IMG/VR virus record: IMGVR_UViG_3300038379_000423 | Coordinates: 3,429 to 67,428 of that record | From: a virus | Taxonomy: Duplodnaviria > Caudoviricetes | Strand: one strand, 5' to 3' | Length of the DNA stretch: 64,000 nucleotides | Shown here: positions 1-64,000 of the stretch, piece by piece | Layout of the letters: each line of letters begins with the position of its first letter | Numbering within the stretch: position 1 is the stretch's first letter | Notes under the pieces: model-generated | Told to the model about the DNA's origin: nothing | Databases searched by the model: none | The model's input: only the letters and a program-made list of their open reading frames with translations | Program-made: the position numbers and the translations under genes

Positions 1-67
1 CAGTAAGTAAAGTGTACACCCTGTGCCGGATCGCAGCATCTCTCAAGCTTGTGTTTAAGTCAGCCAC
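1..67 (-). CDS. 5' end of probable minor head (SPP1 gp7/Mu gpF-like) protein, truncated by window edge
   Basis: Manual translation from GTG at 67 gives MADLNTSLRDAAIRHRVYTLLT, resembling the N..L.D..IRH start of gpF-like proteins; follows the portal gene. Confidence 0.55.
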   Translation of the reverse strand, partial: MADLNTSLRDAAIRHRVYTLLT

Positions 68-257
68 TTAGGGTTACCTTTTAATCATTCCTTCGCGCCT
101 TAAACGCGACTTTGTCCCCATGTAACACAAACGGTGGTGTTCCCCACAGCACGAAGATCCTGAAATCTTCCTACGTTGGCAATACCGCCACTCAGAGAAT
201 CGTGGACACGTGCACCCGAGTACGTACCGACAGCCGATAGGTTTGCGCACGCCCAGA

Positions 258-1709
258 CTAACTACGGGGGGATTCTTCGTCAGGCTCTTCCCCCCTATCA
301 TTGCCTTCCTCGTTGTCTTCATTAGCATCATCCCCTACTCCCTCTCGAAAAGAAAGCCCCACTCCGGAACGTGCTGCATCTTCCGTTAAATCTTCTACGT
401 ACTCTTCGTACGTTTGATTTGTCAGGGCTATCCCTTGCTTCTCCAGTACCTGAAACACTTGCTTGAGGCTAATAACACCCGCTTGATACCCACCGAGAAC
501 TTCTCGGAGTGCCGAAGGATCAACGCGCGACTCGAGAAACTCTTGATTGACCTCCACAAGCACTTGTGACCAATCAAACGAGAAATACGGGGAGATCCAG
601 GCGAGGACCTGCGTCAAGCCCTCGGAGAGCACAGAAGCCAAAAGACTGAGCGCCGAGCCCTCCCACGAAGCCTTTAATCGGACCGTACCGAAAGCTTCCG
701 CGGAGTTCTGCCGGGTCTCCAGCACGCGGGCCCCTAGATCAGCCATCTCCTGTTTATCCGCTTGCATCTCCTTATCTAATTCCTGGAGCCCTTCCCCCGT
801 ATAAGTTAGCATTCCTGCCTGGCTACCAGTCGGAAGATACCAAACTACCGTGGGGCCCAAGGTCCTTGGTACATCAGGATCAGCAGAATCCAGCCCGGTG
901 ACCCATGGAGTAGGCAGTGCAATAAAGTGCAACCCCCAATTCCTATCGGCACTCAACAGGTAGTGGTGATAGTTAATCGCGGCTACGGCCTCGAGCGGTG
1001 GTGCACTAATACCAACTCCTAGGTGATCGTGGTTAATGAATATGAAAGGAATGTAATCAAGAGCGTCCCCGGAGATTGTCGGGGTAACGCTAGATACTTT
1101 AACAAACTTTTGTACGTTTTGGTCCTTACGCCACAACTCTTGCTCATACACCCCCGCCTCGTTAATCTTTAGCACCCGGTACTGAACCCCAGACTTAACC
1201 GCGAAAGGATCCGAATAGTTCAGAGGGTGCTCTTCCTGTAAGACCACCAACTGTAAAGTTTTGTCACTCCTCCAATTAATCACAGTTTCAACCGGGTAAA
1301 CGGCAATGTATGGGGCCTCAGTTACGTTAGAGTAATCGACAAGCAGTCCGACCCTTCCTACAGTTAAGAGCTCCTTAGATAGGAGTAGGCAGAGTGCTTC
1401 GAAGCTCTCGTCCCCCACCGTACAGGACTTTTTTAACCACTCCCGAAATTTCGCATGATTAGGAGCAGTAAGGCGCACTGGGAGGCGGTGTATCATCCCT
1501 TGAAACGCGGAGATAGTCCTGCCGGTGGCTCCATACCACTTCGCGCCGAGCAAATAACGCTCGTACGCCTCGTTATCCATTGAGCCTAGTCTGGGAAGTA
1601 GCGATTCTCTTTGCTTTTTTACAGTGTACTCGCCGGCGGCGGCCTGGCGCATCTTGAACCATCTCACGAGATTTTCTTTAAACTCTTCGTGTGGCGTAGA
1701 AACGGGCAT
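258..1709 (-). CDS. Portal protein (DUF4055-like)
   Basis: 483 aa; N-terminal H....W...R...GE..VK...LP...Y..YL..A.W...T.RT pattern; acidic tail; directly downstream of TerL. Confidence 0.85.
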   Translation of the reverse strand: MPVSTPHEEFKENLVRWFKMRQAAAGEYTVKKQRESLLPRLGSMDNEAYERYLLGAKWYGATGRTISAFQGMIHRLPVRLTAPNHAKFREWLKKSCTVGDESFEALCLLLSKELLTVGRVGLLVDYSNVTEAPYIAVYPVETVINWRSDKTLQLVVLQEEHPLNYSDPFAVKSGVQYRVLKINEAGVYEQELWRKDQNVQKFVKVSSVTPTISGDALDYIPFIFINHDHLGVGISAPPLEAVAAINYHHYLLSADRNWGLHFIALPTPWVTGLDSADPDVPRTLGPTVVWYLPTGSQAGMLTYTGEGLQELDKEMQADKQEMADLGARVLETRQNSAEAFGTVRLKASWEGSALSLLASVLSEGLTQVLAWISPYFSFDWSQVLVEVNQEFLESRVDPSALREVLGGYQAGVISLKQVFQVLEKQGIALTNQTYEEYVEDLTEDAARSGVGLSFREGVGDDANEDNEEGNDRGEEPDEESPRS

Positions 1710-3221
1710 TTAAAAACCTCCACTAGAACCTTGTGCGGCCAAGCCCATGGTACAAAGAACGCGGAATGAATTTGCGAGGGCGTCTACTTGGTCATCAAAC
1801 TGCGACGCCGGAAATGTCTCAAGTTCATAAAAGAAAGCTTCATTCCACGGGGCGCGCAGGACCGAGAAGTTCCCGGCTTCCCACTGCCCCGATACAGGAT
1901 CGGCCCGCAGCACCTTATCGCCGCTTTCAGTCTGGACAACTACCCTACGGGCGAGTGGTGCCAGCTCTCTCGCGTAGTGCTTCGCTCTGAATTTACCGGC
2001 GTCACCAGGATCCTGTGGGATCCCAATAATTACGGACGGCCCATCCTGCATAGCAACGTTCTTGATATTTTGTAGGACCTTCAGGGAATCGATCCTGAAC
2101 CTACACACGTCCGCCACAAGCCACGTACGATCCGGCAACAGCAACGTCTTTACACCAGCCGACCAGTCCGATTTATCGCTCTCCCCACCAGCCAAATCCC
2201 ACCACCGCACTGCCCGGATAAACTTGGGTGGGAGATTGTCCACCATTTTCGCGGCTTCCCGCCTGAACATCCCACCACCCCTGGGAGCCGGGGACTGTTG
2301 CAACTGGCAGGCCGTTCCATAGGGGCCAAGTGTATTCTCGAGGGCTTTTACCACAGACTCTGGGAATCTCTGTGGAAATGCTAACTCCCCGGAAGTAGTC
2401 CTGGGGTCCTGGCGGTATAGCGCTTGCTGTGGGCCTTTGTACCAACTAGGCCGGACTTGCGTGTAGCAGATCCGAGTAGGCTCGAACCGCATCGGGATGC
2501 ACAGATGTACGATATCGGGCTCATTCGCCAATGTATCCCCGGCATAGTCTTTTTCGTGCACGCGCTGCATAATCGTGACTCTTGCGTCAGTCGCCGGATT
2601 TACGATACGGGATGGAAGAACTTCGCGCCGGAAGAATAACACCTCCTCCCGCTGTACATCAGACAAGGCCCTTTTAACGTGATGCGGGTCGTCCACAATT
2701 AGCCGATTTGCTCTCTCACCCGTACCCAACCCGCCGATAGTAGTCGCTTGACGGAACCCTTTCTCAGTGGTCTCATATCTATTCTTCGCGGCCTGATCCG
2801 GGGAGATTCGGACTGTCTTGCCCCATCGAGCCCGGTACCAATCGCTCGTAATCAACAAACGACATCTTCGATTATCCCGAAGGGACAATCCGGCATGGTA
2901 CGAGAACAGGAGATACTTCAACCACGGCATTTCTTTGGGGCCCCATTCCCAAGCGGTCCACAATACTGCCGTAGTCAACGATTTCATAAATCCAGGGGGG
3001 ACCGTAATCAGAAGATCCCGGATCTGATTAGCAGTGACCGCCTCTAAATGCTCGACTATGGCGCCTAGAGCCCAACCCCAGACCAACGGCTGGGAAGACG
3101 ATTCTATGTGCGGCCAAGCATCATGAATAAAGAACTTGAATTTACGAGAGGCCCTCTCCCGCTCGATCTCTATCCTATCAAGCAGGTAATCGACGGATCC
3201 GTCCTTAGTCTTGATAGGCAT
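1710..3221 (-). CDS. terL: Terminase large subunit
   Basis: VPPGFMKS Walker A, TGERANRLIVDDPH Walker B, RWWDLAGG nuclease motif, C-terminal DDQVDALA. Confidence 0.95.
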   Translation of the reverse strand: MPIKTKDGSVDYLLDRIEIERERASRKFKFFIHDAWPHIESSSQPLVWGWALGAIVEHLEAVTANQIRDLLITVPPGFMKSLTTAVLWTAWEWGPKEMPWLKYLLFSYHAGLSLRDNRRCRLLITSDWYRARWGKTVRISPDQAAKNRYETTEKGFRQATTIGGLGTGERANRLIVDDPHHVKRALSDVQREEVLFFRREVLPSRIVNPATDARVTIMQRVHEKDYAGDTLANEPDIVHLCIPMRFEPTRICYTQVRPSWYKGPQQALYRQDPRTTSGELAFPQRFPESVVKALENTLGPYGTACQLQQSPAPRGGGMFRREAAKMVDNLPPKFIRAVRWWDLAGGESDKSDWSAGVKTLLLPDRTWLVADVCRFRIDSLKVLQNIKNVAMQDGPSVIIGIPQDPGDAGKFRAKHYARELAPLARRVVVQTESGDKVLRADPVSGQWEAGNFSVLRAPWNEAFFYELETFPASQFDDQVDALANSFRVLCTMGLAAQGSSGGF

Positions 3222-3223
3222 GC

Positions 3224-3547
3224 TCAGGATTTTGGCATTACTTTTAGTGCGGCGTCTTTTGCAGCACTCTTAAGCGGGGCCGCTGGCCGAAACCTAATCT
3301 TGGTCCCCTCCGGAATGAGAACATCCTCCATGGTCTTTGGGTTTCGGGCCCACCTCGAACCATGAGTAACAGCTAAAAACGAGCCTAGATTTCTAATTAT
3401 GACGCCTCTTCCCTCCACGACCTCGTGGAGGATTATCCTCACAACAATATCGACAGCGAGATTATAAGTATCACAAAGCGGCTTCGGGTACCTCTCCTCG
3501 ATTAATTGCCGCAGGGTCTTTTTCGGAGTACGTGCCCTCTTAGCCAT
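3224..3547 (-). CDS. HU/IHF-family DNA-bending protein
   Basis: V.IRNLGSF...SRWARNPKT...V.IP...RFRPAAPLK signature. Confidence 0.85.
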   Translation of the reverse strand: MAKRARTPKKTLRQLIEERYPKPLCDTYNLAVDIVVRIILHEVVEGRGVIIRNLGSFLAVTHGSRWARNPKTMEDVLIPEGTKIRFRPAAPLKSAAKDAALKVMPKS

Positions 3548-3556
3548 TAAGTCCTC

Positions 3557-4030
3557 TCAAGATTTAGACTTCTTCGCCAACTCGTGTAAAGACTCTAGAT
3601 CGTCGTCAGACAGGGCCGTCAAAGCGGCCCGCAACTCCGCCTTATTCTGCTCGGCGGCCGTGCCCGCCGCTATGCGCTCTTCCCAGCCAGGCTGGCGGCG
3701 CAACCAGAAGTGAACGTGGGACTTATCCCCCTCCAGCACTCCCTGCACTACCGAATCGATAGCCACATCCGTGACAGCCCGCCTCGATTTTACAAGTACT
3801 CCCTGCAGTACCGGGTATCTGCGGATGTAGTTGTGCACTACCGTGTGCGACACCTTTTTATTCAGCGTCTCAGTCAGCAACTCCGCCGCCCGGGCTACTA
3901 CACCACCAGAACGGCGGAGTGCCACTTCGACGAGCTGAACCGGCACCTTTTCTCTTCGCGACTGGATAACCCCGACCGTCTTAAGCAGTTTGTTAGCCGG
4001 GGATCCCCTACTTCTTCGTACCGTCGCCAA
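3557..4030 (-). CDS. terS: Probable terminase small subunit
   Basis: N-terminal HTH (ALRRSGGVVARAAELL), helical D.A...L...V..GD....FWL segment typical of TerS; upstream of TerL. Confidence 0.65.
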   Translation of the reverse strand: MATVRRSRGSPANKLLKTVGVIQSRREKVPVQLVEVALRRSGGVVARAAELLTETLNKKVSHTVVHNYIRRYPVLQGVLVKSRRAVTDVAIDSVVQGVLEGDKSHVHFWLRRQPGWEERIAAGTAAEQNKAELRAALTALSDDDLESLHELAKKSKS

Positions 4031-4035
4031 GATAC

Positions 4036-4215
4036 TTACCGCCGAGCACGGAGTTTCGGGCCACGGCGCTGCGAGGAGTGCTTACGCGCCAGAAAGCCCC
4101 TGAGTGCGGCACCCGTGCGCGGGCAACCGGCCCTCATCCACTGGTGGTTCTGCCAGCCGGTCATTTTCGCAACGAAAGCGGCTGCTTCTTGGGGGCTAAG
4201 TTCGACAGTTTTCAT
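4036..4215 (-). CDS. Hypothetical basic protein (59 aa)
   Basis: AGGAG RBS before ATG at 4215; the longer ORF-track start (4278) falls inside a promoter. Confidence 0.55.
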   Translation of the reverse strand: MKTVELSPQEAAAFVAKMTGWQNHQWMRAGCPRTGAALRGFLARKHSSQRRGPKLRARR

Positions 4216-4246
4216 TTTTTCTCTCCTGTATCCTGTTAGAGCTTCT

Positions 4247-4275
4247 ATATTATATCGGACGAGCTCGTATGTCAA
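4247..4275 (-). promoter_or_regulatory. sigma70-like promoter for the packaging genes, with 10-bp palindrome in the spacer
   Basis: TTGACA-N17-TAATAT on minus strand; perfect palindrome ACGAGCTCGT at 4259-4268. Confidence 0.7.
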
Positions 4276-4312
4276 CACCTAACTGCCCAGTTCGTACGCG
4301 TGTTCCGCTGTA

Positions 4313-6088
4313 TCAGGTGAGGATCGAATGGCCCTGTTGGTCCTTAACAACTCTAACGAATCTATCGAACCCGGCGAAACTTGCTGGATTATGGTCACTA
4401 ATAAAAATGGTTTTATTCTCAGCCAGAGCCCTTTCCCGCAATACTTCCATTAACTTTTCTACTCCTCCGGGGTTAAGTGAATCTGAAGGCTCGTCCCAAA
4501 CCTCTGTAGACCAACTCGAACCACGACTTGACAGCAATTCAACCAAGCCAAGGGCGCAGGCCAGCTGGTATCTTTTCTTTTCACCTCCGGATAGTTCTTC
4601 TATAGAGCGTACAGTGCCATCTTCGAATAGTACACTAACTACTATACGTGGTCCTGATTTCTTCTCTTCGAAGACCATCTCTAGTCGGCCATCGAGAACC
4701 CCAAACATTGCCAATTGAGCGTTTGCATGGGACTGCAACATTTTTACCACAACACGCAGGGCGTGAACCCGCACGTGCTTAAATCCGCGCACCCATTCGT
4801 GATAACGGGAGTGTTCCCGGGAGATTGATCTTTCCCGCAGTTCAACTGAAATGCGGTCCTCCGCAGTAAAGGCCCAGGATTTCTTTGCCTCTGCCAGCTC
4901 GTCCCGAAGCTTCTGGCATAAGGCCACCCGCTCTTCCTGCCACCTCTTCAAGATAGCGGCTTCCTCACGAAATCTCTCGATAAGGGTTTCGCACCGCACT
5001 CGTTTAGTATCGAGTTCCCTTATCTTACGTACGAGTTCCATAATTTCCGAGTCTAAAGCCTCGAGGGCCTTACCCCCTGTTTGAATCGCCTTCAGGGCAG
5101 TAAGCTCGGCCCTCTGGTTAACACTTTGTAATCTCCTGAGTTCCTCTAACTTATCATCACGGATCCTAGTGATCGACTGTCCACAGGTCGGACACTTGTC
5201 GTTATACCATAAATTAAAGGACTCTTTGAGGATTTTTAATTCTCTCCGACTAGAGGCTAGATCTAGAGAACTGTCCATTAAACCAGCTTCTTCCTCCAGT
5301 CGCCTCTTGTCAAGAATGCTTTTGCGGCCTTCTAACTCCGACAACATCTTGATACAAAGCTTATGGACTTTCCTCGCCTTCAAACAGCGGGCAACGAAAT
5401 CCTTGTCTTCAGGGACCTCGTCCCGCCTTTGCTTAGACTCCCGATAACGAGTTCTGGCATCTAGATACGAGTTCTTAGCGGCAGCCTCTTTAGCCTTTAG
5501 GCCCCCGATTCGGATCAGTAAGTCCGTACGGACATTAGAAAGCTCTGCAGCCTTATTCCTGGCCGTTTCGGACAACCCCAACCAAAAGTCTAAATCAAGG
5601 AGTTCTGATAACAAAGAAACCCTCTCGGACATCGGCATCTCCAGGAAGGTTGTAGTCCTCCGCAGGTTAAAACTTACGGAGGCGTGAAACACCCGGAAGC
5701 TGGTACCAAGAAGCTTATCAACCTCGGTTTGCGTGACCGCCCGCACCACCCCATTAATTGCCAAACCAAGAGCTGTGGGGTTTCTCCCTCGCATTAGCCG
5801 GTAATCTACACCATCGATTACGAAATTAACCACAACTTCTGTGCTGGACTTTTCTTCTCCTGCCGGAGCCACAGCCGTATTCTTGAGCCCAGAGCCGGTC
5901 TTTCCAAACAGCCCCCACGAAAGAGCGTCCCAGATGGTACTTTTCCCCGCACCATTCGAACCTAGGGCCGGATGCTGGTTATTCTCTCCGGTTACGGCGC
6001 ACAGGTGGCCGCTCGTTAGGTCTAACTCATGAGACCCATAGTACGACCGGAAGTTGGTGATCTTAAGTATTCTTAATTCGATACGCAT
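4313..6088 (-). CDS. sbcC: SbcC/Rad50 (T4 gp46-like) ABC-ATPase
   Basis: GSNGAGKST Walker A, coiled coils, CPTCGQ zinc hook, LSGGE signature, WDEP Walker B. Confidence 0.93.
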   Translation of the reverse strand: MRIELRILKITNFRSYYGSHELDLTSGHLCAVTGENNQHPALGSNGAGKSTIWDALSWGLFGKTGSGLKNTAVAPAGEEKSSTEVVVNFVIDGVDYRLMRGRNPTALGLAINGVVRAVTQTEVDKLLGTSFRVFHASVSFNLRRTTTFLEMPMSERVSLLSELLDLDFWLGLSETARNKAAELSNVRTDLLIRIGGLKAKEAAAKNSYLDARTRYRESKQRRDEVPEDKDFVARCLKARKVHKLCIKMLSELEGRKSILDKRRLEEEAGLMDSSLDLASSRRELKILKESFNLWYNDKCPTCGQSITRIRDDKLEELRRLQSVNQRAELTALKAIQTGGKALEALDSEIMELVRKIRELDTKRVRCETLIERFREEAAILKRWQEERVALCQKLRDELAEAKKSWAFTAEDRISVELRERSISREHSRYHEWVRGFKHVRVHALRVVVKMLQSHANAQLAMFGVLDGRLEMVFEEKKSGPRIVVSVLFEDGTVRSIEELSGGEKKRYQLACALGLVELLSSRGSSWSTEVWDEPSDSLNPGGVEKLMEVLRERALAENKTIFISDHNPASFAGFDRFVRVVKDQQGHSILT

Positions 6089-7133
6089 CGAACAACTCCA
6101 AACCGACTCTGCGCATAGGAGGTTTGTAACCGCGCGACTCGCAGTAATCCTCTAAGAATTGCCGGCGACTTAAGGTCCCGCCTTCGGCACTCTTTTTTTC
6201 GAGAGGCTTCAATATCGGCAGTCCGGTGCCAATACCAAAGTAATTCCACTCCCGTCGTTTAGCATAGTCGGCTAAACAGTTTTGTACGAAGCCCCACTCT
6301 TCTAGTACTTCAGGAGTCATCTCGATCCAGAATTTCACGTGATTTCCAGCGCTGATTTCTGCTGTGCGCGTCCCACACGCAGCCTTAGACGCCAAGTAAA
6401 GCTTCCCCTTTAAAAATCTCGCAGTAATCGTGTGCTTTTTTGGTGCCGGAAAGCGTAAAACACGGAGCCTTTTAGCCGACTCGCCCATCAGCAAAACCGT
6501 CGGGTCGTAACTATCCCCGAAACGAGTATGATACGGGGCACCTACGTAGCGCACGCTCTTCAAAGTCTGGGGCTTGTGAATATCGCCCGAAAAGACTGGT
6601 ACCTGTGCCCTCAACAATTTCTTCTCTAAGGGTGTCACCACCTTATTACAATACGCACCAGACTCGTACTGGACACCACCGAAGGTGTGGTGCATAAATA
6701 CACACTCTATCGGCCGGGACAGCCTTGCCAGGATCTCCCTCCTTCTGGAGCCGAGACCCTCCCGTAGATGCGGGATACAAAGAATCCGGCGGCCGGCAAG
6801 TTGAACTATTCTCGGCTCCAAAACGAATTTGATTCGCGGAGACAAAGATAGGAACTTGAAGAACGGAGGATCTGACTGGACGTAATCGTGGTTACCCCGC
6901 AGGATAACCACCTCTGCCACCTGTAAGATTTTCTCAATTCCTGAAACTACCTGGTTTACCAGACTAGCGGGGTGCCTATCGAATGCTGTCGTCAAATCCC
7001 CCAAGATGGCCACGTCAGCCGAATACTTCTGAGCGGACTCGGCTAACCACCCCAGTAGATCCAGTCTGTAACTATCTAGAGGATTAGCGGTAAAATGTGT
7101 GTCAGACGTCACTATTAGATTTTTCATCGCCAC
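6063..7133 (-). CDS. sbcD: SbcD/Mre11 (gp47-like) metallophosphoesterase nuclease
   Basis: SDTHF, ILGDL, GNHD, MHH, SGDIHKPQ motifs; YVGAPY; adjacent to SbcC. Confidence 0.92.
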   Translation of the reverse strand: MAMKNLIVTSDTHFTANPLDSYRLDLLGWLAESAQKYSADVAILGDLTTAFDRHPASLVNQVVSGIEKILQVAEVVILRGNHDYVQSDPPFFKFLSLSPRIKFVLEPRIVQLAGRRILCIPHLREGLGSRRREILARLSRPIECVFMHHTFGGVQYESGAYCNKVVTPLEKKLLRAQVPVFSGDIHKPQTLKSVRYVGAPYHTRFGDSYDPTVLLMGESAKRLRVLRFPAPKKHTITARFLKGKLYLASKAACGTRTAEISAGNHVKFWIEMTPEVLEEWGFVQNCLADYAKRREWNYFGIGTGLPILKPLEKKSAEGGTLSRRQFLEDYCESRGYKPPMRRVGLELFDAYRIKNT

Positions 7134-7659
7134 ACTTCCCAGCCCAATAAGAATGGGATTCCCGCAGCACGGCCTCGAACTGAAATAAGAAAAAATTCAA
7201 GTCAGGCACAATCACCGCTTCCCGTTTAGACATACGATGCACACCAAACTTTTTCACTCCGGAAGCGTCGGTCACCAATACTTCCGGGTATCTATTCTGC
7301 TTAGCAACGACTACCGGAACCCGCGAATACTGCAGCGACTTCTCCTGGGTGTCTTTCCACACCTTGTACAGAAACCCCTTTCGAGCCAAGAGCAAGCTTT
7401 CTAATTGTAGATCCTTTACCGACTTTATCTCTACATAGAAAGTCTCGATGAATAGACTAGCCTTCTCATTGACGGCCATGAGGTCCCCGGCTGCCCCTTT
7501 CTTGGTATAGTCTCCAGATTTGGAGGAGGTGGTGGCCAGCGCCCCCGAAGCGATGGACCTCCATAACCAGGGTTCCCCCTTCGCAGCCCCCAACCATTCA
7601 GAAAACCTATAGGCGATCCGACGCTCGGCCGATAGCCCCTTACTCCGCCCCTTTACCAT
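7102..7659 (-). CDS. Holliday junction resolvase-like PD-(D/E)xK nuclease
   Basis: KG..AER.IA..FSEW, SGA, GDL, VEIK pattern; start moved to ATG 7659 (GGAG RBS). Confidence 0.75.
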   Translation of the reverse strand: MVKGRSKGLSAERRIAYRFSEWLGAAKGEPWLWRSIASGALATTSSKSGDYTKKGAAGDLMAVNEKASLFIETFYVEIKSVKDLQLESLLLARKGFLYKVWKDTQEKSLQYSRVPVVVAKQNRYPEVLVTDASGVKKFGVHRMSKREAVIVPDLNFFLFQFEAVLRESHSYWAGKCGDEKSNSDV

Positions 7660-8662
7660 CGGCCGGCTCCCCGTACTTACGGCGACTCGGAGCAAATGAA
7701 GTCTCAAGCTCATCCCAAGCCTTTTTGACTCGCTGCGCCAGAGACCTCCTGACAGACCCAAATTTTTCTTGTGGCACTTTATTCAGGGCCTTGACGTATG
7801 CCGAGATCTGGCGACCGCCTAAGGTCTCCTTGGTTATCTTCCCGACTGACTCCAGGAACTCTAGACTAGCCGTTACATCATCCATTCCGTACGCAAAAAT
7901 GATATTCAACTCACAGGTGCGAAACGGAACCCCGACCTTATTCTTATCTGCGCGGATTTTCACTCTTATCCCGATCTCGCGCTTAACCTTAGCCCGTTCC
8001 TTCGTCACCGCCTTCAACTGGCTTATATACAGAATCTGGGAGGAAAAGAAGTCTATAGCCTTTCCGCCGACCCGGATATTACTCCTCCCCCAGCTCATGG
8101 CATTCATATTTTGCCGGGACTGTGACACCAAGAACAGGCAGGTATTTGTCACTTCCAACTTCCGGCGAATGCGGCGGAATAACCCACCTAGCAACTTTGC
8201 TTTATCTCCGTAGGATCCTTTATCAATTGGCCGCTCCACCTCCGATCTCGTGGAAAGAGCATCCAGGGAATCAATGATGTACAGGCCAGGCCCTTCGTAG
8301 TCCAGGACTTTTGTGAGATGCTCGAAGGCGTCTTCGATAGTATCACAAAAGTCCACGAATTCGATTTTCTCAAGGGGTATTCCTAACCGGCGGGCATAAT
8401 TGTCGTCAAACGCAGATTCGGTCTCATTGTACCAAACCGCGCCGTTAGGATACGTCTGCATGAAGTTAGCAATAGCCTCACATGCCAGCAGAGTCTTCCC
8501 AGTACTCTTATCCCCAAAGACGTTTACTATCCGGCCTAGCGGATATCCTCCGCCAAGCACGCAGTCCAATACGGCGCACCCCGAGGGGATAAATTGGAGG
8601 GGCCTGTTTCCAGAGCCCCCCCAATTTTTGCGTCGTTGGGTTTTACTCACAGCGACGCTCAC
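7640..8662 (-). CDS. recA: RecA/UvsX recombinase
   Basis: SG...LD..LGGGYP.GRIV, GDKSTGKT Walker A, IIDSLDAL, GGKAIDFFSS, KNKV..PFR. Confidence 0.95.
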   Translation of the reverse strand: MSVAVSKTQRRKNWGGSGNRPLQFIPSGCAVLDCVLGGGYPLGRIVNVFGDKSTGKTLLACEAIANFMQTYPNGAVWYNETESAFDDNYARRLGIPLEKIEFVDFCDTIEDAFEHLTKVLDYEGPGLYIIDSLDALSTRSEVERPIDKGSYGDKAKLLGGLFRRIRRKLEVTNTCLFLVSQSRQNMNAMSWGRSNIRVGGKAIDFFSSQILYISQLKAVTKERAKVKREIGIRVKIRADKNKVGVPFRTCELNIIFAYGMDDVTASLEFLESVGKITKETLGGRQISAYVKALNKVPQEKFGSVRRSLAQRVKKAWDELETSFAPSRRKYGEPADGKGAE

Positions 8663-8670
8663 TCGAGCGA

Positions 8671-9963
8671 CTACCGGCGGCTACGACGCGCGCGGGTCTT
8701 CTTCGCAGGAGCGGTGGCCGGCTTTTCTTTGACCGCCCGAGCGCTCACTTTTGACTTTGCCCGAGCAACCACTTCCTCTTCGTCATCCTCGTCTTCATCA
8801 TCCTCCCCGTCTTCGTCGTCCTCGTCCTCATCGTCATCATCATCCTCATCGTCATCATCCTCGACGACGGCGCGGCGGGACTTCTTCGCGGGAGCCGCCG
8901 GCTTGGCTGCGCTCCGACGGGACTTCTTGGCGGGGACTACTTCCTCTTCGTCATCCTCGTCTTCATCATCCTCCCCGTCTTCGTCGTCCTCGTCCTCATC
9001 GTCATCATCATCCTCATCGTCATCATCGTCATCATCCTCGACGACGGCGCGGCGGGACTTCTTCGCGGGAGCCGCCGGCTTGGCTGCGCTCCGACGGGAC
9101 TTCTTGGCGGGGACTACTTCCTCTTCGTCATCCTCGTCTTCATCGAGGAGATCATCCAGCTCTTCCTCGTCGACCTCCATTTCCTCTTCGACGACCTTGG
9201 AAGCCTTAGTTTTTCCACGAACCACCACAGACTTGTCTCCTTTTTCTGCCACCGGAGCCACTGAAAAAACAGAAGCTACGTGATCATAATCATGGAACTT
9301 CAGTATGCTGGGAATCGGATGTTCCGAGAGGAAGCCCAGTAGTTTCTCTAACCTGGCTTCATCCTCGAAGATTGGGCTCCTTTCCCTTGATACGTCAATG
9401 CCTACGTACTTCGTCTTTTTCCCTTCACCCTCCTTTCTAAACTCTACATCATAGCCTTCGTAAGGATTGTCAATCAGGAGCACCCGGCTGGTCCTTTTGC
9501 GGGTGCACCTTGCCACCACATCGCGGTCCACACCCCAGGGCATAAGCCAGAGTTTCGGACCGGCCTTCTCATCATCCCGGTCTATCAGCCATACGGCTAC
9601 TCGCATCGAAGGGCGAAGGGATCGGCTCTCCTCCTCATCGGCGGTATCAGCGCGGGCTTCACAAATCGGACACGCTGTACCCTTGTGCTTGGCAAGACAC
9701 AGGTAGGTGGTCCTGTCCGGACCGATCCCGTAATGCACAAAGGTATCGAACCCATAATGTGATGGATTTTGCCAAGTCGGTGGCAGAATTCGGATACAGT
9801 TATCCCCAACCTTGGGTGAGAATAGAGCCACCTCATCCGCAACGTAGCGGTCCAACCCACTGCTCGACATATTAGCCCGTTTTTGCAGTTGCTCCTCCGA
9901 GCGAGCCTTATACACGAACCTTTTTGGCGCTCCACCACCAACTCTCTTCTTCAACGTTACCAT
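8671..9963 (-). CDS. T4 gp32-like single-stranded DNA-binding protein with long charged disordered tail
   Basis: IRILPP...VHY...YLCL...CPICE zinc motif; C-terminal alternating D/E tracts and K/R-rich blocks. Confidence 0.75.
   Translation of the reverse strand: MVTLKKRVGGGAPKRFVYKARSEEQLQKRANMSSSGLDRYVADEVALFSPKVGDNCIRILPPTWQNPSHYGFDTFVHYGIGPDRTTYLCLAKHKGTACPICEARADTADEEESRSLRPSMRVAVWLIDRDDEKAGPKLWLMPWGVDRDVVARCTRKRTSRVLLIDNPYEGYDVEFRKEGEGKKTKYVGIDVSRERSPIFEDEARLEKLLGFLSEHPIPSILKFHDYDHVASVFSVAPVAEKGDKSVVVRGKTKASKVVEEEMEVDEEELDDLLDEDEDDEEEVVPAKKSRRSAAKPAAPAKKSRRAVVEDDDDDDDEDDDDDEDEDDEDGEDDEDEDDEEEVVPAKKSRRSAAKPAAPAKKSRRAVVEDDDDEDDDDDEDEDDEDGEDDEDEDDEEEVVARAKSKVSARAVKEKPATAPAKKTRARRSRR
8771..9144. 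repeat. Near-identical coding tandem repeat, about 2.2 copies of 168-177 bp
   Basis: Units start at 8771, 8939 and 9116 (ACTTCCTCTTCGTCATCC...); the first two differ by a 9-bp indel. Confidence 0.95.
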
Positions 9964-9983
9964 CGCCTTACATCCTTCTTAGT

Positions 9984-10005
9984 ACAACTACCTAGTGGTT
10001 GTCAA
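9984..10005 (-). promoter_or_regulatory. Possible promoter/operator upstream of SSB
   Basis: TTGACA at 10005-10000 overlapping the imperfect palindrome ACAAC-N9-GTTGT; -10 element weak. Confidence 0.4.
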
Positions 10006-10013
10006 AGTCATAG

Positions 10014-10211
10014 CTACTGGTCCTTTTCAGGTTTTGAGGGCTCCCGAAGGCACGCTCGGTATTCTGCCCAAGTTTTTAACACTGCAATTATGATTAGCCT
10101 CATGGCTACGTACAGAAACCATAGCGCTAGTACCCCCCAGAGCGCAAAGATAATCACGGCTTCAAGTGCGGCTTCCACGACCTTTCCCTTTATGAAATGT
10201 CCGGACACCAA
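10014..10211 (-). CDS. Small membrane protein
   Basis: 65 aa with one long hydrophobic stretch; fills the gap in the operon; start uncertain. Confidence 0.4.
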   Translation of the reverse strand: MVSGHFIKGKVVEAALEAVIIFALWGVLALWFLYVAMRLIIIAVLKTWAEYRACLREPSKPEKDQ

Positions 10212-10701
10212 CGTCCGGAAATACCCCGGAATTGAGCAACGACGTCAAGTGTCTGAGTGCACTTGCGCGCTCCGCCATCGCCGAGCGCAGCACCGCCCAC
10301 AGATCCGCTCGAAACTCTATCTCTTGAAATAACGACGCACACGCACGAAGATTGGCATCTCTATCTGCTTCCTGTTTCAATCGCGCAAGGCCTGGCGCTC
10401 TCTTTCCCTCGGGAGTGCGTATCCCTGCGATAGCTTTGAGCTCCTCCTGTTTCAAGAGACTCTTTGCGACGTTTTGAATGTACTGTACTTCGGCACACAA
10501 CTCCCCTGCCTCTAGGCAGAGATACGGTTGTTGCAAAAGTTCTTCGTCCAGAGACTCTTTATCTATCTTTTCAATTATAGCCTTCAACCTCTCATAGTCC
10601 GGCTGAAAGGTTTTCGTAAGCTGATTTCGCAGGTCCTCCAGCCCGCGAAGATTTTCTGATCCGGGGGAAGCTTTCTTTGCTTGAGTCAGTTGTTCGCGCA
10701 T
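10162..10701 (-). CDS. Helical protein, possibly UvsY-like recombination mediator
   Basis: IDKESLDEELLQQP motif and all-helical character; lies between clamp loader and SSB, near RecA. Confidence 0.4.
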   Translation of the reverse strand: MREQLTQAKKASPGSENLRGLEDLRNQLTKTFQPDYERLKAIIEKIDKESLDEELLQQPYLCLEAGELCAEVQYIQNVAKSLLKQEELKAIAGIRTPEGKRAPGLARLKQEADRDANLRACASLFQEIEFRADLWAVLRSAMAERASALRHLTSLLNSGVFPDVGVRTFHKGKGRGSRT

Positions 10702-10719
10702 GTTACCTCATATAAAGGG

Positions 10720-11658
10720 CTATTCAGTATAGAGCAGACGCCCCAGGCACAGGACCAGAATGGCATAACCATTAGTTACCAGTATCGGCTGATTAAATGC
10801 TTCAAGCACGGCGAGAGCAAATTGCCTCTTATTGCTATTCGGAGTAGACCTTGCAACCTGATAGTAGTATCCAAAGATACCCAATCGCACAGACTCCGCC
10901 GAAAGCCCGGCCTTCTCCATGTCGCTTAGATAACCCATCAGACCAGGCCAGAGAGTATCCGGACTAGTGCCTTGAATTAAGGCTCTGCACAGATCAATAA
11001 CCTCAGCCTTGCGAGTGGCGACCTTCACCACCTCGGAGGCTTCTTGTCGGTTTGCGCAGTTCCTCACCAACAGAAGGTTTACAAGAAGTTGTCTAGGGGA
11101 ACCAGCCGCGGCCCTTACCGCGACCGAAACCGCCGACGGATTGACCTTCCAGTTTTCAGCGCTGAGCACACGGGATGCCAGCATCTTGAGGTCGTCCGAT
11201 GACACACTACTCAGCGCCAAGTGAAGGGACCTAGTGCGGATAGTTTCTGGAACCTTAGATGGTTCCGTAGTGCAAAGAAACCAGTAGGTACCCTCTACCG
11301 GCTCTTCAAGAATTTTAAGAAGACTTTGCCAAGCCGACTTAGATAGGGCGTGGCACTCATCAATCATTATCGCCCGTTTTTCGGAAAACAGCGATCGCCG
11401 CCGGCTCATCCCCGACAACTCCCGCATGTCCTCTACTCCAGAGTTCGTGGCAGCGTCGATCTCCAGACAGTCTAAAGCCCCCAACTGCTCCGCGACAATT
11501 CTGGCAAGTGTAGTTTTTCCAGTTCCCGAGGGCCCAGAAAACAAAAAAGTCCTGGCGCCGCCTTGTTTCAGCACACCTCGCAAAGCTTTAACGACTGGAT
11601 CCTGCCCTATTACTTCACTCAGAGTTTTCGGGCGGTACTTATTGTAGAGCACGTCCAT
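10720..11658 (-). CDS. dnaX: DnaX (gamma/tau)-like clamp loader AAA+ ATPase
   Basis: LYNKYRPKTL..VIGQ, GPSGTGKTT, DAATNSGV, IDECH.LS..A..LLK.LEEP, TIRTRS; start set at ATG overlapping the polymerase stop. Confidence 0.92.
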   Translation of the reverse strand: MDVLYNKYRPKTLSEVIGQDPVVKALRGVLKQGGARTFLFSGPSGTGKTTLARIVAEQLGALDCLEIDAATNSGVEDMRELSGMSRRRSLFSEKRAIMIDECHALSKSAWQSLLKILEEPVEGTYWFLCTTEPSKVPETIRTRSLHLALSSVSSDDLKMLASRVLSAENWKVNPSAVSVAVRAAAGSPRQLLVNLLLVRNCANRQEASEVVKVATRKAEVIDLCRALIQGTSPDTLWPGLMGYLSDMEKAGLSAESVRLGIFGYYYQVARSTPNSNKRQFALAVLEAFNQPILVTNGYAILVLCLGRLLYTE

Positions 11659-14261
11659 CAAAACCTCCAACGATCCGAACGAAAGTCTCCAACCGTCCTC
11701 AAATTGTATAAATCCGGCCCTATTGACACTTCCACTGAAAGGGGCACTGTAATAAAATCATACGGAATTCGCAGCATCTCAGTAATTATAGCTTCCATAC
11801 AGACATCTAGTTTCTTCTTAGGCACGAAAAATGTCAAGTCATCGTGCACATTAAGGTTGGACTGTAATTCCTCCACCTCCATCTCGGACAGCCTATTCTG
11901 GGCATTCACCGTAATGTCGGAAGATGGCCCCTGCACCGGATAGTTAGCCCGCATATTAGGCGTTAGCGGGGCTAGATACCGCCGGCCGGTGACCGCCTGT
12001 ATATACCCGAGAGTCCTGTACTGGGAATCAACTGACTGTTGCCAACTCTTCACTCCTGAAAAATCGTCCCAGAACTCTTCAAACAATGGGGAGGCTTCCT
12101 GGGCACTCAAACCAAGCAAGGAAGATACTTTATTCAGTGTCGCGTTATAAAATAGCGGAAATACCCATTTATTTTTGACTTCGCTACGAAGGGTCTTCAT
12201 AACGGATTTGTCCCTAAGGAATTTACGCCCTCCGATCAATCTCGGATACGCGCTCGCGATCTTCTCGGCCCACACAGCGTGCACATCATAAGTGCCATGT
12301 ACCAAAGAATCAACCAGAAACGCACATCCGGATAAGGCACCGATGACGCGGGCCTCTAATTGACCGTAGTCGACCGAGATAGCCCAATATCTTCCTGCGG
12401 CATCCGCAAACTGCTGCCGAATAAAGGCGTACTTTCTTTTCGGCAAGTTTTGCCCGTTTGGTTGCTCGGAGGACGTTCTTCCGGTAGCTGTAGAAGTATC
12501 ATTAAAAATAGGATGGAGACAATAACCAAAAGTAGGATGTGAATAGACGATGGGCGAGTCCTTCGAATAGTTGTCCGAATACGTAGACAATAATTTTAGG
12601 TACGGCTTTACTTGCAAGAACTTCTTAGCAACAGGATGATCAACTTTAGAGATACTACCCTCATCGAGTCGATCTGGGTAAATACCCAGACTACTGAACA
12701 GGCCGGCGACATGCTGGGGCTTGGAACAACTGAAACTCGTCCCCAACTTCTTCTGGAACTCGGCAACTCCTGGCAGACTTAAGAATTCGCTCAGAACCTC
12801 GTCTCGCTCAGAGGATAATCTACCATTCAGACTAATGACTGTCGGCATCGACAATGGCACAGACTTTATCTGGGTGCGGACAAGTGTGGATATTCTCCTA
12901 AGGTGCTCATCCCGGTAAAACTTCCACAGGTCCTCAGTTACTAGACGCCTTTTCAGAACCTTATGCAGCCGCAAATGCAGTCTTGCATCAACGGCGTTAT
13001 ACAGCAAAACTCTCGAAAGATCCGCCGAGGAAAGATGCTTCCTATCCACGGTCACCAAGGACTTACCACTGACCCCGAAATGCTCGGTAGTCAAAAAGTC
13101 CAGGCTAAGCCCGCCAGAATCACCGCCGTGCCCAAATCCGCTTAGATCACTCCCCGCTGCCCGGCGGCTACCCAAGCAGTACGCCATAGCCATTGTACAG
13201 TCCCACTGACCAACCCTCATCAGGTCGGGCCTGGCAAAGTACACGCCGAGCCATTCGAACTCGAACGCTAACTTGTGCACTGTCTTTACGCCACGGTACG
13301 TGCTTAAAAAGTCGAGAAACAACTGTTTTAGTTTAGTCTTACAACGGTCCGGCCACAAAGACTCCGGATGATCTAAAGAAAAGGCAAAGACCACCTCCGA
13401 AACCTCATCTTTGCCAGCCAAGCCCACTGTCAAAACTTTACCGTCTCTGTACGGCCGCAAGGCGCTTGTCTCGAAGTCGATTCCTACGGCTCGGCCGCAG
13501 GAGAGTCTACTAAACAACCGACGAATTTCTTCCAACTCCTGCGCAGGTCTCCTCCCCAAGTAAGTAGCAATCCCGCTTAGCAGTTTCTCCTTCGTATGGA
13601 CCACTGGAGGTGTATAACTTCCTTCCAGATACTGAATGGCCCTTTTCATATCCAGACCAAAGACAAACTCGTCTTCGCTTGGATACACCTTGCCGTTAGA
13701 AGCTGCAAACCGTTTGCGGAGGAGATATGACGGATGATGAAATGGGAAGAACCAACAAGTATGGCCGCCAACAGTAACTGGGATGCGCCGACCTCGCCAT
13801 AGGTACATCGGGCGGGAACCCCCAAGCACCCAATTCAAGGCGGTGCCCCCGAAACCAAATATGGCCTTTGGTTTCGTGGCAGCAATGTCTGAAACCACAG
13901 ATGGCCTACAGCACTCCAACTCTACAACCGTAGGCGTTCTATTATCAGGGGGCCTGGACCTAACACAGTTGTTCCATCGAATCTCCGCCGACCAACTCTC
14001 TGGAATAAATGCCCGCAGGAAAGCCCCGGACTTTCCCACGAACTGCCGGCCCACTCTATCCTCTTCCTGACCAGGGGCCTCTCCGAGAATATAGATTACG
14101 GGTTTCGAGGATCCCGTTGGCAACATATGCCCGTGCTTATTAGCTACTACATTAAGTGGACAAACCTGGCATTGGTACTCATGCAGAAAGGCTATCGGTA
14201 GATTAGCAGGATTATCTTTTCCGGTGGCTTCTACGACCGGGTCAACAAATAAGGTCCCCAC
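11658..14261 (-). CDS. polA: Family A DNA polymerase with N-terminal family-4 UDG-like domain and 3'-5' exonuclease
   Basis: UDG: GEAPG, HPSYLLR; exonuclease: IDFET, HKLAFE, YNAVD; polymerase: DYGQLEAR, RSEVKNKWVFPLFY, VHDD. Confidence 0.93.
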   Translation of the reverse strand: MGTLFVDPVVEATGKDNPANLPIAFLHEYQCQVCPLNVVANKHGHMLPTGSSKPVIYILGEAPGQEEDRVGRQFVGKSGAFLRAFIPESWSAEIRWNNCVRSRPPDNRTPTVVELECCRPSVVSDIAATKPKAIFGFGGTALNWVLGGSRPMYLWRGRRIPVTVGGHTCWFFPFHHPSYLLRKRFAASNGKVYPSEDEFVFGLDMKRAIQYLEGSYTPPVVHTKEKLLSGIATYLGRRPAQELEEIRRLFSRLSCGRAVGIDFETSALRPYRDGKVLTVGLAGKDEVSEVVFAFSLDHPESLWPDRCKTKLKQLFLDFLSTYRGVKTVHKLAFEFEWLGVYFARPDLMRVGQWDCTMAMAYCLGSRRAAGSDLSGFGHGGDSGGLSLDFLTTEHFGVSGKSLVTVDRKHLSSADLSRVLLYNAVDARLHLRLHKVLKRRLVTEDLWKFYRDEHLRRISTLVRTQIKSVPLSMPTVISLNGRLSSERDEVLSEFLSLPGVAEFQKKLGTSFSCSKPQHVAGLFSSLGIYPDRLDEGSISKVDHPVAKKFLQVKPYLKLLSTYSDNYSKDSPIVYSHPTFGYCLHPIFNDTSTATGRTSSEQPNGQNLPKRKYAFIRQQFADAAGRYWAISVDYGQLEARVIGALSGCAFLVDSLVHGTYDVHAVWAEKIASAYPRLIGGRKFLRDKSVMKTLRSEVKNKWVFPLFYNATLNKVSSLLGLSAQEASPLFEEFWDDFSGVKSWQQSVDSQYRTLGYIQAVTGRRYLAPLTPNMRANYPVQGPSSDITVNAQNRLSEMEVEELQSNLNVHDDLTFFVPKKKLDVCMEAIITEMLRIPYDFITVPLSVEVSIGPDLYNLRTVGDFRSDRWRF

Positions 14262-14271
14262 CTCCGCCCCC

Positions 14272-15411
14272 TTAAGCTGGCAGAGATGCAGAAGAAGCTG
14301 ACGCTAATAGGAACAAAGTCCCGGAGGGTTGCCTCACTTGTACTCTTGACTCCCTACCGAGAAATGCTATCTCGGAGGGTCCCCCGGAAGTGAGAATAGC
14401 TAGCAAAGGCACTGGGTCGTACATGGCCGAAAACTCTGGATAAGCAAACGGGACCCTATCCGTAATCAGCCCCGTTACATTTTTAGTGGTGATGCTCAAG
14501 TAACGGCCATCAGCTGTGAATAAAGTGGCTGGGGACTCCATCCATTGTCTATCTAGCATGATCTTAGCCCGCTCGAGACAGGCTATTAACGATTTACTCA
14601 CTGGGATGTAATTCGGCTTCTCTCGCACCTTTATGATTCTCTTAAAATCCAATGGTTGCTCTGACAGAATAACTTGGGAACAAATCATGCCCCACGGCGG
14701 CTGAATAGAAAACACGTTACCATCGAAACCGGAGGAAGCGTCCGTAAACTGCGCCAAGATAGAGCAGAAATCTATCGGCCAGATAACACGCCGGTGAGAA
14801 AGAGTCTGAGAAAACCTCTTTTTAGCGTCTCTCGAGCCGCCAACCTTAACCATCGTTCGTAGCAACGATGTACCGTTAGTGGCATAAAGCGCCAATCTCT
14901 TAAGGGTTTGATCCGGATCGAAAACCGGCTCCAGCGTAATACCCAACTTCTCCGGAGTTAGATTAGTTGCCCCAAATAAAGGCTGGCACTTTTTCACGGC
15001 GGGCCCCACCTCGTGTAGTGTCACCAAATTTTCGGTAGCCACAGCGGGTGTCTTAAAAGCTAGGCTCTCTGGGGTATTGGCCAGCGTTACTCTTGTCCTA
15101 CCGACTGAAAATTTAACATTCCCGTCGATTACGACAATCGAAATTTCTTTCCCGCGTACGGACTCCAAAATAGTAGACAAAGTCATACCGGGCACGGCGA
15201 ACGGCTCCGCAACCCCGGTCTCCAAAGCACACTTTGCCGTCAAGGAGCCGTTGTGTGCCGTTATCGATCCACGTCTAAAGACCACCGACGTGAGCGCCTT
15301 AATCAAGGTTTTTTCTTTAGCGACGGCCGGGGAGATCCGTCGGAGGCCCTCCCTCAAATCTTCCAGGGGGATTTTGTACTTCTGGGAGGCAGAGGCAGCA
15401 ACAGCAGACAT
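14272..15411 (-). CDS. Beta sliding clamp (DnaN)-like protein
   Basis: 379 aa, clamp size; N-terminal L...L......A...IKAL..V......A.NG pattern; lies next to PolA and DnaX. Confidence 0.65.
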   Translation of the reverse strand: MSAVAASASQKYKIPLEDLREGLRRISPAVAKEKTLIKALTSVVFRRGSITAHNGSLTAKCALETGVAEPFAVPGMTLSTILESVRGKEISIVVIDGNVKFSVGRTRVTLANTPESLAFKTPAVATENLVTLHEVGPAVKKCQPLFGATNLTPEKLGITLEPVFDPDQTLKRLALYATNGTSLLRTMVKVGGSRDAKKRFSQTLSHRRVIWPIDFCSILAQFTDASSGFDGNVFSIQPPWGMICSQVILSEQPLDFKRIIKVREKPNYIPVSKSLIACLERAKIMLDRQWMESPATLFTADGRYLSITTKNVTGLITDRVPFAYPEFSAMYDPVPLLAILTSGGPSEIAFLGRESRVQVRQPSGTLFLLASASSASLPA

Positions 15412-15433
15412 TAATTCACCCCACTGTTAAGTG

Positions 15434-16645
15434 TTACGCACTTTCGTAATCTGCAGGATTTTCGTCACCTGCAAGAGTCTTTAACCAAGTCTTCCGATTT
15501 TGTAAATTGGTAGCCCTAACTTTTTCGTGCAAAGGACTGCCCCATTGGGGACCGAGAGTCTTTATCCTATCAGATACTCCCACTGAGCATGGACCACCAT
15601 GAAGTGCGGTGCGAAGGATCTTAACAGACTCGGCGGCACTTCTCCCTTTTCTGCCCTTCTTGATTTCTCTGGCGATATCCCAATAGCTCAACAAGATAAA
15701 CTTTATATCATTGCGGGACAGCGCATAACACAAATCGAAATGGCCGAATGTAGTCGCATAGTATACTTCCTGGAGGCTCTGCTGGAAAGTTTCTTTGCTC
15801 TTTATAGGGTCCTTGGACGCCAACAGGGAAGTGCGGGAAGATAGCACCAAAGGTTTCGGCACCGCCCGGAAGAACTCTTTCATGGCCCTCGTATTTAGTA
15901 CCGTAAGATCGGAGTAATGGAAGGAACAATCGTCCACACTTAGCCCCGATTTCCGGCACCAGTCTTCTACCTTTTCTCTTTCCGCCGGCGGAAGCGTCAA
16001 GAACGTCCTGCTCAAAATTACCGCGCCCTTGCGATTGGGCCGATTTGAGACTAAGACCGGGCGCATCCCGATTTTACCAGAATTCTCGCGCTCTACATTC
16101 ACGGGAACAAGCATCCGGCCCATTGCCGCATATCTAACCCATGATGTAGAATCTATAGAGAAGAAAGGATACACAGGTGTAAGAGAGAAACTGGTATTGC
16201 CGAAACCGTGTAATCTAATATTAGTCCCATCAAAACCGATCTTCATTAAGAAGTCGTAACAGTCCGCCAGCCAAGCTCTGGCGCCGTGGATAGAGACCTT
16301 CTTATAACTCAAGCCAATGTAATCATCACCATCGTTAAGCATCCTTTCCAACCAATAAAACCGCTCTCCTTGGTGGAAAACGGGGATCGGCTTCAACCCA
16401 TGCGACTTGAGAGCCTGTAAGTTTTCATACGAGACGCGGGCGCTCTCCTCGCCCTCTTCTGGCGTGGCATATCTTCCGGGTTCGGCAGGGATCTTGTCTA
16501 AGTTAACGTATCTATAAACAAGGTCCTGGTTATCCAGGATAAACCGGGCGTACTCCTGGATATCCACCGAAGACCGCTGCCGCCAAGCCGAGAAAGCTCC
16601 CGAGTCCAACATCAAGCGGTACTTGGGCTCCTCAGATCGCGGCAT
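15434..16645 (-). CDS. dpdA: DpdA-like (TGT-fold) DNA 7-deazaguanine transglycosylase
   Basis: TGT-fold motifs LDSGAFS, NLD, PIPVFH, HGFG, SIDSTSW; no tRNA-TGT zinc motif; adjacent to FolE and QueD. Confidence 0.8.
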   Translation of the reverse strand: MPRSEEPKYRLMLDSGAFSAWRQRSSVDIQEYARFILDNQDLVYRYVNLDKIPAEPGRYATPEEGEESARVSYENLQALKSHGLKPIPVFHQGERFYWLERMLNDGDDYIGLSYKKVSIHGARAWLADCYDFLMKIGFDGTNIRLHGFGNTSFSLTPVYPFFSIDSTSWVRYAAMGRMLVPVNVERENSGKIGMRPVLVSNRPNRKGAVILSRTFLTLPPAEREKVEDWCRKSGLSVDDCSFHYSDLTVLNTRAMKEFFRAVPKPLVLSSRTSLLASKDPIKSKETFQQSLQEVYYATTFGHFDLCYALSRNDIKFILLSYWDIAREIKKGRKGRSAAESVKILRTALHGGPCSVGVSDRIKTLGPQWGSPLHEKVRATNLQNRKTWLKTLAGDENPADYESA

Positions 16646-17573
16646 AGTTCTGATCCTGCTGAAGTGCCAACCGAATAAACTCTTCCCTCACCTTATTTTT
16701 AGTCATAAAATTCCCGGCCAGACTAGATGTAGTAAAAACCGTGCCTTGTCTTTCGACTCCGCGACTTTCTACGCACAAGTGTCTGCAACGGAGTACCACA
16801 CCGGCTCCTAGAGGAGACAGCCCGTCCACAATAACGGAGAGGATTTCGTTAGTCAGCCTCTCCTGTATTTGGAGCCTTCGTGAAAGGGCTGCAACGACCC
16901 TGGAGAATTTAGACAGGCCGAGCACCTTACCATCCGGCAGATACCCGATATGGGCAACCCCAAAAAACGGGGCCAGATGATGCTCGCAGAGACTATACAC
17001 TGGGATGCCAGACACCAGGACCATTCCCGAGGATTGGGCGTGATCGAATGTCTTCAAAATGCTGCGGACGTCCACAGTGTACCCAGACACCCAGTGGGCC
17101 CAAGCCCTGACAAATCGTTCGGGGGTTTCGCACAGGCCCTCCCTGGAGGGGTTCTCTCCGGGGATAGACTGCAACAAGCGCAGTACAGCATCCTTAACCG
17201 GGGGCTCGGACTTCTCCCACGGAAAGGAAATCCAGCCGGCTTGCAACCTTTCCGCTTTAGAAACCAACGCTATAAAATTAGCCAAAGGATACTGTTCCTC
17301 AAATCTCATCCTTGTGCTACTACTATCTTCGATATCATCAATAATGAAACAGGAGGCAGAGTTAACCGGTTTATCAACAAGAATAAAATTCACGTCGCAC
17401 GCGCGTAGTCTCTGTGCTAGTGCCAACACTACCACAGCACCTCCTCTCGGCACGCCATAGATCGTCATTGGATCGCGGTCAAAGAAGGGACGTCGTGCTG
17501 AATAGTACGCGGCAAGTCGTCCGGCAAACCTATCGAGCCGCTCTTCAATTTGTTGCAAAGACAGGTCCATCAT
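16632..17573 (-). CDS. folE: Fusion of N-terminal type I phosphoribosyltransferase (Gpt/XPRT-like) and GTP cyclohydrolase I
   Basis: PRTase: YGVPRGG, IIDDIEDSSST, WISFPWE; FolE: REGL.ETPER, SLCEHH, GLSK, RRLQIQERLT, HLCV..RG. Confidence 0.9.
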   Translation of the reverse strand: MMDLSLQQIEERLDRFAGRLAAYYSARRPFFDRDPMTIYGVPRGGAVVVLALAQRLRACDVNFILVDKPVNSASCFIIDDIEDSSSTRMRFEEQYPLANFIALVSKAERLQAGWISFPWEKSEPPVKDAVLRLLQSIPGENPSREGLCETPERFVRAWAHWVSGYTVDVRSILKTFDHAQSSGMVLVSGIPVYSLCEHHLAPFFGVAHIGYLPDGKVLGLSKFSRVVAALSRRLQIQERLTNEILSVIVDGLSPLGAGVVLRCRHLCVESRGVERQGTVFTTSSLAGNFMTKNKVREEFIRLALQQDQNYAAI

Positions 17574-18265
17574 CTCCTCCTTTCTCTCAGCAAAAGCCCG
17601 CGAGCTTCTAAGAAGTTCAAAGTGTGCCGGAACTCACTTCCGAGCGCGTTGGCACTGTTATACTTCATACATACTCCCCACTCGTTAAGTATATGCACCA
17701 ATTGGGTGGCGCTGGCGTTTCTTCGCCGCAAAACTGCTAGTTTTAGCGCCACCTTTTTCACGGACCGCGACAGGTCTACACCGGTGGCATACGGGACCAA
17801 ACTGTCATCGAGTAGCCCCTCTCGATCAAGAACCGCCAGAGTATGAAGGAAATCGGTGCGCACGAACCAGACTGTGTGAAGAGATACACCGATTTTCTTA
17901 GAAACACGCGCAAAGACTAATCCTAAGCTTTGCGAAGGATCCTCCAGTATGATCTCTTTAATCGCTTCGCTAACCCCTCGACGGCGGCGCCCCACTACCG
18001 TCTCGGATTTACGGTCTGGAAGTACTTTCTGACGATCCAGAAATCTTAACTCACCCTCTATGATAGCGTTTACAACACGCTGAGTGAGCTCCGATAACTC
18101 TTCCCACTTATCATCTCTCCATCGAATAACCTTCGGTACGTGCTCAAATAAATAACGCAGTGCGGGTTGTTTCGGATCTCGTTCGTAGCCGCCCACAATT
18201 GCTACTTCTCGAGCGGCCGCTAGATAGACTTCGTCGGTTTGCCATTCGGGCTTAAGATAGATCAT
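17570..18265 (-). CDS. Hypothetical protein with two tandem HTH-like repeats
   Basis: Two segments of about 60 aa ending FLHTLAVLDREGLL and FRHTLNFLEARGLL; overlaps both neighbours by 4 nt. Confidence 0.7.
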   Translation of the reverse strand: MIYLKPEWQTDEVYLAAAREVAIVGGYERDPKQPALRYLFEHVPKVIRWRDDKWEELSELTQRVVNAIIEGELRFLDRQKVLPDRKSETVVGRRRRGVSEAIKEIILEDPSQSLGLVFARVSKKIGVSLHTVWFVRTDFLHTLAVLDREGLLDDSLVPYATGVDLSRSVKKVALKLAVLRRRNASATQLVHILNEWGVCMKYNSANALGSEFRHTLNFLEARGLLLRERRR

Positions 18266-18729
18266 TTTCCCGATCCTCGTCTGACGATGGCAGAGTTACC
18301 TGGGTGCTCGCGAACCTCAACCGAGGTTAGCGAGACGCGGGGGGCATATCCGTTATCTAACAACCACACCTCGGCGCACTCAAAGATAAGCTCGGCCAGA
18401 GCTTCACAACCAGTGCGCTCGACTTCTATGAGCTTGAGAATTCCTCGGCGTTCGGCTTCCAGGAACCAATCGTACTCCGGATCATCTTTCGCAACGAGTG
18501 TCTTATGGTCCAGGGTATCCTCCAACCAGCCCTTCAAGGATTTAAGGCTGCCGAAATCAACCACCCATCCCGTATGGTCTAATTCGGCCGCCTCAAACTC
18601 GAATCGTACTTCGAGGGCATACCCATGCAGAAACCGGCAATGGGAATGGGCTCGCCACTGCCGGAAGGCACATGATAGGCCGGCCGAATGTGGATAAGTC
18701 TTGGTGCTAGAATATATGAAGGTCCTCAT
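18262..18729 (-). CDS. queD: QueD/PTPS-family 6-carboxy-tetrahydropterin synthase
   Basis: CAFRQWRAHSHCRFLHGY, WVVDFG, LDHKTL, VEVRE...NSA. Confidence 0.9.
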   Translation of the reverse strand: MRTFIYSSTKTYPHSAGLSCAFRQWRAHSHCRFLHGYALEVRFEFEAAELDHTGWVVDFGSLKSLKGWLEDTLDHKTLVAKDDPEYDWFLEAERRGILKLIEVERTGCEALAELIFECAEVWLLDNGYAPRVSLTSVEVREHPGNSAIVRRGSGK

Positions 18730-19310
18730 CTCGCTTTACTCCCACCTCTCAGCCAATCGTTACAGGCACGCCTAGGTTCCACGGCCTTTTCAGAACCTAG
18801 GATCCTCGAGTAGAACTGCGAGTTCGTCTCGCGCGCCCCCTTCTTGGTGCGCCGCCGCGGGGATCTCAAAAGCTCTCTTCCGTCATCAGTAGCGAGAAGC
18901 TTCAACACAGCAAAGACTTCAGCCGGAGGTTTAAACACGGCCCAGCCCAGACTACCCACTATGCACTCCTCAGCCGGCTGATCCGGGAAAGAAACTTCTT
19001 CCCCATCGGTATCTATGTACGGTAAGGCCTCCGTGCTATTTGCTGTCCGTAAGCCCGCTAACACATTTTTGAAGCAAGTCTTATAGTACGCCATCAGCGC
19101 GGCCTGGCTCGCCTCAGATCCGAGTCTTTTCTTCACAGACAGGAAAACCACGAAGGCTTCCCCCAGTAGGTCCTCCTCCCCAAGGTATCTTGGAAGGGCC
19201 CATCTTGCCGATCGTATCTGCTGGATTGTCCATCCCAAAAACCCTTTGTCGAAGCCTGCTTTTTGAAAGGCTTCAGCCGGTAGTGTATTCCTCCTCCGCG
19301 ACTCCGACAT
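18726..19310 (-). CDS. Sigma70 region 2-like transcription factor
   Basis: EEDLLGEAFVVFL...Y....F.N..L pattern resembles sigma region 2; no clear region 4. Confidence 0.45.
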   Translation of the reverse strand: MSESRRRNTLPAEAFQKAGFDKGFLGWTIQQIRSARWALPRYLGEEDLLGEAFVVFLSVKKRLGSEASQAALMAYYKTCFKNVLAGLRTANSTEALPYIDTDGEEVSFPDQPAEECIVGSLGWAVFKPPAEVFAVLKLLATDDGRELLRSPRRRTKKGARETNSQFYSRILGSEKAVEPRRACNDWLRGGSKAR

Positions 19311-19320
19311 GTAGACCTCA

Positions 19321-20319
19321 CTAGTTGATGGAAAGTAATCTGCTAAGAACTCTTCGGGAACAACCCCCCGGATCCTCTCCTGATTCTGGCATTCTAATTA
19401 CTTTCACCGGAAAAGTCAACTGTGATACTAGAGCTACCCCGGAAAAATAAGCCTCGGGGTCGGGGAGTATCACAACACTTTTGTAGTAGTCACTCAAACC
19501 ACGCAACAGTAGCTGCTGCCTAGCCGAAATCGAAGTGCCGAACGTGCAAACTGACCGCACTCCATGACTTCTGGCAAACAGATAGTTTATCTTGAGGGCG
19601 TCGAACGGGCCCTCTGTAATCACTAACAACCTAGCCCCCTTTTTGGCCGCCAGCGAATACGGCCATACGCAGTCCTTTATTGTCAGGGCCGAGCGCTCTT
19701 TGCTAAGACTCAGGTACCGCGGAGTCGCTTTTTGGTAGATAGATCTGCCAGTCCAGGACGCAAGGGATGCTTCCGGCCCATCGACAGGAAAGATTATTCG
19801 GTTTGCCCATTCACCTGATACACAATAGTGCAGCTTAAACACGCGCGCTAACCGACTAAGGTCCTTGTAACCCCGGGTGGTTAAGTAATTAAAGAACCGG
19901 GTAGGCATAGCTGCGAAATCAACCGGGCGAAAATTTTTTGGCAAGCTTAGGGGCGGGTGGGCTAACGACGCACGCGCGCTCTTCTCCTGCGGGCCCCTGC
20001 GCAGCGATTCCAGGACCTTCTGAAACTTATCCGGATCAGACGGGCCGACATCAGCGCGCGATCCGAGAAGCCGGCGGGCTTCGGCATACGTAACACCCAG
20101 CAGAGCCATCACGAGCTTATACGGGCTTCGGCCGCGGTGGTTACTGTTCCTCCAGCATCCCCAACCGGACCAATTCATAACAATGCCCATGTGGTACGAC
20201 GGATCAGCCCTTCCACAGAATGGGCACCGCACATTCACGTTTCCGGCAGCGACATTGGCGCCCGACGTAATAAACTCTATCCCGTGCTTAGTGAGAAACT
20301 CATCAAGCCTCGGAAACAC
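19321..20319 (-). CDS. DNA primase (zinc finger plus TOPRIM)
   Basis: CPFC...CWR zinc finger, RIIFPV, GRSI, ITEGPFDALK, ILPD, EDPG. Confidence 0.9.
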   Translation of the reverse strand: MFPRLDEFLTKHGIEFITSGANVAAGNVNVRCPFCGRADPSYHMGIVMNWSGWGCWRNSNHRGRSPYKLVMALLGVTYAEARRLLGSRADVGPSDPDKFQKVLESLRRGPQEKSARASLAHPPLSLPKNFRPVDFAAMPTRFFNYLTTRGYKDLSRLARVFKLHYCVSGEWANRIIFPVDGPEASLASWTGRSIYQKATPRYLSLSKERSALTIKDCVWPYSLAAKKGARLLVITEGPFDALKINYLFARSHGVRSVCTFGTSISARQQLLLRGLSDYYKSVVILPDPEAYFSGVALVSQLTFPVKVIRMPESGEDPGGCSRRVLSRLLSIN

Positions 20320-20330
20320 GGGGACCTCTC

Positions 20331-20741
20331 TTATTCCCGACTATGAAAGTCGTGCAAGAAAAGATCGTCTTCGCACCGGGCAGCCGCATCCCGAATCTGT
20401 TGGCGGTAGTTAACGGGTGGGCTTCGGTACCGACCGATTAATCGCATCAACGCTTGAGCGACGGCATCAACCCCCTTAATCGGGTCTTCATGACCAGAGA
20501 GCAGATACCCAGAGAAGACATAGTACTCAAGCCCGTCTCGCGATATCATACGATACGCGCCGTAAACAATTATCTGTCCATCCGGGCTGGTGCCCTTCCG
20601 CACTCTTATCAGCACAGTCCAGCTAGGCTCACCAGCGGCGTCATAAAAACGGTCGGTCCCGGCTGCGATCACCGGGTACTCATCCGGCTTAATAACCTTT
20701 GCCCGACCCCCAGTCATCCGTATCGAAATTTTCTCGGTCAC
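20331..20741 (-). CDS. Hypothetical protein
   Basis: 136 aa, GGGGG RBS, fits the operon. Confidence 0.55.
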   Translation of the reverse strand: MTEKISIRMTGGRAKVIKPDEYPVIAAGTDRFYDAAGEPSWTVLIRVRKGTSPDGQIIVYGAYRMISRDGLEYYVFSGYLLSGHEDPIKGVDAVAQALMRLIGRYRSPPVNYRQQIRDAAARCEDDLFLHDFHSRE

Positions 20742-20791
20742 GGTGACCCCCGCCTCGAAGAATCATTTTCGGAAGATCGCGGAAGAAGCGT

Positions 20792-20819
20792 GGAGGATGT
20801 GTTTACGAGCACATCCTCC
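20792..20819 (-). terminator. Stem-loop downstream of the charged-repeat gene
   Basis: GGAGGATGTG/CACATCCTCC 10-bp perfect stem with 8-nt loop; weak U tail. Confidence 0.5.
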
Positions 20820-20857
20820 TTGCACCTATCGCTTGGGAGCGTAAGCGTACGAGTGCC

Positions 20858-21532
20858 TTAACTCGCCGCCGCCGCCTTCTTCGCCTCTTTCTTGGCGGCC
20901 GCTGCCGCGCGTGTCTTCCGGGCGAACGAATAGAAGCTCGTCTTGGCAGTTACAGCCCCGAGGCCGAGCGAAGTTACTTGATCGATGTAGCTCTGCTTCG
21001 CCGCCTTCAGGTCGTCTCCCTTGAGAGAGACCTTGAACACCGAATCGAAGATCTGATGGGCTCGCTCCTTACGGCTGCCCTTGCGGTGCCCCTTGTAGCC
21101 ATCGCCCTTGGCGAACGGCGTCCCGGGCGCAGGAGTCTTCTTCTTCTGGGGGGCCTCTTCCGACTCATCGTCAGCGGCCTTCTTCGCACGCTTCTTCCGA
21201 GGAGCCTTCTCGGACTCGTCATCATCAGCGGCCTTCTTCGCGCGCTTCTTCCGGGGAGTGGCCTCCTCCGCCGGGGCCTCTTCGGCCACTACCTTTGCGC
21301 GCCGCTTGCGCGGGGCTTCCTCTTCGGCCGGCTCTTCAGCCTTCTTGGAACGCCGCTTGCGGGTAGTAGCCTCTTCCGCAGGCGTCTCTTCCGCACTCGC
21401 CTTCGCACGTCGCTTGCGCGGGGCCTCTTCCGGCTCGCTGTCATCAGCGGCCTTCTTCGCCCGCGTGGACAATCGCTTCAGACTATCCGGGATCTCGAGG
21501 TCCAGGTCGTCCATTTCCACATCATCGCTCAC
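20858..21532 (-). CDS. Histone H1-like charged-repeat DNA-binding protein; possible in-frame extension to 21877
   Basis: AAGGAG 7 nt before GTG at 21532; EEAPRK(R/K)RAK repeats; GC-rich codons; C-terminal helical domain. Confidence 0.7.
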   Translation of the reverse strand: MSDDVEMDDLDLEIPDSLKRLSTRAKKAADDSEPEEAPRKRRAKASAEETPAEEATTRKRRSKKAEEPAEEEAPRKRRAKVVAEEAPAEEATPRKKRAKKAADDDESEKAPRKKRAKKAADDESEEAPQKKKTPAPGTPFAKGDGYKGHRKGSRKERAHQIFDSVFKVSLKGDDLKAAKQSYIDQVTSLGLGAVTAKTSFYSFARKTRAAAAAKKEAKKAAAAS

Positions 21533-21910
21533 AGTACTTCTCCTTCGGTTCAGACATTGATAACGCAGTGCCTCTACAACAACCTTCTTGTATCTTGCCG
21601 GCAGGTTACTAGCCGGCCCATTCGGGCAGAGTATCCTCTGCCTGAGAGCTTCCCACCGATCGCGGGGCGAATAACTTCTAAACCGCACCGCGGTAGGTAA
21701 ATCTATTGTGGTCTCAAGAAAATTGGCGAGCGTGAACGCTGGTACGACCAAACCCTTTTCTCTCCGACCGTCGGGGCCGTACCAGTACCCCTTCTTCTCA
21801 AATTCGGGGAGAACCAGAAAGGCTCTCCAACCGCAACCCACGGAACTGTCCGTGCTATACCACGTTGATATGAACATCTTTTATTTAGCTCCTCTCTCTC
21901 CACACCAGAG

Positions 21911-21939
21911 AGATTAATGTATCGGCGAAGAAACTTCAA
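21911..21939 (-). promoter_or_regulatory. sigma70-like promoter
   Basis: TTGAAG-N17-TAATCT; flanked by palindrome AAATTTCA-N8-TGAAATTT (21943-21966). Confidence 0.5.
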
Positions 21940-21967
21940 GATAAATTTCACTAGGCTCTGAAATTTT

Positions 21968-23572
21968 TTACTCCGTCGGACTATCGAGTGAAAACAACGA
22001 ACTAAACGTCGCGCGGCCGCCCAGAATTTCCGCCCGCAAGTCCCGGCCCGCCTTAAGGTAGGTCAAGATCTTACCCTCGATGGTACCCTTTACTACCAGG
22101 TCGTAATAGAATACTTTTCGGCTCTTTTGACCAAATCGCCGTATTCTACAGATAGCTTGGTCCCGCACTATTGGCGACACTGGACTCTCGTAAAATACCA
22201 TATACGGAGCGATCTGCAGATTCGCCCCTAAGGCCGCGGCGCCGGCCGTAGCTACAAACACTCTAGTTTTTCCACGTTTAAAAGATTCTACACCGCCACC
22301 ATAAGTAGTACTGCCGAAGATACCGGAGACCGACACCTTCTGTTCGTGGAGCTCTTTAATGATTTGCTTAGCACTCCACACGAAGGCAACGAACACTACT
22401 ATCGGACTATCGCCCGTAAACTGCACAATATTACACAACTCCTCGAGTTTCGGATTTGCCGGGAGCCGCAATATCGTACTTTCTTCCATTCCGGGTGCAC
22501 CGTGCTTGAGCGTCATAAACCCGGAGGCGATTTGTCGCATCTTGATAAAGTTGTTACGCAACTCCCTGTGCTGTCGAGCCTTAATTGCCTCGGAGATCAC
22601 GCTCTTGTAGTACACAAGGGACTCCGGGGGTAAGTCAAGATGGCGAACTATCTCCACGGACTCAGGTAGATCACTGCACTCTTCGGCAGAATATCGGATG
22701 GCCCTATTATACAATCTTCCGGTTAACAGCGGCTTTCTATCCTTCCGAAGAGTGTACTCTCTCCTCCAGGGGGACCAACGACTAGCTTTTTCTTCGTAAA
22801 AGGCTTGCCGGAAGACTGCAAGAAACCTTCCTAGTGTCTCCCCGCGATCTACCAAATAGTACTGGGACCAGAGATCATGCAAGTCCCGGCCATGAGGCGT
22901 ACCTGTCATCAATAGCACAAACGACTGTTTAGCAGTCACGGCCTTACAAACCTTAAAGAATAACGAATCATAATTCTTTACGGTTGTACTTTCATCCAGA
23001 ATCACCAATTGAAACAACTTCGACAACTTCCGGCAAGCTGCGGGGTCGACAATCCATCGATTCTTTAACACGTGTCGAGTTTTCTCTTTAGCCGGGACCG
23101 ACTTAGTCGTAAGATGGAGTAATCCTTGGTAGGTGGTTATCACTAACAAATCGGTAGGGCTTTCTGCCAGCAGAGCTTTGGCTTCAGCTATGTTGCCCCG
23201 CACTACGTACAGCTTGGAGGGACCGCGGTAGTGCTTCTCCACCTCTTCCTTCCAGCCATCCAGATTAATCCTGTTTGGCACCAGGACTAAACAGTTTTTA
23301 ACCTCGCCGCAGTGCTGAAGATATCGAAGCACCATCAAGGAAATGTACGTTTTCCCGGTGCCCATATCGAGCCACAACGACAATCGCTTTAATCGAATTG
23401 CCAAAAGAAAACATAGTTTTTGGTGCAGCCGTGGTTTCTGGTCCCAGTCCGCAAACAGCCCCTTGTACTCTTTAAATCGGCACTCGATCGCCTTCCTGGG
23501 AAGGCTCTTGAACCGATTCAAATTGCGGAAAGAACTAGCTAGAAAGTCTCTGATGACTACCGGATGTATCAT
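21968..23572 (-). CDS. SNF2-family (SF2) helicase
   Basis: DMGTGKT, ILDES..VKN, MTGTP, G.NLQ.A, QA..RIRRFGQ. Confidence 0.92.
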   Translation of the reverse strand: MIHPVVIRDFLASSFRNLNRFKSLPRKAIECRFKEYKGLFADWDQKPRLHQKLCFLLAIRLKRLSLWLDMGTGKTYISLMVLRYLQHCGEVKNCLVLVPNRINLDGWKEEVEKHYRGPSKLYVVRGNIAEAKALLAESPTDLLVITTYQGLLHLTTKSVPAKEKTRHVLKNRWIVDPAACRKLSKLFQLVILDESTTVKNYDSLFFKVCKAVTAKQSFVLLMTGTPHGRDLHDLWSQYYLVDRGETLGRFLAVFRQAFYEEKASRWSPWRREYTLRKDRKPLLTGRLYNRAIRYSAEECSDLPESVEIVRHLDLPPESLVYYKSVISEAIKARQHRELRNNFIKMRQIASGFMTLKHGAPGMEESTILRLPANPKLEELCNIVQFTGDSPIVVFVAFVWSAKQIIKELHEQKVSVSGIFGSTTYGGGVESFKRGKTRVFVATAGAAALGANLQIAPYMVFYESPVSPIVRDQAICRIRRFGQKSRKVFYYDLVVKGTIEGKILTYLKAGRDLRAEILGGRATFSSLFSLDSPTE

Positions 23573-24997
23573 TCAAACCCCGCCGAATGACTTCAGGATC
23601 TCCTTATAACTGTTCGGATTTGGTAGAAGCACAGAATCTATTGCGAACTGGCCAAGCTCATAACTCTGAGTTAGTAGTACAGTGAATCTGTCGCGGTCCA
23701 CCCGGGAATTGGCCACGTAAAGCCTTGCTAGGTTCAGCCTCTGCTCCACATCCGTAGCCGTAAGAGTTAACACAATATCGGCGGTACCAATCTTGCCGAA
23801 GGCTTCCGCAACGTGCGACGAATCAACAAAGGCAGCGGAACTTCCAGATCTATTTACCTGTGAAGCTGTTATAAGGTGTATGTTTTTTTCTACGGCGACG
23901 CCCCTCAACTCCTTATAGATGGCATCCACTCCAAGTCGGTAAGAGGAGAGATCTGCCTCCACCTTCAACAGATCCGCGTAGTCAATAATAATCACGTCGG
24001 GCACAAACTTCTCACGGATCTCCAGGAGCTCTAGGTGCCTAGTTAAGGACGCTACGGTGAGTTGTCCCGTTGGGAACTGCTTAATAATAAGTCTCCCTCC
24101 GAATCTTCCGCCAAAGGCGCCTTCGGCCAACTCCCTCTTCAAAAACTTTTTAAGTTTGTATTCTTCTGATAGGGACTGTTGCGGCTTGTAGTCGCTCCTC
24201 TTAATTGATACGAGCCTTCGGTTCCGGGAGTCTTTACAGAAGGTGAAGAGAGTCGTGGGGTCCGACCTTTTAGCAATGGCAAACAGGGACCTGATATATC
24301 GAGTCAGAATTATGTCTTCCGATAATTCGAGAGTTACGTGCCAGACGTTTAGTCTATGCATCAGGGCCCTTTTACCGAAATGAATTAGACCCCAGGATTT
24401 GCCTCTCTTTGGAGGAGCCAAAAGTAGCAGGATCTCGCCACGACCGGGTACCGCTCCAAAACGATCCAGTGCTTCTATTCCGACCGTGAATTGCTTTTGG
24501 TGGTCTTTCTCAAAGAGGACCTTTACCGCGTCAGTGAGCCGAAGGCCTGGCTCGAAGTAGGTTGTGCGGGTTTTAAGTACTTTCGCGAGTACTTCCTCCG
24601 CCTTCGGCGCCAGATCAATGTCGCCTCGGGAAAGGATTTCGGCGGCTTCCAGCACGCCTACTCGTAGAAGTTGATACGTCTTGAAAGCCCGAAGCTTCGA
24701 TAGAACGAACCCGGTATCCAGATTGGCACTAATCTGCTTAAGCGAAAACAGGAACGTAAGCAGATTCTTGGCTATATTCGAATCTCCTTCAATTACATCC
24801 GCGAAAAGGTCCTGGAGGTGATCTTTCGGGGGTCGGTTTTGGCTTTTCCAATAGTCGAGGATTACCCCTGCCGTGTCTCTGTAGGACTCATCAAAGTCCT
24901 TCCTCGTTAGTACGAGGGAGGCTTCCCGGCCATCTTGGTCATCGAAAGACAGAAGTGCTAGCAAGCTCTCTTGCAGAGCTTTTGAAAGAGTGATCAT
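23573..24997 (-). CDS. dnaB: DnaB-like replicative helicase
   Basis: LAPPKRGKS Walker A, VTLELS, IIIDYADLL Walker B, TASQVNRSG. Confidence 0.9.
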   Translation of the reverse strand: MITLSKALQESLLALLSFDDQDGREASLVLTRKDFDESYRDTAGVILDYWKSQNRPPKDHLQDLFADVIEGDSNIAKNLLTFLFSLKQISANLDTGFVLSKLRAFKTYQLLRVGVLEAAEILSRGDIDLAPKAEEVLAKVLKTRTTYFEPGLRLTDAVKVLFEKDHQKQFTVGIEALDRFGAVPGRGEILLLLAPPKRGKSWGLIHFGKRALMHRLNVWHVTLELSEDIILTRYIRSLFAIAKRSDPTTLFTFCKDSRNRRLVSIKRSDYKPQQSLSEEYKLKKFLKRELAEGAFGGRFGGRLIIKQFPTGQLTVASLTRHLELLEIREKFVPDVIIIDYADLLKVEADLSSYRLGVDAIYKELRGVAVEKNIHLITASQVNRSGSSAAFVDSSHVAEAFGKIGTADIVLTLTATDVEQRLNLARLYVANSRVDRDRFTVLLTQSYELGQFAIDSVLLPNPNSYKEILKSFGGV

Positions 24998-25000
24998 TTT

Positions 25001-25759
25001 CTAGCGCAGATCTAACGTCTTATGCAGTTGGTTAGAAATGGAGTAGCCAAACTTCAGGGATGAGCTTATAGCCGCCGCTCTATTGAGGCGATTAAGTCTG
25101 GGGTCGTACTCATCGCAGGGCTGTACATAGATCCTCGACCTCGGAAATTTCTTCGGGGGCCTAGCTAATTCTGCGAGGGCAGGAGGCCACGAACCATCTT
25201 CAGGGCCAGTACTCGGAGGTTTCTGAGTAGAACCGATCGGCAACCCGTCCTCCTCGCTAACTTTGCCGTGTTGAATAATGTACTTGTAGTAGTTAATGGA
25301 GTTTGAGTCTATCGAAAGTCTTGGCGTCTTCGGGCTACAGATGATTCGCACGCGACCCGGAGGCTGTTGCCAGACCTGGTGCAGCATCCTCGATCCCGAT
25401 GTCTCAATTTCCACATCTCCGAGAAATTTTTCTAGGTACTCCGCTGCAAAGTACGGCACGGGCTGTTGCAGGAGAGGTTCCCCGCCAGTAAGTACCAGTA
25501 ATCTTGGGGTTCCGGCAGCCAATTCCCGGATTTTTGTGAAGACCCTGTCGAACGTAAGTCGTTCGGACTTCTTCTCATCGAAGTCCGTGTCACAGAACGC
25601 ACATCTCAGGTTACATCCGCCCAGACGCACAAATACGGCCGATACTCCAGTGGAAGGCCCCTCCCCCTGCACAGTAAGAAAGATTTCTCTTACAAGTAAA
25701 GTTCCAGGTTTAGAAACATCCTTCTCATGCGATACGAGGTTCCGGCCCCACATCTTCAC
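25001..25759 (-). CDS. queE: QueE radical SAM 7-carboxy-7-deazaguanine synthase
   Basis: EIF.TVQGEG..G..AVFVRLGGCNLRCAFCDT, TGGEP, IETSG, CSPK, Q.HK. Confidence 0.93.
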   Translation of the reverse strand: MKMWGRNLVSHEKDVSKPGTLLVREIFLTVQGEGPSTGVSAVFVRLGGCNLRCAFCDTDFDEKKSERLTFDRVFTKIRELAAGTPRLLVLTGGEPLLQQPVPYFAAEYLEKFLGDVEIETSGSRMLHQVWQQPPGRVRIICSPKTPRLSIDSNSINYYKYIIQHGKVSEEDGLPIGSTQKPPSTGPEDGSWPPALAELARPPKKFPRSRIYVQPCDEYDPRLNRLNRAAAISSSLKFGYSISNQLHKTLDLR

Positions 25760-26280
25760 TACTCCTGTCTAGTCTCGTTAAGTATCGCCGAAGCCAACAA
25801 CTGGGGCCCTATTTCCCCGCACACGTACGCCGGGAACTTCTCTACTAAGACACTATTTGATGAGCTAAGGGCTGCAAGCGTAGTTCTGAAATTAATTCCC
25901 ATTTTAGAAACGCCGGAATTAATTCTATCTTGAATACACGTAATTACCATCTGAATAAGAAACGCAGCCACCAACGGGTAGCGCACCTTAGTTTCTTCCG
26001 AGATCTTAGTTACGGCATCAGTAAACTCTACGAGGTACTTCCGATAAAGCCTTTTGTTGCACACTAGATTCGTGGCAACTTTCTCACTTGTGTGAATTCC
26101 GCAGCCGCGAAGAGAAATTAACAACAGGGACAAACAGCGCGCCTGCTGATCTGTCAAAGGCTTCCGCCGAAAGCCCATAGTATCCAGAAGGGCGTAAAGA
26201 GCCTCCGCGTCCTGGGAGGTCTTAACTACTCTGGCAAGCAAACTTGCTACTTCCGTGAACTCTTCAGGCTTCATAATCAC
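25759..26280 (-). CDS. Hypothetical helical protein
   Basis: 173 aa, coupled to queE. Confidence 0.6.
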   Translation of the reverse strand: MIMKPEEFTEVASLLARVVKTSQDAEALYALLDTMGFRRKPLTDQQARCLSLLLISLRGCGIHTSEKVATNLVCNKRLYRKYLVEFTDAVTKISEETKVRYPLVAAFLIQMVITCIQDRINSGVSKMGINFRTTLAALSSSNSVLVEKFPAYVCGEIGPQLLASAILNETRQE

Positions 26281-26313
26281 TACATAGCCACTTATCCTCA
26301 GTATGGAGGCTCG

Positions 26314-26574
26314 CTACCGCCGCCGCCAACCTTTGGAGTGCAGGCAAGCATAGAACAACGATGGGCTCGCAGTCCCAACGGGCTGCATGTCAGACAACTC
26401 CCGGAAGTACTGATTACAGTGCTCCCAGTCCTGTGCCAGGTTGCCGGTCCCGACAAGCCCACCGTTCACTGGAGCCGCAGCGACCAGCCGCGATTCGTCC
26501 ATAGTTTTGGACGAGCACCCCGCGATGAGCAGAGTGCCAGCCAGCGCACTGATTACCAAATTAGCCTTTACCAT
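26314..26574 (-). CDS. Small lipoprotein
   Basis: Signal peptide with lipobox LIAG-C; two further Cys. Confidence 0.7.
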   Translation of the reverse strand: MVKANLVISALAGTLLIAGCSSKTMDESRLVAAAPVNGGLVGTGNLAQDWEHCNQYFRELSDMQPVGTASPSLFYACLHSKGWRRR

Positions 26575-26788
26575 CCTTTTTCTCCCGTCGTCTAGTCATG
26601 GCGAGGGCGACCAAGCCAACCCTCTCCGCGGCGGACTGCAGATCGCCATCCGTAGCACAGTCCACCCAGTTTGCTACGTCGTAGTGGTAGAGATCCGGAC
26701 GATCGGCCAGATCCGCTGCCGTCAAGCGACCTTCGTCGCTCAAAGCAACGAACTCTGCCTTGATAGCCTTAAGAATGACGTCTATCAT
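26561..26788 (-). CDS. Hypothetical protein, first gene after the leftward promoter
   Basis: AAGGAGG RBS; 75 aa. Confidence 0.65.
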   Translation of the reverse strand: MIDVILKAIKAEFVALSDEGRLTAADLADRPDLYHYDVANWVDCATDGDLQSAAERVGLVALAMTRRREKKDGKG

Positions 26789-26824
26789 GTCTCTACCCTC
26801 CTTGGTATCCCAACCTCTCCATAG

Positions 26825-26853
26825 ATTGTATACGAGTCTTCACATCCTGCCAA
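26825..26853 (-). promoter_or_regulatory. Leftward sigma70 promoter of the replication operon
   Basis: TTGGCA-N17-TACAAT with A-rich upstream element. Confidence 0.75.
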
Positions 26854-26890
26854 CAACTTTGTTATTTTTCGGCCGGACCTGGAGCCATCT

Positions 26891-27033
26891 TCATCTTCCA
26901 ACTGGCGGCCTACCTGCCACCAACTTCCAACTTTCATCTTCCAACTGGCGGCCTACCTGCCACCAACTTCCAACTTTCATCTTCCAACTGGCGGCCTACC
27001 TGCCACCAACTTCCAACTTTCATCTTCCAACTG
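26891..27033. repeat. Three perfect 43-bp tandem repeats plus a 14-bp partial copy (iteron-like)
   Basis: Unit TCATCTTCCAACTGGCGGCCTACCTGCCACCAACTTCCAACTT at 26891, 26934, 26977; partial at 27020. Confidence 0.97.
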
Positions 27034-27036
27034 TAC

Positions 27037-27280
27037 AGTGAAGCCGGGTTTGGGGAGAGCTCGACATAGCCCCTAGTTGTCACAAGGACAAACAATAGGA
27101 GTTGTCGAACCTTCCCCAAACCTTACCAAGGCAAAGTGAAGCCGTTGGCTGGGGGCCAGAGTTCAGGAGGAATAAGCCTGCTCTGACTAGTCAGCTACTT
27201 CTCAGTGGCCTTTATTCCTACCACTGCCAACCACCCCTTCTGACCAAGCTCTGGGGTTACGACTTTGGTTGGGCCCCGCG
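27037..27280. other. Hairpin-rich non-coding segment (candidate ncRNA or origin structure)
   Basis: AGTGAAGCCG at 27037 and 27135; nested stems 27047-27122; GGAATAA/TTATTCC; palindrome CTGACTAGTCAG. Confidence 0.5.
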
Positions 27281-27416
27281 CTAATCGTACAGTAGCCACC
27301 CGACCGCGCCGTGCAATCGTCTCGTCGGGCTATATATCTAACACCAGTACCGTAAATATATAACCCTGACATCGGGCAGCTATGTATGAGCGCCTCTAGG
27401 TGCCTAGCTTTTGTCG

Positions 27417-27445
27417 TTGACTGCAACGAACAAAATTGCTAGTAT
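27417..27445 (+). promoter_or_regulatory. Rightward sigma70 promoter inside a long imperfect inverted repeat (27400-27451)
   Basis: TTGACT-N17-TAGTAT with TG extension. Confidence 0.7.
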
Positions 27446-27474
27446 CGGCACTTGGTAGCTAAAAGGAAACTGGT

Positions 27475-28074
27475 ATGGAAATCGAAGTAGTTACAGATGC
27501 ACATGGCGCCAAAAGATGGTATCACGACAAGAAACTACATCGCGCCGATGGTCCGGCGGTTGAACTACCTGATGGTACCAAGAAGTGGTACCTGAAAAAT
27601 AAGCTACACCGGACCAACGGTCCAGCGGTTGAACTACCTGATGGTACCAAGAAGTGGTACCGCAACGGGTACGTACACAGAGAGGATGGTCCTGCCATCG
27701 AATACCCCGATGGAACCAGGGAATGGTACCAAAGGGGGAAGCTACATCGGCTGAATGGTCCAGCACTCGAAGGCTACGACAACACAGAAGATTGGTATCA
27801 GCGAGGAGCGCCGCATCGGCTTGATGGGCCTGCTATTGTGAAGCGGGATGGAACCAAGAAATGGTTTCTAAGGGGGAAATTGCACCGGGACGATGGTCCG
27901 GCCGTTGAACTACCTGACGGTACCAAGTACTGGTACCGAAGAGACAGGTTACACAGGATTGGTGGCCCCGCCGTGGAGAGGGCTAATGGCACCAAAGAGT
28001 GGTGGCAGAATGGCAAACTCTACCACCGGGATGGTGGTCCGGCCATCGAGCATTTTGACGGCTCTAGGCAGTAG
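27475..28074 (+). CDS. LHRxDGPA (MORN-like) repeat protein
   Basis: Eight 23-aa repeats G(K)LHRxDGPAVExxDGTKxWY; 69-bp period visible in the DNA; AAGGA RBS. Confidence 0.9.
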   Translation: MEIEVVTDAHGAKRWYHDKKLHRADGPAVELPDGTKKWYLKNKLHRTNGPAVELPDGTKKWYRNGYVHREDGPAIEYPDGTREWYQRGKLHRLNGPALEGYDNTEDWYQRGAPHRLDGPAIVKRDGTKKWFLRGKLHRDDGPAVELPDGTKYWYRRDRLHRIGGPAVERANGTKEWWQNGKLYHRDGGPAIEHFDGSRQ

Positions 28075-28166
28075 TTTAATTGCGGGCGAGAAACCGCCCG
28101 GAAACCCGCACCGGACCAATAACTGCACACGCATACTACCTTGACCAACAGTATGACAAGGCAAGT

Positions 28167-28196
28167 TTGCAACGCTACATCACGAGGGGATAAAAT
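28167..28196 (+). promoter_or_regulatory. sigma70-like promoter
   Basis: TTGCAA-N18-TAAAAT upstream of 28211. Confidence 0.55.
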
Positions 28197-28210
28197 TGTG
28201 AGGCCCCCCA

Positions 28211-28762
28211 ATGAATAGAAAAGTTGCCTTGGCAATAGCGGCTTTAGCTGACGCGGCCTTGGCCTCATCGAGGGATTATTCCCGATGTTTGCGGGCCACC
28301 CGGCATCTAAAATTGCTTCTGCAGGTAGATTCCGATTCGGAAAATTCCGAACTTTTGGAGACACTGCAAGCATTACTAATTCGCGCGCGAGCCGTGGAGA
28401 GCGGGTACGCAGGAAAGAATAGGCCCCCACCGCTCATGGAGCTACTTCCGGAGGATCTGCAGGTAAAGGCTTGCAGCTTACAGCAATTTCTATATCAGCT
28501 GTACCAAGGGATTTGGTTTCAGTGCTCTTCGTGGGATGAAAAGCCTGGCCTTCGTAGCTCACGCAATAACGCGGCTGGCGACACAATCCTCAAGATGCTT
28601 TATGAGGACCGACGCTGGACTGGATACAAATCTTGGTGTCGGACCACGAGCCCATCTGTTAGGGCCTTGATAGTAGAAGCCTTGATCTTCGATAGGCCCG
28701 TACCAAACCCGAATTTTGGGACCGTGTGCAGCACGATCGACCAATGGCCGTTCTCGGAATAA
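28211..28762 (+). CDS. Hypothetical protein
   Basis: 183 aa, own promoter. Confidence 0.6.
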   Translation: MNRKVALAIAALADAALASSRDYSRCLRATRHLKLLLQVDSDSENSELLETLQALLIRARAVESGYAGKNRPPPLMELLPEDLQVKACSLQQFLYQLYQGIWFQCSSWDEKPGLRSSRNNAAGDTILKMLYEDRRWTGYKSWCRTTSPSVRALIVEALIFDRPVPNPNFGTVCSTIDQWPFSE

Positions 28763-28784
28763 GAAGAACCAACGAAGTTATTCG

Positions 28785-28813
28785 TTGACCGCCCACGGAT
28801 AAAAGCTTATACA
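28785..28813 (+). promoter_or_regulatory. sigma70-like promoter
   Basis: TTGACC-N17-TATACA; -35 overlapped by hairpin CAACGAA-GTTA-TTCGTTG. Confidence 0.65.
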
Positions 28814-28819
28814 TATTCC

Positions 28820-28935
28820 TATGGTTAGCAGATTTTGATGGAATGGAAAGGACGAATAGCCTAGGAACTCTCCTCCCATCCCCCTTGAATCCTAGGCTAT
28901 ACTTGGGGCCGCTGGAGACAGCGGCCCCCTTTTTA
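28820..28935 (+). ncRNA. Candidate small RNA or attenuator leader (about 115 nt) with anti-SD loop
   Basis: Bounded by a promoter and an intrinsic terminator; 11-bp stem 28856-28866/28890-28900 presents loop ACTCTCCTCCCATCCCCCTTGAA. Confidence 0.55.
28905..28934 (+). terminator. Rho-independent terminator
   Basis: GGGGCCGCTG-GAGA-CAGCGGCCCC followed by CTTTTT. Confidence 0.85.
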
Positions 28936-28949
28936 TCGGAAGGTGCCAA

Positions 28950-29315
28950 ATGACCAGTAGTAAGAAACGCCGGATTTTGCACGTCAACACCCGCAGAATC
29001 CTTATTGCGATGATAAATTCCGGCAGTACGTATGCGGCTGTTAGCCGGAAAACTGGAGTCCCGCCCACTACCGTTCGTCGGATCTACCAGGCTCGCGACC
29101 TCTGGGTAGATCACTCCGAGCCTGGCGCCGAAGTACGTACTCCACCGACAGCACAGCCAAAGGCTCCTACCCCCAACCCGAATCCCAAGAATATTCGATA
29201 CGAGGACTGCCACCGGGCAACGGCAGCAAACCTCACAGGAGTGCCTCCGTTGCCGTCATCAATCTCCGCCGTAAGATCTCTGATGACTACCACCTTGACC
29301 TGGGACTATGATTGA
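28950..29315 (+). CDS. HTH DNA-binding protein
   Basis: GSTYAAVSRKTGVPPTTVRRI HTH; Pro-rich linker; C...C.....C in the tail; GGAAGG RBS. Confidence 0.7.
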   Translation: MTSSKKRRILHVNTRRILIAMINSGSTYAAVSRKTGVPPTTVRRIYQARDLWVDHSEPGAEVRTPPTAQPKAPTPNPNPKNIRYEDCHRATAANLTGVPPLPSSISAVRSLMTTTLTWDYD

Positions 29316-29351
29316 CCGCTAGGCTATAGCGCTGGTTTGCAGCTAGCCACA

Positions 29352-29395
29352 GCGGGCCTAGGCCCAAAAAATCACGCTGATTTGCGCATGATTTT
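29352..29395. promoter_or_regulatory. Dispersed palindromic element, copy 1
   Basis: GCGGGCCTAGGCCC-AAAAAATCA-CGCTGATTTGCGCA-TGATTTT; related copy at 59149. Confidence 0.7.
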
Positions 29396-29437
29396 GGCAC
29401 ACCTCTTGTATGGTGAGCCCTTTTGTATAGAGTAAGA

Positions 29438-29463
29438 AAGGCCCCCGCCGGAGCGGGGGCCTT
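29438..29463 (-). terminator. Rho-independent terminator
   Basis: 11-bp stem AAGGCCCCCGC/GCGGGGGCCTT; TTTCTT tail on minus strand. Confidence 0.75.
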
Positions 29464-29482
29464 CGTCGTCCTATTCAAAAAG

Positions 29483-29507
29483 AAAGCCGGGTGGGGAGCC
29501 CGGCTTT
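29483..29507 (-). terminator. Rho-independent terminator ending the virion operon
   Basis: AAAGCCGGG/CCCGGCTTT stem followed by CTTTTT on minus strand. Confidence 0.85.
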
Positions 29508-29576
29508 AGGTGGGGGAGGACTGTCCTAACATCAGTGACTATATAGGTCATCACAGGGACGTTGTCAAGAAAAAAT

Positions 29577-29744
29577 TTACAGCTGGTAGTTTACCTTCTC
29601 ACAGCGCCAATCGTGCGAAGAATCCTCCGGTACGCTGGACGCACCGACGGCCTCACACAACTCCTGAGTGGGATAGAGCAGTTGCGTATCGAGCTCGATG
29701 GTGCATTCCCCGGAGAGCACGATCAAGATGAGTACCCACATCAT
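29577..29744 (-). CDS. Small exported/membrane Cys-containing protein (55 aa; absent from the ORF track)
   Basis: AGGGAG RBS; MMWVLILIVLSGECTIELDTQLLYPTQELCEAVGASSVPEDSSHDWRCEKVNYQL; followed by terminators. Confidence 0.7.
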   Translation of the reverse strand: MMWVLILIVLSGECTIELDTQLLYPTQELCEAVGASSVPEDSSHDWRCEKVNYQL

Positions 29745-30040
29745 AGAAACTCCCTGTAAGGTGTCTGCGTGGCGATTTTTAATTGACTTGTTTTTCCTCG
29801 GGGGTCTTCTCCGTTACTACAACCTCCCCGCACAAGTCAGAGTAGTAAAGGGCCCAAACAATGATGACGATCCGCTCCGGGGAGACTTCATTCCCTGGAG
29901 GTGTAGCACCTAACACTCATCGCTGCAACCCATCAGTAAGCGCCTGACTCGTTACAGATCCTGATACCTTTCTGTGTCAAGACAGGGGAGAGTTACTGCC
30001 GGCTAAACTACGCGTGACAATTACGGCTACTAATTCTCAG

Positions 30041-30352
30041 TTATAGTACGACTTGGGTCAGCGCCTTCTTGAACCAGGAATAGTAGTCGCTGAGATTTTC
30101 GACGGCCATCGCAATACCGGCTCCAACCATGAGCCACCATGCGGATTGAGCGACGATCGCAATATCCTGGATCCGACGGCGTCTAATTACAGCCGCTTCT
30201 ATCGACTCCCTATTCTTCGGGTCAAGGCGTAACACCGTGAATAGAATTTCGTGATGCTTATCGTTTTCGTTCAGCCGCGCATGAAGTTCTTCGCGTGTCC
30301 GCCTGATCTCCTCTAGGAGCTCGAGCGTTCCGACCCTTCGTTCGGCGTTCAT
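30041..30352 (-). CDS. Holin-like membrane protein
   Basis: N-terminal coiled coil plus C-terminal transmembrane helix; end of the tail operon. Confidence 0.45.
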   Translation of the reverse strand: MNAERRVGTLELLEEIRRTREELHARLNENDKHHEILFTVLRLDPKNRESIEAAVIRRRRIQDIAIVAQSAWWLMVGAGIAMAVENLSDYYSWFKKALTQVVL

Positions 30353-30471
30353 ACAAACCTACCAAGTTTTTTCGTTGGGGCACGGGTCCCACGAGCGATG
30401 CGCGCCTTCGCGGGAATGTCCGGCCGATCCTGCTCGGCCTGGGACAACAAAGTCGGGTACGGCAACCATTA

Positions 30472-32622
30472 TCATGTGTATACCCTTACGTAGTCGATAT
30501 CGACGGTGAGGCCGTCGGCGCCGGAGGCCGGGTTGACGTCCTGCTGCGGGATCGGCCCCTGCGACTTGACCCAATGGCCGAAGAGGAAGTGGAACGGCTT
30601 GTCGAACGGCGAGCCGGTCGGCCCCTGCGATCCGGCGCCGGCATAGGGAGCAGCGAAGTTCACGCGATCATACCGGTAGGGGGTCGCCCGAGTGTTCCCC
30701 CAATCCCAATTCTCCTTCAGCCCGTCCTTGCCGGTCGCATCCAACGACAGTACGTCGTCGTACCAGACCTTAAACCGGATCGTGTTGTTCTCGCGGAACC
30801 AGTGCACCTTCATGACGTGCCAGGCATCGCCCCAACTCGGGAGGCTAGAGATGCGATGCCCGGTATCCCAATTAGTCGGGTTGGAGTTGAGCGCCTGGAT
30901 CAGCGTCGTCCAGATCATATGCTTCCCGCCGCCGTCGACCGGGTTCCACTCGTTGCCCCAGACGCTCTCGCACAGGTCGATCTCGCCCGACGCCGGCCAC
31001 CAGCCGCCGTTCACGCCGCTCTGGGTCCAGAAGTAGGTTTCGGCACCGGGCAGCCACGCCGGCATCATCCACATGACCGCCTGGAGACCGCTGCGGTTCG
31101 GATTGTTGAGTGACACGGGCCCCGGCGGAAACTTGAACCTGATCTCGAAGTAGCAATCCGGCCCGACAGCGTACTTCAAATTCGCCCGAGCCTTGTGGTC
31201 CTGTCCCTGGATCTGGCAACCCCACCAACGACCGGTGCCGGCGTGCCAGCGCACCGGAAACCGGATCGCTGAGTTCTCGAAGAACGGCACGCAATAGGCG
31301 GGGTTCATGTTGGTGTTGGTGCCGGATGCGCCCCAGTAGTTGTCGTCGCTGGAGATCATCCACTTCGTGGTGTCGAGCGTCGGGCCGTCGAACTCGTCCG
31401 CCCACGACAGCGAATAGGTCTTGCCGTCGATCGTCTTGGTGTTAGGATTAGGATTAGCACCCTGACGATACGGGCTTGCCGGCCCCCACAGCTCTAACAA
31501 CTTTGTGGCCGCATGAGTCATCACACAACTTGCGGAACCATCAAGGCACGAATCTACGATTTTTCCACTCTCTAGAATGTTCGCGTTAAACCATAGAACG
31601 CACGCAATATCGACATTGTTCTGGACACACCATTCAGTAACCTTGGTAATCGTATGGTAGTCGACTGTCTGAGATATATTACCGATACCGTTTGGACGAT
31701 CTACGGCAACACGCCGGAATATCCCAGCCTCTGAAATGAAAACCTTTTTGCCGATAGACTTCGCAAACGCCAACTGGCCCATAGGCGACCAGTTTGTATC
31801 TACGTCTGCGTTATTCGCCGCAATGGCAGAGAAAATAGAATCAATCTGTGCAGTCGTCGGCGTGCATCCTGGCGCTGCACAACTAATCCATCCGGAACCA
31901 GGATAGAATGTCAACCCCCAGTAATCCATCCATGGTAGGCCGCGGCCATCGTTGCCGGACACATGCCAAAGCGCCTTGCTTAAAATGCCGTTCTGCGGCT
32001 GCGAATTCGTGTCTGTATAAGGGACAAAGGCGAATTCGATTGTCGGATCGACCGCCCGCATGGCATTGACCATCGTACGCCACGCTCCGGCCCACAGCCC
32101 AGACGTGACTTCGGCCGCAGTCGGCGACCACGGCTTGTAATTCATTTGCGTCTCTGAGGACGCTATAACGACTTTGTAACCGCTGTTCTTACAGTGCTGG
32201 GCAATATTGGTCCACTCAGTCACAACACCGGAGACAGCATCTGAGCACTGCTGATATGTCCAGGCCTGCAACCTTGGAACGTATCCCTGCATCAGGATTC
32301 GGCAGTTCGCCGGCCGAGGGTGGTTCATCGGCTGCGATTGGCCGGATTGGCCTGTGGCGAAGAGAAAATTCTGCACTTGGTTCGCGGCGCTCCCAACAAG
32401 GCCGCTGATGGGATTCCCGCCGTCGTACCAGATTGCGCCGGCGCCGCTCATCCGGTTGTACATCGCCTGGCCGCCGTAGAAGGCTCCTTGCGGTGGCAGA
32501 GAACTTGTACCGCCACCACCTCCACCTCCGCCCCCACCGGGGGATCCAATAACTACGAAGGTTGGAGCCCCACCCTTAGCCCTACTACGAGTGCTAGCTA
32601 TTCTCTGCGCCCTAATAATCAC
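30472..32622 (-). CDS. Two-domain glycoside hydrolase: GH26/clan A-like plus GH16-like
   Basis: Poly-Gly N-terminal linker; DYWGLTFY and KVFISEAG; WADEFDG, WPASGEIDLCE (ExDxxE), PFDKPFH, IDYVRVY. Confidence 0.8.
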   Translation of the reverse strand: MIIRAQRIASTRSRAKGGAPTFVVIGSPGGGGGGGGGGTSSLPPQGAFYGGQAMYNRMSGAGAIWYDGGNPISGLVGSAANQVQNFLFATGQSGQSQPMNHPRPANCRILMQGYVPRLQAWTYQQCSDAVSGVVTEWTNIAQHCKNSGYKVVIASSETQMNYKPWSPTAAEVTSGLWAGAWRTMVNAMRAVDPTIEFAFVPYTDTNSQPQNGILSKALWHVSGNDGRGLPWMDYWGLTFYPGSGWISCAAPGCTPTTAQIDSIFSAIAANNADVDTNWSPMGQLAFAKSIGKKVFISEAGIFRRVAVDRPNGIGNISQTVDYHTITKVTEWCVQNNVDIACVLWFNANILESGKIVDSCLDGSASCVMTHAATKLLELWGPASPYRQGANPNPNTKTIDGKTYSLSWADEFDGPTLDTTKWMISSDDNYWGASGTNTNMNPAYCVPFFENSAIRFPVRWHAGTGRWWGCQIQGQDHKARANLKYAVGPDCYFEIRFKFPPGPVSLNNPNRSGLQAVMWMMPAWLPGAETYFWTQSGVNGGWWPASGEIDLCESVWGNEWNPVDGGGKHMIWTTLIQALNSNPTNWDTGHRISSLPSWGDAWHVMKVHWFRENNTIRFKVWYDDVLSLDATGKDGLKENWDWGNTRATPYRYDRVNFAAPYAGAGSQGPTGSPFDKPFHFLFGHWVKSQGPIPQQDVNPASGADGLTVDIDYVRVYT

Positions 32623-33992
32623 GACTGATCCTCACGCTCAGCACAAGCCATGAAAAATCTAAGCCCCGCCAATCCATTCATGCTGGCTGGAGTAACCACA
32701 TTAAGGAATTCGCCATGTGCAAGTTCGACAACTTGTGAAGCAGCAGGGGCTACCCATGTGCCAGAGGAAGTACTCCAAAGCGTCCAGGTCGACCACAGAT
32801 TACCAGCCCCAAATGAGGCGCGGGCAACATTGATCGGGGACTGCCCCAGCACTTGGCGAGTGACAATAAAGTCGGTGGCAGCAGATGGCGCAGTAGTACA
32901 AGTTACCGTTCCTATATCCGCCGGATCAAACGGGACCCGCGTAGGATTAAAGATGTACTGACTAAAAATGGTAGTACTAACCGGAGGGACTCCCGGATCC
33001 CAGAACGACACTTGAGAGATTATAGGACTGCTACCAATGATTTCCCAGGTAGTGCCGGCATTCCTGGTCATGAGCCAGTACTCTTGCCGGCTTCCGGGTG
33101 CTATCTTCCTGGGCGGGCCACTATAGCCAAGGACGGTGTACGCCGAATAAGTAGCCTTAATAACGTTCGCCCCACTATTAATGACTACTAAACGAATGTA
33201 GAATTCATACCCAGTAGGAGAATTACTTCCTGTAGGTAAGGCAATTGTGAAATTGGCATCGGTGGTGACCAATCTAGTGGTTCCAGAAACCCCACTTGTT
33301 GAGGGTGTTATCGTACCTCCTACTAGCACACCGGTATCAAGAGTGAGGGATACGACTTGCGATAGTATCAACCATTTGTTAGTGGCGTCGAACTTTAGGA
33401 GAGAATCTCCGCCGAGTGCCCCTCCAGACTTGTACTGAATACTGCCTTCGTCTCCAGCCGGAACCGCCCCACCTGAGCCACCAGAGCGCCAACTAGTGCC
33501 CCCGAGATGTGCGTCAAGGAGATTCGCAATTGCGGCACCAGTAAACGACGTGTTGTTTAGCTTTCCGTCAAGTACTGTCGACAGATCCGTCTGATTTCCG
33601 ATGGCTCCGGACACTTGTCCCCAGGTGACCGGCGCCGTCAAATCCAACCAGACTGCCGCCGAACTAGCCGCGTTAAGACACAGGTATGCCTTATTAGTTT
33701 GGGGAACCAACCACAATGTGCCGACTGTATTTCTACTGTTAGTGTCATCACTCTGAGTAGGGGCAGCAGTCTTGTTTCTCCACCTCGCTGCGAGCCAAGC
33801 GCTAGCCTGTGGATTGGCCACAAAGTCTGCTTCCAACCCGGTATGGTAGAAGTCCTGATTGGGAATTATAACTGTAGGAAAATCTGCCCCGGCGTATTTT
33901 GACGCAATAGCGTGGTCGACAGCGTTGAAGCCGGCCCTTACGGGCCCTCCCAGACCGCCTGGGACACTCCCGGTTAGAGTAGTCTGAGACAT
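32619..33992 (-). CDS. Tail fibre/receptor-binding protein
   Basis: APTQSDDT...GTLW...AVW fibre motif, GDEGSIQY..GG..GD motif, C-terminal beta-rich domain. Confidence 0.7.
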   Translation of the reverse strand: MSQTTLTGSVPGGLGGPVRAGFNAVDHAIASKYAGADFPTVIIPNQDFYHTGLEADFVANPQASAWLAARWRNKTAAPTQSDDTNSRNTVGTLWLVPQTNKAYLCLNAASSAAVWLDLTAPVTWGQVSGAIGNQTDLSTVLDGKLNNTSFTGAAIANLLDAHLGGTSWRSGGSGGAVPAGDEGSIQYKSGGALGGDSLLKFDATNKWLILSQVVSLTLDTGVLVGGTITPSTSGVSGTTRLVTTDANFTIALPTGSNSPTGYEFYIRLVVINSGANVIKATYSAYTVLGYSGPPRKIAPGSRQEYWLMTRNAGTTWEIIGSSPIISQVSFWDPGVPPVSTTIFSQYIFNPTRVPFDPADIGTVTCTTAPSAATDFIVTRQVLGQSPINVARASFGAGNLWSTWTLWSTSSGTWVAPAASQVVELAHGEFLNVVTPASMNGLAGLRFFMACAEREDQS

Positions 33993-33997
33993 CCACT

Positions 33998-35050
33998 TTA
34001 GCTCCCAGCCTTACCGTACAGAGAAATACTTCCTCCGGCAAAATTACCGGCCGACACCGATAGTTCAACACCTTGGACCGTGGATACAAGAGAGGAACGT
34101 GCCCCTACCTGAGAATGTGCCGGAGCCCCTCCCGTATTCAGGTAAACACCGCTACCTCTAACGGTAATTATGTCAGAGTAGTCTTCAATGTAGTACTCGC
34201 CGGTCAAAGCGGCGCCGGCTGCGTTTCCTAAGGCATTAGGATAAGTTATATCGATCGCCGTCTGTGAAGCCCCACCACTTAGTAAGTTACTGCCGGTTGT
34301 AGGTATCTCCAATATGGAATGATATGTAGTGCCGGTTTGCCAAGCATTAAGAATTTTCAATCTCAAAAAGGCTGTGACGCCGTTATTAGCCGGAGAAGCA
34401 TTGGTGATGCGAAACCGCTTTTCCTGGTAATCGCTAGGCGTACCGGAGTCGAGTCTCACTGAACTCTGTCCCGCGAGAGTTGCAGTCTGTAGAAGCTGCC
34501 ATTCAGAAGTGAAAGTAGTAAAAGGCTCGAGGCCGGTTTCCCCACTATTTACACGTACTCCTTTGAGAGCGTTACCAGATAACGAAAAGCCGTCAATGAG
34601 TGAGGAAAACCTGTCGATAGACAGAGGCCGCCAAACTGCCGAACCTGTAGCAACTACGCACTGATAAACTCTTTGTGGGGACGAAGCCACGTCAAACCAG
34701 AAAGAGCCTACGGACCAACCTTGCGTGGAGTTATCAGTCGTTAGTGGTGCGCGGTTGGCAGTGAAGTTATGGGCTACAGTAGAGAAGTTATTTATTGCAG
34801 TCCCGGTATGGTAAGGGATGATGGTCGTGCCATTGTACGACGCTAGAACATTCCAACCAGATGCGCCGCTGTTTGCAATTTTAATTACATTAGATGCCGT
34901 GTCCCACCAGAGCATTCCCGGATAACTTGGGGAAGGCTCGGTAACCCCGGAGTTAAGAGATGCTAAGGCTTTGAACGCCTCATTCACCCGTACCCGATAG
35001 ACTTTTTGAAGTACGTTGACTATCGAACCAAGATCGTTTGATTGTGTCAT
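33998..35050 (-). CDS. Tail fibre protein
   Basis: N..F.AL.S.NSG..P...YPGMLWWDT N-terminus; APLTTDNST.GWSVGS.W motif shared with the next fibre. Confidence 0.75.
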   Translation of the reverse strand: MTQSNDLGSIVNVLQKVYRVRVNEAFKALASLNSGVTEPSPSYPGMLWWDTASNVIKIANSGASGWNVLASYNGTTIIPYHTGTAINNFSTVAHNFTANRAPLTTDNSTQGWSVGSFWFDVASSPQRVYQCVVATGSAVWRPLSIDRFSSLIDGFSLSGNALKGVRVNSGETGLEPFTTFTSEWQLLQTATLAGQSSVRLDSGTPSDYQEKRFRITNASPANNGVTAFLRLKILNAWQTGTTYHSILEIPTTGSNLLSGGASQTAIDITYPNALGNAAGAALTGEYYIEDYSDIITVRGSGVYLNTGGAPAHSQVGARSSLVSTVQGVELSVSAGNFAGGSISLYGKAGS

Positions 35051-38000
35051 AGTACTTCCGCCTTTACACTAAGATTGCTAACTTGACACCCGATAGAAGA
35101 ATCGAACGATTTTACCAAGAGTCGGAACTCCAACTTCCAGGCCGAGACTTCGGCAGAGTCGAGCCTCCTCCAGGAACTCCATACAATCTCGTTAGGGTTA
35201 TTTACATCAACCAGATTATCAGATTCACGGTACTCGAGCCAGGCTTCGGTTGGGGTTCCAACCAGATCCCCATCAATGAGGCCGCCGCTATCGAAGTAGT
35301 CTTCTTCCGGGTCATCAATAAAGTCGTACACGGCATAGGCCTCAGCTAAAAGAAATCCGGTTAGCCTCACATTTCTGATCTGAGTAAAATCCATACCGGT
35401 AGCAAAATTATAAGCCCCTACCGAAACTACGGCGCGTTCCCCTGCTATATCGAAATCAGGAATGGAGTCCCAGTCAAGGTCATCGATGGAGCCGCTATCC
35501 AACAGAAGGACACTGTTCTCAACGCGCATACCCACCTTAGCGCCGGAAAAGGCTGGTTCTTCCACAACTTCCCTAAGAAGGGTAAAGGTAAGTAGGCTGG
35601 CCTGTTTCGTGGAGATTGTCACTACCGGACTAGCATTACCGGATCTATCAAACACCGTTCCAAGGTATGTCCCGGGCTTGAGTGGCAGGACCGTATGAGT
35701 GGCCGATCCCGCAATTGGGGAAGTTCCAATTCCTGTGGCCGCTTGCCAAGTGACTCCCCCGAACAGGGGGCTGTGCCGGAAGACTATTGTGCCACCAAAT
35801 TGCACATCGAGTTCCGGTGGTGCATCCCAGCGCAACTCCGCCCTCCCTCCGGCTACAGACAACGTCAAACCAGTAAGTGCGGTTGGTGGTTCCAAAGCAC
35901 CTACAACCGTGTGCCCATCAAGCCTAGTCGCCACGCTCTGGAAGTAATCAGGGTGTGTGTAAATCAACCGGAAGTCGTACTGCTCGCCACTCTCTAAGCC
36001 TGTAACTATCGCCTGGTTTTCGGTTCTACTGTCCAGAGTAGCCATCTGGAAGTCCGTCGAGGTGCCTGTCTGACGGTAAAGAATCGTCAAACTCGTACCA
36101 GCATGACTTGGCGGACGAAGCTGAAAGATAATCCGAGCCTGCAAAGTGCCATCTGGCGCGAGTATCATGGCTCCTGTGCCAGACGAAACCCCTAAGATCT
36201 CCGGGGATGCCAACTGGCGGGCAGGCCTCACCACTGGTATGTACGACGGTAGCTGGTTCTCCCAATCATACAAATCTGTGCGGTAAATGACGGCCGTAAC
36301 TTTCGCAGAAAAATCTCCGGCATTGGGGATTATCTTGGTGATAACCAGGTCCACACTTTCAGACCCACGCTCCCCAACGAGTATCAGATCTCCTACATTC
36401 GGCCGCAGCCCATTCGTCGTACCAGAAACATTAAAGACGTTGGTGTCTCCTGGAGTAGTATCTACATCCATCTCAAGCACGGGCAACTCAGAAGACCTTA
36501 CCTGAACCCGGTACGATATCCCTGCCTCCATTACCAAGGAGGTGTCGAGGACAAAGGAGGTGACTCTAGATTCATCGACCGAGAGAGTCCTGCCAATTAC
36601 CCTTCCGGCAACCAAACCGATAGCGAGTGTGTCGTGTTGGTAGCGGACCCTGTCCCCACGCTCGTACAGAAGGTACTCGATGCCCTGTTGAAACTCGTAG
36701 AGCTCTCTTCTCAAATAACGATTGGCCAAGGCGTAGCGAGCCTGTTTCATTGCTTGAGTAACACTGTCGATGCCGATCAGTTCTAGTCTTTCAATATCCT
36801 GCGCCGTTTGTTCATTGTATCCATCGGCATACACTAGAACTTCCTCGTTAACCTGCCACCCCTTATCCCTATCCCGGAAAGATAATCTGTAAGCGTGCGG
36901 GAGTTCAGGATACACTAACGAGTACTTGAAGCCGTAAGCATTTACGGGAGATACTACTACAACCGGGCTTGCTTGCGGAAAATCGTAAACTACGCCGTGC
37001 CGGCCGTCCCGCCAGTTGTAGGAACCACGCCCGGCCGCAGCGACTAAAGCTAGCACCTCCTGCACGCTTGTCTTACTGTCTAAGTAGGCATTAAATTCAC
37101 AGCCGGCCACGTCACACAGCTCCGACCACTCCTGTAACCTTATCAGATCAAGCTTGCTATCCGGCATCCTAGCCCTAGGGGCTGCCAGCGGTTCCTGCAT
37201 AATTTGTCGGAATGCCGCCGCCGGATTGGAACTTGGGCCCCATACCCACGCGGTGCCGTTCCAGTGTTGAACAATCCTCTGGGTAGTGATAAAGATGGTA
37301 TCCAGATTGCCGTACAGCTGTTCTGAGGCCCTGATCCTTCCGAAAAGGTAAGCAATCCCGTTAATGGGCACAGGATTGGTATGAGTGACAGTATTTAACC
37401 CAACCCACTTGCTATCATCCGAAGTCCGATCGTCTGTCTGTACCTCCGTTATCCTTTTTAGTCCTATATCGTACTGCCTCGAAGTAGCAAGGACCACCGG
37501 GACGAGCTTCTCGCTCCAAATAAGCGGGGATGTCTGCCTCCCAGTAACTATAAAATTCTTTATAGACCATTCACCGATTACGATCGTATTTCCGACAGCC
37601 GGTGTCAGAGTGCCTCCAATAGGCAGTGGAGTCCTCAGGAAGAATGTACTGCTTTGGCCGGGCCTTGTAACTAAGGGTATGACATGAAATTTTCCCGAAC
37701 CAATACCTAAGGAAGCGGCGTACTCGCGCCCGACCTCCATTGTGGCAGGGGAACTCAGAGTAAAGGCTACGACTTGATTTCCTGAGACAGTCTGGCTAGA
37801 TACACTTCCTGCAACTAATCCGAGGTCGGAGTACTCTCCGCTGGTTTGCGTAGTATTCCTACCGGCCTCAGCGTAACGAAGCTGAAACTCTATCGAGAAG
37901 CTTCTCTTCTCCTGGTTATTCTTCTTTATATTCACTAGGCCCAGCGGAAAATTAAGAAAGAGTACTAACTCATCCGCCTCGGGCTCTGAGGTCCTTTGTG

Positions 38001-39039
38001 TGTAACTAGTAGTCAATACAGCATCAAAGACCTCCGAGGCCACATCCGAGGTATAAAGCTTTGACTGTTTGAATTGGTCCACATCCCACCCATCGGGTAG
38101 GGTACCATCCCCCTTATAGTTTCTCGTAATTGTTTGTCCGGCAGAATACGAAACTCCGCTTACCGCACCAGACCCCACCACCGTGTAATGGTCCCCGAAT
38201 ACTGGGCTCGAGGGGAAGGCCCCGGACGCAGAGTTCCAAGAACCGCGGTCCGTTATCTGGGACAAGTGCCACCCTCTCCGGAACTCTAGATCTACCTCGT
38301 TAAAAGAGGTTATTGGGGTCTCTCCAATCTCAATTTCTAAGTCGTCCACCAAGCCGATAGATACTGCCAAGATAAAATGTAGATATGTAGCGCCTTCCGC
38401 GACCTCTATGTAAGGATTGGCAGCAAAACGTGGCGCAAAACGAAATTTACCGAGCAAGGATCCTATTGCTGCCCAACCCCGCGCCTCATTCCGCGCGCCG
38501 GAGATGGTGTACTGATTAGATTCCTTACCACTATTATCGGAGAGCTCCGCCACGGGGGCCAATGCCATCGAAGCGTAGATATTTAAGCCGGTGCCGATAG
38601 CGAAGGCACCGGCAGCAATGTATGGCAACGCCGCCGCCCAGAAGCCGCCCGCGGCGCCGGCCGTAAGTACCGTGGTAACCACGGCAGCAATAACAAGGAA
38701 TACTAAGGCGACGATTTGGACCGCCTGCTGATTCTCTGCACTTCTACCTCCCCGGGGGACGACGATAAAGGTTACTGTCCTGCCCGGGTTCGCACGTACA
38801 CGGTGCCAGTGCTCGCGTGGAATCGTAAAACCTTCGATATCAGCCACCAGAAAGTTTCTCAACTCTTCTATTGGCTGCACTATCGTCGAAATTTTATCAA
38901 GGGTGTACTCAGCTGGGAAAGACCAAGTTAGGCACTCTGTGGCTAACGGATTAGCCTTGGTGCGCACCCACACCCGCCCGCAAGAAGGTTCCACAGTGCC
39001 ATGCGGCGCGTACTTTGGAAATTTAAGAACCTTGGTCAT
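35047..39039 (-). CDS. Central tail/host-specificity protein (lambda gpI plus gpJ-like)
   Basis: 1330 aa; N-terminal ubiquitin-like VVPRGG plus hydrophobic segment; WGPSSNPA; FN3-like C-terminal domains. Confidence 0.9.
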   Translation of the reverse strand: MTKVLKFPKYAPHGTVEPSCGRVWVRTKANPLATECLTWSFPAEYTLDKISTIVQPIEELRNFLVADIEGFTIPREHWHRVRANPGRTVTFIVVPRGGRSAENQQAVQIVALVFLVIAAVVTTVLTAGAAGGFWAAALPYIAAGAFAIGTGLNIYASMALAPVAELSDNSGKESNQYTISGARNEARGWAAIGSLLGKFRFAPRFAANPYIEVAEGATYLHFILAVSIGLVDDLEIEIGETPITSFNEVDLEFRRGWHLSQITDRGSWNSASGAFPSSPVFGDHYTVVGSGAVSGVSYSAGQTITRNYKGDGTLPDGWDVDQFKQSKLYTSDVASEVFDAVLTTSYTQRTSEPEADELVLFLNFPLGLVNIKKNNQEKRSFSIEFQLRYAEAGRNTTQTSGEYSDLGLVAGSVSSQTVSGNQVVAFTLSSPATMEVGREYAASLGIGSGKFHVIPLVTRPGQSSTFFLRTPLPIGGTLTPAVGNTIVIGEWSIKNFIVTGRQTSPLIWSEKLVPVVLATSRQYDIGLKRITEVQTDDRTSDDSKWVGLNTVTHTNPVPINGIAYLFGRIRASEQLYGNLDTIFITTQRIVQHWNGTAWVWGPSSNPAAAFRQIMQEPLAAPRARMPDSKLDLIRLQEWSELCDVAGCEFNAYLDSKTSVQEVLALVAAAGRGSYNWRDGRHGVVYDFPQASPVVVVSPVNAYGFKYSLVYPELPHAYRLSFRDRDKGWQVNEEVLVYADGYNEQTAQDIERLELIGIDSVTQAMKQARYALANRYLRRELYEFQQGIEYLLYERGDRVRYQHDTLAIGLVAGRVIGRTLSVDESRVTSFVLDTSLVMEAGISYRVQVRSSELPVLEMDVDTTPGDTNVFNVSGTTNGLRPNVGDLILVGERGSESVDLVITKIIPNAGDFSAKVTAVIYRTDLYDWENQLPSYIPVVRPARQLASPEILGVSSGTGAMILAPDGTLQARIIFQLRPPSHAGTSLTILYRQTGTSTDFQMATLDSRTENQAIVTGLESGEQYDFRLIYTHPDYFQSVATRLDGHTVVGALEPPTALTGLTLSVAGGRAELRWDAPPELDVQFGGTIVFRHSPLFGGVTWQAATGIGTSPIAGSATHTVLPLKPGTYLGTVFDRSGNASPVVTISTKQASLLTFTLLREVVEEPAFSGAKVGMRVENSVLLLDSGSIDDLDWDSIPDFDIAGERAVVSVGAYNFATGMDFTQIRNVRLTGFLLAEAYAVYDFIDDPEEDYFDSGGLIDGDLVGTPTEAWLEYRESDNLVDVNNPNEIVWSSWRRLDSAEVSAWKLEFRLLVKSFDSSIGCQVSNLSVKAEVL

Positions 39040-39482
39040 GCGCAGCCCCGCAAATCTTTATGGTACCTGTATACGCACACCAATCTTTTAGAGAGGCGGT
39101 CCAACTTGGACAACACTGAGGACCCCCCAACAATTTCTGAATGTAGCACCTGGCTAGAAGATACGAAAATACCTATATGAACCGGAAGATTCTTAACTTG
39201 ATCGTTGTGCCGAACTATTGTCTTCATGAGAGCGACGTCGAAACAACGATATGGAGGTTCTACCGGCGCCCAATCTTTCTCGCCAGTGCGGATGTGTTCG
39301 GCAGTCTCCTGATGTGTATTGACATCATCGCTGGAGTAGTTCGTTATAGTTAACTTAGCCCTCTCACTCAACACCAGCCGGACCAATCCGTAGCAGTCCA
39401 GCCCATTCTCCTTAGTTCTTCCTCCGCAAAGATACGGAAGACCCACGTACGACTGAACCCAGATAGGAATGGTATCAAGCAT
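39036..39482 (-). CDS. NlpC/P60 tail-tip protein (gpK-like)
   Basis: YVGLPY..GGRT..GLDCYGLV, HIGIF, LH. Confidence 0.9.
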   Translation of the reverse strand: MLDTIPIWVQSYVGLPYLCGGRTKENGLDCYGLVRLVLSERAKLTITNYSSDDVNTHQETAEHIRTGEKDWAPVEPPYRCFDVALMKTIVRHNDQVKNLPVHIGIFVSSSQVLHSEIVGGSSVLSKLDRLSKRLVCVYRYHKDLRGCA

Positions 39483-39952
39483 TATTGAAACAGTCCCGGA
39501 AACTCCCCGCCGTTAAAAATCCTTGGAGGGTAAGGTTCAGACTGAATGTCAAAATCAAGAAGTTCCGCCTCCAAAAAGTTAGAGCTTGTGTCCGCACTAA
39601 TGGATCTCAGTGTAATGCCCTCTAAGGACAGAACCGGGATTTCCGTATCGGAAGCCAGCACTACAATAAAATCTACTACGGGGGCTTCCGTGATTAGCCG
39701 GAACACTTGGAGCACTCGTTGGTCCACAATGTCCACCTGTAGAGTTGCCCTCGGGAGTTGGTCTTCTCCAACAGGCGGGGATTTCAGCTTGAACGGAAAC
39801 GGCTCAAACAGTAATCCTTTGTGAAAAGTGTTTAGACTATCGGATGTCAATAAGATTGGGGGCTCTGTCTCAGCCTTTACCAACAGGATAAATACCTCGG
39901 GGGATTCTACGCTAGTTAAAGCGGTTATCACATTACTGGAAAAATTCCGCAT
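39482..39952 (-). CDS. Minor tail protein (gpL/DUF1833-like)
   Basis: F.PFPF...P....LPRATL.VD.VD, EPYP..F...FPGLF; start set at ATG 39952. Confidence 0.8.
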   Translation of the reverse strand: MRNFSSNVITALTSVESPEVFILLVKAETEPPILLTSDSLNTFHKGLLFEPFPFKLKSPPVGEDQLPRATLQVDIVDQRVLQVFRLITEAPVVDFIVVLASDTEIPVLSLEGITLRSISADTSSNFLEAELLDFDIQSEPYPPRIFNGGEFPGLFQ

Positions 39953-39953
39953 A

Positions 39954-41342
39954 CTAAACCTCCCATTCACACGTTACTTGATAGTAGTGACCAGGATACA
40001 GCGCGGCTACAGGTGGTGTAGTAAATCTCGCTTGCAAGGTACCAAAGACTGGGTGTACCCATGAAAATCTTTTTAGACCTGTAAGAAGAGTCGACGTGTA
40101 GAACTGGTCAAAAATTACGTACTCTTCTTCGGTAAACTCGAAAACCACGGAGAATTTTTTCGGGCTGTTTGTGCCTCTTCTCCTTCTTTTGATCGGATAC
40201 CCTTCGAAGCCGCTGACTACGGCATTCTCGGCCATTTGATGTGCGTACTGGCCTACCAATGGCTGAGCCGGCAGGCTATCTGGCCACACAATTCCTGAAT
40301 CTCCAGAGGCTAGCAAGCTCGCCGACTGTAGTGTAATGTCGGCAGAAAGCAAAGCCTCCGAATTTATGATGGCTGCAAGTTGTGCGGCCTCAAGAGTAAG
40401 ATCTACGACTCCTACTGCGGTTCCAACCGTGATACCGGAGAGGACTGTGGCACTCTCCAAGGAGGTGCTGGCTGTGCCCTGGATCTCCACAGTTCCTGTG
40501 GAGGACACTGTGGCATTATCTGTAGTAGCGAAGAGGTTAATCGAACTCTCTCCGCTCCCTTGCGAACTGAGGGAAACGGCCCCCAAATTTGCCGAAAGTA
40601 CACCGAAGGCTGGGACTTGTGCCTCTGTCTGAAGTTGGCATCCTGCCAATGTCGCGGTAAGAGTGCCTTCGGCGCTGGCTGTACCTAAAAATTCTACGCC
40701 AAGAATTGTTCGAACGCGGTTTACTGCCGAAGATCCGGTGTACTGCTGATTTCCTGTAGATGTCGGGGTATGAGTGCCGAAGTTAGCTCGTACGCCTGAC
40801 GAGTCATTCGTAGAAGCGTGCTCGTCTTGTTCTGTGAGGGGCGAATCTAAGGTGACGCTGGAGTCTTCGTTTGAGGATGAGTGTGCCACAATGACTAAGG
40901 AGTCCGTGGAAGACTCTATATTCAGGGTGGCCGAACAAGAAGTTTGGAACTCGGCCCCACCACCGGCAGTGGACCCGGTCGGATCAGAGGCCTTAATATC
41001 GGAAATCTGCGCTAGGAAAGCAACCGCAGAGCGGACATTAGCCGACCAAGTAACGGCTACCGTCTTATTAGTCTGGTCGCCAGGATTTGCCCAGTAACAA
41101 ATGGCAACGTTCTTGCCAGGCCCCGGGTTGTAGGCCTGTACATTCGTAAAGATGAGGTCGGCGGCCACACTGTTGTAAGTAATGGCCGATACTATCGAAG
41201 AGGAACTTCCGGATACGGAGGCTGCGACTATTACTACTAGGGATCTTCCGGCAGTGTGGGAGATATTAGTTATGTTCCAACTGGAACTGCCGAGAAAACC
41301 CGACTCGGTTTTTGAACTGGACTGTAATGTCGGGCGAGCCAT
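39954..41342 (-). CDS. Distal tail (Dit/gpM-like) domain fused to an N-terminal beta domain and six 21-aa repeats (copy B)
   Basis: C-terminal WPDSLP...RRRRGT...F..FY..L..G..RF.W.HP; position upstream of gpL-like gene. Confidence 0.75.
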   Translation of the reverse strand: MARPTLQSSSKTESGFLGSSSWNITNISHTAGRSLVVIVAASVSGSSSSIVSAITYNSVAADLIFTNVQAYNPGPGKNVAICYWANPGDQTNKTVAVTWSANVRSAVAFLAQISDIKASDPTGSTAGGGAEFQTSCSATLNIESSTDSLVIVAHSSSNEDSSVTLDSPLTEQDEHASTNDSSGVRANFGTHTPTSTGNQQYTGSSAVNRVRTILGVEFLGTASAEGTLTATLAGCQLQTEAQVPAFGVLSANLGAVSLSSQGSGESSINLFATTDNATVSSTGTVEIQGTASTSLESATVLSGITVGTAVGVVDLTLEAAQLAAIINSEALLSADITLQSASLLASGDSGIVWPDSLPAQPLVGQYAHQMAENAVVSGFEGYPIKRRRRGTNSPKKFSVVFEFTEEEYVIFDQFYTSTLLTGLKRFSWVHPVFGTLQARFTTPPVAALYPGHYYQVTCEWEV

Positions 41343-41358
41343 TTCGGGTTTCTCTTAC

Positions 41359-42873
41359 TTACACAACCGAACCATCAGACACAAGTGTCGCTTCGTCCAG
41401 ATAGGTAAAGACGGACCCGATTGGCAGGGTGGGCACTGGTGTGAAGAAGGCCTCCAACTCGAGTTCTACATCGTACAACTTTCCAGATACGGCATTCACG
41501 ATTGGAGGCTGTACAAAAGAGACTGTGGGAATCTCCGAAAGTGTGGGGCGGTACTTCCAGGAGAAGCTCTTTCTTCCTGATTCAAGTGCCGCGTAGTAAA
41601 AGGTTTCGAAATCCGCTAATTGGACGTCCGTCAACCGCAGCCGGCCTTCCACCAGTTTCGGGATATTGGTCTGCCTTCTTCTCCTTAGGGCCGGCCCCCG
41701 CTCCGTAGTTGTTACAATAAGGTTGTCAGCGTGGTGCTCCCGGAAACTATCAAAGGATAGATACACCGGTAGAGTGCCTGGCCATTGAATAGTTTCCGCG
41801 CCGATTACACCAGTTGACACAAGTACGGAGTTCAGTAACGTAACGCCGGCAGAGGCCGCCGTTTCCCGGGTACCTTGTGCTGATAAAACCGCATCAGCTA
41901 GTGTAATAAAAGAATCGGCTAGTGAGACTAGTCCGGTTGTCGCCGCAAGAGTAGCGTCTTGTAACGAAACCTGAACAACCCCTGTCCCGGGTACGGCGCC
42001 TGTTGCCGAGGCTGTAACATCTCCAAGTGTAGGAGTGGCTGTAGCAGATATTTCGGCGAGACTGGAGGCGTACGCCTCGAACCCTACTGCGCCGAGAGTT
42101 ACGTCCAGAGCGGCGCTAACTTCTATGCTGGCCGTCGCACTCAGAGTTGCAGGGGCCAAATTTACGGAGGACGAGCCATCCACTGCTGAAGTCGGTAAAA
42201 ACTCCACTACTAGAAGTGCCGCGTAGTTTGCTACCGCGGCGGAGCAGACATAGTTTTGGTTTCCAGTTGCACTAGGCACATGTGAGCCGAATTTAGCGGC
42301 TGGCCCAAGCGCGTCGGTTGTGGTAGGAATCTCCAGATACTGCAGCGACGTTATAGGGGAATTAAGCGTCAGGTCCGTAACGTCCGCGTTCTCATGACAG
42401 AACCAAACGATTACCAAACTATTTGCTTGCTGTATATTCGCCGTAGCAGTGGCTGATGTAACTGATACGGAAGCCGGCGCCGCCGGCGCCCGTGCAATAG
42501 CCCCGATTTTGGTCCCGGAGGGATGTGCCGAGGTCTCGATATCAAGAGCGAGGGCCGTGCGAATGTTTTTGGAACTATCCGGACCAGACCAAGTAATTGT
42601 CACAGTCTTGTTAGTCTGGGCTCCAGGATTTGCCCAGTAACAGACAGCGACTGTCTTACTCGGGTACCCAACGTTAATGTGCGTGATAATATTATCGGCA
42701 GCTACTCCATTATAAGTGGCCGCCGAAACGGTGAGATCCGCCGGGCTCTGGTAGGCAGTTGCCGCAACCAGCAGTACCAGGGATCTCCCATCGGTATGAT
42801 TACGAGTGAACGACCACGTTTTGGAATTTAGCCAACCCGATAGCCGCTGTCCCCAGGAATGGAGTATCGGCAC
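41359..42873 (-). CDS. Dit/gpM-like domain fused to an N-terminal beta domain and six 21-aa repeats (copy A)
   Basis: WPGTLP...GPALRRRRQT...FETFY...L.SG...F.W; paralogous to copy B (shared CYWANPG, 20 identical bp). Confidence 0.75.
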   Translation of the reverse strand: MPILHSWGQRLSGWLNSKTWSFTRNHTDGRSLVLLVAATAYQSPADLTVSAATYNGVAADNIITHINVGYPSKTVAVCYWANPGAQTNKTVTITWSGPDSSKNIRTALALDIETSAHPSGTKIGAIARAPAAPASVSVTSATATANIQQANSLVIVWFCHENADVTDLTLNSPITSLQYLEIPTTTDALGPAAKFGSHVPSATGNQNYVCSAAVANYAALLVVEFLPTSAVDGSSSVNLAPATLSATASIEVSAALDVTLGAVGFEAYASSLAEISATATPTLGDVTASATGAVPGTGVVQVSLQDATLAATTGLVSLADSFITLADAVLSAQGTRETAASAGVTLLNSVLVSTGVIGAETIQWPGTLPVYLSFDSFREHHADNLIVTTTERGPALRRRRQTNIPKLVEGRLRLTDVQLADFETFYYAALESGRKSFSWKYRPTLSEIPTVSFVQPPIVNAVSGKLYDVELELEAFFTPVPTLPIGSVFTYLDEATLVSDGSVV

Positions 42874-42884
42874 GGAAGTCGCCC

Positions 42885-43361
42885 CTAAGCCGGCGGATCA
42901 ATAAGATCAATCAGAATCGTTAGCCGGGCCTTAATGGCAGTGCAAGACGCTGGCGCCGTCACTACGGCTCGTACCATCCTCCCAGTCCCATCATTACTAA
43001 CGACTTGGTTTTGGGCGAATCTTCCAGCCCCCATCGGCCAGTTTGCCTCGCACCAAAGGATTGCATCATCAATTGCGGAGGATAGGCTGCCCCAAGCGGC
43101 CACTACATCGTATGCTGGATCCCCGGCATCCTCTTGGGCGATCGTAATAATGTTTGGATGCCCCGAAACCTGGGCTATTTTGGCTTTGAGGGCCCCAAGA
43201 TTTTCAAACCACGCTTGGGACAGTTCTACCAAATCAACCGTAAGTGAGTCGCACTGCCCACTTAGGTGCACCATCTGCCGTCGGAAGCTTGCAACATTAC
43301 GCTTTAAGTCCTGGTAAAGCTGTCTAGGACTCGGCGTAGAGTCCGATGTTCTGACGCCCAT
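42885..43361 (-). CDS. Hypothetical helical protein
   Basis: 158 aa in the tail operon. Confidence 0.65.
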   Translation of the reverse strand: MGVRTSDSTPSPRQLYQDLKRNVASFRRQMVHLSGQCDSLTVDLVELSQAWFENLGALKAKIAQVSGHPNIITIAQEDAGDPAYDVVAAWGSLSSAIDDAILWCEANWPMGAGRFAQNQVVSNDGTGRMVRAVVTAPASCTAIKARLTILIDLIDPPA

Positions 43362-43389
43362 GTAACTAGTCCCCTTTTCTTAGCAGGAA

Positions 43390-43797
43390 TTAGGCGTTAC
43401 CGTCGGTCAGCGTGAATGCCGTAATTGTAATCTGCTGGCCAGCAGCAATAGTTACGTTATCAAGGGTCATGTCCCCGCCACCGCCCGTAGCTGTAATCGT
43501 GCCCTGGGCATGGCAGGTAGTGCCATCACTGGCGTACACCCGGAAGTGGGCAGCCGTACCAGCGGCATCTGCTGAAGCATCCTGCCACGTTCCGGACTTT
43601 GCCTTGCTCCCGCTCGATGCCGCTGCCAACCAGTCAGACGGCAAGGAAAGGGTGGACAGAACTGTACCGCTATCCGCAGCGGCACAGTTAGCGGGAGCGG
43701 AGCCCGACCGGATTTTTAGAACGGCAGAAACCCCAACCGTAGTTTCGATAGAATCCAATCGGGCATTTCTCACCGCGACGGAAAATTGCAGCGTCAT
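43390..43797 (-). CDS. Small beta-rich virion-associated protein
   Basis: RNARLD..., LKIRSG..PA, GTAAHFR, GGGDMTLDN..IA.GQ pattern familiar from phage tail regions; A/G/T rich. Confidence 0.7.
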   Translation of the reverse strand: MTLQFSVAVRNARLDSIETTVGVSAVLKIRSGSAPANCAAADSGTVLSTLSLPSDWLAAASSGSKAKSGTWQDASADAAGTAAHFRVYASDGTTCHAQGTITATGGGGDMTLDNVTIAAGQQITITAFTLTDGNA

Positions 43798-43821
43798 TTG
43801 CTTCTACTCCGGTTTAGAAAG

Positions 43822-44028
43822 TTAGTCCGACTTTTCTGCCGCGGCTTTGTCGGCAGCTCGCAGCTCATCAGCATGGGCGGCCACGGCGGCCATAAAGGCA
43901 GCGACTCGCCGGTGCTGTTCCTGGCGCTCTTGTTCGGTTAGCGGCTCCCCCCGTTGATTCAGTTCGATAACCCGCGCGGCAGATGTTAGAAGGGGGACGA
44001 GCCCCGCAATGATAAGTTCAATACCCAC
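43822..44028 (-). CDS. Small protein with hydrophobic N-terminus
   Basis: 68 aa, coupled to the lipoprotein gene. Confidence 0.55.
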   Translation of the reverse strand: MGIELIIAGLVPLLTSAARVIELNQRGEPLTEQERQEQHRRVAAFMAAVAAHADELRAADKAAAEKSD

Positions 44029-44359
44029 CGTACGATCTCCCAGTTACGCCGCTAGCGGCTGTTAAAAATTCCAGCAGTTTTACACGGGCGATTTCTGCAG
44101 CGTTTTCCGTCAAGGGCGCTTCCCGGCAAGTACTGACTGCGGCATCATAAAGGTCGTCTAATTCCGCAAAGGTTTCCGCAGTGATTTTTTGGGCCACACG
44201 CAGGTTAATCACCTGAACCATCGCCTCACCTGTAAAAGCGCAAGCTTGATCGAACCTGGAGCGAGCAGAAACCGGTGTGCCACCAGTTGGTGACATGGCA
44301 CAACCGAGTAGCAGAAAGACTACACTGCCACTGAGTAGACATCTTACCACTTCGCGCAC
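44018..44359 (-). CDS. Lipoprotein (possible spanin-like component)
   Basis: Lipobox LLLG-C; GGAGG RBS. Confidence 0.65.
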   Translation of the reverse strand: MREVVRCLLSGSVVFLLLGCAMSPTGGTPVSARSRFDQACAFTGEAMVQVINLRVAQKITAETFAELDDLYDAAVSTCREAPLTENAAEIARVKLLEFLTAASGVTGRSYGGY

Positions 44360-44377
44360 CTCCTATTGAGTCCACAC

Positions 44378-46810
44378 CTAACGCTTACGAAGAGCCCCGT
44401 AGTTGTTAAGCGATTGCCGGGATTTACCACCCGGGTCACTTAGTCTAGAGGCCATCATTGAGTCGATCATGTCTGGCAGATCGATCGTAACGTTCCCCGA
44501 AGTATCCTGGGAGACCTTAGTACTCTCAGGAACCTTGTTTATCACGATAGTAGGAGCCTGTGAGTTTTGAGCGCCTTTAGAAATAACTCTCTCACCTCTC
44601 TGTAAGATGGCTGGATACTCATCCTCGGAGAGTAACCCCGAATGAAGTCGGGGCGCCCCAGCGAATAAGCTGGCCGGGACAAATCTTTCGCGGGGATGAT
44701 CGTATCCAACAAGCCCGCCGAAGTGATACACTGGGGCCCCCACTCCAGCACCGGATGCATACGCAGACGAAGCCGGTGTTGCTACTCCGGCACCAGCGGC
44801 TCCAACAGGGGCGGTGGCAAACAAACCCCCCAGGCCCCGGATTGCTGCATCCACACCAATTCGAGCCAGTGCCTGGAACGCCGATGAGATAATCACCCTA
44901 GTGAAGGCTTGAATTACCTGCTCGGCAGTGACTTTAGCCCCTAGGGCAATATCCGTAAAGACATCGGCGAACGTGTCCCCAATTCTTTGAGCGATACCTT
45001 CAGCCGAGGCAACCAATGACTGAAATATCGGATCCATGTCCTTCGTGGCTTGGCTCCACTTCTCGTTAATCAAATCTATACCCAGAGCCGTTTCTTGCGC
45101 CGAAAGGCGGGCCTCCTTCGCTTGCTCTTTCCAGGCAGCAATATCGCGGTCTGCTCTCAACCGGTTTGCTTCCTCGATCTCCCCGGCGGCTTGCAAGGAG
45201 TCGGCTTTCATCAGTTGGAGAGCTTCCTGTGCCTCACGAAGGTTCTCCGCTCTTAGTTCTTTTATTTTCTTGAACTCTTGTTCGCCTTCGAATTGCATTT
45301 CTGGGGTGTATTCGTACCGGCGATCAAAGACAGAAGACTCGACCGACTTAATCCCGAAAGGCAACTCCATCGCTTCCCGATGGCGGCGCTCCGCTTCCCG
45401 ACGCCGCTCATCGGCCGCGCGCTTTTGCTCTGAAGCGGCTGCGTTAGCTTCGCGCTCGATTTCCCTTTCTCTTCTGTCTATCATCGCCCAGTAACTGTCG
45501 TCGTAGGGCCTTCCTTCGGGCTTGTAGCCGGCAAGAGGATCCTTCGCAAAAGGAGCCGAAAGAACCCCGAGCTCCCCTGCGTAACCAGATTCTTTTCCGT
45601 AGGCCTCGTACTCCGTACTGAGTCGATCTATCAACTTTCTGTCTTGACGGGCTGTAACTCCTGCAGTAAAGTACCCCCGCAATATCTCGGCAGGGGCATT
45701 CAGAAGTTCCCGTACATCGGGAGGAATTTGCCGGAGAAGGATTTCCCCGAGGGACGTGCCGCTTTCTAGTTCCTCGATTGCCATCGAGACAGCGCGGATA
45801 GAATTAGCGACGGATTGTACGCTCCCCGCAAATCCTTTAGAAGCCCCGATCTGAGAATCAAAAGTCCCTATTAAGTCTATCAGTGAATTCCCCAGTGCGG
45901 ATAAGGACCTGGATACGGTAATTTGCATCCTTTCGAATTCACCACGCAGTGTCCCGGACTGCGTCAGGATCGCCTCAAAGAACTGTCTAGATGTAATCTC
46001 CCCGGATATGATAGAATTCCTCAACTTAGCCACGGAGCCGTCCATACCTTCTATACCGTCTGCCGCCGCTTTGGCCAAGCGCGGCATACCTTCCAGCATG
46101 GAGTTGAATTCTTCGGCCCGGACTATGCCGGAACCCATTGCCTGTGACAACTGGAGCAATGCACCCTGGGCTTGGAGCGCGGATGTGCCACTAACTGTCA
46201 AAGATAAGGACACAGCCTGCACGAACTCTAAGAGTTCGGATTGTGAAGCTCCTAGGCTTCTAGCGGCCAAACCGGTTCTCGTATACAGTTGGCCCAGCGC
46301 TTCGATACCGGCGCCAGTTTCTATCGAAGCGGTTGCCAAAGCTTGGTATACGGACTGTAATTCCTGGCTGGACTCCGTAACGACCTTTAACCTGTTCTGC
46401 AAGATCGTGTAAGCGTCCGCTGCTCTGAGTAGCATCGCTGGAGTTTTGCTGATTGCCTCTATAGTTGTGGATATTCCAAAACCGGCCAACATACCACCGG
46501 CAATTGTTTTCATCATGCGCAAGCTATTGGCAGAGAGCCTGGCGCTATCAACCACTTGCCGGTGGGAGCTGATAATGTCTTTTGTGGTTTGTGACGTCGC
46601 ATTGGCCACGTGCCGGGTATTCTGTATTGCAGCATCGGCTATCTGCGCCGTAGCCGCGGTCGCCTGACCTGCCGTCTGTGCAGTAGAAGTAGAAAATTGC
46701 CGGCCAGAATCGGCAATCCTCTTCATCGCCTGCTCAAATTCGCGCGCGCCGGCTTGCGCACCACGGGCGTCAATTGCTAGACTTAATGTGGGGCCTACAA
46801 TAGTAGTCAT
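44378..46810 (-). CDS. Tape measure protein
   Basis: 810 aa Ala-rich; tape-measure domain ADAYT..QNRL...QLSQA.GSG..RAEEFNSMLE; C-terminal LHSG...E.PAILQRGERV. Confidence 0.95.
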   Translation of the reverse strand: MTTIVGPTLSLAIDARGAQAGAREFEQAMKRIADSGRQFSTSTAQTAGQATAATAQIADAAIQNTRHVANATSQTTKDIISSHRQVVDSARLSANSLRMMKTIAGGMLAGFGISTTIEAISKTPAMLLRAADAYTILQNRLKVVTESSQELQSVYQALATASIETGAGIEALGQLYTRTGLAARSLGASQSELLEFVQAVSLSLTVSGTSALQAQGALLQLSQAMGSGIVRAEEFNSMLEGMPRLAKAAADGIEGMDGSVAKLRNSIISGEITSRQFFEAILTQSGTLRGEFERMQITVSRSLSALGNSLIDLIGTFDSQIGASKGFAGSVQSVANSIRAVSMAIEELESGTSLGEILLRQIPPDVRELLNAPAEILRGYFTAGVTARQDRKLIDRLSTEYEAYGKESGYAGELGVLSAPFAKDPLAGYKPEGRPYDDSYWAMIDRREREIEREANAAASEQKRAADERRREAERRHREAMELPFGIKSVESSVFDRRYEYTPEMQFEGEQEFKKIKELRAENLREAQEALQLMKADSLQAAGEIEEANRLRADRDIAAWKEQAKEARLSAQETALGIDLINEKWSQATKDMDPIFQSLVASAEGIAQRIGDTFADVFTDIALGAKVTAEQVIQAFTRVIISSAFQALARIGVDAAIRGLGGLFATAPVGAAGAGVATPASSAYASGAGVGAPVYHFGGLVGYDHPRERFVPASLFAGAPRLHSGLLSEDEYPAILQRGERVISKGAQNSQAPTIVINKVPESTKVSQDTSGNVTIDLPDMIDSMMASRLSDPGGKSRQSLNNYGALRKR

Positions 46811-47145
46811 GCCGAACCCTTCGCCTTCGATTCAATCAGTTCTGCCAACTTGGCATCAAGAGCTTTGCATGCTGCGACCAGATCATCAAACGTGCTTTCA
46901 GAAAGCCCGTAATGGTACGCGTACATCTGGATCGCCGTCCAGGGGATCTGGGCTGTGCCACTCCAACTCTGTGACCTGCACGAATTAAGTGCCAGCCAAG
47001 CGTCCCAGAGAAAGGCCCCGTACGGGCTAAGCACCGGGTCTCTTGCTACGAAGGCCGGAGGAGGATGGCCAGCGCGCCAAGCGGCTAGGCAAATTTTCCC
47101 GGCCTTATCGCCCCACTCATGAACCCAAGTGAGGCGGTCCGTCAG
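46807..47145 (-). CDS. Tail assembly chaperone C-terminal extension (gpT-like), reached by -1 frameshift
   Basis: The -1 frame is open from the slippery site to 46807; W.A..AL.S.R...G...IPW.AI..YA motif. Confidence 0.8.
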   Translation of the reverse strand: MTDRLTWVHEWGDKAGKICLAAWRAGHPPPAFVARDPVLSPYGAFLWDAWLALNSCRSQSWSGTAQIPWTAIQMYAYHYGLSESTFDDLVAACKALDAKLAELIESKAKGSA

Positions 47146-47525
47146 TTTTTTATCAGGTCGTCCTGGTAGCCATCGGGTTGTGACGCTTGTACGATAACCC
47201 AGTCGACGAACGGCCGGTTGTCTTCGTTATCCAGCACTCTACGGAGCATCTCAGTAGAGAATTCGATGGGATTGCCATCTACGTCAATAACGCCCCGCCA
47301 GCCGACGATTACAGACTCCGCCGTTATTCTTCGTGAAACTTCCTCGTAAGCAACGGGGTCCTTGTTGAGCCCCATTATCAAGTGGCGCCTCTGAATGACC
47401 TGCGCGCGATGTGCCTTTGATAGGATCGACCGGAGTTGAACCGCAAATCCAAACGGCGTGTCAACCCAAATTCCCTCATCGGCGGTCTTCGAGTTAAAGG
47501 AGGCCCCTTTATTTCCGAGTTTCAT
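47142..47525 (-). CDS. Tail assembly chaperone (gpG-like)
   Basis: DEGIWV, IVGWRGV.D.DG..IEFS; upstream of the tape measure gene. Confidence 0.85.
   Translation of the reverse strand: MKLGNKGASFNSKTADEGIWVDTPFGFAVQLRSILSKAHRAQVIQRRHLIMGLNKDPVAYEEVSRRITAESVIVGWRGVIDVDGNPIEFSTEMLRRVLDNEDNRPFVDWVIVQASQPDGYQDDLIKN
47145..47151 (-). promoter_or_regulatory. -1 ribosomal frameshift slippery heptamer A AAA AAC
   Basis: ATA AAA AAC TGA at the end of the chaperone gene; -1 frame continues KLTDRLTWVHEW... Confidence 0.85.
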
Positions 47526-47998
47526 GATGTAGCACTCTCCGAGCTTTCGCTCATAGCATCACCAAATTGCAGCATATTCGTAATCCTTTTAGTACGCCTA
47601 GGGCCTACATCTTTAGCCCATTTGCTATTCCGGAAGCCAGCCGCGGCGGCCTCATAATCCCCGCGTTGTAGGGCCGGCAACGCATTACGGAAACTCAGGA
47701 GGCCGCGGGACGAGGATCCGATACCCATGTTAAAGGCGAGCTCGACTAACGCCCGCTGCCGGACTACATCCAGGTTAGCCCACCATGGAAGATGAGTATT
47801 CAAGCCCTCAACCGCTCTGAGAATGTCATTCTTCTTGAGGTATTCGGCCTCATCGCGGTTAATCCCTACCGCATCCAAATTCCTACCGTAACCGATCGTT
47901 AGCTTATTTTTCGTATCACGATACGGGCGGGACCGGAAACCCTCTGCCTCGGATAGATCCTCCAGTAGTCGAACGTCCTTGGTCCAATCGGCAGTCAT
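47522..47998 (-). CDS. Endolysin (T4 lysozyme/GH24-like)
   Basis: EGFR..PYRDT...LTIGYGRNL (E-x8-D-x5-T catalytic pattern), ELAFNMG, SKWA..VG.RR. Confidence 0.9.
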   Translation of the reverse strand: MTADWTKDVRLLEDLSEAEGFRSRPYRDTKNKLTIGYGRNLDAVGINRDEAEYLKKNDILRAVEGLNTHLPWWANLDVVRQRALVELAFNMGIGSSSRGLLSFRNALPALQRGDYEAAAAGFRNSKWAKDVGPRRTKRITNMLQFGDAMSESSESATS

Positions 47999-48003
47999 AA
48001 GGA

Positions 48004-48237
48004 TTACTCCTGTGGCTCGGTATTAGCTGGGGCCACATAAGTCCCGATCAGGCCCCCGAGAGCGGTGATCGTGGAAGCAAGTACCATTGCGAAGTTCTGG
48101 CTACTCCAGATATCCGCCCAACTCGGCACAACCTTAATCAGAACCTCAATTAGGAACGCCGCGAACGGCACCGAGCTAACTCCACCGATAACGCCACCGG
48201 CGGCCGAACCCTTCAACTTGCTGTAATTGGTAGCCAT
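48004..48237 (-). CDS. Holin-like two-TM protein
   Basis: Two hydrophobic helices; immediately upstream of the endolysin. Confidence 0.6.
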   Translation of the reverse strand: MATNYSKLKGSAAGGVIGGVSSVPFAAFLIEVLIKVVPSWADIWSSQNFAMVLASTITALGGLIGTYVAPANTEPQE

Positions 48238-48254
48238 TAGATCTCACTCCACTT

Positions 48255-48551
48255 TTAAGCTGGTACACGGTCGCTTACATCTACCACCACGGTAAATACG
48301 GACGACGAACCATCAGCAAAAGTAACTCTGTTTTCCACGTAATGCTTTGTGTTGTCAGTGCCCCCAGTAATGAGTACAGAGGCAACGCCATTCTGGATAG
48401 TGTCCCCGGATAGTGTTACGGTGCCCGAGGCCACCACCCAAGTGGAGATCGACACAGTCGTCCCTAAATCAGCAAGATAGCCTGACCAATCGACAAGGAT
48501 GCGGGAGATAGCCCAAGGATGTTTTTTGAATATCCCGAAATCTGCAGCCAT
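48255..48551 (-). CDS. Small Ig-like virion protein
   Basis: F.K.P......DW..YL...STW...V.ITGG...NRVT..DG pattern; paralogous to the N-terminus of 55838-56668. Confidence 0.65.
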   Translation of the reverse strand: MAADFGIFKKHPWAISRILVDWSGYLADLGTTVSISTWVVASGTVTLSGDTIQNGVASVLITGGTDNTKHYVENRVTFADGSSSVFTVVVDVSDRVPA

Positions 48552-48583
48552 TCTAAAACATCCTTATCTTGACAAATTACTGG

Positions 48584-48820
48584 TTACGGCCAAAGGTCCT
48601 TCTTTGTGACGGTAACCAAGGGTGTTCCTTCGTAGAGGGATACGTACACTCGCACGCCCTCCATCTCCAGGACAAGAGTGTCTGCACAACCCTTTGACTC
48701 CGAAGCGCCTACCTGCAGCCTTACTCCTCGCCGGCGCCATCTACCGGCGTCGGCATCGGCCATAACCAGCACGCCATGAATAGTGTCCAGCTGCCTTTCG
48801 TCTTCCGGAAGTAGATACAC
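48584..48820 (-). CDS. Hypothetical protein
   Basis: 78 aa in the operon. Confidence 0.55.
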   Translation of the reverse strand: MYLLPEDERQLDTIHGVLVMADADAGRWRRRGVRLQVGASESKGCADTLVLEMEGVRVYVSLYEGTPLVTVTKKDLWP

Positions 48821-48823
48821 AGC

Positions 48824-49357
48824 TTAAATCTCGTCCCAGGCAAAAGTAATCGTCTCCGCCGTTTTTAGGCCCTGACTCGCCGTCGGCTCCACTTCGACGA
48901 CTAGTACCAGATAGTCGCCAATATCCTTCGGCAATCCAGTGCTATCGAACGGGCCTGTATTAATTGCGTCGAGGTCCGCCGGAGAGCCAGAAGTCTTCGC
49001 AAAGAAGTCGGTCATGCCGACCGCGTCGTGCTGCGGAGGATCGTTGGACTCAGTAGGGACCGCCGGCGTGCTGTAGGTGCCATCCAGAGCGTGCCACAAC
49101 TTAATTCCGGTGCCGTAACCATTGCTTCCATCCGTATAGGCACGCAGGTTGCTTATCTGCGTGAACGTGCCGGATGCTATATGAAGTCTCAACCATTTCT
49201 CAAAACTGTACTCTTGCCCGGACCCAGGAACAATGAGCGGGTTATTAAGGTCGACGGTAGAATTGTCCGCATCTTTGAAACGCACCGTACCGGAAGTCTT
49301 GTCGGTAGCAGTTTGGCCAGCGCCATTCTTTTCCCGTATCTGTACTGTAGCCGCCAT
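48824..49357 (-). CDS. Beta-rich virion-associated protein
   Basis: 177 aa; YSFEKWLRL, ISNLRAY, C-terminal ETITFAWDEI. Confidence 0.65.
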   Translation of the reverse strand: MAATVQIREKNGAGQTATDKTSGTVRFKDADNSTVDLNNPLIVPGSGQEYSFEKWLRLHIASGTFTQISNLRAYTDGSNGYGTGIKLWHALDGTYSTPAVPTESNDPPQHDAVGMTDFFAKTSGSPADLDAINTGPFDSTGLPKDIGDYLVLVVEVEPTASQGLKTAETITFAWDEI

Positions 49358-49366
49358 AACATCACC

Positions 49367-51874
49367 TCATCGTTTAGTAAACCGTGGCCCCATTCGTCCG
49401 ATAGAAAATAATGGACCCCTGTAAGTAACAGTGAAACGCCCTCCGACTTGTTCTCCAGAAAACGACGAATCCGTGTAAGTGGTTGCAAATCTGTCTACTT
49501 CGGGCACGAAGACCTTATGTTGCGAGATCTCCCCGCTAAACACTAGGAGATCTACTGTAGTCGCGCGTTGTATAAATGCCAGGATAGCGAAATCGTTACT
49601 GACAGTTACTAGGGAAGAAAGGGCCACCGCCAATTCAAGGCCGCATGTCAACAACTCGATCTTGTAAAGCACCAGATCACAAAGGGCATATTGAAACTTA
49701 CCCAACTGCACTGCTATCTCAGACAAAAATGAGGTTGTCACTTCGTCTAATACCGCCAAGTCTCCAGCAACCGGGGTTGACGTAGTAATCGCCAGTGCGG
49801 TATCAACCCCAGCCTGCGCCTGCCGCGGCACTTGAACAGTCAGATCAGCAAAGGCTGAGGAGACCAGCGTAGCCTGCGCAGCGAGGTCCGCCACAGCTAG
49901 TACAGCAAGCTGTCCGGTGTAGACGTAGATATCGAGGAAGGCCGAGGCCCCCGTAATTTTCTGCACCGGTAGATCCAACTGTGCTGGAACCGACTGAAAA
50001 GTCGAAATCGCCAAGGAGGTCTGTACCAAATCAAGAATGGTTTTCCTTGCTGGAAGATCGAAACCGACCAACCCTGATCTTTGAGCTTGTATAGCTAGGT
50101 CCGAACTTAGTTGCTCGAGCCTAGGCAGAGCGAGTGCTAAATCGAGGGAGATTTGCTCATCGTTCAATATCGAAATCGCTAGATCTACCGTAGCCACGAC
50201 CGCTAAGCCGCCGCCTACTAATAGGTCAGCAACCAGCGAAGCACCTAAACTAGCCTGAACTGCGAGCTGTCCTGAAACTGCTATGGAGGACAGTATCTGA
50301 ACAGCCAGCTCAACTTGCCCGGCGATGGCTCTGGCCGCCTGAATTGCCGGTGCAGCGTTTGTAACGGCCTCTATTGTCTTCCTGGATACCAAGTCAGCCG
50401 TTAACGAAACATTGAAACCAGCGACCGCCATAAAATCGAGTAAGCAAGTACGGGTCTCAAGAAATGCCGAAGCTAGATCCGCCCCGGTTTGGGAAGATAC
50501 CAAGCGCTGCACGGCAACATTCAAAGCACTACTTGCACTGACAAGAGCCTGCGCCGTCAAATCAGCCGAAACGTTGAACTCCTGCCTCTTCAGAAGGGCC
50601 AGGTCTGTAGAAAGCGTGGACACGCCGGCCAACGCTGCCACCAGATCTGCCGCGACTTGCTGTGCCCGTTGTGTAACGAGCGCTATGTCTACCCCGGTCA
50701 CCAATCCTGTCGAGATATAGGCAGCCAGCTCCGCCAAGCAACTGTTAGCTCTTGCGAACAACACCGGCAAATCCGCGCTAGTCTGTGCGAGCAGCGTTTG
50801 CCGAACGGCGAGGTCGGATTGTGTGGCGGCGGAGAGGACCTTCTGAGACAATAGATCGAGGTCCGATAGTGCTAAAAACACCTTGGCTAGAACACTGTCT
50901 CCGGCAGTCGTGTTCTGAAGGTTTTTCTGTGACGCCACATCTCCTGACAAATTGGCGGCAATTTGCTTCTGCACCGCCGGGTTAGCCCCCGTGGCGCTAA
51001 GAATTTCTCTTTGAATTGCCAATTCAGCGGCGGTACTCTGCGCAACTGCAAGCGCTACTGCCAAATCATTACTCAAACTCCCGGTAAGTGATTTTTGAGC
51101 GGCTAGGTCGACATTAGTACTGGTTGTGATAGACTTCTGAACGGCTACGGCAGCCGAAACCGTCTGTGTAAAAGTTTGGGCTGTTGCTGTTGATACTAGA
51201 GCAAAACCTATCGATGTCCAGTGCGCCGATGTCGTCTGTGTGAACGACTGGCTACCTCCGGAGATCGTGACGTCGGTTGCCAAAAGCGCGACTTGGACAT
51301 TAAGTGTGCCGTCGCCCCCAACGGTTGTATTGGAATTCGACACCTCGATCCAGTCCCCGTTGCTCTCGCCGGTGAAGGAGCCGAACGTCGCATCCGACGA
51401 CGCAAATCCTGTTAGACACACCGCAAGCCGCCCTGCCCCGTCCGGATTAACGGAAGGCGGCGAAACCGTAGTCGTTGTTCCGGATGCGGAGTTGACTCCC
51501 TCGATATACGTCCCAGTGAATGCCTGGTTGTCGGCCGGCCGGAAGATGTGGATCTGCGCAGCGAATAGGTCAGCTGTCGTTCCCCCGCTGGCCGTAACCG
51601 ACAGCGTACCACTCTCCGAGCCGGTTGCAATCTTGGTGTAGATTTGCTGTCGCGCGTTGTTGCTGCCACCGTACGGATTGCCGGAAAATGATGCCTCGGA
51701 GAATCCAGTTGGCGTTGTCGTGTCACCGTTGTTATTGGTGTTCCGGGTCAGGCATTGAAGGACCAGAAGATCGCCGGCCAGGATCCCGAACGGGTACGAC
51801 ACTGAGTGCGAAGTCGGCAGTGTCGCGTTAGCGTAGAGCGTGCCAGAACTGACGTACTCAGGATTAGCTGACAT
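49367..51874 (-). CDS. Large virion-associated protein: N-terminal beta domain plus about 39 copies of a 14-aa repeat
   Basis: AGDLLVL N-terminal domain; xxxxxxxDLAVQKx periodicity from about 51180 to 49540. Confidence 0.8.
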   Translation of the reverse strand: MSANPEYVSSGTLYANATLPTSHSVSYPFGILAGDLLVLQCLTRNTNNNGDTTTPTGFSEASFSGNPYGGSNNARQQIYTKIATGSESGTLSVTASGGTTADLFAAQIHIFRPADNQAFTGTYIEGVNSASGTTTTVSPPSVNPDGAGRLAVCLTGFASSDATFGSFTGESNGDWIEVSNSNTTVGGDGTLNVQVALLATDVTISGGSQSFTQTTSAHWTSIGFALVSTATAQTFTQTVSAAVAVQKSITTSTNVDLAAQKSLTGSLSNDLAVALAVAQSTAAELAIQREILSATGANPAVQKQIAANLSGDVASQKNLQNTTAGDSVLAKVFLALSDLDLLSQKVLSAATQSDLAVRQTLLAQTSADLPVLFARANSCLAELAAYISTGLVTGVDIALVTQRAQQVAADLVAALAGVSTLSTDLALLKRQEFNVSADLTAQALVSASSALNVAVQRLVSSQTGADLASAFLETRTCLLDFMAVAGFNVSLTADLVSRKTIEAVTNAAPAIQAARAIAGQVELAVQILSSIAVSGQLAVQASLGASLVADLLVGGGLAVVATVDLAISILNDEQISLDLALALPRLEQLSSDLAIQAQRSGLVGFDLPARKTILDLVQTSLAISTFQSVPAQLDLPVQKITGASAFLDIYVYTGQLAVLAVADLAAQATLVSSAFADLTVQVPRQAQAGVDTALAITTSTPVAGDLAVLDEVTTSFLSEIAVQLGKFQYALCDLVLYKIELLTCGLELAVALSSLVTVSNDFAILAFIQRATTVDLLVFSGEISQHKVFVPEVDRFATTYTDSSFSGEQVGGRFTVTYRGPLFSIGRMGPRFTKR

Positions 51875-52224
51875 ACATTATCCCCGATAAAGTCGTCTGC
51901 CGCCGTAGTAGTCGGGCTTGCACTTCCGAGAACACAGAATCCGACCCGTCCGGATGTAATAGTCGTGTCAACAAAATCAAGGTCTGTGTCTTCGACGCCA
52001 TCTATATAAACACGAATCTGACTTCCGACAATCGCGATACTCAGCGGCTGTCCGTCCGATATAACCTCAGGACGTGACAACGTCGGGTATGATAGCGATC
52101 CAGATACATTTTTTACGGTTGGTACCAGTCCGCCTGATCCGACATACGCACCATAATACGTGGCCGTATCGGAATTGATTAGGCGGACGGCCGGCCCGAG
52201 CTATCCCTCCCCGAGGACGGACAT
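51875..52224 (-). pseudogene. Degenerate ConA-like beta-sandwich gene remnant
   Basis: ATG 52224, in-frame TAG 52203-52201, then GPAVRL..YY...IRVYIDG...TSGRVGF...DDF; lacks a proper stop and runs out of frame into the next gene. Confidence 0.55.
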
Positions 52225-52230
52225 CGGGAC

Positions 52231-52389
52231 CTACGCCTGCTGATCGTCGTCCGGGGCATCCGTCGCCCACCGGTACCCACACTCGCCGGTTGTCTTTGCG
52301 ACCTCTGCTTCGTTCTCGGGGTCAGCAATCCTGCGGCGTAACTTCCGGATGAGATCCCATAATGGGATCTCCCGCAAATTAGTTACCAT
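52231..52389 (-). CDS. Hypothetical protein (52 aa)
   Basis: ATG overlaps the tail tube stop (TGATG). Confidence 0.45.
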   Translation of the reverse strand: MVTNLREIPLWDLIRKLRRRIADPENEAEVAKTTGECGYRWATDAPDDDQQA

Positions 52390-53855
52390 CACTCGAAATA
52401 CGCGAAGCGATCGACTTGGAACGACGTTCCGAGCGCGGTGTCGTAAAGTGCCGTCCAAGTAGCGGTAAGCATCACGTCCCGGTTATTGCCTCCAACCTGC
52501 GGGCTGGGGGCCGTCAATTTCACCTTTGGTGCATAAAAGACGTAACCCTGGCCGTTCTTCTCTACCCAAGCCGCGATACTGGTGTTAGTATCGTTGATGA
52601 ACTTACTGTAGATCGCGGCATCCCCAAAGTACGTCTCTAGCTGACCGGAGATGTTTGCCTGGCCCAAACCGACGCGGACGGCACTATTCTGCCCGATCGC
52701 AAAGTTATGGCGCAGGTTGTTAGTCAACTCCACCGTCCAGTTAGTAACATAATTGGGGCTGGTAACAATTGCTCCACCTTCCGCAAGGAGACTAACGTTA
52801 TCAATGGCGTTCAGCAGTTGTTCTGAACCGACGGATGTAGGAGTGCTATCAAGCGAAGTAGTAGTAGGCACCGCCAAATCTTCGCCCAGGAATGCAAGGC
52901 TGCCGCGGAGCAATTCCCCCAGTGCAAAGTCCAGGGAAAGTCGGTCCACCATCATCCCCGTGTAAATGAGGTAATTGGGAACGGCCTGGCCAAGGAAGCC
53001 CTTCTCCACTGTGAAGGAGCGTCTGTTGTTAGAAGACGCCGTACCGACACGGCAGTAATCACCAACCCAGACCTTTATTGTCTTGCCGGTGCCGGCATCG
53101 GTGGTCCAACCGGTAGGCTTATGGTCTAACGTAAGGGCGTTGGCAGAAATTGCTGAAATCCTGGCACGGCCATTGAGCGCGGCCGTGGCGAACTTATCGG
53201 CCGTAGCAGTACCGCCAATCTTAAGCCATTGTCCGACGGCGAGACCAAGAGTGGTGAAGTCGAGCACCGTCGAAGCCAAGCCGCCAGCAGTAGCAGTAAT
53301 GTCTCCGGACGCACCCTGGAACCCAACTACCTGTATCTTTGCAGTCCCTGGAGGAGCCGACTCATTTGTCAGTGTAGGCGTGCCGGCCACAACAATGGTT
53401 GTCGTAGTGGACGATCCTACTCTGAAGATGCCGTTATTGGCGGCGTTAGTAAATCCCGTAGTATAGATAAGATGCCCGGCTTTAAAACTGTCGCCGCCGG
53501 AGACCACCGTAAAAGTATCGGTCGCGTCCGCTACATCAGTGATTACACTGTCGGCAACTCCGGCGTTAGCGCGAACCGGCATGGCAGTCCAAGCCTTGAA
53601 CAATGCCGCCGAGATAAAGTCGTCGTAAGTCCCGTAGGACAGAGCAATCTGCAGTTCTCCGGCCGCCCGACGAAGGGTCTGAGTCAAGTCCAGAGTCTGT
53701 CGGGTATCCGTAATCTCCGGACTCGTGATAGTATCTACGGTACGAGACAATGTCTCGGACACGTACCGGAGAGACTGCATCTGAGGGCTGCCAGGAGTTA
53801 CACCCCAAGCCTGTTCTTCAATGTAAGTAAGACGGGTCAAACTACTTTCGGACAT
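52389..53855 (-). CDS. Major tail tube protein with inserted domain
   Basis: L.YIEE..WGVTP...LRY.SETL...S.EI..R pattern; FTVEKGF; G...ISGQLETYF. Confidence 0.88.
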   Translation of the reverse strand: MSESSLTRLTYIEEQAWGVTPGSPQMQSLRYVSETLSRTVDTITSPEITDTRQTLDLTQTLRRAAGELQIALSYGTYDDFISAALFKAWTAMPVRANAGVADSVITDVADATDTFTVVSGGDSFKAGHLIYTTGFTNAANNGIFRVGSSTTTTIVVAGTPTLTNESAPPGTAKIQVVGFQGASGDITATAGGLASTVLDFTTLGLAVGQWLKIGGTATADKFATAALNGRARISAISANALTLDHKPTGWTTDAGTGKTIKVWVGDYCRVGTASSNNRRSFTVEKGFLGQAVPNYLIYTGMMVDRLSLDFALGELLRGSLAFLGEDLAVPTTTSLDSTPTSVGSEQLLNAIDNVSLLAEGGAIVTSPNYVTNWTVELTNNLRHNFAIGQNSAVRVGLGQANISGQLETYFGDAAIYSKFINDTNTSIAAWVEKNGQGYVFYAPKVKLTAPSPQVGGNNRDVMLTATWTALYDTALGTSFQVDRFAYFE

Positions 53856-53867
53856 GGCAACTTTCCT

Positions 53868-54275
53868 TTACATCCAACGGGCATTAACTACTACATCAAA
53901 ATAGTACGGGCACCAAAGATTCAACTGCCACCAACCCTCCTCAACCCATCCCGTAGTTGATTCATATGGCACCTGGAACCACACGCCATCAATCTTACGT
54001 TTTTCGAGAAGTTGCCTAGCTTGGTCGACCAGCCAATATCCCCGCATTGAACCAGCAATGGCCGGTACGAACACCTGAACGAATACCAACCCAGTATGCC
54101 TTACGATTATTTGTGGCCCCAAGGTCTTCTGTTCAGACGAAGTAGGTTGTGTACCTACACGAATAAACTCTACCCCAGCCTGCGGTTGGTAGCCGTTATT
54201 ACTGTAGGCCACCTCAGTATGTGTCCAATTACTCTCAAACAGGGATTGTACGATCCCTTCCACCACGACACTCAT
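53868..54275 (-). CDS. Tail terminator protein
   Basis: W..T.VAY.N...P....FIRV...G.V.VQVFVP; start at ATG 54275 overlapping the upstream stop. Confidence 0.8.
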   Translation of the reverse strand: MSVVVEGIVQSLFESNWTHTEVAYSNNGYQPQAGVEFIRVGTQPTSSEQKTLGPQIIVRHTGLVFVQVFVPAIAGSMRGYWLVDQARQLLEKRKIDGVWFQVPYESTTGWVEEGWWQLNLWCPYYFDVVVNARWM

Positions 54276-54724
54276 ACAACTATACCCCCAGCCACGGCCT
54301 GCAACTGGTCCATTACCACGTAAACCACTCCGTTCGGGGCCTGTGTAGACCAACCGGACTCAAGCTTCATAGCGTAATGTAGGCTGTTGTGAAAATATAC
54401 AATCTGGAACGGATCCACAGCAAGCGCCGGGATCGTCATCGTAGCCCGGGCCTGTGAGCGGGCCCCGGAGGCGTCAACCACATCCTCGACTTGGGCATTA
54501 ATAGTTCCCAAGGAGACAAACCAGTTAGCTCGGAACCGACCGCCTACATAACCGGGTGGAGCGGGCATCTTCCAAAGATCTGGATTTCCTACCGGGCTTC
54601 TTAAGATGATCAGCCTCATCGAGTCTAGAGCAATTTTACGAACTACTACAGACATCGATTTCTTCGGGACATCGAGAGCTAACCGGAGTATTTCGGTTCT
54701 CCAGCCCTCAAAAGAGACCGGCAT
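54272..54724 (-). CDS. Neck protein (HK97 gp10-like)
   Basis: SPVGNP.LW...GGRFRANW, NSL.YA..LE.GWS.QAP.G.V. Confidence 0.85.
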   Translation of the reverse strand: MPVSFEGWRTEILRLALDVPKKSMSVVVRKIALDSMRLIILRSPVGNPDLWKMPAPPGYVGGRFRANWFVSLGTINAQVEDVVDASGARSQARATMTIPALAVDPFQIVYFHNSLHYAMKLESGWSTQAPNGVVYVVMDQLQAVAGGIVV

Positions 54725-54728
54725 TCAG

Positions 54729-54986
54729 TTACCGCCACTGATACAACGGAGTATCGGTGCGCTTCACACGAAATCTACGGAGGCTGCCCTCCGGAAGCTC
54801 TACTTCTGCAATGATAGTATCGCACTCAAAAGGATTGGCACCACCTGGGTACGACTTTTTGCCGCCAAGCTTGCTCCGCCTCTTTTTCTCAGCGGCCACA
54901 ACAGCGCGGTATCGCTCGTGCGAGATATACCACTGGCGGCCGAACTGGCTGTTATGGATGATGTAGTACCGCATGGCAAGCCTCAT
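54729..54986 (-). CDS. Hypothetical basic protein
   Basis: ATG 2 nt after the head-closure stop; fills the operon. Confidence 0.45.
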   Translation of the reverse strand: MRLAMRYYIIHNSQFGRQWYISHERYRAVVAAEKKRRSKLGGKKSYPGGANPFECDTIIAEVELPEGSLRRFRVKRTDTPLYQWR

Positions 54987-54987
54987 C

Positions 54988-55341
54988 CTATTTGATGTGA
55001 AGTTCCCACAACACCGTAACGGCTCCAGGAGAGTGCCGGATACACTTGATGATCGTGCGTGTATCATCCCCAATAACAACCCTATCCCCCACTACAGGGT
55101 CGAAAGCAAGGCCTTCAGGGCTTGCATACACAACCTTGTTAACGGTTGTAGTCTCCTTTAGGAGCGTAGTAGGCTCGTCTATCACTACGTAGGCAAACTG
55201 ACTATTAACGGTTTGAAAATTCTCTCCGCTGACAGCGTCAAACCCCGATGTTGTAACTCTTTGAATAGCTACTGTCGTTCCGAATTCTTCGATTAGGGGT
55301 GTTACTACGGAGTTCAGTATCCCGTTGTAATCAAAAGCCAT
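54988..55341 (-). CDS. Head closure (stopper) protein
   Basis: FDY......LI.EFG..V...R.....D...G; P.VGD; position. Confidence 0.8.
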   Translation of the reverse strand: MAFDYNGILNSVVTPLIEEFGTTVAIQRVTTSGFDAVSGENFQTVNSQFAYVVIDEPTTLLKETTTVNKVVYASPEGLAFDPVVGDRVVIGDDTRTIIKCIRHSPGAVTVLWELHIK

Positions 55342-55371
55342 GCTCGTAATACCTACGATAAGTGCGGGTGA

Positions 55372-55836
55372 TTAGAAACCAGAGAATAGCCGAAGGGCCA
55401 ACTTCGGAACGGCAAGTGTAACGACTTCCCCTCCGGAAAAAGCGTCGAACTCAATAGCGGCTTTCACTGCATCCGGTGCTCTAGCCCCATTAAATAATGC
55501 GCCGTAGGCGTACTGGGAACCGCTCCCAATCGCAATGTAGGGTGCAGAAATTGCATAGGCAACCCCATGGGGGGTATCAAGGACCTTTACTTCACCGTCG
55601 GGGCTGATAATAAGAGAATCGAAACAGCCGCTATCCCTTTCCGGTAAATCTAACCGGGTAGTCTCCCCTCTCAGATATTCTAGCACTCTTTCCTGAAATC
55701 CGAGCGGGCCGGAATACCCCCATAAGTGGCCGGATTCAAACTTTCCGATTTTTGAGGAATAGCCTACTTTTGTGGTACTGACCGTTACGAGACTGTCCGA
55801 AGCAAGGATCCCGTCGCGGTAGACAATAACAGTCAT
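55372..55836 (-). CDS. Ntn-hydrolase (HslV/proteasome beta-like) protein
   Basis: N-terminal MT.I.Y.DG..ASDS (Thr nucleophile), K33-like SK, AIGSG..YA.GA, D..SGG. Confidence 0.8.
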   Translation of the reverse strand: MTVIVYRDGILASDSLVTVSTTKVGYSSKIGKFESGHLWGYSGPLGFQERVLEYLRGETTRLDLPERDSGCFDSLIISPDGEVKVLDTPHGVAYAISAPYIAIGSGSQYAYGALFNGARAPDAVKAAIEFDAFSGGEVVTLAVPKLALRLFSGF

Positions 55837-55837
55837 A

Positions 55838-56668
55838 TTACACCCTTATTACACTGACGTCCCCGTAACCACGAAGTACCGATTTGAGCAACGCGTCTAC
55901 CTCCACGAATCGGATTTCCACGCTACCAGCCCCGCCAGCCGCGTACTCCACTTGATCCACAATTGGCCCAACCTCGCGGCGGCGGGACTTAACTACAGTT
56001 TCGGTAGACTCTCTATAAAGAGGAGCCGTGAGAGCTATGTGCGACAAGGCGCAGGTAGCCCGCACGACGGCGCTTGGTACACCAATAAGCTGCCGGCCCT
56101 CGGCATCGTAGGCGCCCTGTCGCGGCCAAGCCAAAGCTTGCGTTTCCACCACTAGGTATCCAACAAACTTTTTGGAGAAGCGCGAATCAATGTACTCAGT
56201 AGCACGCACTATCGCAGCCTTACGCGCACTAGCACTAGAATCCCGCCAAGCTGCATCATCCCTGCTAAGCCAGTACGAATCGGCCGTGGCGAGGGAGCAG
56301 TAACTATTTGCCGTGGATAACCCCGAGCCGTCCTCCACAACGAAGACGCCCCCACCATCGAGGACCAATAACTCGATGGTGTCTTGTAGAGCGCGGCCTC
56401 CAGCTGTAGTGACGTTTAAGGTAATGTAGATACTCTTCCCGGCTAACTGTGTCTTAGCCGTAGCCGGGGTCGTGGCTTTCAACCACAACGTAGACGTCTT
56501 GGTAGTGTTTGATTGTTGGTGAATTGCAATTGTGGCCGCTAAGGCATCTGCCGGCAGTACGAACTGTGACGTCGCAAGAGTATCCGATACCGGATCGAGT
56601 TCTGTGGACCAATCCCGCGTGTAACTGACAGTAGTATCAGGATCAAATGGTGGGGACCAAGTTGTCAT
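55838..56668 (-). CDS. Head-tail adaptor (DnaT-like family) with N-terminal Ig-like domain
   Basis: VVEDGSGL..ANSY.S...AD.Y, QAL.WPR, VGPI..EY; extra N-terminal domain of about 105 aa. Confidence 0.85.
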   Translation of the reverse strand: MTTWSPPFDPDTTVSYTRDWSTELDPVSDTLATSQFVLPADALAATIAIHQQSNTTKTSTLWLKATTPATAKTQLAGKSIYITLNVTTAGGRALQDTIELLVLDGGGVFVVEDGSGLSTANSYCSLATADSYWLSRDDAAWRDSSASARKAAIVRATEYIDSRFSKKFVGYLVVETQALAWPRQGAYDAEGRQLIGVPSAVVRATCALSHIALTAPLYRESTETVVKSRRREVGPIVDQVEYAAGGAGSVEIRFVEVDALLKSVLRGYGDVSVIRV

Positions 56669-57000
56669 TAGTCCTGCTCACTCGCCCGCCTTCGGAGGCG
56701 GCGCTGTTCCCTGCGGTTGCTGTTACGGCGCAGAGATTGGGGAACTTCGGCACTAGCATCCTTCGAGTGGGGCTCCTCTTCGACGGCGGCGGCTTCTTCC
56801 TCCGGCTCCGCCACTGCAACTTCTTCAGTAACAGTTACTTCTTCCAGGGTTTCTTCTTCGTGCCTTTTTTCTTCATCGAGCTCTTCTTCCCGCACCCCAT
56901 CATCAGCCCCTTTTAGACTGTCCTGAGTAGTATGAGCCGAAATGGCAACGAAGGCCCTAGCCTGAAGCCGTCGCTTTAAATTAAATCCTGTGACGCTCAT
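56668..57000 (-). CDS. Hypothetical acidic/basic low-complexity protein
   Basis: AGGAG RBS; GFNL.RR start. Confidence 0.55.
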   Translation of the reverse strand: MSVTGFNLKRRLQARAFVAISAHTTQDSLKGADDGVREEELDEEKRHEEETLEEVTVTEEVAVAEPEEEAAAVEEEPHSKDASAEVPQSLRRNSNRREQRRLRRRASEQD

Positions 57001-57016
57001 TAACCTACACTCTCCT

Positions 57017-57316
57017 TTACGGGTTAATTACAGCGATCTTATGGCCTGGCGAAACGGCGCGCCAGACCTCACCGGCTGCAGGAAGATAAGACGAAGTAGC
57101 CAGCGCGGTCGGATCGGCCCCAATAAGAAAGCAACAGGCACCATCCGCAGTAATACGCACTAACTGAGTACTGGCATTGAATGCCGCCGATTGTGTAGAA
57201 GACGCCCCCAGAGCCACCCGTTGGGTAGCCAGCGGCAACCCTACGAGCTGGGTGGGGCGATTATTCGGGGCAAGAAACGTGTGCCCACTAAACTCATCAA
57301 CGTATGCAAACGCCAT
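57017..57316 (-). CDS. Small beta-rich virion-associated protein
   Basis: S.QSAAF...T.LVRI....C...G.DPTA....LPA...V.PG.KIAVI. Confidence 0.65.
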   Translation of the reverse strand: MAFAYVDEFSGHTFLAPNNRPTQLVGLPLATQRVALGASSTQSAAFNASTQLVRITADGACCFLIGADPTALATSSYLPAAGEVWRAVSPGHKIAVINP

Positions 57317-57335
57317 CTCTCACTCCTCTATCATT

Positions 57336-57695
57336 CTAGACGATTGGTTGTTCTATGGCTAGCCGCCAATACGGCACCGGTGTCAGTTCGCGCACTAGTG
57401 TAAGGTTCTTGTCCAGGTGCCGCACCTGTGCCCGAAGCTTGAAGGTGTTACCTGTCTTCTCCAGGATCTCACAAGGCATCCCTGCGATAGTTACGTACTG
57501 CCCCACTTCAAAGGACGGTCCGGAACCTTCGAGTGCCAACTCCGGCTCGATGACGTAAACCTCACCGTAATCGTCCAGATGAGCCCGTACAAGGTACTCT
57601 GGATAATTGGCGCCGTAGCGCACATCGATTACGTAACCCACCCAGTTACCGCGGGCAACACTGACCCGGACCCGATCGTTAACCTGGAAGGGCAT
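57336..57695 (-). CDS. Tandem SH3/KOW-like barrel protein
   Basis: FQVNDRVRV and FEVGQYVTI repeats. Confidence 0.6.
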   Translation of the reverse strand: MPFQVNDRVRVSVARGNWVGYVIDVRYGANYPEYLVRAHLDDYGEVYVIEPELALEGSGPSFEVGQYVTIAGMPCEILEKTGNTFKLRAQVRHLDKNLTLVRELTPVPYWRLAIEQPIV

Positions 57696-57885
57696 GACAG
57701 ACCTACCGTGATCAGAAAGGATTACTGAATTCAGGTATTGCTTTGGCGCGGGATCCTGACCAAGGCAAGGTACTTTTTATGGAGCCTCCAAGCGTCGGCC
57801 CACGCTTGCAGTTCGGCTGGCTCTACTGTAACGACAGGCTTTCCGAAAGTGTAAAGCTCCTTAGGCAGCGGCTATCGACCGACTC

Positions 57886-58149
57886 CTAGTGCACAACATC
57901 AGGTTTGCTGATTTCGGCTAATTGTGCCCAAGCGAACATAGTTGTGCAGCTAAGCGCTTGATGTGCCAGTTTAGCCTGCTTGGGGCCGCAGAGTACCTCG
58001 ACCCCATACAACACACGAGCGGAAGCGATGCTAAGGGCGATAAGGGCTACAAATACAGGAAGCCCACTCTCACAAAGCACCTCCGAAATTGCTCCCTCTA
58101 ACCGAACCCCTCTTTGCAGGGTTTCGTTGTCATCGTCATCGTCAGTCAT
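57886..58149 (-). CDS. Hypothetical protein
   Basis: GGAG RBS; 87 aa. Confidence 0.55.
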   Translation of the reverse strand: MTDDDDDNETLQRGVRLEGAISEVLCESGLPVFVALIALSIASARVLYGVEVLCGPKQAKLAHQALSCTTMFAWAQLAEISKPDVVH

Positions 58150-58189
58150 TGCCTACTCCGCCGGACCAGCCAGGACAACTGCAGCTTCA

Positions 58190-58528
58190 TTAGTCGTCTC
58201 CACGAACTGCGAACCATTCCCGCCACAACGCGACTGCTGTAAAGGTACTAGGTGGAAAGTTAGCACCTTCCGCGGCTAACTGCCCGACCGCATCCACCAA
58301 ACCATCCAGTACCGCAGTCAACTGCCGACCATACAAAAATAAGGATCCGTCTACAGGGCGGAAGACTTCCAGGGTCCAATCATACATATAGGACCCGATG
58401 CAGGATCTTAAAGCGTGCTCAGCAGGAAGTGCGACCGTTTTGCGCACCTTGTCTGTGACGTGCTCCCCAAGCCCGGCTTCTCTTACGTCTACGAGCTTAT
58501 CAGAGTCATCTAGGATTGCGATGTCCAC
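58190..58528 (-). CDS. Hypothetical protein
   Basis: AAGGA RBS; 112 aa. Confidence 0.5.
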   Translation of the reverse strand: MDIAILDDSDKLVDVREAGLGEHVTDKVRKTVALPAEHALRSCIGSYMYDWTLEVFRPVDGSLFLYGRQLTAVLDGLVDAVGQLAAEGANFPPSTFTAVALWREWFAVRGDD

Positions 58529-58631
58529 CAGCGAAATTCCTTTTCTAAAGGTTTACTGGCAATACATATGCCGGCCTGATGAGTATGTAAATGTCCCGCG
58601 GCGTCCCTTTTTTTGGGGGACTTCTTGCGTG

Positions 58632-59024
58632 TTAGATTACGCCGAAGTTGTCCAGCACCTGATATTCCCACGAACCAAGGTGCGTCAGCCCATAGTTTGC
58701 GTCGTCGACAGTTAGCCGGACGTCACCCTGGCTGACGTTGAAATCGGCCAGGATGTCGTTTTTGCCAACGATGAACAAATCTGCGCCCCAATTGCCCCGC
58801 AGAGTGTCGGGCACCTTGTCGTCGACAAACCAGGCGAGGACCTCGCCCTTGTAGGCTGAGCCGACGTTGTTGCCGGACAGGATGTCCCTTCCGCCGCCGC
58901 CGTCCAGCGTGTCGGCTCCGTAGCCCCCGATCAGCCAATCGTTGCCTCCGTAGCCGAACAGTTTGTCGGCGTTGGAAGTGCCGACCAGGTAGTCGTACCC
59001 AGAAGTACCGTATTTTGTCGCCAC
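58632..59024 (-). CDS. Minimal RTX (hemolysin-type Ca2+-binding repeat) protein
   Basis: Five GGxGxDxLx-type nonapeptides plus C-terminal GADLF...D.LADF...GD; AGGAG 6 nt before GTG 59024. Confidence 0.85.
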   Translation of the reverse strand: MATKYGTSGYDYLVGTSNADKLFGYGGNDWLIGGYGADTLDGGGGRDILSGNNVGSAYKGEVLAWFVDDKVPDTLRGNWGADLFIVGKNDILADFNVSQGDVRLTVDDANYGLTHLGSWEYQVLDNFGVI

Positions 59025-59148
59025 TTTCATCTCCTATTAAGAGTTTACACACGTCCCGTGGCGTCTCTTTACAGCCTCCCGTTGTTCCGGCCGAAACTCC
59101 GGGGAGTAAGGGCAGCGCAACAAAATCGCCCATCGGTTTAGCTATTGG

Positions 59149-59194
59149 GCGGGCCCAGGCCCAAAAAATCATGCGTAAATCAGCGTGATTTTTT
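59149..59194. promoter_or_regulatory. Dispersed palindromic element, copy 2 (core inverted relative to copy 1)
   Basis: GCGGGCCCAGGCCC-AAAAAATCA-TGCGTAAATCAGCG-TGATTTTTT. Confidence 0.7.
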
Positions 59195-59376
59195 AAAGTG
59201 CCTTTACGACCCGCGGGCATTGCCCGTCTCAAATACCGAATTTGAAGGAAAGCGCAGTAAACTCGGGCATTTATGGCCTTTCCCTTTCGCTTACGGATCA
59301 AGCTCATTCCCTGCAAGGCTGTCGGCCAACAGGGGCACGACTTCTGACACGCCCCAGATTAAGACCAGTAAGAGAT

Positions 59377-59748
59377 TCAGATAGGCCAGTACCATTTCGT
59401 GGCCTCTAGAATTACCATAATAAGGATACCGGCGAACAATCCGGTCGCTATGCAAAGGGCGTAACCGGCAAGGTCCAGCGGTCGAGCCTCAGCATCCAGT
59501 TTGGCATCACCCATCAAACTGTCGAAGTAACTGCGCGCCTCGTTTCCAGGGGCGTTCAGCAGACGGAGGACTTCATCGGCGAACTTTGCGAGCTGGTCGT
59601 TGGATTGTAGTACGTCGTACGGATCAACCTCCAGAACTGCCATGTTGGAGGTTTGAGTGGCGTCACTAATGCAAATTCGTGCGCCATTAATGTCCGAGTG
59701 ACAAAGCAAGTTAAAACGCTGTTGGGGGCTCATTACCACCATCTCCAC
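59377..59748 (-). CDS. Hypothetical protein with C-terminal TM helix
   Basis: 123 aa; hydrophobic C-terminus. Confidence 0.6.
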   Translation of the reverse strand: MEMVVMSPQQRFNLLCHSDINGARICISDATQTSNMAVLEVDPYDVLQSNDQLAKFADEVLRLLNAPGNEARSYFDSLMGDAKLDAEARPLDLAGYALCIATGLFAGILIMVILEATKWYWPI

Positions 59749-59880
59749 TTACAACCAGTAAACCACCATTATGACTACGGTTAGAAGAACCGCGGCGACG
59801 GTCATTAAGATTTCCCGCGAGCTGCAAGAAGCTAGCCCGCGGCGCCAGGCCTTAGCAGTAAAGTACGGCTTACTCTCCAT
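59749..59880 (-). CDS. Small membrane protein (43 aa; absent from the ORF track)
   Basis: MESKPYFTAKAWRRGLASCSSREILMTVAAVLLTVVIMVVYWL; abuts the next gene. Confidence 0.5.
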   Translation of the reverse strand: MESKPYFTAKAWRRGLASCSSREILMTVAAVLLTVVIMVVYWL

Positions 59881-59983
59881 CACCACACCTTCGCGCCCGT
59901 TTGAACTGACCATGTCATATCAACACGTATGAAGTATAGCTGATTGTAACGAAGTCTGCTGGCACGGGATTAGAGGTAGAAAA

Positions 59984-60016
59984 GGCAGGCCCCACCTTTG
60001 TGGGGCAGGGCCTGCC
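59984..60016 (-). terminator. Rho-independent terminator after the capsid decoration genes
   Basis: GGCAGGCCC/GGGCCTGCC stem with inner CCCCAC/GTGGGG; TTTTCT tail on minus strand. Confidence 0.8.
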
Positions 60017-60027
60017 CAAGCTTGGGG

Positions 60028-60678
60028 TTAGGCCGTCGGAGTGGCCCAGACGAAGACGTTCACAAAGTCCCCGGAGGCGATGTTAACCGATCCATCGTCA
60101 ATTACTTTGACATGGGCCGGCACCGACGCCGTGGCATTGTGAATCGTGACCTTGCCGTCAAACGCCCGGATGACCCCGGCGCTGGTGGCAATCTGCACGA
60201 GGACTCCCGTAGGATTGAACGGGACAAACACACGGACCTCATCCGCCGCTGCATACACCGCGTTCATCGTGAGGTTCGCCACGGCAACCAGCGGGCGCCC
60301 GTCGTTTGAGGCACCAGCCATGCCAGAGACATCCGGGGCCGTGGTGGCGTTCTCGGTCACCACCAGGTTTGCCGTGGCCGCCGGACCGATCCTGGTGTTC
60401 CAAACGAAGACTTTGTCCGTAGACGCGACAGCCTTGATCGGGGGCTTGCTGGACCGAGTGTCGCCATTAATGGCCGCCGCAAGCGACGTGGCGCTGGCAG
60501 CGCCAGAGGCACCATTCGTCCAGACACCATTAGGGAAGTCTTCGGTGTCCGCCTCAAGGTAATCGACACCACCAATCGTTACCTTCTTCCCGGCATCACC
60601 GGCAGCATCGCTGAAGTCAATTACAGCAACCGCCAGGACCCCGCTGTGGACCAAAGAGCTAGAAAGATCGGCACTCAT
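60028..60678 (-). CDS. Probable capsid decoration/head fibre protein
   Basis: 216 aa, A/G/T/V rich, high-expression codon bias, follows the major capsid gene. Confidence 0.55.
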   Translation of the reverse strand: MSADLSSSLVHSGVLAVAVIDFSDAAGDAGKKVTIGGVDYLEADTEDFPNGVWTNGASGAASATSLAAAINGDTRSSKPPIKAVASTDKVFVWNTRIGPAATANLVVTENATTAPDVSGMAGASNDGRPLVAVANLTMNAVYAAADEVRVFVPFNPTGVLVQIATSAGVIRAFDGKVTIHNATASVPAHVKVIDDGSVNIASGDFVNVFVWATPTA

Positions 60679-60715
60679 TACCGTACTCCTGAAAGACTAA
60701 AAGATTAGGTAGGGG

Positions 60716-61042
60716 TTATCGTTTCAGCTGGGCGTTGATACTGTTAACGGCTGCGGCGAGAGAAGCGACAGCGTCAACCAGCACGGTGTTCAGGGCCCTC
60801 TGGGTAGTTAGCTCAGCTTGGACCTCCTTGAAGTTCTTATTGGCGATGCCCTGAGCCGTGGCATCCCAAGTCGCTCCAATGTTAGCCAACGTGTTGTCAA
60901 GGGTGCCGGTAAGCGTCCCGCCCAGGGTGTCGATGTTGGTTGCCGCAGCAAGCGTGGTGCTAGCAGCGCCACCGGTACTATCCGTGAGGGGCGTACCAGG
61001 GTGGTGCATCCTCTCCTGTAGAGTCTGTTGACGTACGGTCAT
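60716..61042 (-). CDS. Probable head decoration/whisker protein
   Basis: HPG..L.D.TGG motif plus C-terminal coiled coil; directly after the major capsid gene. Confidence 0.55.
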   Translation of the reverse strand: MTVRQQTLQERMHHPGTPLTDSTGGAASTTLAAATNIDTLGGTLTGTLDNTLANIGATWDATAQGIANKNFKEVQAELTTQRALNTVLVDAVASLAAAVNSINAQLKR

Positions 61043-61073
61043 GTCTACTACCTTCCAAACGATGGGGGAAGAT

Positions 61074-61110
61074 CAGCAGACAGCCCCAGTTGGGTTGGGG
61101 CTGTCTGCTG
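61074..61110 (-). terminator. 15-bp perfect stem-loop after the major capsid gene
   Basis: CAGCAGACAGCCCCA/TGGGGCTGTCTGCTG with 7-nt loop; weak U tail, so possibly a partial terminator or processing site. Confidence 0.6.
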
Positions 61111-61126
61111 GCTCAACACCCTGGGA

Positions 61127-62110
61127 TTAGCCGTTGGTCTCAAGCCGGACCAACGGAATGTTCTTGTCCGCCCAACGCTTCTGCCAGTTGGTGCCGGTGG
61201 CAAGCTCGATGTTGGTGGGGCTAGTCGAAGCCGCAGTACCTACCCAAGCCACCCCTCGGGGGTGCAGGATAAAGTGCCGGCGGTTGATCAGGTAGTTGGT
61301 GCTGCCGAGCGAATCCCGGTCCGTCTCCACGAACTCGTCCGGCTCCGGGCCACCATCACCAAAGGCGATGGCGCCTTCCCCAAACAGGAACGTGGAATAC
61401 ACCCAGCCCGACGTGCCGCCGGCGACGCGCGGGCAGCCGTCATCAACGATGACCCGCCGACCCAGGAAGGTGTCGATGGAGATCGTCTGGTCCTGAAGCT
61501 GCCTGGTTTCGATCAGGCCCATCTTCTGCAGCCGGGAGAACGGCTTTGAATGCATGGCAACGGCGGTAATCGCCTTCCAGCCATCCCCAAGCAGATTGAC
61601 GGCGTCCACGAAGGTGTCCGAACCAATCTTGTTGGCATCGGTGGCCGCGTTTCCGTCGGCGATCGAGACGTTGAGGGTGTGGCTGGCTGCCAGAGCAGAA
61701 GCAAAAATCCCGTTGAGGCTGGGAATAAGGATGTACGACTGCATCTGGCGGCTCCAGTACGTAGCCGTCAGGTCAGCAATCGCCATCATCGGGTCATCTC
61801 CGGAGATGTGCTTCACCAGATCGTTGGCGCCCCAGGACTTAATGAGGAAGTGTTTGACAGCCTCATCCTTGGCGGCGCCGATGTTGCCAGGGGTCGACGC
61901 AAACGTGTCGGACTGGACCTCCGGGGCACCACTCAGATCGTTCCAGTACGGAAGCGGGAACGTCTTTCCGGGTCCGGACGCCAAACTATCCAGAACTCCA
62001 TCGGTCTGGACAATTCCGCCCATGTACAGATCAAACAGCTCCTTGGTGCGCTGGATGGAGTACGCCGAGTAGACAACAGGCTCGATGATATCGGCCAGTT
62101 TGGTGACCAT
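61127..62110 (-). CDS. Major capsid protein
   Basis: TKLADII.P.VY..Y, LPYWNDL.G, DDPM.AI....A.YW, ETDR..L...LINRR.F.LHP.G; follows scaffold; strong codon bias. Confidence 0.92.
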   Translation of the reverse strand: MVTKLADIIEPVVYSAYSIQRTKELFDLYMGGIVQTDGVLDSLASGPGKTFPLPYWNDLSGAPEVQSDTFASTPGNIGAAKDEAVKHFLIKSWGANDLVKHISGDDPMMAIADLTATYWSRQMQSYILIPSLNGIFASALAASHTLNVSIADGNAATDANKIGSDTFVDAVNLLGDGWKAITAVAMHSKPFSRLQKMGLIETRQLQDQTISIDTFLGRRVIVDDGCPRVAGGTSGWVYSTFLFGEGAIAFGDGGPEPDEFVETDRDSLGSTNYLINRRHFILHPRGVAWVGTAASTSPTNIELATGTNWQKRWADKNIPLVRLETNG

Positions 62111-62159
62111 AGCATTTACCTCGCAAATTGTGGCCGATAATCAGCGGCCAGTTATCTGA

Positions 62160-62978
62160 TTAAAGAGAAACGCCAGCCTCCCGCTTCAAGCGGTCGGCTT
62201 TTGCGGGGTCGCCCCGCTGAATGATACCCTGTTTGGTAAGGTTGAAGCTTTCCCTGGACCACGGGTTCGCTTCACTCTTTCTTCCGACTGCACCGCCTGG
62301 CGCATCTCCACCGGAGGAAGGAGAAAAGAACGCAGGAATGAGTTCGCGCAATTCTTCGACGGCCTCCGAGACGGACTTCGGCTCTCCCTTGGGACCAAAT
62401 TCAAGGCTAATTTCGCCACCGTTGGATGCCGACTTGGAGCCAACCTTAATGGCGCCATCGATTACGTGAATACGAGACAAAAGTCTGTTGCGCACATCGA
62501 CGTAATGCTGCGGGAGCACTCGATTCTCTCGGCAGGCGTCATCCAGGCTGGATTCTACCAGCTTGGTGTTGATTTCGGTCTGCAAGTCGTTATTGCGCCT
62601 CGTAAGCTCGTTAATCCTCTCCTGGAGGGTTGTAAGCTGCCTCTCGTGGCTGGCGCGCATCGCCTCGGTGACTCGCTCGATGGCTTCCTTGCCTTTCCCA
62701 TCAGCGAGTAGCCGCAGGATCTCGTCCTGCTCGGCTTCCTTCAGTAGTCTCTGGAGGCGCTCGACGCCCTCTTCGCCGCCCAACCCTTCGATCTGTTTAG
62801 TGACTACAGCGAGTTTCTCCTTGAGTTCTTTCTTCTCCGAGATCAACTCGGAGTTGTTCGTCTTAAGTCCCTTGACTCTCTCAGCGACAGCGACCTCAAC
62901 AGCCTCCTGGAAGCTGAGCTCTTCCTTGGTGTCGCTGTTGCTCTCTTCCGTCTCTTCAACATTCTTCGGCATAACCAC
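62160..62978 (-). CDS. Capsid scaffolding protein
   Basis: Coiled coil, GLKTNN.EL..EKK, C-terminal GG..PGG...NPW..ESFNLTKQ. Confidence 0.85.
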   Translation of the reverse strand: MVMPKNVEETEESNSDTKEELSFQEAVEVAVAERVKGLKTNNSELISEKKELKEKLAVVTKQIEGLGGEEGVERLQRLLKEAEQDEILRLLADGKGKEAIERVTEAMRASHERQLTTLQERINELTRRNNDLQTEINTKLVESSLDDACRENRVLPQHYVDVRNRLLSRIHVIDGAIKVGSKSASNGGEISLEFGPKGEPKSVSEAVEELRELIPAFFSPSSGGDAPGGAVGRKSEANPWSRESFNLTKQGIIQRGDPAKADRLKREAGVSL

Positions 62979-63032
62979 TCCTGCGGTTTAAGGATGATGA
63001 CCGCCGCCTTCTGGCGGCTGGCTGGGTACCCC

Positions 63033-63269
63033 CTAGTTCTTGGCAATTCCTGCCAAGGCTAGCTCGGCTTCTACCAGATCCGCGATTATCTGCAAGGCGA
63101 GCGAGGATATCTTCGCTTGCACGCCGTGGCAGCCTTCGCACATACCCGGCAGGTAACTTCGTTCCATTGGGGACAGCGCCCTCCCGCAAGTCGGGCACCG
63201 ACCTAGGGGCGCGCGGGCGATCCAAGCCGCGCTCGTCTTTTCGTAATTCTGGGGCACCCCTTCTTTCAT
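63033..63269 (-). CDS. Small zinc-finger protein
   Basis: CPTC-x14-CEGC; start moved to ATG 63269. Confidence 0.55.
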   Translation of the reverse strand: MKEGVPQNYEKTSAAWIARAPLGRCPTCGRALSPMERSYLPGMCEGCHGVQAKISSLALQIIADLVEAELALAGIAKN

Positions 63270-63535
63270 CGCGTGTCGTTTCCCTGTCCTTGGGGCGGGG
63301 CGCCGTGAGCCCCAGCCTATTGGCAGTATATGTTTGCCACGGCAGCCTGTTGTTGGCGCGTTCAGCCTATTGATACTGTACATTTGCCTTATTGGCCACG
63401 CCGGGGCACCGTCGAGCTGCATAGACTATTGGTAGTATATATTGACCATATAGCACTATCGTGAAAGCGTGTATCTGGCCCGCCGCCCAAAATCCCGGCG
63501 CCCGTCACCCACCAAAAGTCAAGCAAAAAAGCCCT

Positions 63536-63709
63536 GCAATTTTGCATAGCTGGTATGCCAGCTGGCATAGCTGCTCCCACCAGCCAGCACTGAAAGTCAA
63601 TAAGCAATTTTGCATAGCTGGTATGCCAGCTGGCATAGCTGCTCCCACCAGCCAGCACTGAAAGTCAATAAGCAATTTTGCATAGCTGGTATGCCAGCTG
63701 GCATAGCTG
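63536..63709. repeat. 68-bp tandem repeat (2 full copies plus 38-bp partial), each with a 16-bp palindrome
   Basis: Units at 63536, 63604, 63672; TATGCCAGCTGGCATA at 63554, 63622, 63690. Confidence 0.97.
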
Positions 63710-63717
63710 AGCACAAA

Positions 63718-63804
63718 GCAATTGGGCCAGCGGGCAGCTGGCCCAATTGCGCTGCCTGGCGCGCTAAGCTGCTTAAGCTAGCAAGCTAGCAAGCTTAGCG
63801 CGCC
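63718..63804. other. Two perfect hairpins (14-bp and 13-bp stems), AGCT-rich; the first may terminate the upstream minus-strand gene
   Basis: GCAATTGGGCCAGC/GCTGGCCCAATTGC (63718-63750); GGCGCGCTAAGCT/AGCTTAGCGCGCC (63758-63804). Confidence 0.85.
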
Positions 63805-63816
63805 GCTATTCCCGGC

Positions 63817-64000
63817 TTACTGCTGCGGGAGCTCCCGCTTCAGAAGCCTGCCATTCCGGTACCACTCTTTGGTACCATCCGCCCATTCAACCGCGGGGCC
63901 GTCATCCCGGTGGAGTTCGCCATTCTGGTACCATGCTTTGGTACCACTAACCCATTCAACCGCGGGGCCGTCATCCCTGTGGAGTTCGCCATTCTGGTAC
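63817..64000 (-). CDS. 3' end of a second LHRxDGPA-repeat protein, truncated by window edge (absent from the ORF track)
   Basis: Manual translation YQNGELHRDDGPAVEWVSGTKAWYQNGELHRDDGPAVEWADGTKEWYRNGRLLKRELPQQ*. Confidence 0.9.
   Translation of the reverse strand, partial: YQNGELHRDDGPAVEWVSGTKAWYQNGELHRDDGPAVEWADGTKEWYRNGRLLKRELPQQ

What the first reader, a model, noticed from the sequence alone, without database searches (positions are those of the whole stretch)
15434..18729. 7-deazaguanine pathway with a PRTase fused to FolE next to a DpdA-type transglycosylase
Seen: residues about 1-120 of the FolE ORF form a Gpt/XPRT-like PRTase (PRGG loop, IIDDIEDSSST PRPP motif with GG changed to SS, WISFPWE), and the gene overlaps the DpdA-like gene. 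Established: FolE-QueD-QueE convert GTP to CDG, and DpdA swaps a 7-deazaguanine base into DNA, releasing guanine. Inference, three options: (a) the PRTase recycles released guanine to GMP/GTP and closes a loop feeding FolE; (b) it activates the deaza base to a nucleotide for pre-replicative incorporation by the phage PolA, giving two routes in one phage; (c) it is vestigial.
Basis: partly seen in the sequence, partly recalled or inferred. Interest (0 to 1): 0.75.

Follow-up and report, generated by a model that had tools for sequence, protein, structure and literature searches.

The report
Trimmed guanine-salvage enzyme fused to FolE
A phage that probably swaps guanine in its DNA for a 7-deazaguanine carries, fused to the first enzyme of that pathway, a cut-down guanine-salvage enzyme; this overlooked fusion is common in such phages and probably recycles the guanine that the swap releases.

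Summary
ORF 16632-17573 (-) has a full GTP cyclohydrolase I domain (residues 126-313). It also has a real Gpt-type 6-oxopurine phosphoribosyltransferase (PRT) domain (residues 1-125). For the PRT domain, the family profile matches solved XGPRTs at E about 1e-13, and the AF2 model (pLDDT 93) has E. coli XGPRT as its top fold match.

The fusion is not peculiar to this phage. Hundreds of metagenomic clusters have it, and so do 34 cultured phage records (VpKK5, PaMx25, NP1, MMDA13 and others), where it is annotated only as "GTP cyclohydrolase". In PaMx25 the N-terminal half is mis-annotated as a wrong-frame gene. In IMG/VR, 24 of 25 fused genes with at least 3 kb of flank on both sides have a DpdA within 3 kb. 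Stand-alone versions occur in phages with fully replaced G: directly upstream of FolE in immuto_2-6A, and elsewhere in the genome in phiST.

The catalytic residues are almost invariant across the family. However, the Gpt flexible loop is deleted, and the window's copy has Ser at the near-invariant PRPP-loop Gly.

My best reading (about 0.5) is guanine to GMP salvage that feeds FolE and removes DpdA's by-product. The rivals are a TubE-like CDG phosphoribosyltransferase, and a non-catalytic domain. No paper in the searchable library mentions this domain. I also noticed that the adjacent DpdA appears circularly permuted.

The parts
17199..17573 (-). N-terminal Gpt-type phosphoribosyltransferase (PRT) domain, residues 1-125 of the 313-aa ORF. 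PPi loop PRGG at residues 42-45. PRPP loop DDIEDSSST at residues 79-87 (nt 17313-17339). Lys106. WISFPWE at residues 114-120.
   Evidence: phrog_8995 E 6e-6. HHalign against E. coli Gpt: probability 98.1%, E 1e-13. Profile against PDB XGPRTs: E about 1e-13. AF2 pLDDT 93.4. Foldseek top hit is XGPRT.
16632..17198 (-). GTP cyclohydrolase I (FolE) domain, residues 126-313 plus the stop codon.
   Evidence: PF01227 E 2.7e-59, covering profile positions 3-177 of 179. NF006825 scores 199.5 bits against a cut-off of 174. phrog_2197 E 4e-61.
15434..16645 (-). DpdA-type DNA guanine transglycosylase, 403 aa. It overlaps the FolE stop region by 14 nt. Its topology looks circularly permuted.
   Evidence: phrog_887 E 8e-34. 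DpdA1 HMM E 1e-57. AF2 pLDDT 85.6. VIA-align top hit is 7ui4 'DNA preQ0 insertase DpdA', Z 13.7.
17570..18265 (-). 231-aa ORF of unknown function between QueD and PRT-FolE. It contains a repeated helix-turn-helix-like segment. Its stop overlaps the fusion's start by 4 nt.
   Evidence: No Pfam, NCBIfam or PHROG hit. The protein atlas gives only weak structure leads to tandem HTH proteins, TM below 0.5.
18262..18729 (-). QueD-like 6-carboxytetrahydropterin synthase, 155 aa, with motif CxxxHGY instead of CxxxHGH.
   Evidence: PF01242 E 9e-21. phrog_2389 E 6.5e-44. It is the only PTPS-like gene in the record. Motif census.
25001..25759 (-). QueE-like radical-SAM CDG synthase, about 6 kb away from the cluster.
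   Evidence: PF04055 E 1e-11. phrog_2076 E 1.4e-40.
11658..15411 (-). Downstream replication genes in the same order as in Queuovirinae: sliding clamp (14272-15411), then family-A DNA polymerase with an N-terminal UDG-superfamily domain (11658-14261).
   Evidence: phrog_947 E 9e-13. PF00476 E 7e-40 and PF03167 E 8e-21. Synteny with VpKK5, PaMx25 and MMDA13.

Best explanation
The 313-aa ORF is a two-domain enzyme. Its N-terminal domain is a trimmed Gpt-type 6-oxopurine phosphoribosyltransferase (PRT). Its C-terminal domain is GTP cyclohydrolase I. It is a conserved but overlooked part of phage DpdA / 7-deazaguanine DNA-modification clusters.

Most likely mechanism:
1. DpdA exchanges guanine in phage DNA for a 7-deazaguanine base and releases free guanine.
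2. The PRT domain condenses that guanine, and any other free guanine, with PRPP to give GMP.
3. Cellular kinases raise GMP to GTP.
4. The FolE domain of the same protein commits GTP to the QueD and QueE steps that make CDG.

This loop returns one purine for each base exchanged. It also removes guanine, which is both the by-product of the exchange and a competing substrate for it.

Shown here: the identity and fold of both domains; conservation of the catalytic residues across the family; the fusion or adjacency to FolE; and the tight linkage of the fused gene to DpdA.

Inferred: that guanine is the substrate; that the domain is active without the Gpt flexible loop; that guanine removal helps DpdA; and that the window's own copy, with Ser at the PRPP-loop Gly, still works.
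For: Domain identity. The family profile against E. coli Gpt gives probability 98.1% and E 1e-13. The profile against the PDB finds only 6-oxopurine PRTases, with XGPRTs best at E 1.6e-13. The fold matches XGPRT.

Active-site conservation in 157 fusions of about 30-50% identity:
- P42 156, R43 152, G44 156, G45 157.
- D79 156, D80 154.
- D83 151. This aligns with Gpt Asp92. From my own knowledge, an Asp at this position is specific to 6-oxopurine PRTases and contacts N7.
- S84 147, G85 156, T87 156.
- K106 127, which aligns with Gpt Lys115.
- W114 154, which aligns with Gpt Trp134.
- W119 157.
The sites checked (the PPi loop, the acidic pair, the PRPP loop and the FPWE motif) stay fixed whether or not the locus has QueC, and whether the domain is fused or free.

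Link to FolE:
- The PRT domain is N-terminal to FolE in 56 of 80 IMG/VR loci and in 34 cultured phage records.
- It is a separate gene directly upstream of FolE in Flavobacterium phage immuto_2-6A.
- It is directly downstream of FolE, after a dNMP kinase, in Brevundimonas phage MaInes.

Link to DpdA:
- 44 of 56 fused loci have a DpdA on the same strand within 3 kb.
- 24 of 25 do so when at least 3 kb flanks both sides.
- In the window the two genes overlap by 14 nt.

Other points:
- Stand-alone copies occur in the phages reported to replace all G, phiST and immuto. That is where guanine release would be greatest.
- A chromosomal PRT-FolE paralogue occurs in three Dehalococcoidia genomes with no QueC. 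Near the fused gene there is also no DpdA or QueD/E. This argues that the domain acts on an ordinary purine rather than on a deaza base.
Against: - No activity has been measured.
- About 14 residues matching the Gpt flexible loop (Gpt residues about 59-72) are deleted, and so are about 11 residues after Lys115. From my own knowledge, that loop closes over the active site in type I PRTases.
- The window's copy has Ser at Gly85. This Gly is near-invariant (268 of 274), although one other lineage also has D-S-S.
- Guanine and CDG/preQ0 share the O6, N1 and N2 face, so conserved Lys and Trp do not tell them apart. TubE shows that a purine PRTase homologue can be CDG-specific.
- The Dehalococcoidia fusions show that the architecture does not need DpdA.
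- Only 34 of 405 phage records with a FolE match include the N-terminal part. Phages reported at about 25-30% replacement exist, so the domain is at most auxiliary.
- GMP must still pass through two kinase steps before it reaches FolE, so the fusion does not join consecutive reactions.
Confidence: 0.5

Rival explanations
1. The domain is a 7-deazapurine phosphoribosyltransferase like TubE or ToyH. It would attach CDG, or another pathway base, to PRPP and make a deazaguanine ribonucleotide. That nucleotide would then be a nucleotide-level intermediate, possibly feeding pre-replicative incorporation.
For: - TubE, a 194-aa purine-PRTase homologue in a FolE-QueD-QueE cluster, is a CDG-specific PRPP transferase in vitro (PMC6112128).
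- The window's record has FolE, QueD and QueE but no QueC, so CDG may be its end base.
- Stand-alone homologues occur in phiST and immuto, where G is completely replaced.
- In phiST and MaInes the PRT gene lies near ribonucleotide reductase and dNMP kinase genes.
- Cui et al. note that an ADG nucleoside was seen in cells infected with phage CP220.
Against: - The Asp aligned with Gpt Asp92 is kept in 151 of 157 fusions. From my own knowledge, that residue contacts N7, which deazapurines lack.
- The domain is fused to the first enzyme of the pathway, not to the last ones.
- The PPi loop, PRPP loop and FPWE motif are the same in phages with different end products: Gat-QueC, QueC, QueF-like, DpdN, DpdL and no QueC.
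- DpdA uses the free base, so a CDG or preQ0 PRTase would drain its substrate.
- The fusion occurs in Dehalococcoidia genomes without QueC.
- I saw no kinase or reductase genes among the window ORFs I scanned.
- Cui et al. argue that all known cases are post-replicative.
Confidence: 0.2
2. The domain does not catalyse anything, at least in this phage. It would be a PRTase-fold ligand sensor (for PRPP, GMP or guanine), or an assembly module that tunes FolE. In the window's copy it could instead be a decaying remnant.
For: - The Gpt flexible loop and a second segment are deleted in the fused forms.
- The window has Ser at the near-invariant PRPP-loop Gly, plus a rare 2-residue insert just before the PRPP strand.
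- From my own knowledge, PRTase-fold regulators such as PurR and PyrR keep a PRPP motif.
- The domain is always attached to, or next to, FolE rather than to DpdA.
Against: - Every residue class needed for chemistry is near-invariant across sequences only 30-50% identical: the PPi loop, the Mg/ribose acidic pair, the candidate catalytic Asp, and the phosphate-loop Ser and Thr.
- Free-standing genes of the same family exist.
- The window's copy keeps the rest of the listed motif core (P42-G45, D79, D80, D83, S84, T87, K106, W114, F117-E120).
- A second lineage also carries D-S-S, which suggests a tolerated variant rather than decay.
Confidence: 0.2

Closest known systems
E. coli xanthine-guanine phosphoribosyltransferase (Gpt/XGPRT; PDB 1a95, 1a97, 4jls)
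   Same: Same fold and same subfamily; it is the best sequence and structure match. The window keeps the PPi loop (SRGG versus PRGG), the acidic pair, Asp92, Lys115, Trp134 and the W-x-x-x-P-W-[DE] motif.
   Different: The window's domain is about 125 aa against 152 aa. The flexible loop (about 14 aa) and an 11-aa segment after Lys115 are deleted. It is fused to FolE. In this copy the PRPP loop is DSSST rather than DTGGT. Its activity is untested.
phrog_8995 stand-alone phage 'phosphoribosyl transferase' (Cellulophaga phiST CGPG_00045, Flavobacterium phage immuto_2-6A gp211, Brevundimonas phage MaInes 00780)
   Same: Same domain family: the window hits at E 6e-6, phiST at 1e-65, and MaInes at 4e-24. 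All are encoded in phages with FolE/QueD/QueE, and the gene is adjacent to FolE in immuto and MaInes.
   Different: These are free-standing genes of 131-161 aa, and some keep a longer loop. They accompany DpdA3-type enzymes rather than a DpdA1-related one. The papers I read do not discuss them.
TubE / ToyH, the PRPP transferases of tubercidin and toyocamycin biosynthesis
   Same: They are purine-PRTase homologues encoded with FolE, QueD and QueE homologues. TubE uses CDG and PRPP.
   Different: They are bacterial secondary-metabolism enzymes of 194 aa and are not fused to FolE. I could not obtain their sequences here, so relatedness beyond 'purine PRTase' is untested.
Unfused phage FolE of 7-deazaguanine clusters, and Gat-QueC as another fused enzyme of the same pathway
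   Same: Same pathway and the same gene order: QueE, QueC, QueD, FolE, DpdA, clamp, PolA.
   Different: Most phage FolE matches lack the N-terminal domain: 371 of 405 records. The described fusion in this pathway joins an amidotransferase to QueC, not a PRTase to FolE.

Membership tests
Type I PRTase, 6-oxopurine (Gpt/XGPRT) subfamily | Homology and PRTase core fold | tested here: met
   HHalign against E. coli Gpt: probability 98.1%, E 1e-13. Profile against PDB XGPRTs: E 1.6e-13 to 6e-12 over the full length. Foldseek finds XGPRT at probability 1.0, TM 0.63-0.67.
Type I PRTase, 6-oxopurine (Gpt/XGPRT) subfamily | PPi-binding loop (x-R-G-G) | tested here: met
   P42-R43-G44-G45. These positions are conserved in 152-157 of 157 family members.
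Type I PRTase, 6-oxopurine (Gpt/XGPRT) subfamily | PRPP motif: acidic pair plus the D-[ST]-G-x-T phosphate loop | tested here: inconclusive
   D79, D80, D83, S84 and T87 are present. The loop Gly is Ser85 in the window. That Gly is found in 156 of 157 fusions and 268 of 274 domains. The effect of Ser on PRPP binding is unknown.
Type I PRTase, 6-oxopurine (Gpt/XGPRT) subfamily | Purine-site residues of Gpt: Asp92, Lys115, Trp134 | tested here: met
   They align to D83, K106 and W114. These are conserved in 151, 127 and 154 of 157 members respectively. The roles of these residues are from my own knowledge of XGPRT structures.
Type I PRTase, 6-oxopurine (Gpt/XGPRT) subfamily | Flexible catalytic loop between strands 2 and 3 | tested here: not met
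   There is a gap of about 14 residues opposite Gpt residues 59-72, in the window and in the other fused forms. Some stand-alone phage homologues keep a longer loop.
Type I PRTase, 6-oxopurine (Gpt/XGPRT) subfamily | PRPP-dependent nucleotide formation from guanine, xanthine or hypoxanthine | not testable with these tools
   This needs an enzyme assay or complementation of a gpt hpt mutant.
GTP cyclohydrolase I (FolE, type IA) | Full-length match above the curated cut-offs | tested here: met
   PF01227 scores 200 bits against a cut-off of 27, covering profile positions 3-177 of 179. NF006825 scores 199.5 against 174. The C-E-H-H and H-x-C motifs are visible in the translation; their role as zinc or catalytic residues is from my own knowledge.
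DpdA (DNA guanine transglycosylase, TGT superfamily) | Sequence relationship to phage DpdA | tested here: met
   phrog_887 E 8e-34. An HMM built from DpdA1 sequences gives E 1e-57 over residues 5-262. The invariant D14-S-G motif is shared with PaMx25, VpKK5 and MMDA13 DpdA.
DpdA (DNA guanine transglycosylase, TGT superfamily) | TGT-type TIM-barrel fold | tested here: met
   VIA-align hits: 7ui4 DpdA Z 13.7 (235 aligned, rmsd 4.0), arcTGT 1iq8 Z 13.0, TGT 3unt Z 12.4. Foldseek was only weak: TGT 2pot at E 3.5e-3.
DpdA (DNA guanine transglycosylase, TGT superfamily) | Canonical strand order, with beta1-alpha1-beta2 before the DSG strand | tested here: not met
   The DSG motif is at residue 12. 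The TGT-family hits start at chain residues 76-91, while generic TIM barrels align to model residues 5-354. The C-terminal segment matches the DpdA1 N-terminus at HHalign probability 89%, E 2.4e-6.
TubE/ToyH-type 7-deazapurine PRTase | Closer relationship to TubE/ToyH than to Gpt, or use of CDG as substrate | not tested
Their activity is known only from PMC6112128.

The most novel reading that the evidence does not exclude
The PRT domain, and its stand-alone relatives in the fully substituted phages phiST and immuto, is a phage 7-deazaguanine (CDG-type) phosphoribosyltransferase. It would make deazaguanine nucleotides, and so reveal a nucleotide-level, possibly pre-replicative, branch of phage 7-deazaguanine DNA modification that runs alongside DpdA base exchange.
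Probability: 0.17. Interest if true: 0.85.

Novelty: new variant of a known kind. Interest (0 to 1): 0.55.

Why it matters
Phage 7-deazaguanine DNA modification is described as FolE, QueD, QueE and QueC (plus tailoring enzymes) together with DpdA. Three key papers on the phage pathway never mention a phosphoribosyltransferase in their main text, and targeted library searches found nothing either.

Yet a Gpt-like domain is fused to FolE, or encoded next to it, in many such phages. These include cultured, tractable ones: VpKK5, the PaMx25/NP1 group and MMDA13 with the fusion, and immuto and MaInes with an adjacent gene. phiST also carries a stand-alone copy, though elsewhere in its genome.

If the domain salvages guanine, the pathway is a closed purine cycle, and removing guanine may set how far DpdA can drive replacement. 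If instead it acts on a deaza base, the current view that all such modifications are post-replicative would need revising. Either outcome can be tested directly with existing phages and simple assays.

The result also corrects annotation. In PaMx25 RefSeq the domain is hidden behind a wrong-frame 'hypothetical protein' and a truncated folE.

Tried and rejected
Genomic context of the metagenomic homologues therefore came from IMG/VR and GTDB loci instead.
- The listing of cluster members gave no useful names.
The cellular distribution is therefore only sampled.
- 'Relatives' cannot be drawn for a virus record.
- QueC (PF06508) is absent from the 67-kb record. The record is only about 69% complete, so absence from the phage is not proven.
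- I tried to show DpdA in phiST, immuto and MaInes with phrog_887, PF01702 and the immuto DpdA3 protein. All failed, even where DpdA3 is published. Those negatives are therefore uninformative. Only a weak N-terminal similarity (E 2e-5) links a MaInes 266-aa protein to the immuto DpdA3.
- The DpdA family profile against PDB sequences gave only spurious serpin (MENT) hits. Foldseek on the DpdA model gave weak Rubisco and TGT hits.
- The supplements of Cui et al. 2023 are not held.
- TubE and ToyH sequences could not be fetched, so I made no direct comparison with the deazapurine PRTases.
- I considered whether the 231-aa ORF could replace QueC or be DpdL. No enzyme family matched, and it looks HTH-like. 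I rejected the idea as unsupported.

Full report
**What is in the sequence**

The region 15434-18729 holds four tightly packed minus-strand genes:
- a DpdA-like gene, 15434-16645;
- a 313-aa ORF, 16632-17573;
- a 231-aa ORF, 17570-18265;
- a QueD-like gene, 18262-18729.

Downstream lie a sliding clamp and a family-A DNA polymerase. A QueE-like radical-SAM gene sits 6 kb upstream at 25001-25759. The window belongs to a 67,428-base IMG/VR virus record estimated at 69% complete.

**The fused ORF**

Residues 128-302 are a full-length GTP cyclohydrolase I domain: PF01227 E 2.7e-59, and NF006825 above its curated cut-off.

The first 125 residues give only weak single-sequence hits: phrog_8995 at E 6e-6, the Gpt model at E 1.7e-3, and PDB XGPRT at E 0.02. 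The family profile is decisive:
- HHalign of 157 aligned fusions against E. coli Gpt gives probability 98.1% and E 1e-13 over 112 columns.
- A profile of 72 N-terminal fragments finds only 6-oxopurine PRTases in the PDB, led by XGPRTs at E about 1e-13 over their full length.
- An AlphaFold2 model of residues 1-126 has pLDDT 93.4, and its best Foldseek matches are E. coli XGPRT structures.

So the PRTase fold and Gpt-subfamily homology are established.

**How it differs from Gpt**

The domain is shorter than Gpt by two deletions. About 14 residues are missing where Gpt has its flexible loop, and about 11 are missing after Lys115.

Residues that do chemistry in Gpt are almost invariant in the family, although members share only 30-50% identity:
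- the PRGG loop;
- the acidic pair D79/D80;
- D83, S84, G85 and T87 of the PRPP loop;
- K106 and W114;
- the FPWE motif.

The window is the single exception at G85 among 157 fusions. Its loop reads D-S-S-S-T, and the codon is AGT. In a wider census, 268 of 274 domains have Gly at this position. Only two other sequences really lack it, and one of them also reads D-S-S. This looks like a rare tolerated variant rather than obvious decay, but I cannot tell what it does to PRPP binding.

**How common the fusion is**

The whole protein finds thousands of metagenomic relatives. The best 120 are all 287-346 aa long and cover 84-100% of the query. The N-terminal domain alone finds 218 representatives at the 50%-identity level.

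In cultured phages, 34 records cover at least 80% of the query. These include Vibrio phage VpKK5, the Pseudomonas phages PaMx25, NP1, JG012 and JG054, Stenotrophomonas and Xanthomonas phages, Sphingomonas phage MMDA13, and Variovorax phages. All are annotated simply as GTP cyclohydrolase.

The three I inspected, VpKK5, PaMx25 and MMDA13, share the window's gene order: QueD, PRT-FolE, DpdA, clamp, PolA. VpKK5 and PaMx25 belong to the Queuovirinae. In PaMx25 the true ORF is a 297-aa fusion. RefSeq annotates it as a short folE plus a wrong-frame 'hypothetical protein'.

**Linkage to the pathway**

Among 80 IMG/VR loci carrying the domain:
- 74 have FolE;
- 56 have it fused in one ORF;
- 70 have QueE;
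- 64 have QueD.

With HMMs for DpdA, 44 of the 56 fused loci have a DpdA on the same strand within 3 kb. The figure is 24 of 25 when at least 3 kb flanks both sides.

Where the domain is not fused, it is a 130-165-aa gene usually next to FolE. Cultured examples:
- Flavobacterium phage immuto_2-6A, where PRT is directly upstream of FolE;
- Brevundimonas phage MaInes, with the order dNMP kinase, FolE, PRT;
- Cellulophaga phage phiST, where the gene lies elsewhere in the genome.

phiST and immuto are the phages reported to replace all G, with dDG and fdPreQ1 respectively, through DpdA3.

In GTDB genomes the pattern-limited scan found a Limnohabitans MAG contig carrying the full phage-type cluster. 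It also found chromosomal PRT-FolE paralogues in three Dehalococcoidia genomes. In L092 the fused gene is followed by carboxylesterase genes. Each of these genomes also has a canonical FolE and no QueC.

**Mechanism**

The most economical reading is guanine salvage. DpdA releases one guanine per exchanged base. A Gpt-type enzyme would convert it to GMP, and after two kinase steps it becomes GTP, the substrate of the fused FolE. The points in favour:
- the Gpt-type active site is kept, including the Asp that is typical of 6-oxopurine PRTases;
- the conserved partner is FolE rather than QueC, QueE or DpdA;
- the PPi loop, acidic pair, PRPP loop and FPWE motif do not change between phages that make different end products;
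- the fusion also occurs in bacteria without a preQ0 pathway.

That guanine removal also helps the exchange reaction is my inference from TGT-type chemistry. I give this reading about 0.5.

The main rival is a TubE-like enzyme. TubE is a purine-PRTase homologue encoded with FolE, QueD and QueE homologues, and it specifically joins CDG to PRPP (PMC6112128). The window's pathway may stop at CDG, and stand-alone PRTs sit in the fully substituted phages. I give this rival about 0.2.

A non-catalytic, sensor or decaying domain also gets about 0.2. The reasons are the missing flexible loop and the window's Ser85.

**Literature**

The main texts of Hutinet 2019, Cui 2023 and Olsen 2023 contain no occurrence of 'phosphoribosyl'. 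Five targeted searches of the library found no paper linking such a domain to FolE or to 7-deazaguanine DNA. The library is incomplete, so this shows only that the domain is not prominent in the open literature.

**Side finding: the DpdA gene**

The DpdA next door is related to DpdA1: phrog_887 E 8e-34, and a DpdA1 HMM at E 1e-57. Its order of elements is unusual, though:
- It begins directly at the catalytic D-S-G strand. It lacks the roughly 55-residue N-terminal segment of DpdA1 and has a roughly 100-residue C-terminal extension.
- That extension carries the two motifs of the missing segment in the right order. It matches the DpdA1 N-terminus profile-to-profile at probability 89%, E 2.4e-6.
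- The AF2 model has pLDDT 85.6. Its best structural match is the solved DpdA 7ui4 (Z 13.7), followed by arcTGT and TGT.
- All of those TGT-family matches start at chain residues 76-91, while generic TIM barrels align through model residue 354.

This is the pattern expected of a circular permutation. Of 120 homologues, 96 start at the D-S-G motif. I did not follow this further.

**Verdict**

The fusion is an undescribed variant of a known enzyme family placed in a known pathway. Its chemistry is inferred, not shown. It is a useful and easily tested lead rather than a categorical novelty.

Noticed in passing
window 15434-16645 (-): The DpdA appears circularly permuted relative to DpdA1, bacterial DpdA and TGT. 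The catalytic D-S-G strand is at residue 12. The usual N-terminal beta-alpha-beta segment sits at the C-terminus, at residues about 288-324. Of 120 homologues, 96 begin at the D-S-G motif, in two length classes of about 265-285 aa and about 350-420 aa.
   Followed up: partly
L001 5862-6792 (Pseudomonas phage PaMx25, NC_041953.1): RefSeq annotates a wrong-frame 124-aa 'hypothetical protein' gp38 plus a 191-aa folE. The real ORF, L001 5899-6792, is a 297-aa PRT-FolE fusion.
   Followed up: yes
window 18262-18729 (-): The QueD-like protein has CxxxHGY where QueD has CxxxHGH. The same variant occurs in 17 of 61 QueD genes of the related IMG/VR loci, both with and without QueC nearby. It is not the DpdL motif LxxxHRHxF.
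   Followed up: partly
window 17570-18265 (-): A 231-aa ORF with no family match is inserted between QueD and PRT-FolE, with 4-nt overlaps at both ends. It holds an internally repeated HTH-like segment. The atlas structure leads are weak, TM below 0.5.
   Followed up: partly
window 11658-14261 (-): The family-A DNA polymerase carries an N-terminal uracil-DNA-glycosylase-superfamily domain: PF03167 E 8e-21 at residues 50-186.
   Followed up: no
protein P0208 (582 aa, metagenomic): This PRT-FolE homologue has an intein with an HNH endonuclease inserted in the FolE domain.
   Followed up: no
L092, L094, L095 (Dehalococcoidia / Tepidiformaceae MAG chromosomes): These chromosomes carry a PRT-FolE paralogue with intact PRT motifs. 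It is followed by carboxylesterase genes (scanned in L092), and no DpdA or QueD/E was detected nearby in any of the three loci. Each genome also has a canonical FolE, and no QueC was detected.
   Followed up: partly
L087 670-1470 (Brevundimonas phage vB_BpoS-MaInes): A 266-aa hypothetical protein between QueE and PolA shares an N-terminal motif with the DpdA3 of phage immuto (pairwise E 2e-5). It may be an unannotated DpdA3. In the same phage the genes run dNMP kinase, FolE, PRT in a row.
   Followed up: partly

What the first reader, a model, noticed from the sequence alone, without database searches (positions are those of the whole stretch)
39954..56668. Possible modular appendage system: repeat 'ruler' stalks plus small beta subunits anchored to neck and baseplate
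Seen: two similar cassettes. One is the 835-aa protein (about 39 x 14-aa repeats) with 177-aa, 78-aa and 98-aa Ig-like genes; the other is the 135-aa and 158-aa genes with the two Dit fusions (6 x 21-aa repeats). All three long proteins have an N-terminal beta domain then an alternating-hydrophobic repeat stalk, and anchor-like domains are fused to core hub proteins (Dit; head-tail adaptor). Inference: each repeat donates beta strands to one copy of the neighbouring small protein, so repeat number sets filament length, like a tape measure for side or neck filaments. I know no described system of this form, but could not search.
Basis: inference. Interest (0 to 1): 0.75.

Follow-up and report, generated by a model that had tools for sequence, protein, structure and literature searches.

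The report
Two rope-and-bead phage fibre cassettes
An uncultured long-tailed phage carries two gene sets for "chain-like" fibres, in which a repeat-bearing rope protein is coated by many copies of a small beta protein: one set matches a fibre type solved by cryo-EM in 2023-2026 but is fused here to the tail-tip ring protein, and the other looks like an undescribed sister type.

Summary
The 835-aa protein holds 39 in-register 14-aa repeats. The 504-aa and 462-aa proteins are paralogues (37% identity), each with six 21-aa repeats and a C-terminal lambda gpM/Dit-like domain. The head-tail adaptor carries an N-terminal Gp77-type Ig domain, and the 98-aa protein is also Gp77-type.

It is essentially the "chain-like fibre" of podophages GP4, VP1 and A1002 and the Bas63 whiskers: dimers of a ~140-aa protein dock by beta-sheet augmentation on a rope protein.

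- **Cassette A.** The 135-aa protein is a homologue of A1002 fibre subunit gp40 (PDB 44NX). In 52 of 80 related viral loci, such a gene lies near a 21-aa-repeat protein, often followed by a Gp77 gene. Cassette A is therefore a GP4/A1002-type fibre whose rope is fused to the distal tail protein of a siphovirus (confidence ~0.8).
- **Cassette B.** This set (835 + 177 + 78 + 98 aa) has the same logic, with a 14-aa repeat and an unrelated conserved subunit. 42 of 80 loci with a 177-aa homologue carry 14-aa repeats, against 1 of 80 loci with a 135-aa homologue. I read it as a probable, undescribed sister class (~0.5).

Binding could not be tested: no multimer modelling was available. Other first readers in this scan noted 21-aa cassettes on other DNA.

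The parts
55838..56668 (-). p276: N-terminal Gp77-type Ig 'collar' domain (res 9-100) fused to head-tail adaptor Ad1 (res 109-274)
   Evidence: Pfam PF23148 E 1.8e-7 and DnaT_2/Ad1 E 7.7e-32. phrog_477 E 8.8e-33. The N-domain also hits the 94-aa Gp77 genes of loci L065 and L084.
51170..51874 (-). p835 residues 1-235: cap domain ('domain X'), probably a ConA/LamG-like beta-sandwich
   Evidence: 467 library proteins match at E<=1e-3, almost all through this domain. Structural neighbours are LamG-bearing clusters, TM 0.75-0.80. It is homologous to the N-domains of 21-aa ropes that sit next to p135 homologues: hhalign prob 96.7%, E 4e-10.
49514..51151 (-). p835 residues 242-787: 39 x 14-aa repeats (D-L-A-V-Q type), candidate rope docking sites
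   Evidence: The same (S/L)-L-D-A-A-V-Q 14-mer occurs in proteins next to p177 homologues.
49370..49513 (-). p835 residues 788-835: non-repeat C-terminal tail with three R-F-x motifs, candidate anchor
   Evidence: Sequence. Similar R-F-A-R-V tails occur in ropes of L019 and L022 only, 2 of 93 ropes. This is weak.
48824..49357 (-). p177: conserved small beta-sandwich protein, candidate bead subunit of the 14-aa rope
   Evidence: 1051 homologues, the 120 best listed at 60-75% identity. AF2 pLDDT 94.7. 42 of 80 loci with a homologue carry a 14/28-aa repeat ORF.
48584..48820 (-). p78: small partner gene of p177, role unknown
   Evidence: A p78-like ORF starts within about 16 nt of the p177-homologue stop in most of the 29 loci that phmmer finds. 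An iterated search finds more but drifts.
48255..48551 (-). p98: stand-alone Gp77-type fibre-tail adaptor (Ig-like collar protein)
   Evidence: Pfam PF23148 E 7.9e-14. Gp77-like ORFs lie 150-590 nt after the p177 homologue in 13 loci.
43390..43797 (-). p135: chain-like-fibre bead subunit, homologue of A1002 gp40 / KPP25 ORF006
   Evidence: PDB 44nx_B E 4e-5, full length. 31% identity in the family alignment. phrog_3758 E 1.9e-34. 578 IMG/VR loci; the 80 kept are 67-80% identical.
42885..43361 (-). p158: unknown protein between the bead gene and the rope genes
   Evidence: No Pfam, PHROG or PDB hit. No similarity to the p135 family or to the A1002 gp41 homologue.
42184..42873 (-). p504 residues 1-230: N-terminal globular cap domain, fold untested
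   Evidence: Conserved in p462. Nearest Atlas clusters are viral 190-220-aa hypothetical proteins. No significant link to domain X or to rope caps.
41797..42183 (-). p504 residues 231-359: six 21-aa repeats, rope docking sites
   Evidence: tblastn hits the repeat regions of ropes in L018 and L078.
41428..41796 (-). p504 residues 360-482: lambda gpM/Dit-like distal tail domain (anchor)
   Evidence: phrog_384 E 5.4e-13. Matches Rhodovulum phage P1 gp48, the gene next to its TMP.
39954..41342 (-). p462: paralogous Dit-rope (cap res 1-224, six 21-aa repeats res ~225-350, gpM-like res 351-461)
44378..46810 (-). Context: tape measure protein, which fixes the Dit position of p504 and p462
   Evidence: Pfam TMP_3 E 2.7e-51.
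35047..39970 (-). Context: gpL-like minor tail protein (39482-39970), NlpC/P60 gpK-like (39036-39482), gpJ-like central fibre (35047-39039)
   Evidence: phrog_396. Pfam NLPC_P60, FNIII-A_GpJ and Phage-tail_3.

Best explanation
The window is part of an uncultured siphovirus, an IMG/VR record estimated 69% complete. It encodes two rope-templated 'chain-like' fibres.

**Cassette A (p135, p158, p504, p462).** p504 and p462 are rope proteins. Their C-terminal lambda-gpM-like domain builds the hexameric distal-tail ring under the tube, either as a mixed ring or as two stacked rings. Their six 21-aa repeats run outward as an extended strand-rich rope, and a globular N-terminal domain caps the end. 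By homology with A1002 gp40 on gp39, dimers of p135 dock on successive repeats by beta-sheet augmentation. That gives up to about six dimers per rope and 6-12 short beaded side fibres at the tail tip, probably for reversible binding to host surface glycans.

**Cassette B (p835, p177, p78, p98, plus the Gp77 domain on adaptor p276).** I infer three things:
- p177, perhaps together with p78, beads the 14-aa repeats.
- The tail of p835 locks into a Gp77-type Ig collar, either p98 or the N-domain of the 12-fold adaptor p276. That would place long beaded fibres at the neck, as in GP4 and Bas63.
- Repeat number sets fibre length.

**What is shown and what is inferred.** Shown: the repeats, the homologies, the gene order and the co-occurrence. 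Inferred: docking, stoichiometry, attachment sites and function.
For: - p135 is a full-length homologue of the solved bead subunit. PDB 44nx_B scores E 4e-5. That chain is A1002 gp40, 100% identical over the 70 residues tested to KPP25 ORF006. The two share invariant motif residues.
- The solved fibre has 11 dimers augmenting the beta-sheet of about 268 aa of rope, with a distal Ig-like cap and a C-terminal anchor in a hexameric ring (PMC13730344).
- The gene next to GP4 gp80 (gp79, which I take to be the rope) has ~20-aa periodicity, and gp77 lies two genes further on.
- Period and subunit pair specifically. 52 of 80 p135-type loci carry a 21-type repeat ORF against 3 of 80 p177-type loci. 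42 of 80 p177-type loci carry a 14-type repeat against 1 of 80 p135-type loci. Fisher p = 1e-17 and 8e-15.
- A cassette of p135 homologue, 21-aa rope and Gp77 gene was confirmed by Pfam in L084 and L022.
- The p835 cap is homologous to those rope caps (L022 alone).
- 14-aa repeat proteins next to p177 homologues have a LamG cap (L127, E 4e-22) and the same DAAVQ motif.
- p177-p78-Gp77 synteny recurs.
- Gp77 collars carrying ropes and whisker dimers at the neck are known from Bas63 (PMC12609058).
- The distal tail protein of lambda-like tips is hexameric (PMC11945409).
Against: - No complex could be modelled and no virion data exist, so docking is untested in this phage.
- p177 shows no sequence or fold similarity to the GP4/A1002 bead.
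- The repeats of p504 and p462 are not detectably homologous to the A1002 gp39 dock, whose sites are degenerate and not periodic in sequence.
- The cap of p504 and p462 is not linked to known rope caps.
- The co-occurrence loci are partly related to each other, so the Fisher p-values overstate independence.
- Only about half of the p177 loci show a 14-aa repeat gene, though many of those loci are truncated.
- The attachment site of p835 is a guess.
Confidence: 0.65

Rival explanations
1. The 14-aa repeats of p835 fold on their own as a homotrimeric beta-helix or beta-spiral shaft, like a classical tail or neck fibre with a lectin head. On this reading p177, p78 and p98 are separate virion or assembly proteins that merely travel with it.
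For: - The composition (Ala, Leu, Val, Ser, Thr and Gln rich, few charges) and the alternating hydrophobic pattern fit fibrous beta shafts.
- p177 is not related to the known bead.
- AF2 models p177 as a complete, confident monomer.
Against: - p835 has the cap-repeat-tail build of ropes, and its cap is homologous to the caps of ropes that sit beside p135 and Gp77 genes.
- The 14-aa period pairs tightly and specifically with the p177 family across varied gene orders.
- Both p177 and the repeat motif are strongly conserved, as expected of binding partners.
Confidence: 0.2
2. p504 and p462 are simply 'evolved Dit' proteins with carbohydrate-binding arms. The 21-aa repeats are a flexible linker. 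p135 is an independent small virion protein or a fibre chaperone that does not coat them.
For: - Dit proteins with added binding modules are well known in lactic-acid-bacteria siphophages (established knowledge).
- The repeats in p504 and p462 are few and degenerate.
- No homology to the A1002 gp39 dock was found.
Against: - p135 is homologous to a bead subunit that was solved while bound to such a rope.
- p135 genes sit next to 21-aa repeat proteins in 52 of 80 loci.
- The p504 and p462 repeats hit the repeat regions of ropes in L018 and L078 by tblastn.
Confidence: 0.12
3. The 14-aa repeat region is an alpha-helical coiled coil (14 = two heptads), that is, a fibritin-like whisker.
For: - Single-sequence AF2 drew helices through the region.
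- The region is rich in Ala, Leu and Gln.
Against: - That model has pLDDT 35 and is uninformative.
- Hydrophobic positions 12, 14, 2 and 4 alternate in a beta pattern around an invariant Asp, not at a/d spacing. Charged residues are scarce.
Confidence: 0.05

Closest known systems
Chain-like fibre of P. aeruginosa podophage A1002: nozzle-rope gp39 with gp40/gp41 dimers (PLoS Biol 2026, PMC13730344; PDB 44NX)
   Same: - The bead subunit is homologous: p135 to gp40.
- The rope is the N-terminal part of a protein whose C-terminal part builds a hexameric tail ring.
- A distal beta-sandwich cap ends the rope.
- There is one dimer per ~21-24 aa of rope, docked by beta-sheet augmentation.
   Different: - Here the ring domain is a siphovirus lambda-gpM-like distal tail protein, not a podovirus nozzle fragment.
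- There are two paralogous ropes, not one.
- The repeats are regular 21-mers, six per rope rather than 11 sites.
- No gp41-like second bead was found, since p158 is unrelated.
Fiber-1 complex of Ralstonia podophage GP4: gp80 dimers, separate rope, gp77 fibre-tail adaptor (J Mol Biol 2023; PDB 8JOU; Pfam PF23148)
   Same: - Gp77-type Ig adaptor genes are present (p98 and the p276 N-domain).
- The cassette order bead-rope-adaptor is seen in many related loci.
- The GP4 protein I take to be the rope, gp79, has ~20-aa periodicity.
   Different: - In the window the Gp77 gene sits in the 14-aa/p177 cassette, not with p135.
- One Gp77 domain is fused to the Ad1 head-tail adaptor.
- p177 is unrelated to gp80.
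Collar-whisker complex of myophage Bas63 and Sf14 (Sci Adv 2025, PMC12609058)
   Same: An Ig-like collar at the neck carries a rope extension that binds whisker dimers. That gives a precedent for neck-mounted rope fibres and for rope and collar being fused or split.
   Different: - The Bas63 rope binds only two dimers and is an extension of the collar protein.
- Here the candidate rope has 39 repeats and is a separate 835-aa protein.
- Here the collar domain is fused to the adaptor.
Bead-chain neck fibre of Anabaena myophage A-1(L): gp82, about 14 gp81 trimers, gp80 (PMC10966104)
   Same: It is a long beaded neck fibre with a distal carbohydrate-binding module, encoded as a small separate operon.
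   Different: Its beads are trimers joined head to tail, with no templating rope. No homology was seen.
Donor-strand-complemented pilins (FimG, PapA, CfaB; also TasA and CanA)
   Same: These are the nearest structural neighbours of the p177 model: FimG Z 6.4, rmsd 3.4 A over 117 aa. They are subunits completed by a strand from a partner, the same principle as rope docking.
   Different: The scores are weak (Z<8). There is no sequence similarity, and p177 is modelled as a complete fold. This is a resemblance only.

Membership tests
Chain-like (rope + bead dimer) phage fibre, GP4/A1002 type: cassette A | Small (~140-170 aa) bead subunit of the gp40/gp80 family | tested here: met
   p135 against PDB 44nx_B (A1002 gp40): E 4e-5 over the full length. 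31% identity to KPP25 ORF006 in alignment A2. The family profile also hits 9rkv_A, 'Structural protein', 141 aa, E 0.0035.
Chain-like (rope + bead dimer) phage fibre, GP4/A1002 type: cassette A | Rope protein with tandem docking sites of ~20-24 aa, encoded beside the bead gene | tested here: met
   Six 21-aa repeats in each of p504 and p462. 52 of 80 p135-type loci carry a 21-type repeat ORF. GP4 gp79, next to the bead gene, has ~20-aa periodicity.
Chain-like (rope + bead dimer) phage fibre, GP4/A1002 type: cassette A | Bead dimers form an augmented beta-sheet with each rope site | not testable with these tools
Chain-like (rope + bead dimer) phage fibre, GP4/A1002 type: cassette A | Rope anchored to a symmetric tail or neck ring, by fusion or through a Gp77 collar | tested here: met
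   The C-terminal gpM/Dit-like domain matches phrog_384 at E 5e-13 and 7e-13. The genes lie between the TMP and the gpL-like gene.
Chain-like (rope + bead dimer) phage fibre, GP4/A1002 type: cassette A | Distal beta-sandwich cap on the rope | tested here: inconclusive
   The N-domain of p504 and p462 is conserved between the paralogues. It has no significant link to rope caps or to domain X, and no fold model was made.
Chain-like fibre, GP4/A1002 type: cassette B (p835/p177) | Bead subunit related to gp40/gp80 in sequence or fold | tested here: inconclusive
   hhalign of p177 against the p135 family gives E 0.072. PDB sequence and profile searches are empty. Fold searches list pilins at Z<=6.4 and no 8JOU chain.
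Chain-like fibre, GP4/A1002 type: cassette B (p835/p177) | Rope architecture: cap, tandem short repeats, tail | tested here: met
There are 39 x 14-aa repeats. Several proteins sharing this cap carry repeats of period 14-25 aa.
Chain-like fibre, GP4/A1002 type: cassette B (p835/p177) | Conserved small protein genetically coupled to the repeat protein | tested here: met
   42 of 80 p177-type loci carry a 14/28-aa repeat ORF, against 1 of 80 p135-type loci.
Pfam PF23148 Gp77 (GP4 fibre-tail adaptor, Ig-like collar) | Match above Pfam gathering score | tested here: met
   p98: 52.4 bits. p276 N-domain: 32.0 bits. The cut-off is 27.
Lambda gpM-like distal tail protein (Dit) | Homology to the small protein encoded directly after the TMP, and the same gene position | tested here: met
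   tblastn of p504 residues 364-474 to Rhodovulum phage P1 gp48: 33.6% identity, E 2e-4. That gene lies next to the TMP. The window order is TMP..., p504, p462, gpL-like, gpK-like, gpJ-like.

The most novel reading that the evidence does not exclude
The p177 / p78 / LamG-capped 14-aa-repeat cassette is a second, structurally distinct class of rope-templated virion fibre. It is widespread in uncultured phages: over 1000 p177 homologues were found, and none in a cultured bacteriophage. In this reading each 14-aa (or 28-aa) repeat donates a strand to a pilin-like beta-sandwich subunit, which would be a viral counterpart of donor-strand complementation. The ropes are mounted interchangeably on Gp77 collars, neck proteins or Dit rings, and the 39 repeats here would give one of the longest such fibres.
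Probability: 0.35. Interest if true: 0.8.

Novelty: new variant of a known kind. Interest (0 to 1): 0.62.

Why it matters
- **Wider range for a new fibre type.** Chain-like fibres were first seen in 2023 and are known from a handful of podophages and, as short whiskers, from Felixounavirus myophages. This locus would extend them to a siphovirus. The rope is fused to the distal tail protein, a new way to build "evolved Dit" receptor arms.
- **A common, mobile module.** The survey shows the bead-rope-Gp77 cassette is very common: 578 IMG/VR loci carry the p135 family, and the 80 best kept are 67-80% identical.
- **A possible second class.** A separate bead/rope pair (p177 with 14-aa repeats) would mean rope templating is a general design principle for phage adhesion fibres. 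Repeat number would then serve as a simple evolutionary dial for fibre length.
- **Annotation.** Two large families of "hypothetical" virion proteins gain a working annotation.

Tried and rejected
- **p835 fold.** Single-sequence AF2 of p835 gave pLDDT 35 and is unusable, so the coiled-coil reading it suggested was dropped in favour of the beta pattern.
- **Relatives of p835.** None were found in cultured phages, in IMG/VR by pattern scan or in the word-indexed protein search. Only the exhaustive search found cap-domain relatives.
- **Relatives of p504 and p462.** None were found, apart from the database's own 352-aa version of p504.
- **p158 as a gp41-like second bead.** No similarity: BLASTP E 9.8, hhalign E 0.24.
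- **p177 as a distant Fiber-1 homologue.** Not supported.
- **p504 cap equal to domain X.** Not supported.
- **Sequence periodicity in the A1002/KPP25 rope.** Absent, so the regular 21-mers cannot be aligned to the solved dock.
- **A shared R-F-x-x-V C-terminal anchor motif in ropes.** Found in only 2 of 93 ropes, so it is not general.
- **LamG reading of the broken ORFs upstream of p835.** No Pfam support.
- **Iterated HMM for p78.** It drifted onto overlapping frames, so only the phmmer count is used.

Full report
**Setting.** The window is bases 3429-67428 of a 67.4-kb IMG/VR virus record that CheckV rates 69% complete. All genes of interest lie on the minus strand in one late operon. Family scans give a lambda-like siphovirus layout, in this order:
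- capsid (Gp13-like);
- head-tail adaptor Ad1 (p276), an HslV-like peptidase, head closure Hc1, Neck1, tail terminator;
- tail tube (488 aa, Phage_tube_2);
- p835, p177, p78, p98;
- holin, lysozyme, tail assembly chaperones;
- tape measure (810 aa), two small ORFs;
- p135, p158, p504, p462;
- gpL-like minor tail protein, NlpC/P60 (gpK-like), gpJ-like central fibre (1330 aa).

- p835 has 39 units of 14 aa in a single register (residues 242-787). Asp is nearly invariant at position 1, and hydrophobic residues sit at positions 12, 14, 2 and 4, which is a beta-type alternation. Lag-14 autocorrelation has z=10.5 against shuffles.
- p504 and p462 are paralogues over their full length (37% identity, E 8e-71). 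Each has six 21-aa units (z 3.5 and 5.0).
- There is no DNA-level tandem repeat, so these are old, diverged protein repeats.
- The last ~110-120 residues of p504 and p462 match phrog_384. They also match the 118-aa gene that follows the tape measure gene in Rhodovulum phage P1, the gpM/Dit position.
- p276 is a Gp77-type Ig domain fused to Ad1, and p98 is a stand-alone Gp77 domain.

**The key link.** p135 matches one solved chain, PDB 44nx_B (E 4e-5, full length).
- A 70-residue stretch of that chain is 100% identical to ORF006 of Pseudomonas phage KPP25. The PLoS Biology 2026 paper on the KPP25-like podophage A1002 identifies it as fibre subunit gp40 (PMC13730344).
- In A1002, the hexameric "nozzle-rope" protein gp39 sends out a ~300-A rope. 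Eleven dimers of gp40 and gp41 sit on it, each forming an augmented beta-sheet with the rope. An Ig-like domain caps the rope, and the C-terminal part of gp39 is built into the nozzle ring.
- The same principle was first seen in Ralstonia phage GP4: gp80 dimers, a separate rope protein, and the gp77 fibre-tail adaptor that gave Pfam PF23148 its name. It also appears in VP1.
- In the myophage Bas63, an Ig-like collar at the neck carries a rope extension with two whisker dimers (PMC12609058).
The statement that no such system is known is wrong.

**Cassette A is a member of that kind.** Beyond the p135 homology, I surveyed 80 IMG/VR loci that encode p135 homologues. The scan found 578 such loci, and the 80 kept are 67-80% identical to p135.
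- 52 of the 80 carry an ORF with a 19-23-aa period, usually just downstream. Only 1 carries a 14-aa-type repeat.
- Where checked, the order is bead, then rope (cap domain, n x 21 aa, tail), then a 91-94-aa Gp77-family gene (L084 and L022: Pfam E 3e-27 and 1e-22).
- In GP4 itself the protein encoded next to gp80 (gp79, 325 aa, which I take to be the rope) has ~20-aa periodicity, and gp77 lies two genes on.
- A1002's 11 dimers over about 268 rope residues give 21-24 aa per dimer, the period seen here.

In the window the rope is not free. It is fused to a gpM-like distal tail domain, a direct analogue of A1002's rope-nozzle fusion but in a siphovirus. Distal tail proteins of lambda-like tips are hexamers (PMC11945409). 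The two paralogues should therefore give a mixed ring or two rings, hence 6-12 ropes, each able to hold up to six p135 dimers.

Three points remain open:
- p158 has no detectable relative and is not a gp41-like bead.
- The cap of p504 and p462 could not be tied to known rope caps.
- No relatives of these Dit-ropes were found in phage, IMG/VR or metagenome collections.

**Cassette B is the new part.**
- *The cap domain.* The N-terminal 235 residues of p835 form a mobile domain. 467 library proteins match p835 at E<=1e-3, almost all through this domain. It occurs alone or inside larger proteins, and several of those carry short tandem repeats of period 14, 18, 20, 21, 22 or 25 aa.
- *Its fold.* The Atlas model of this domain has LamG/ConA-type structural neighbours at TM 0.75-0.80.
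- *Its homology.* It is homologous to the cap domains of the 21-aa ropes that sit between p135 and Gp77 genes: hhalign prob 96.7%, E 4e-10, and L022 alone gives E 5e-8. p835 is thus a rope by architecture and partly by descent, with a different repeat.
- *The p177 family.* Its neighbour p177 belongs to a large, tightly conserved family: 1051 proteins, the 120 best listed at 60-75% identity. The only hit in the phage collection was an uncultured Methanosarcinales virus, and only over the N-terminal 44%.
- *Co-occurrence.* In 80 IMG/VR loci with p177 homologues, 42 carry a 14- or 28-aa-period ORF and only 3 a 21-type one. Against the p135 loci this pairing gives Fisher p of 8e-15 and 1e-17. These are overstated, because the loci are not independent.
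- *The repeat proteins.* They share the (S/L)-L-D-A-A-V-Q motif with p835 and have LamG caps (L127: Laminin_G_3, E 4e-22). One may end in a head-tail-attachment-like domain, though below the Pfam cut-off. Repeat counts vary widely, from about 13 upward, with 39 in the window. The position of the repeat gene relative to p177 also varies, which argues against mere synteny.
- *Partner genes.* A p78-like ORF follows p177 homologues almost without a gap in at least 29 loci. A Gp77-like ORF follows in 13.
- *The p177 model.* AF2 gives p177 a confident beta-sandwich (pLDDT 94.7). It has no strong structural relative. The best, weak neighbours are donor-strand-complemented pilins (FimG Z 6.4, PapA 6.3, then TasA, CanA and CFA/I). 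No GP4 chain appears.

I read cassette B as a sister class of rope-and-bead fibre (about 0.5). Its mounting on a Gp77 collar (p98 or the adaptor-fused domain of p276) is inferred from the GP4 and Bas63 precedents.

**Function.** By analogy with what the GP4, Bas63 and A1002 authors propose, these would be flexible, multivalent adhesion fibres that bind surface glycans reversibly. The lectin-like caps fit that. None of this is tested here.

**Limits.**
- No multimer modelling was available.
- The fold of p135 and of the p504 cap was not modelled.

Earlier first-reader notes of this scan had flagged small-protein plus 21-aa-repeat cassettes in other genomes. They agree with the survey but are not independent evidence.

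**Verdict.** The feature is real. The locus is a new variant of it: Dit-fused ropes in a siphovirus, a collar fused to the adaptor, and a probable second bead/rope class.

Noticed in passing
window 51877-52389 (- strand): The 0.5 kb between the tube gene and p835 holds three overlapping partial ORFs in different frames. One has a beta-sandwich-like motif (I-R-V-Y-I-D-G ... S-G-R-V-G-F) and runs 42 codons past the p835 start. A GGGG run sits at the junction. This may be a frameshifted gene or a homopolymer sequencing error. Pfam gives no hit.
   Followed up: partly
window 47522-48237 (- strand): A holin-like 77-aa membrane protein and a phage lysozyme (Pfam E 3.9e-13) lie inside the tail module, between the p835 cassette and the tail assembly chaperone genes. 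That is an unusual place for lysis genes.
   Followed up: no
window 55372-55836 (- strand): An HslV-family peptidase-like gene (phrog_1040, E 1.7e-29) sits between the head-tail adaptor and the head closure gene.
   Followed up: no
window 44018-44359 (- strand): The 113-aa ORF just after the tape measure gene has a lipoprotein-like signal (L-L-L-G-C). It may be a superinfection-exclusion-type lipoprotein inside the tail operon.
   Followed up: no
window 58632-59030 (- strand): A 132-aa protein with RTX calcium-binding nonapeptide repeats (Pfam E 1.1e-9) lies among the head-proximal small genes.
   Followed up: no
loci L008-L087 (p135 homologues): The p135 family is unusually conserved for a fibre component. 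The 80 best of 578 IMG/VR loci are 67-80% identical to it, with different backbones around the gene, and it also occurs in Pseudanabaena, Microcystis and Caulobacter phages. It behaves as a mobile module, so it is a poor host marker.
   Followed up: partly
locus L090 11046-12803: A 586-aa LamG-capped protein with 14-aa repeats ends in a region that weakly matches Pfam Phage_attach, the lambda FII-like head-tail joining domain (E 5e-4, below cut-off). This hints that ropes can also be fused to neck proteins.
   Followed up: no
window 41359-42873 and 49367-51874: Public gene calls differ from the ORFs used here. The protein database holds p504 only as a 352-aa form, and holds a 203-aa C-terminal piece of p835. 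The N-terminal part of p504 is conserved in p462, so the long ORF is the real one.
   Followed up: partly
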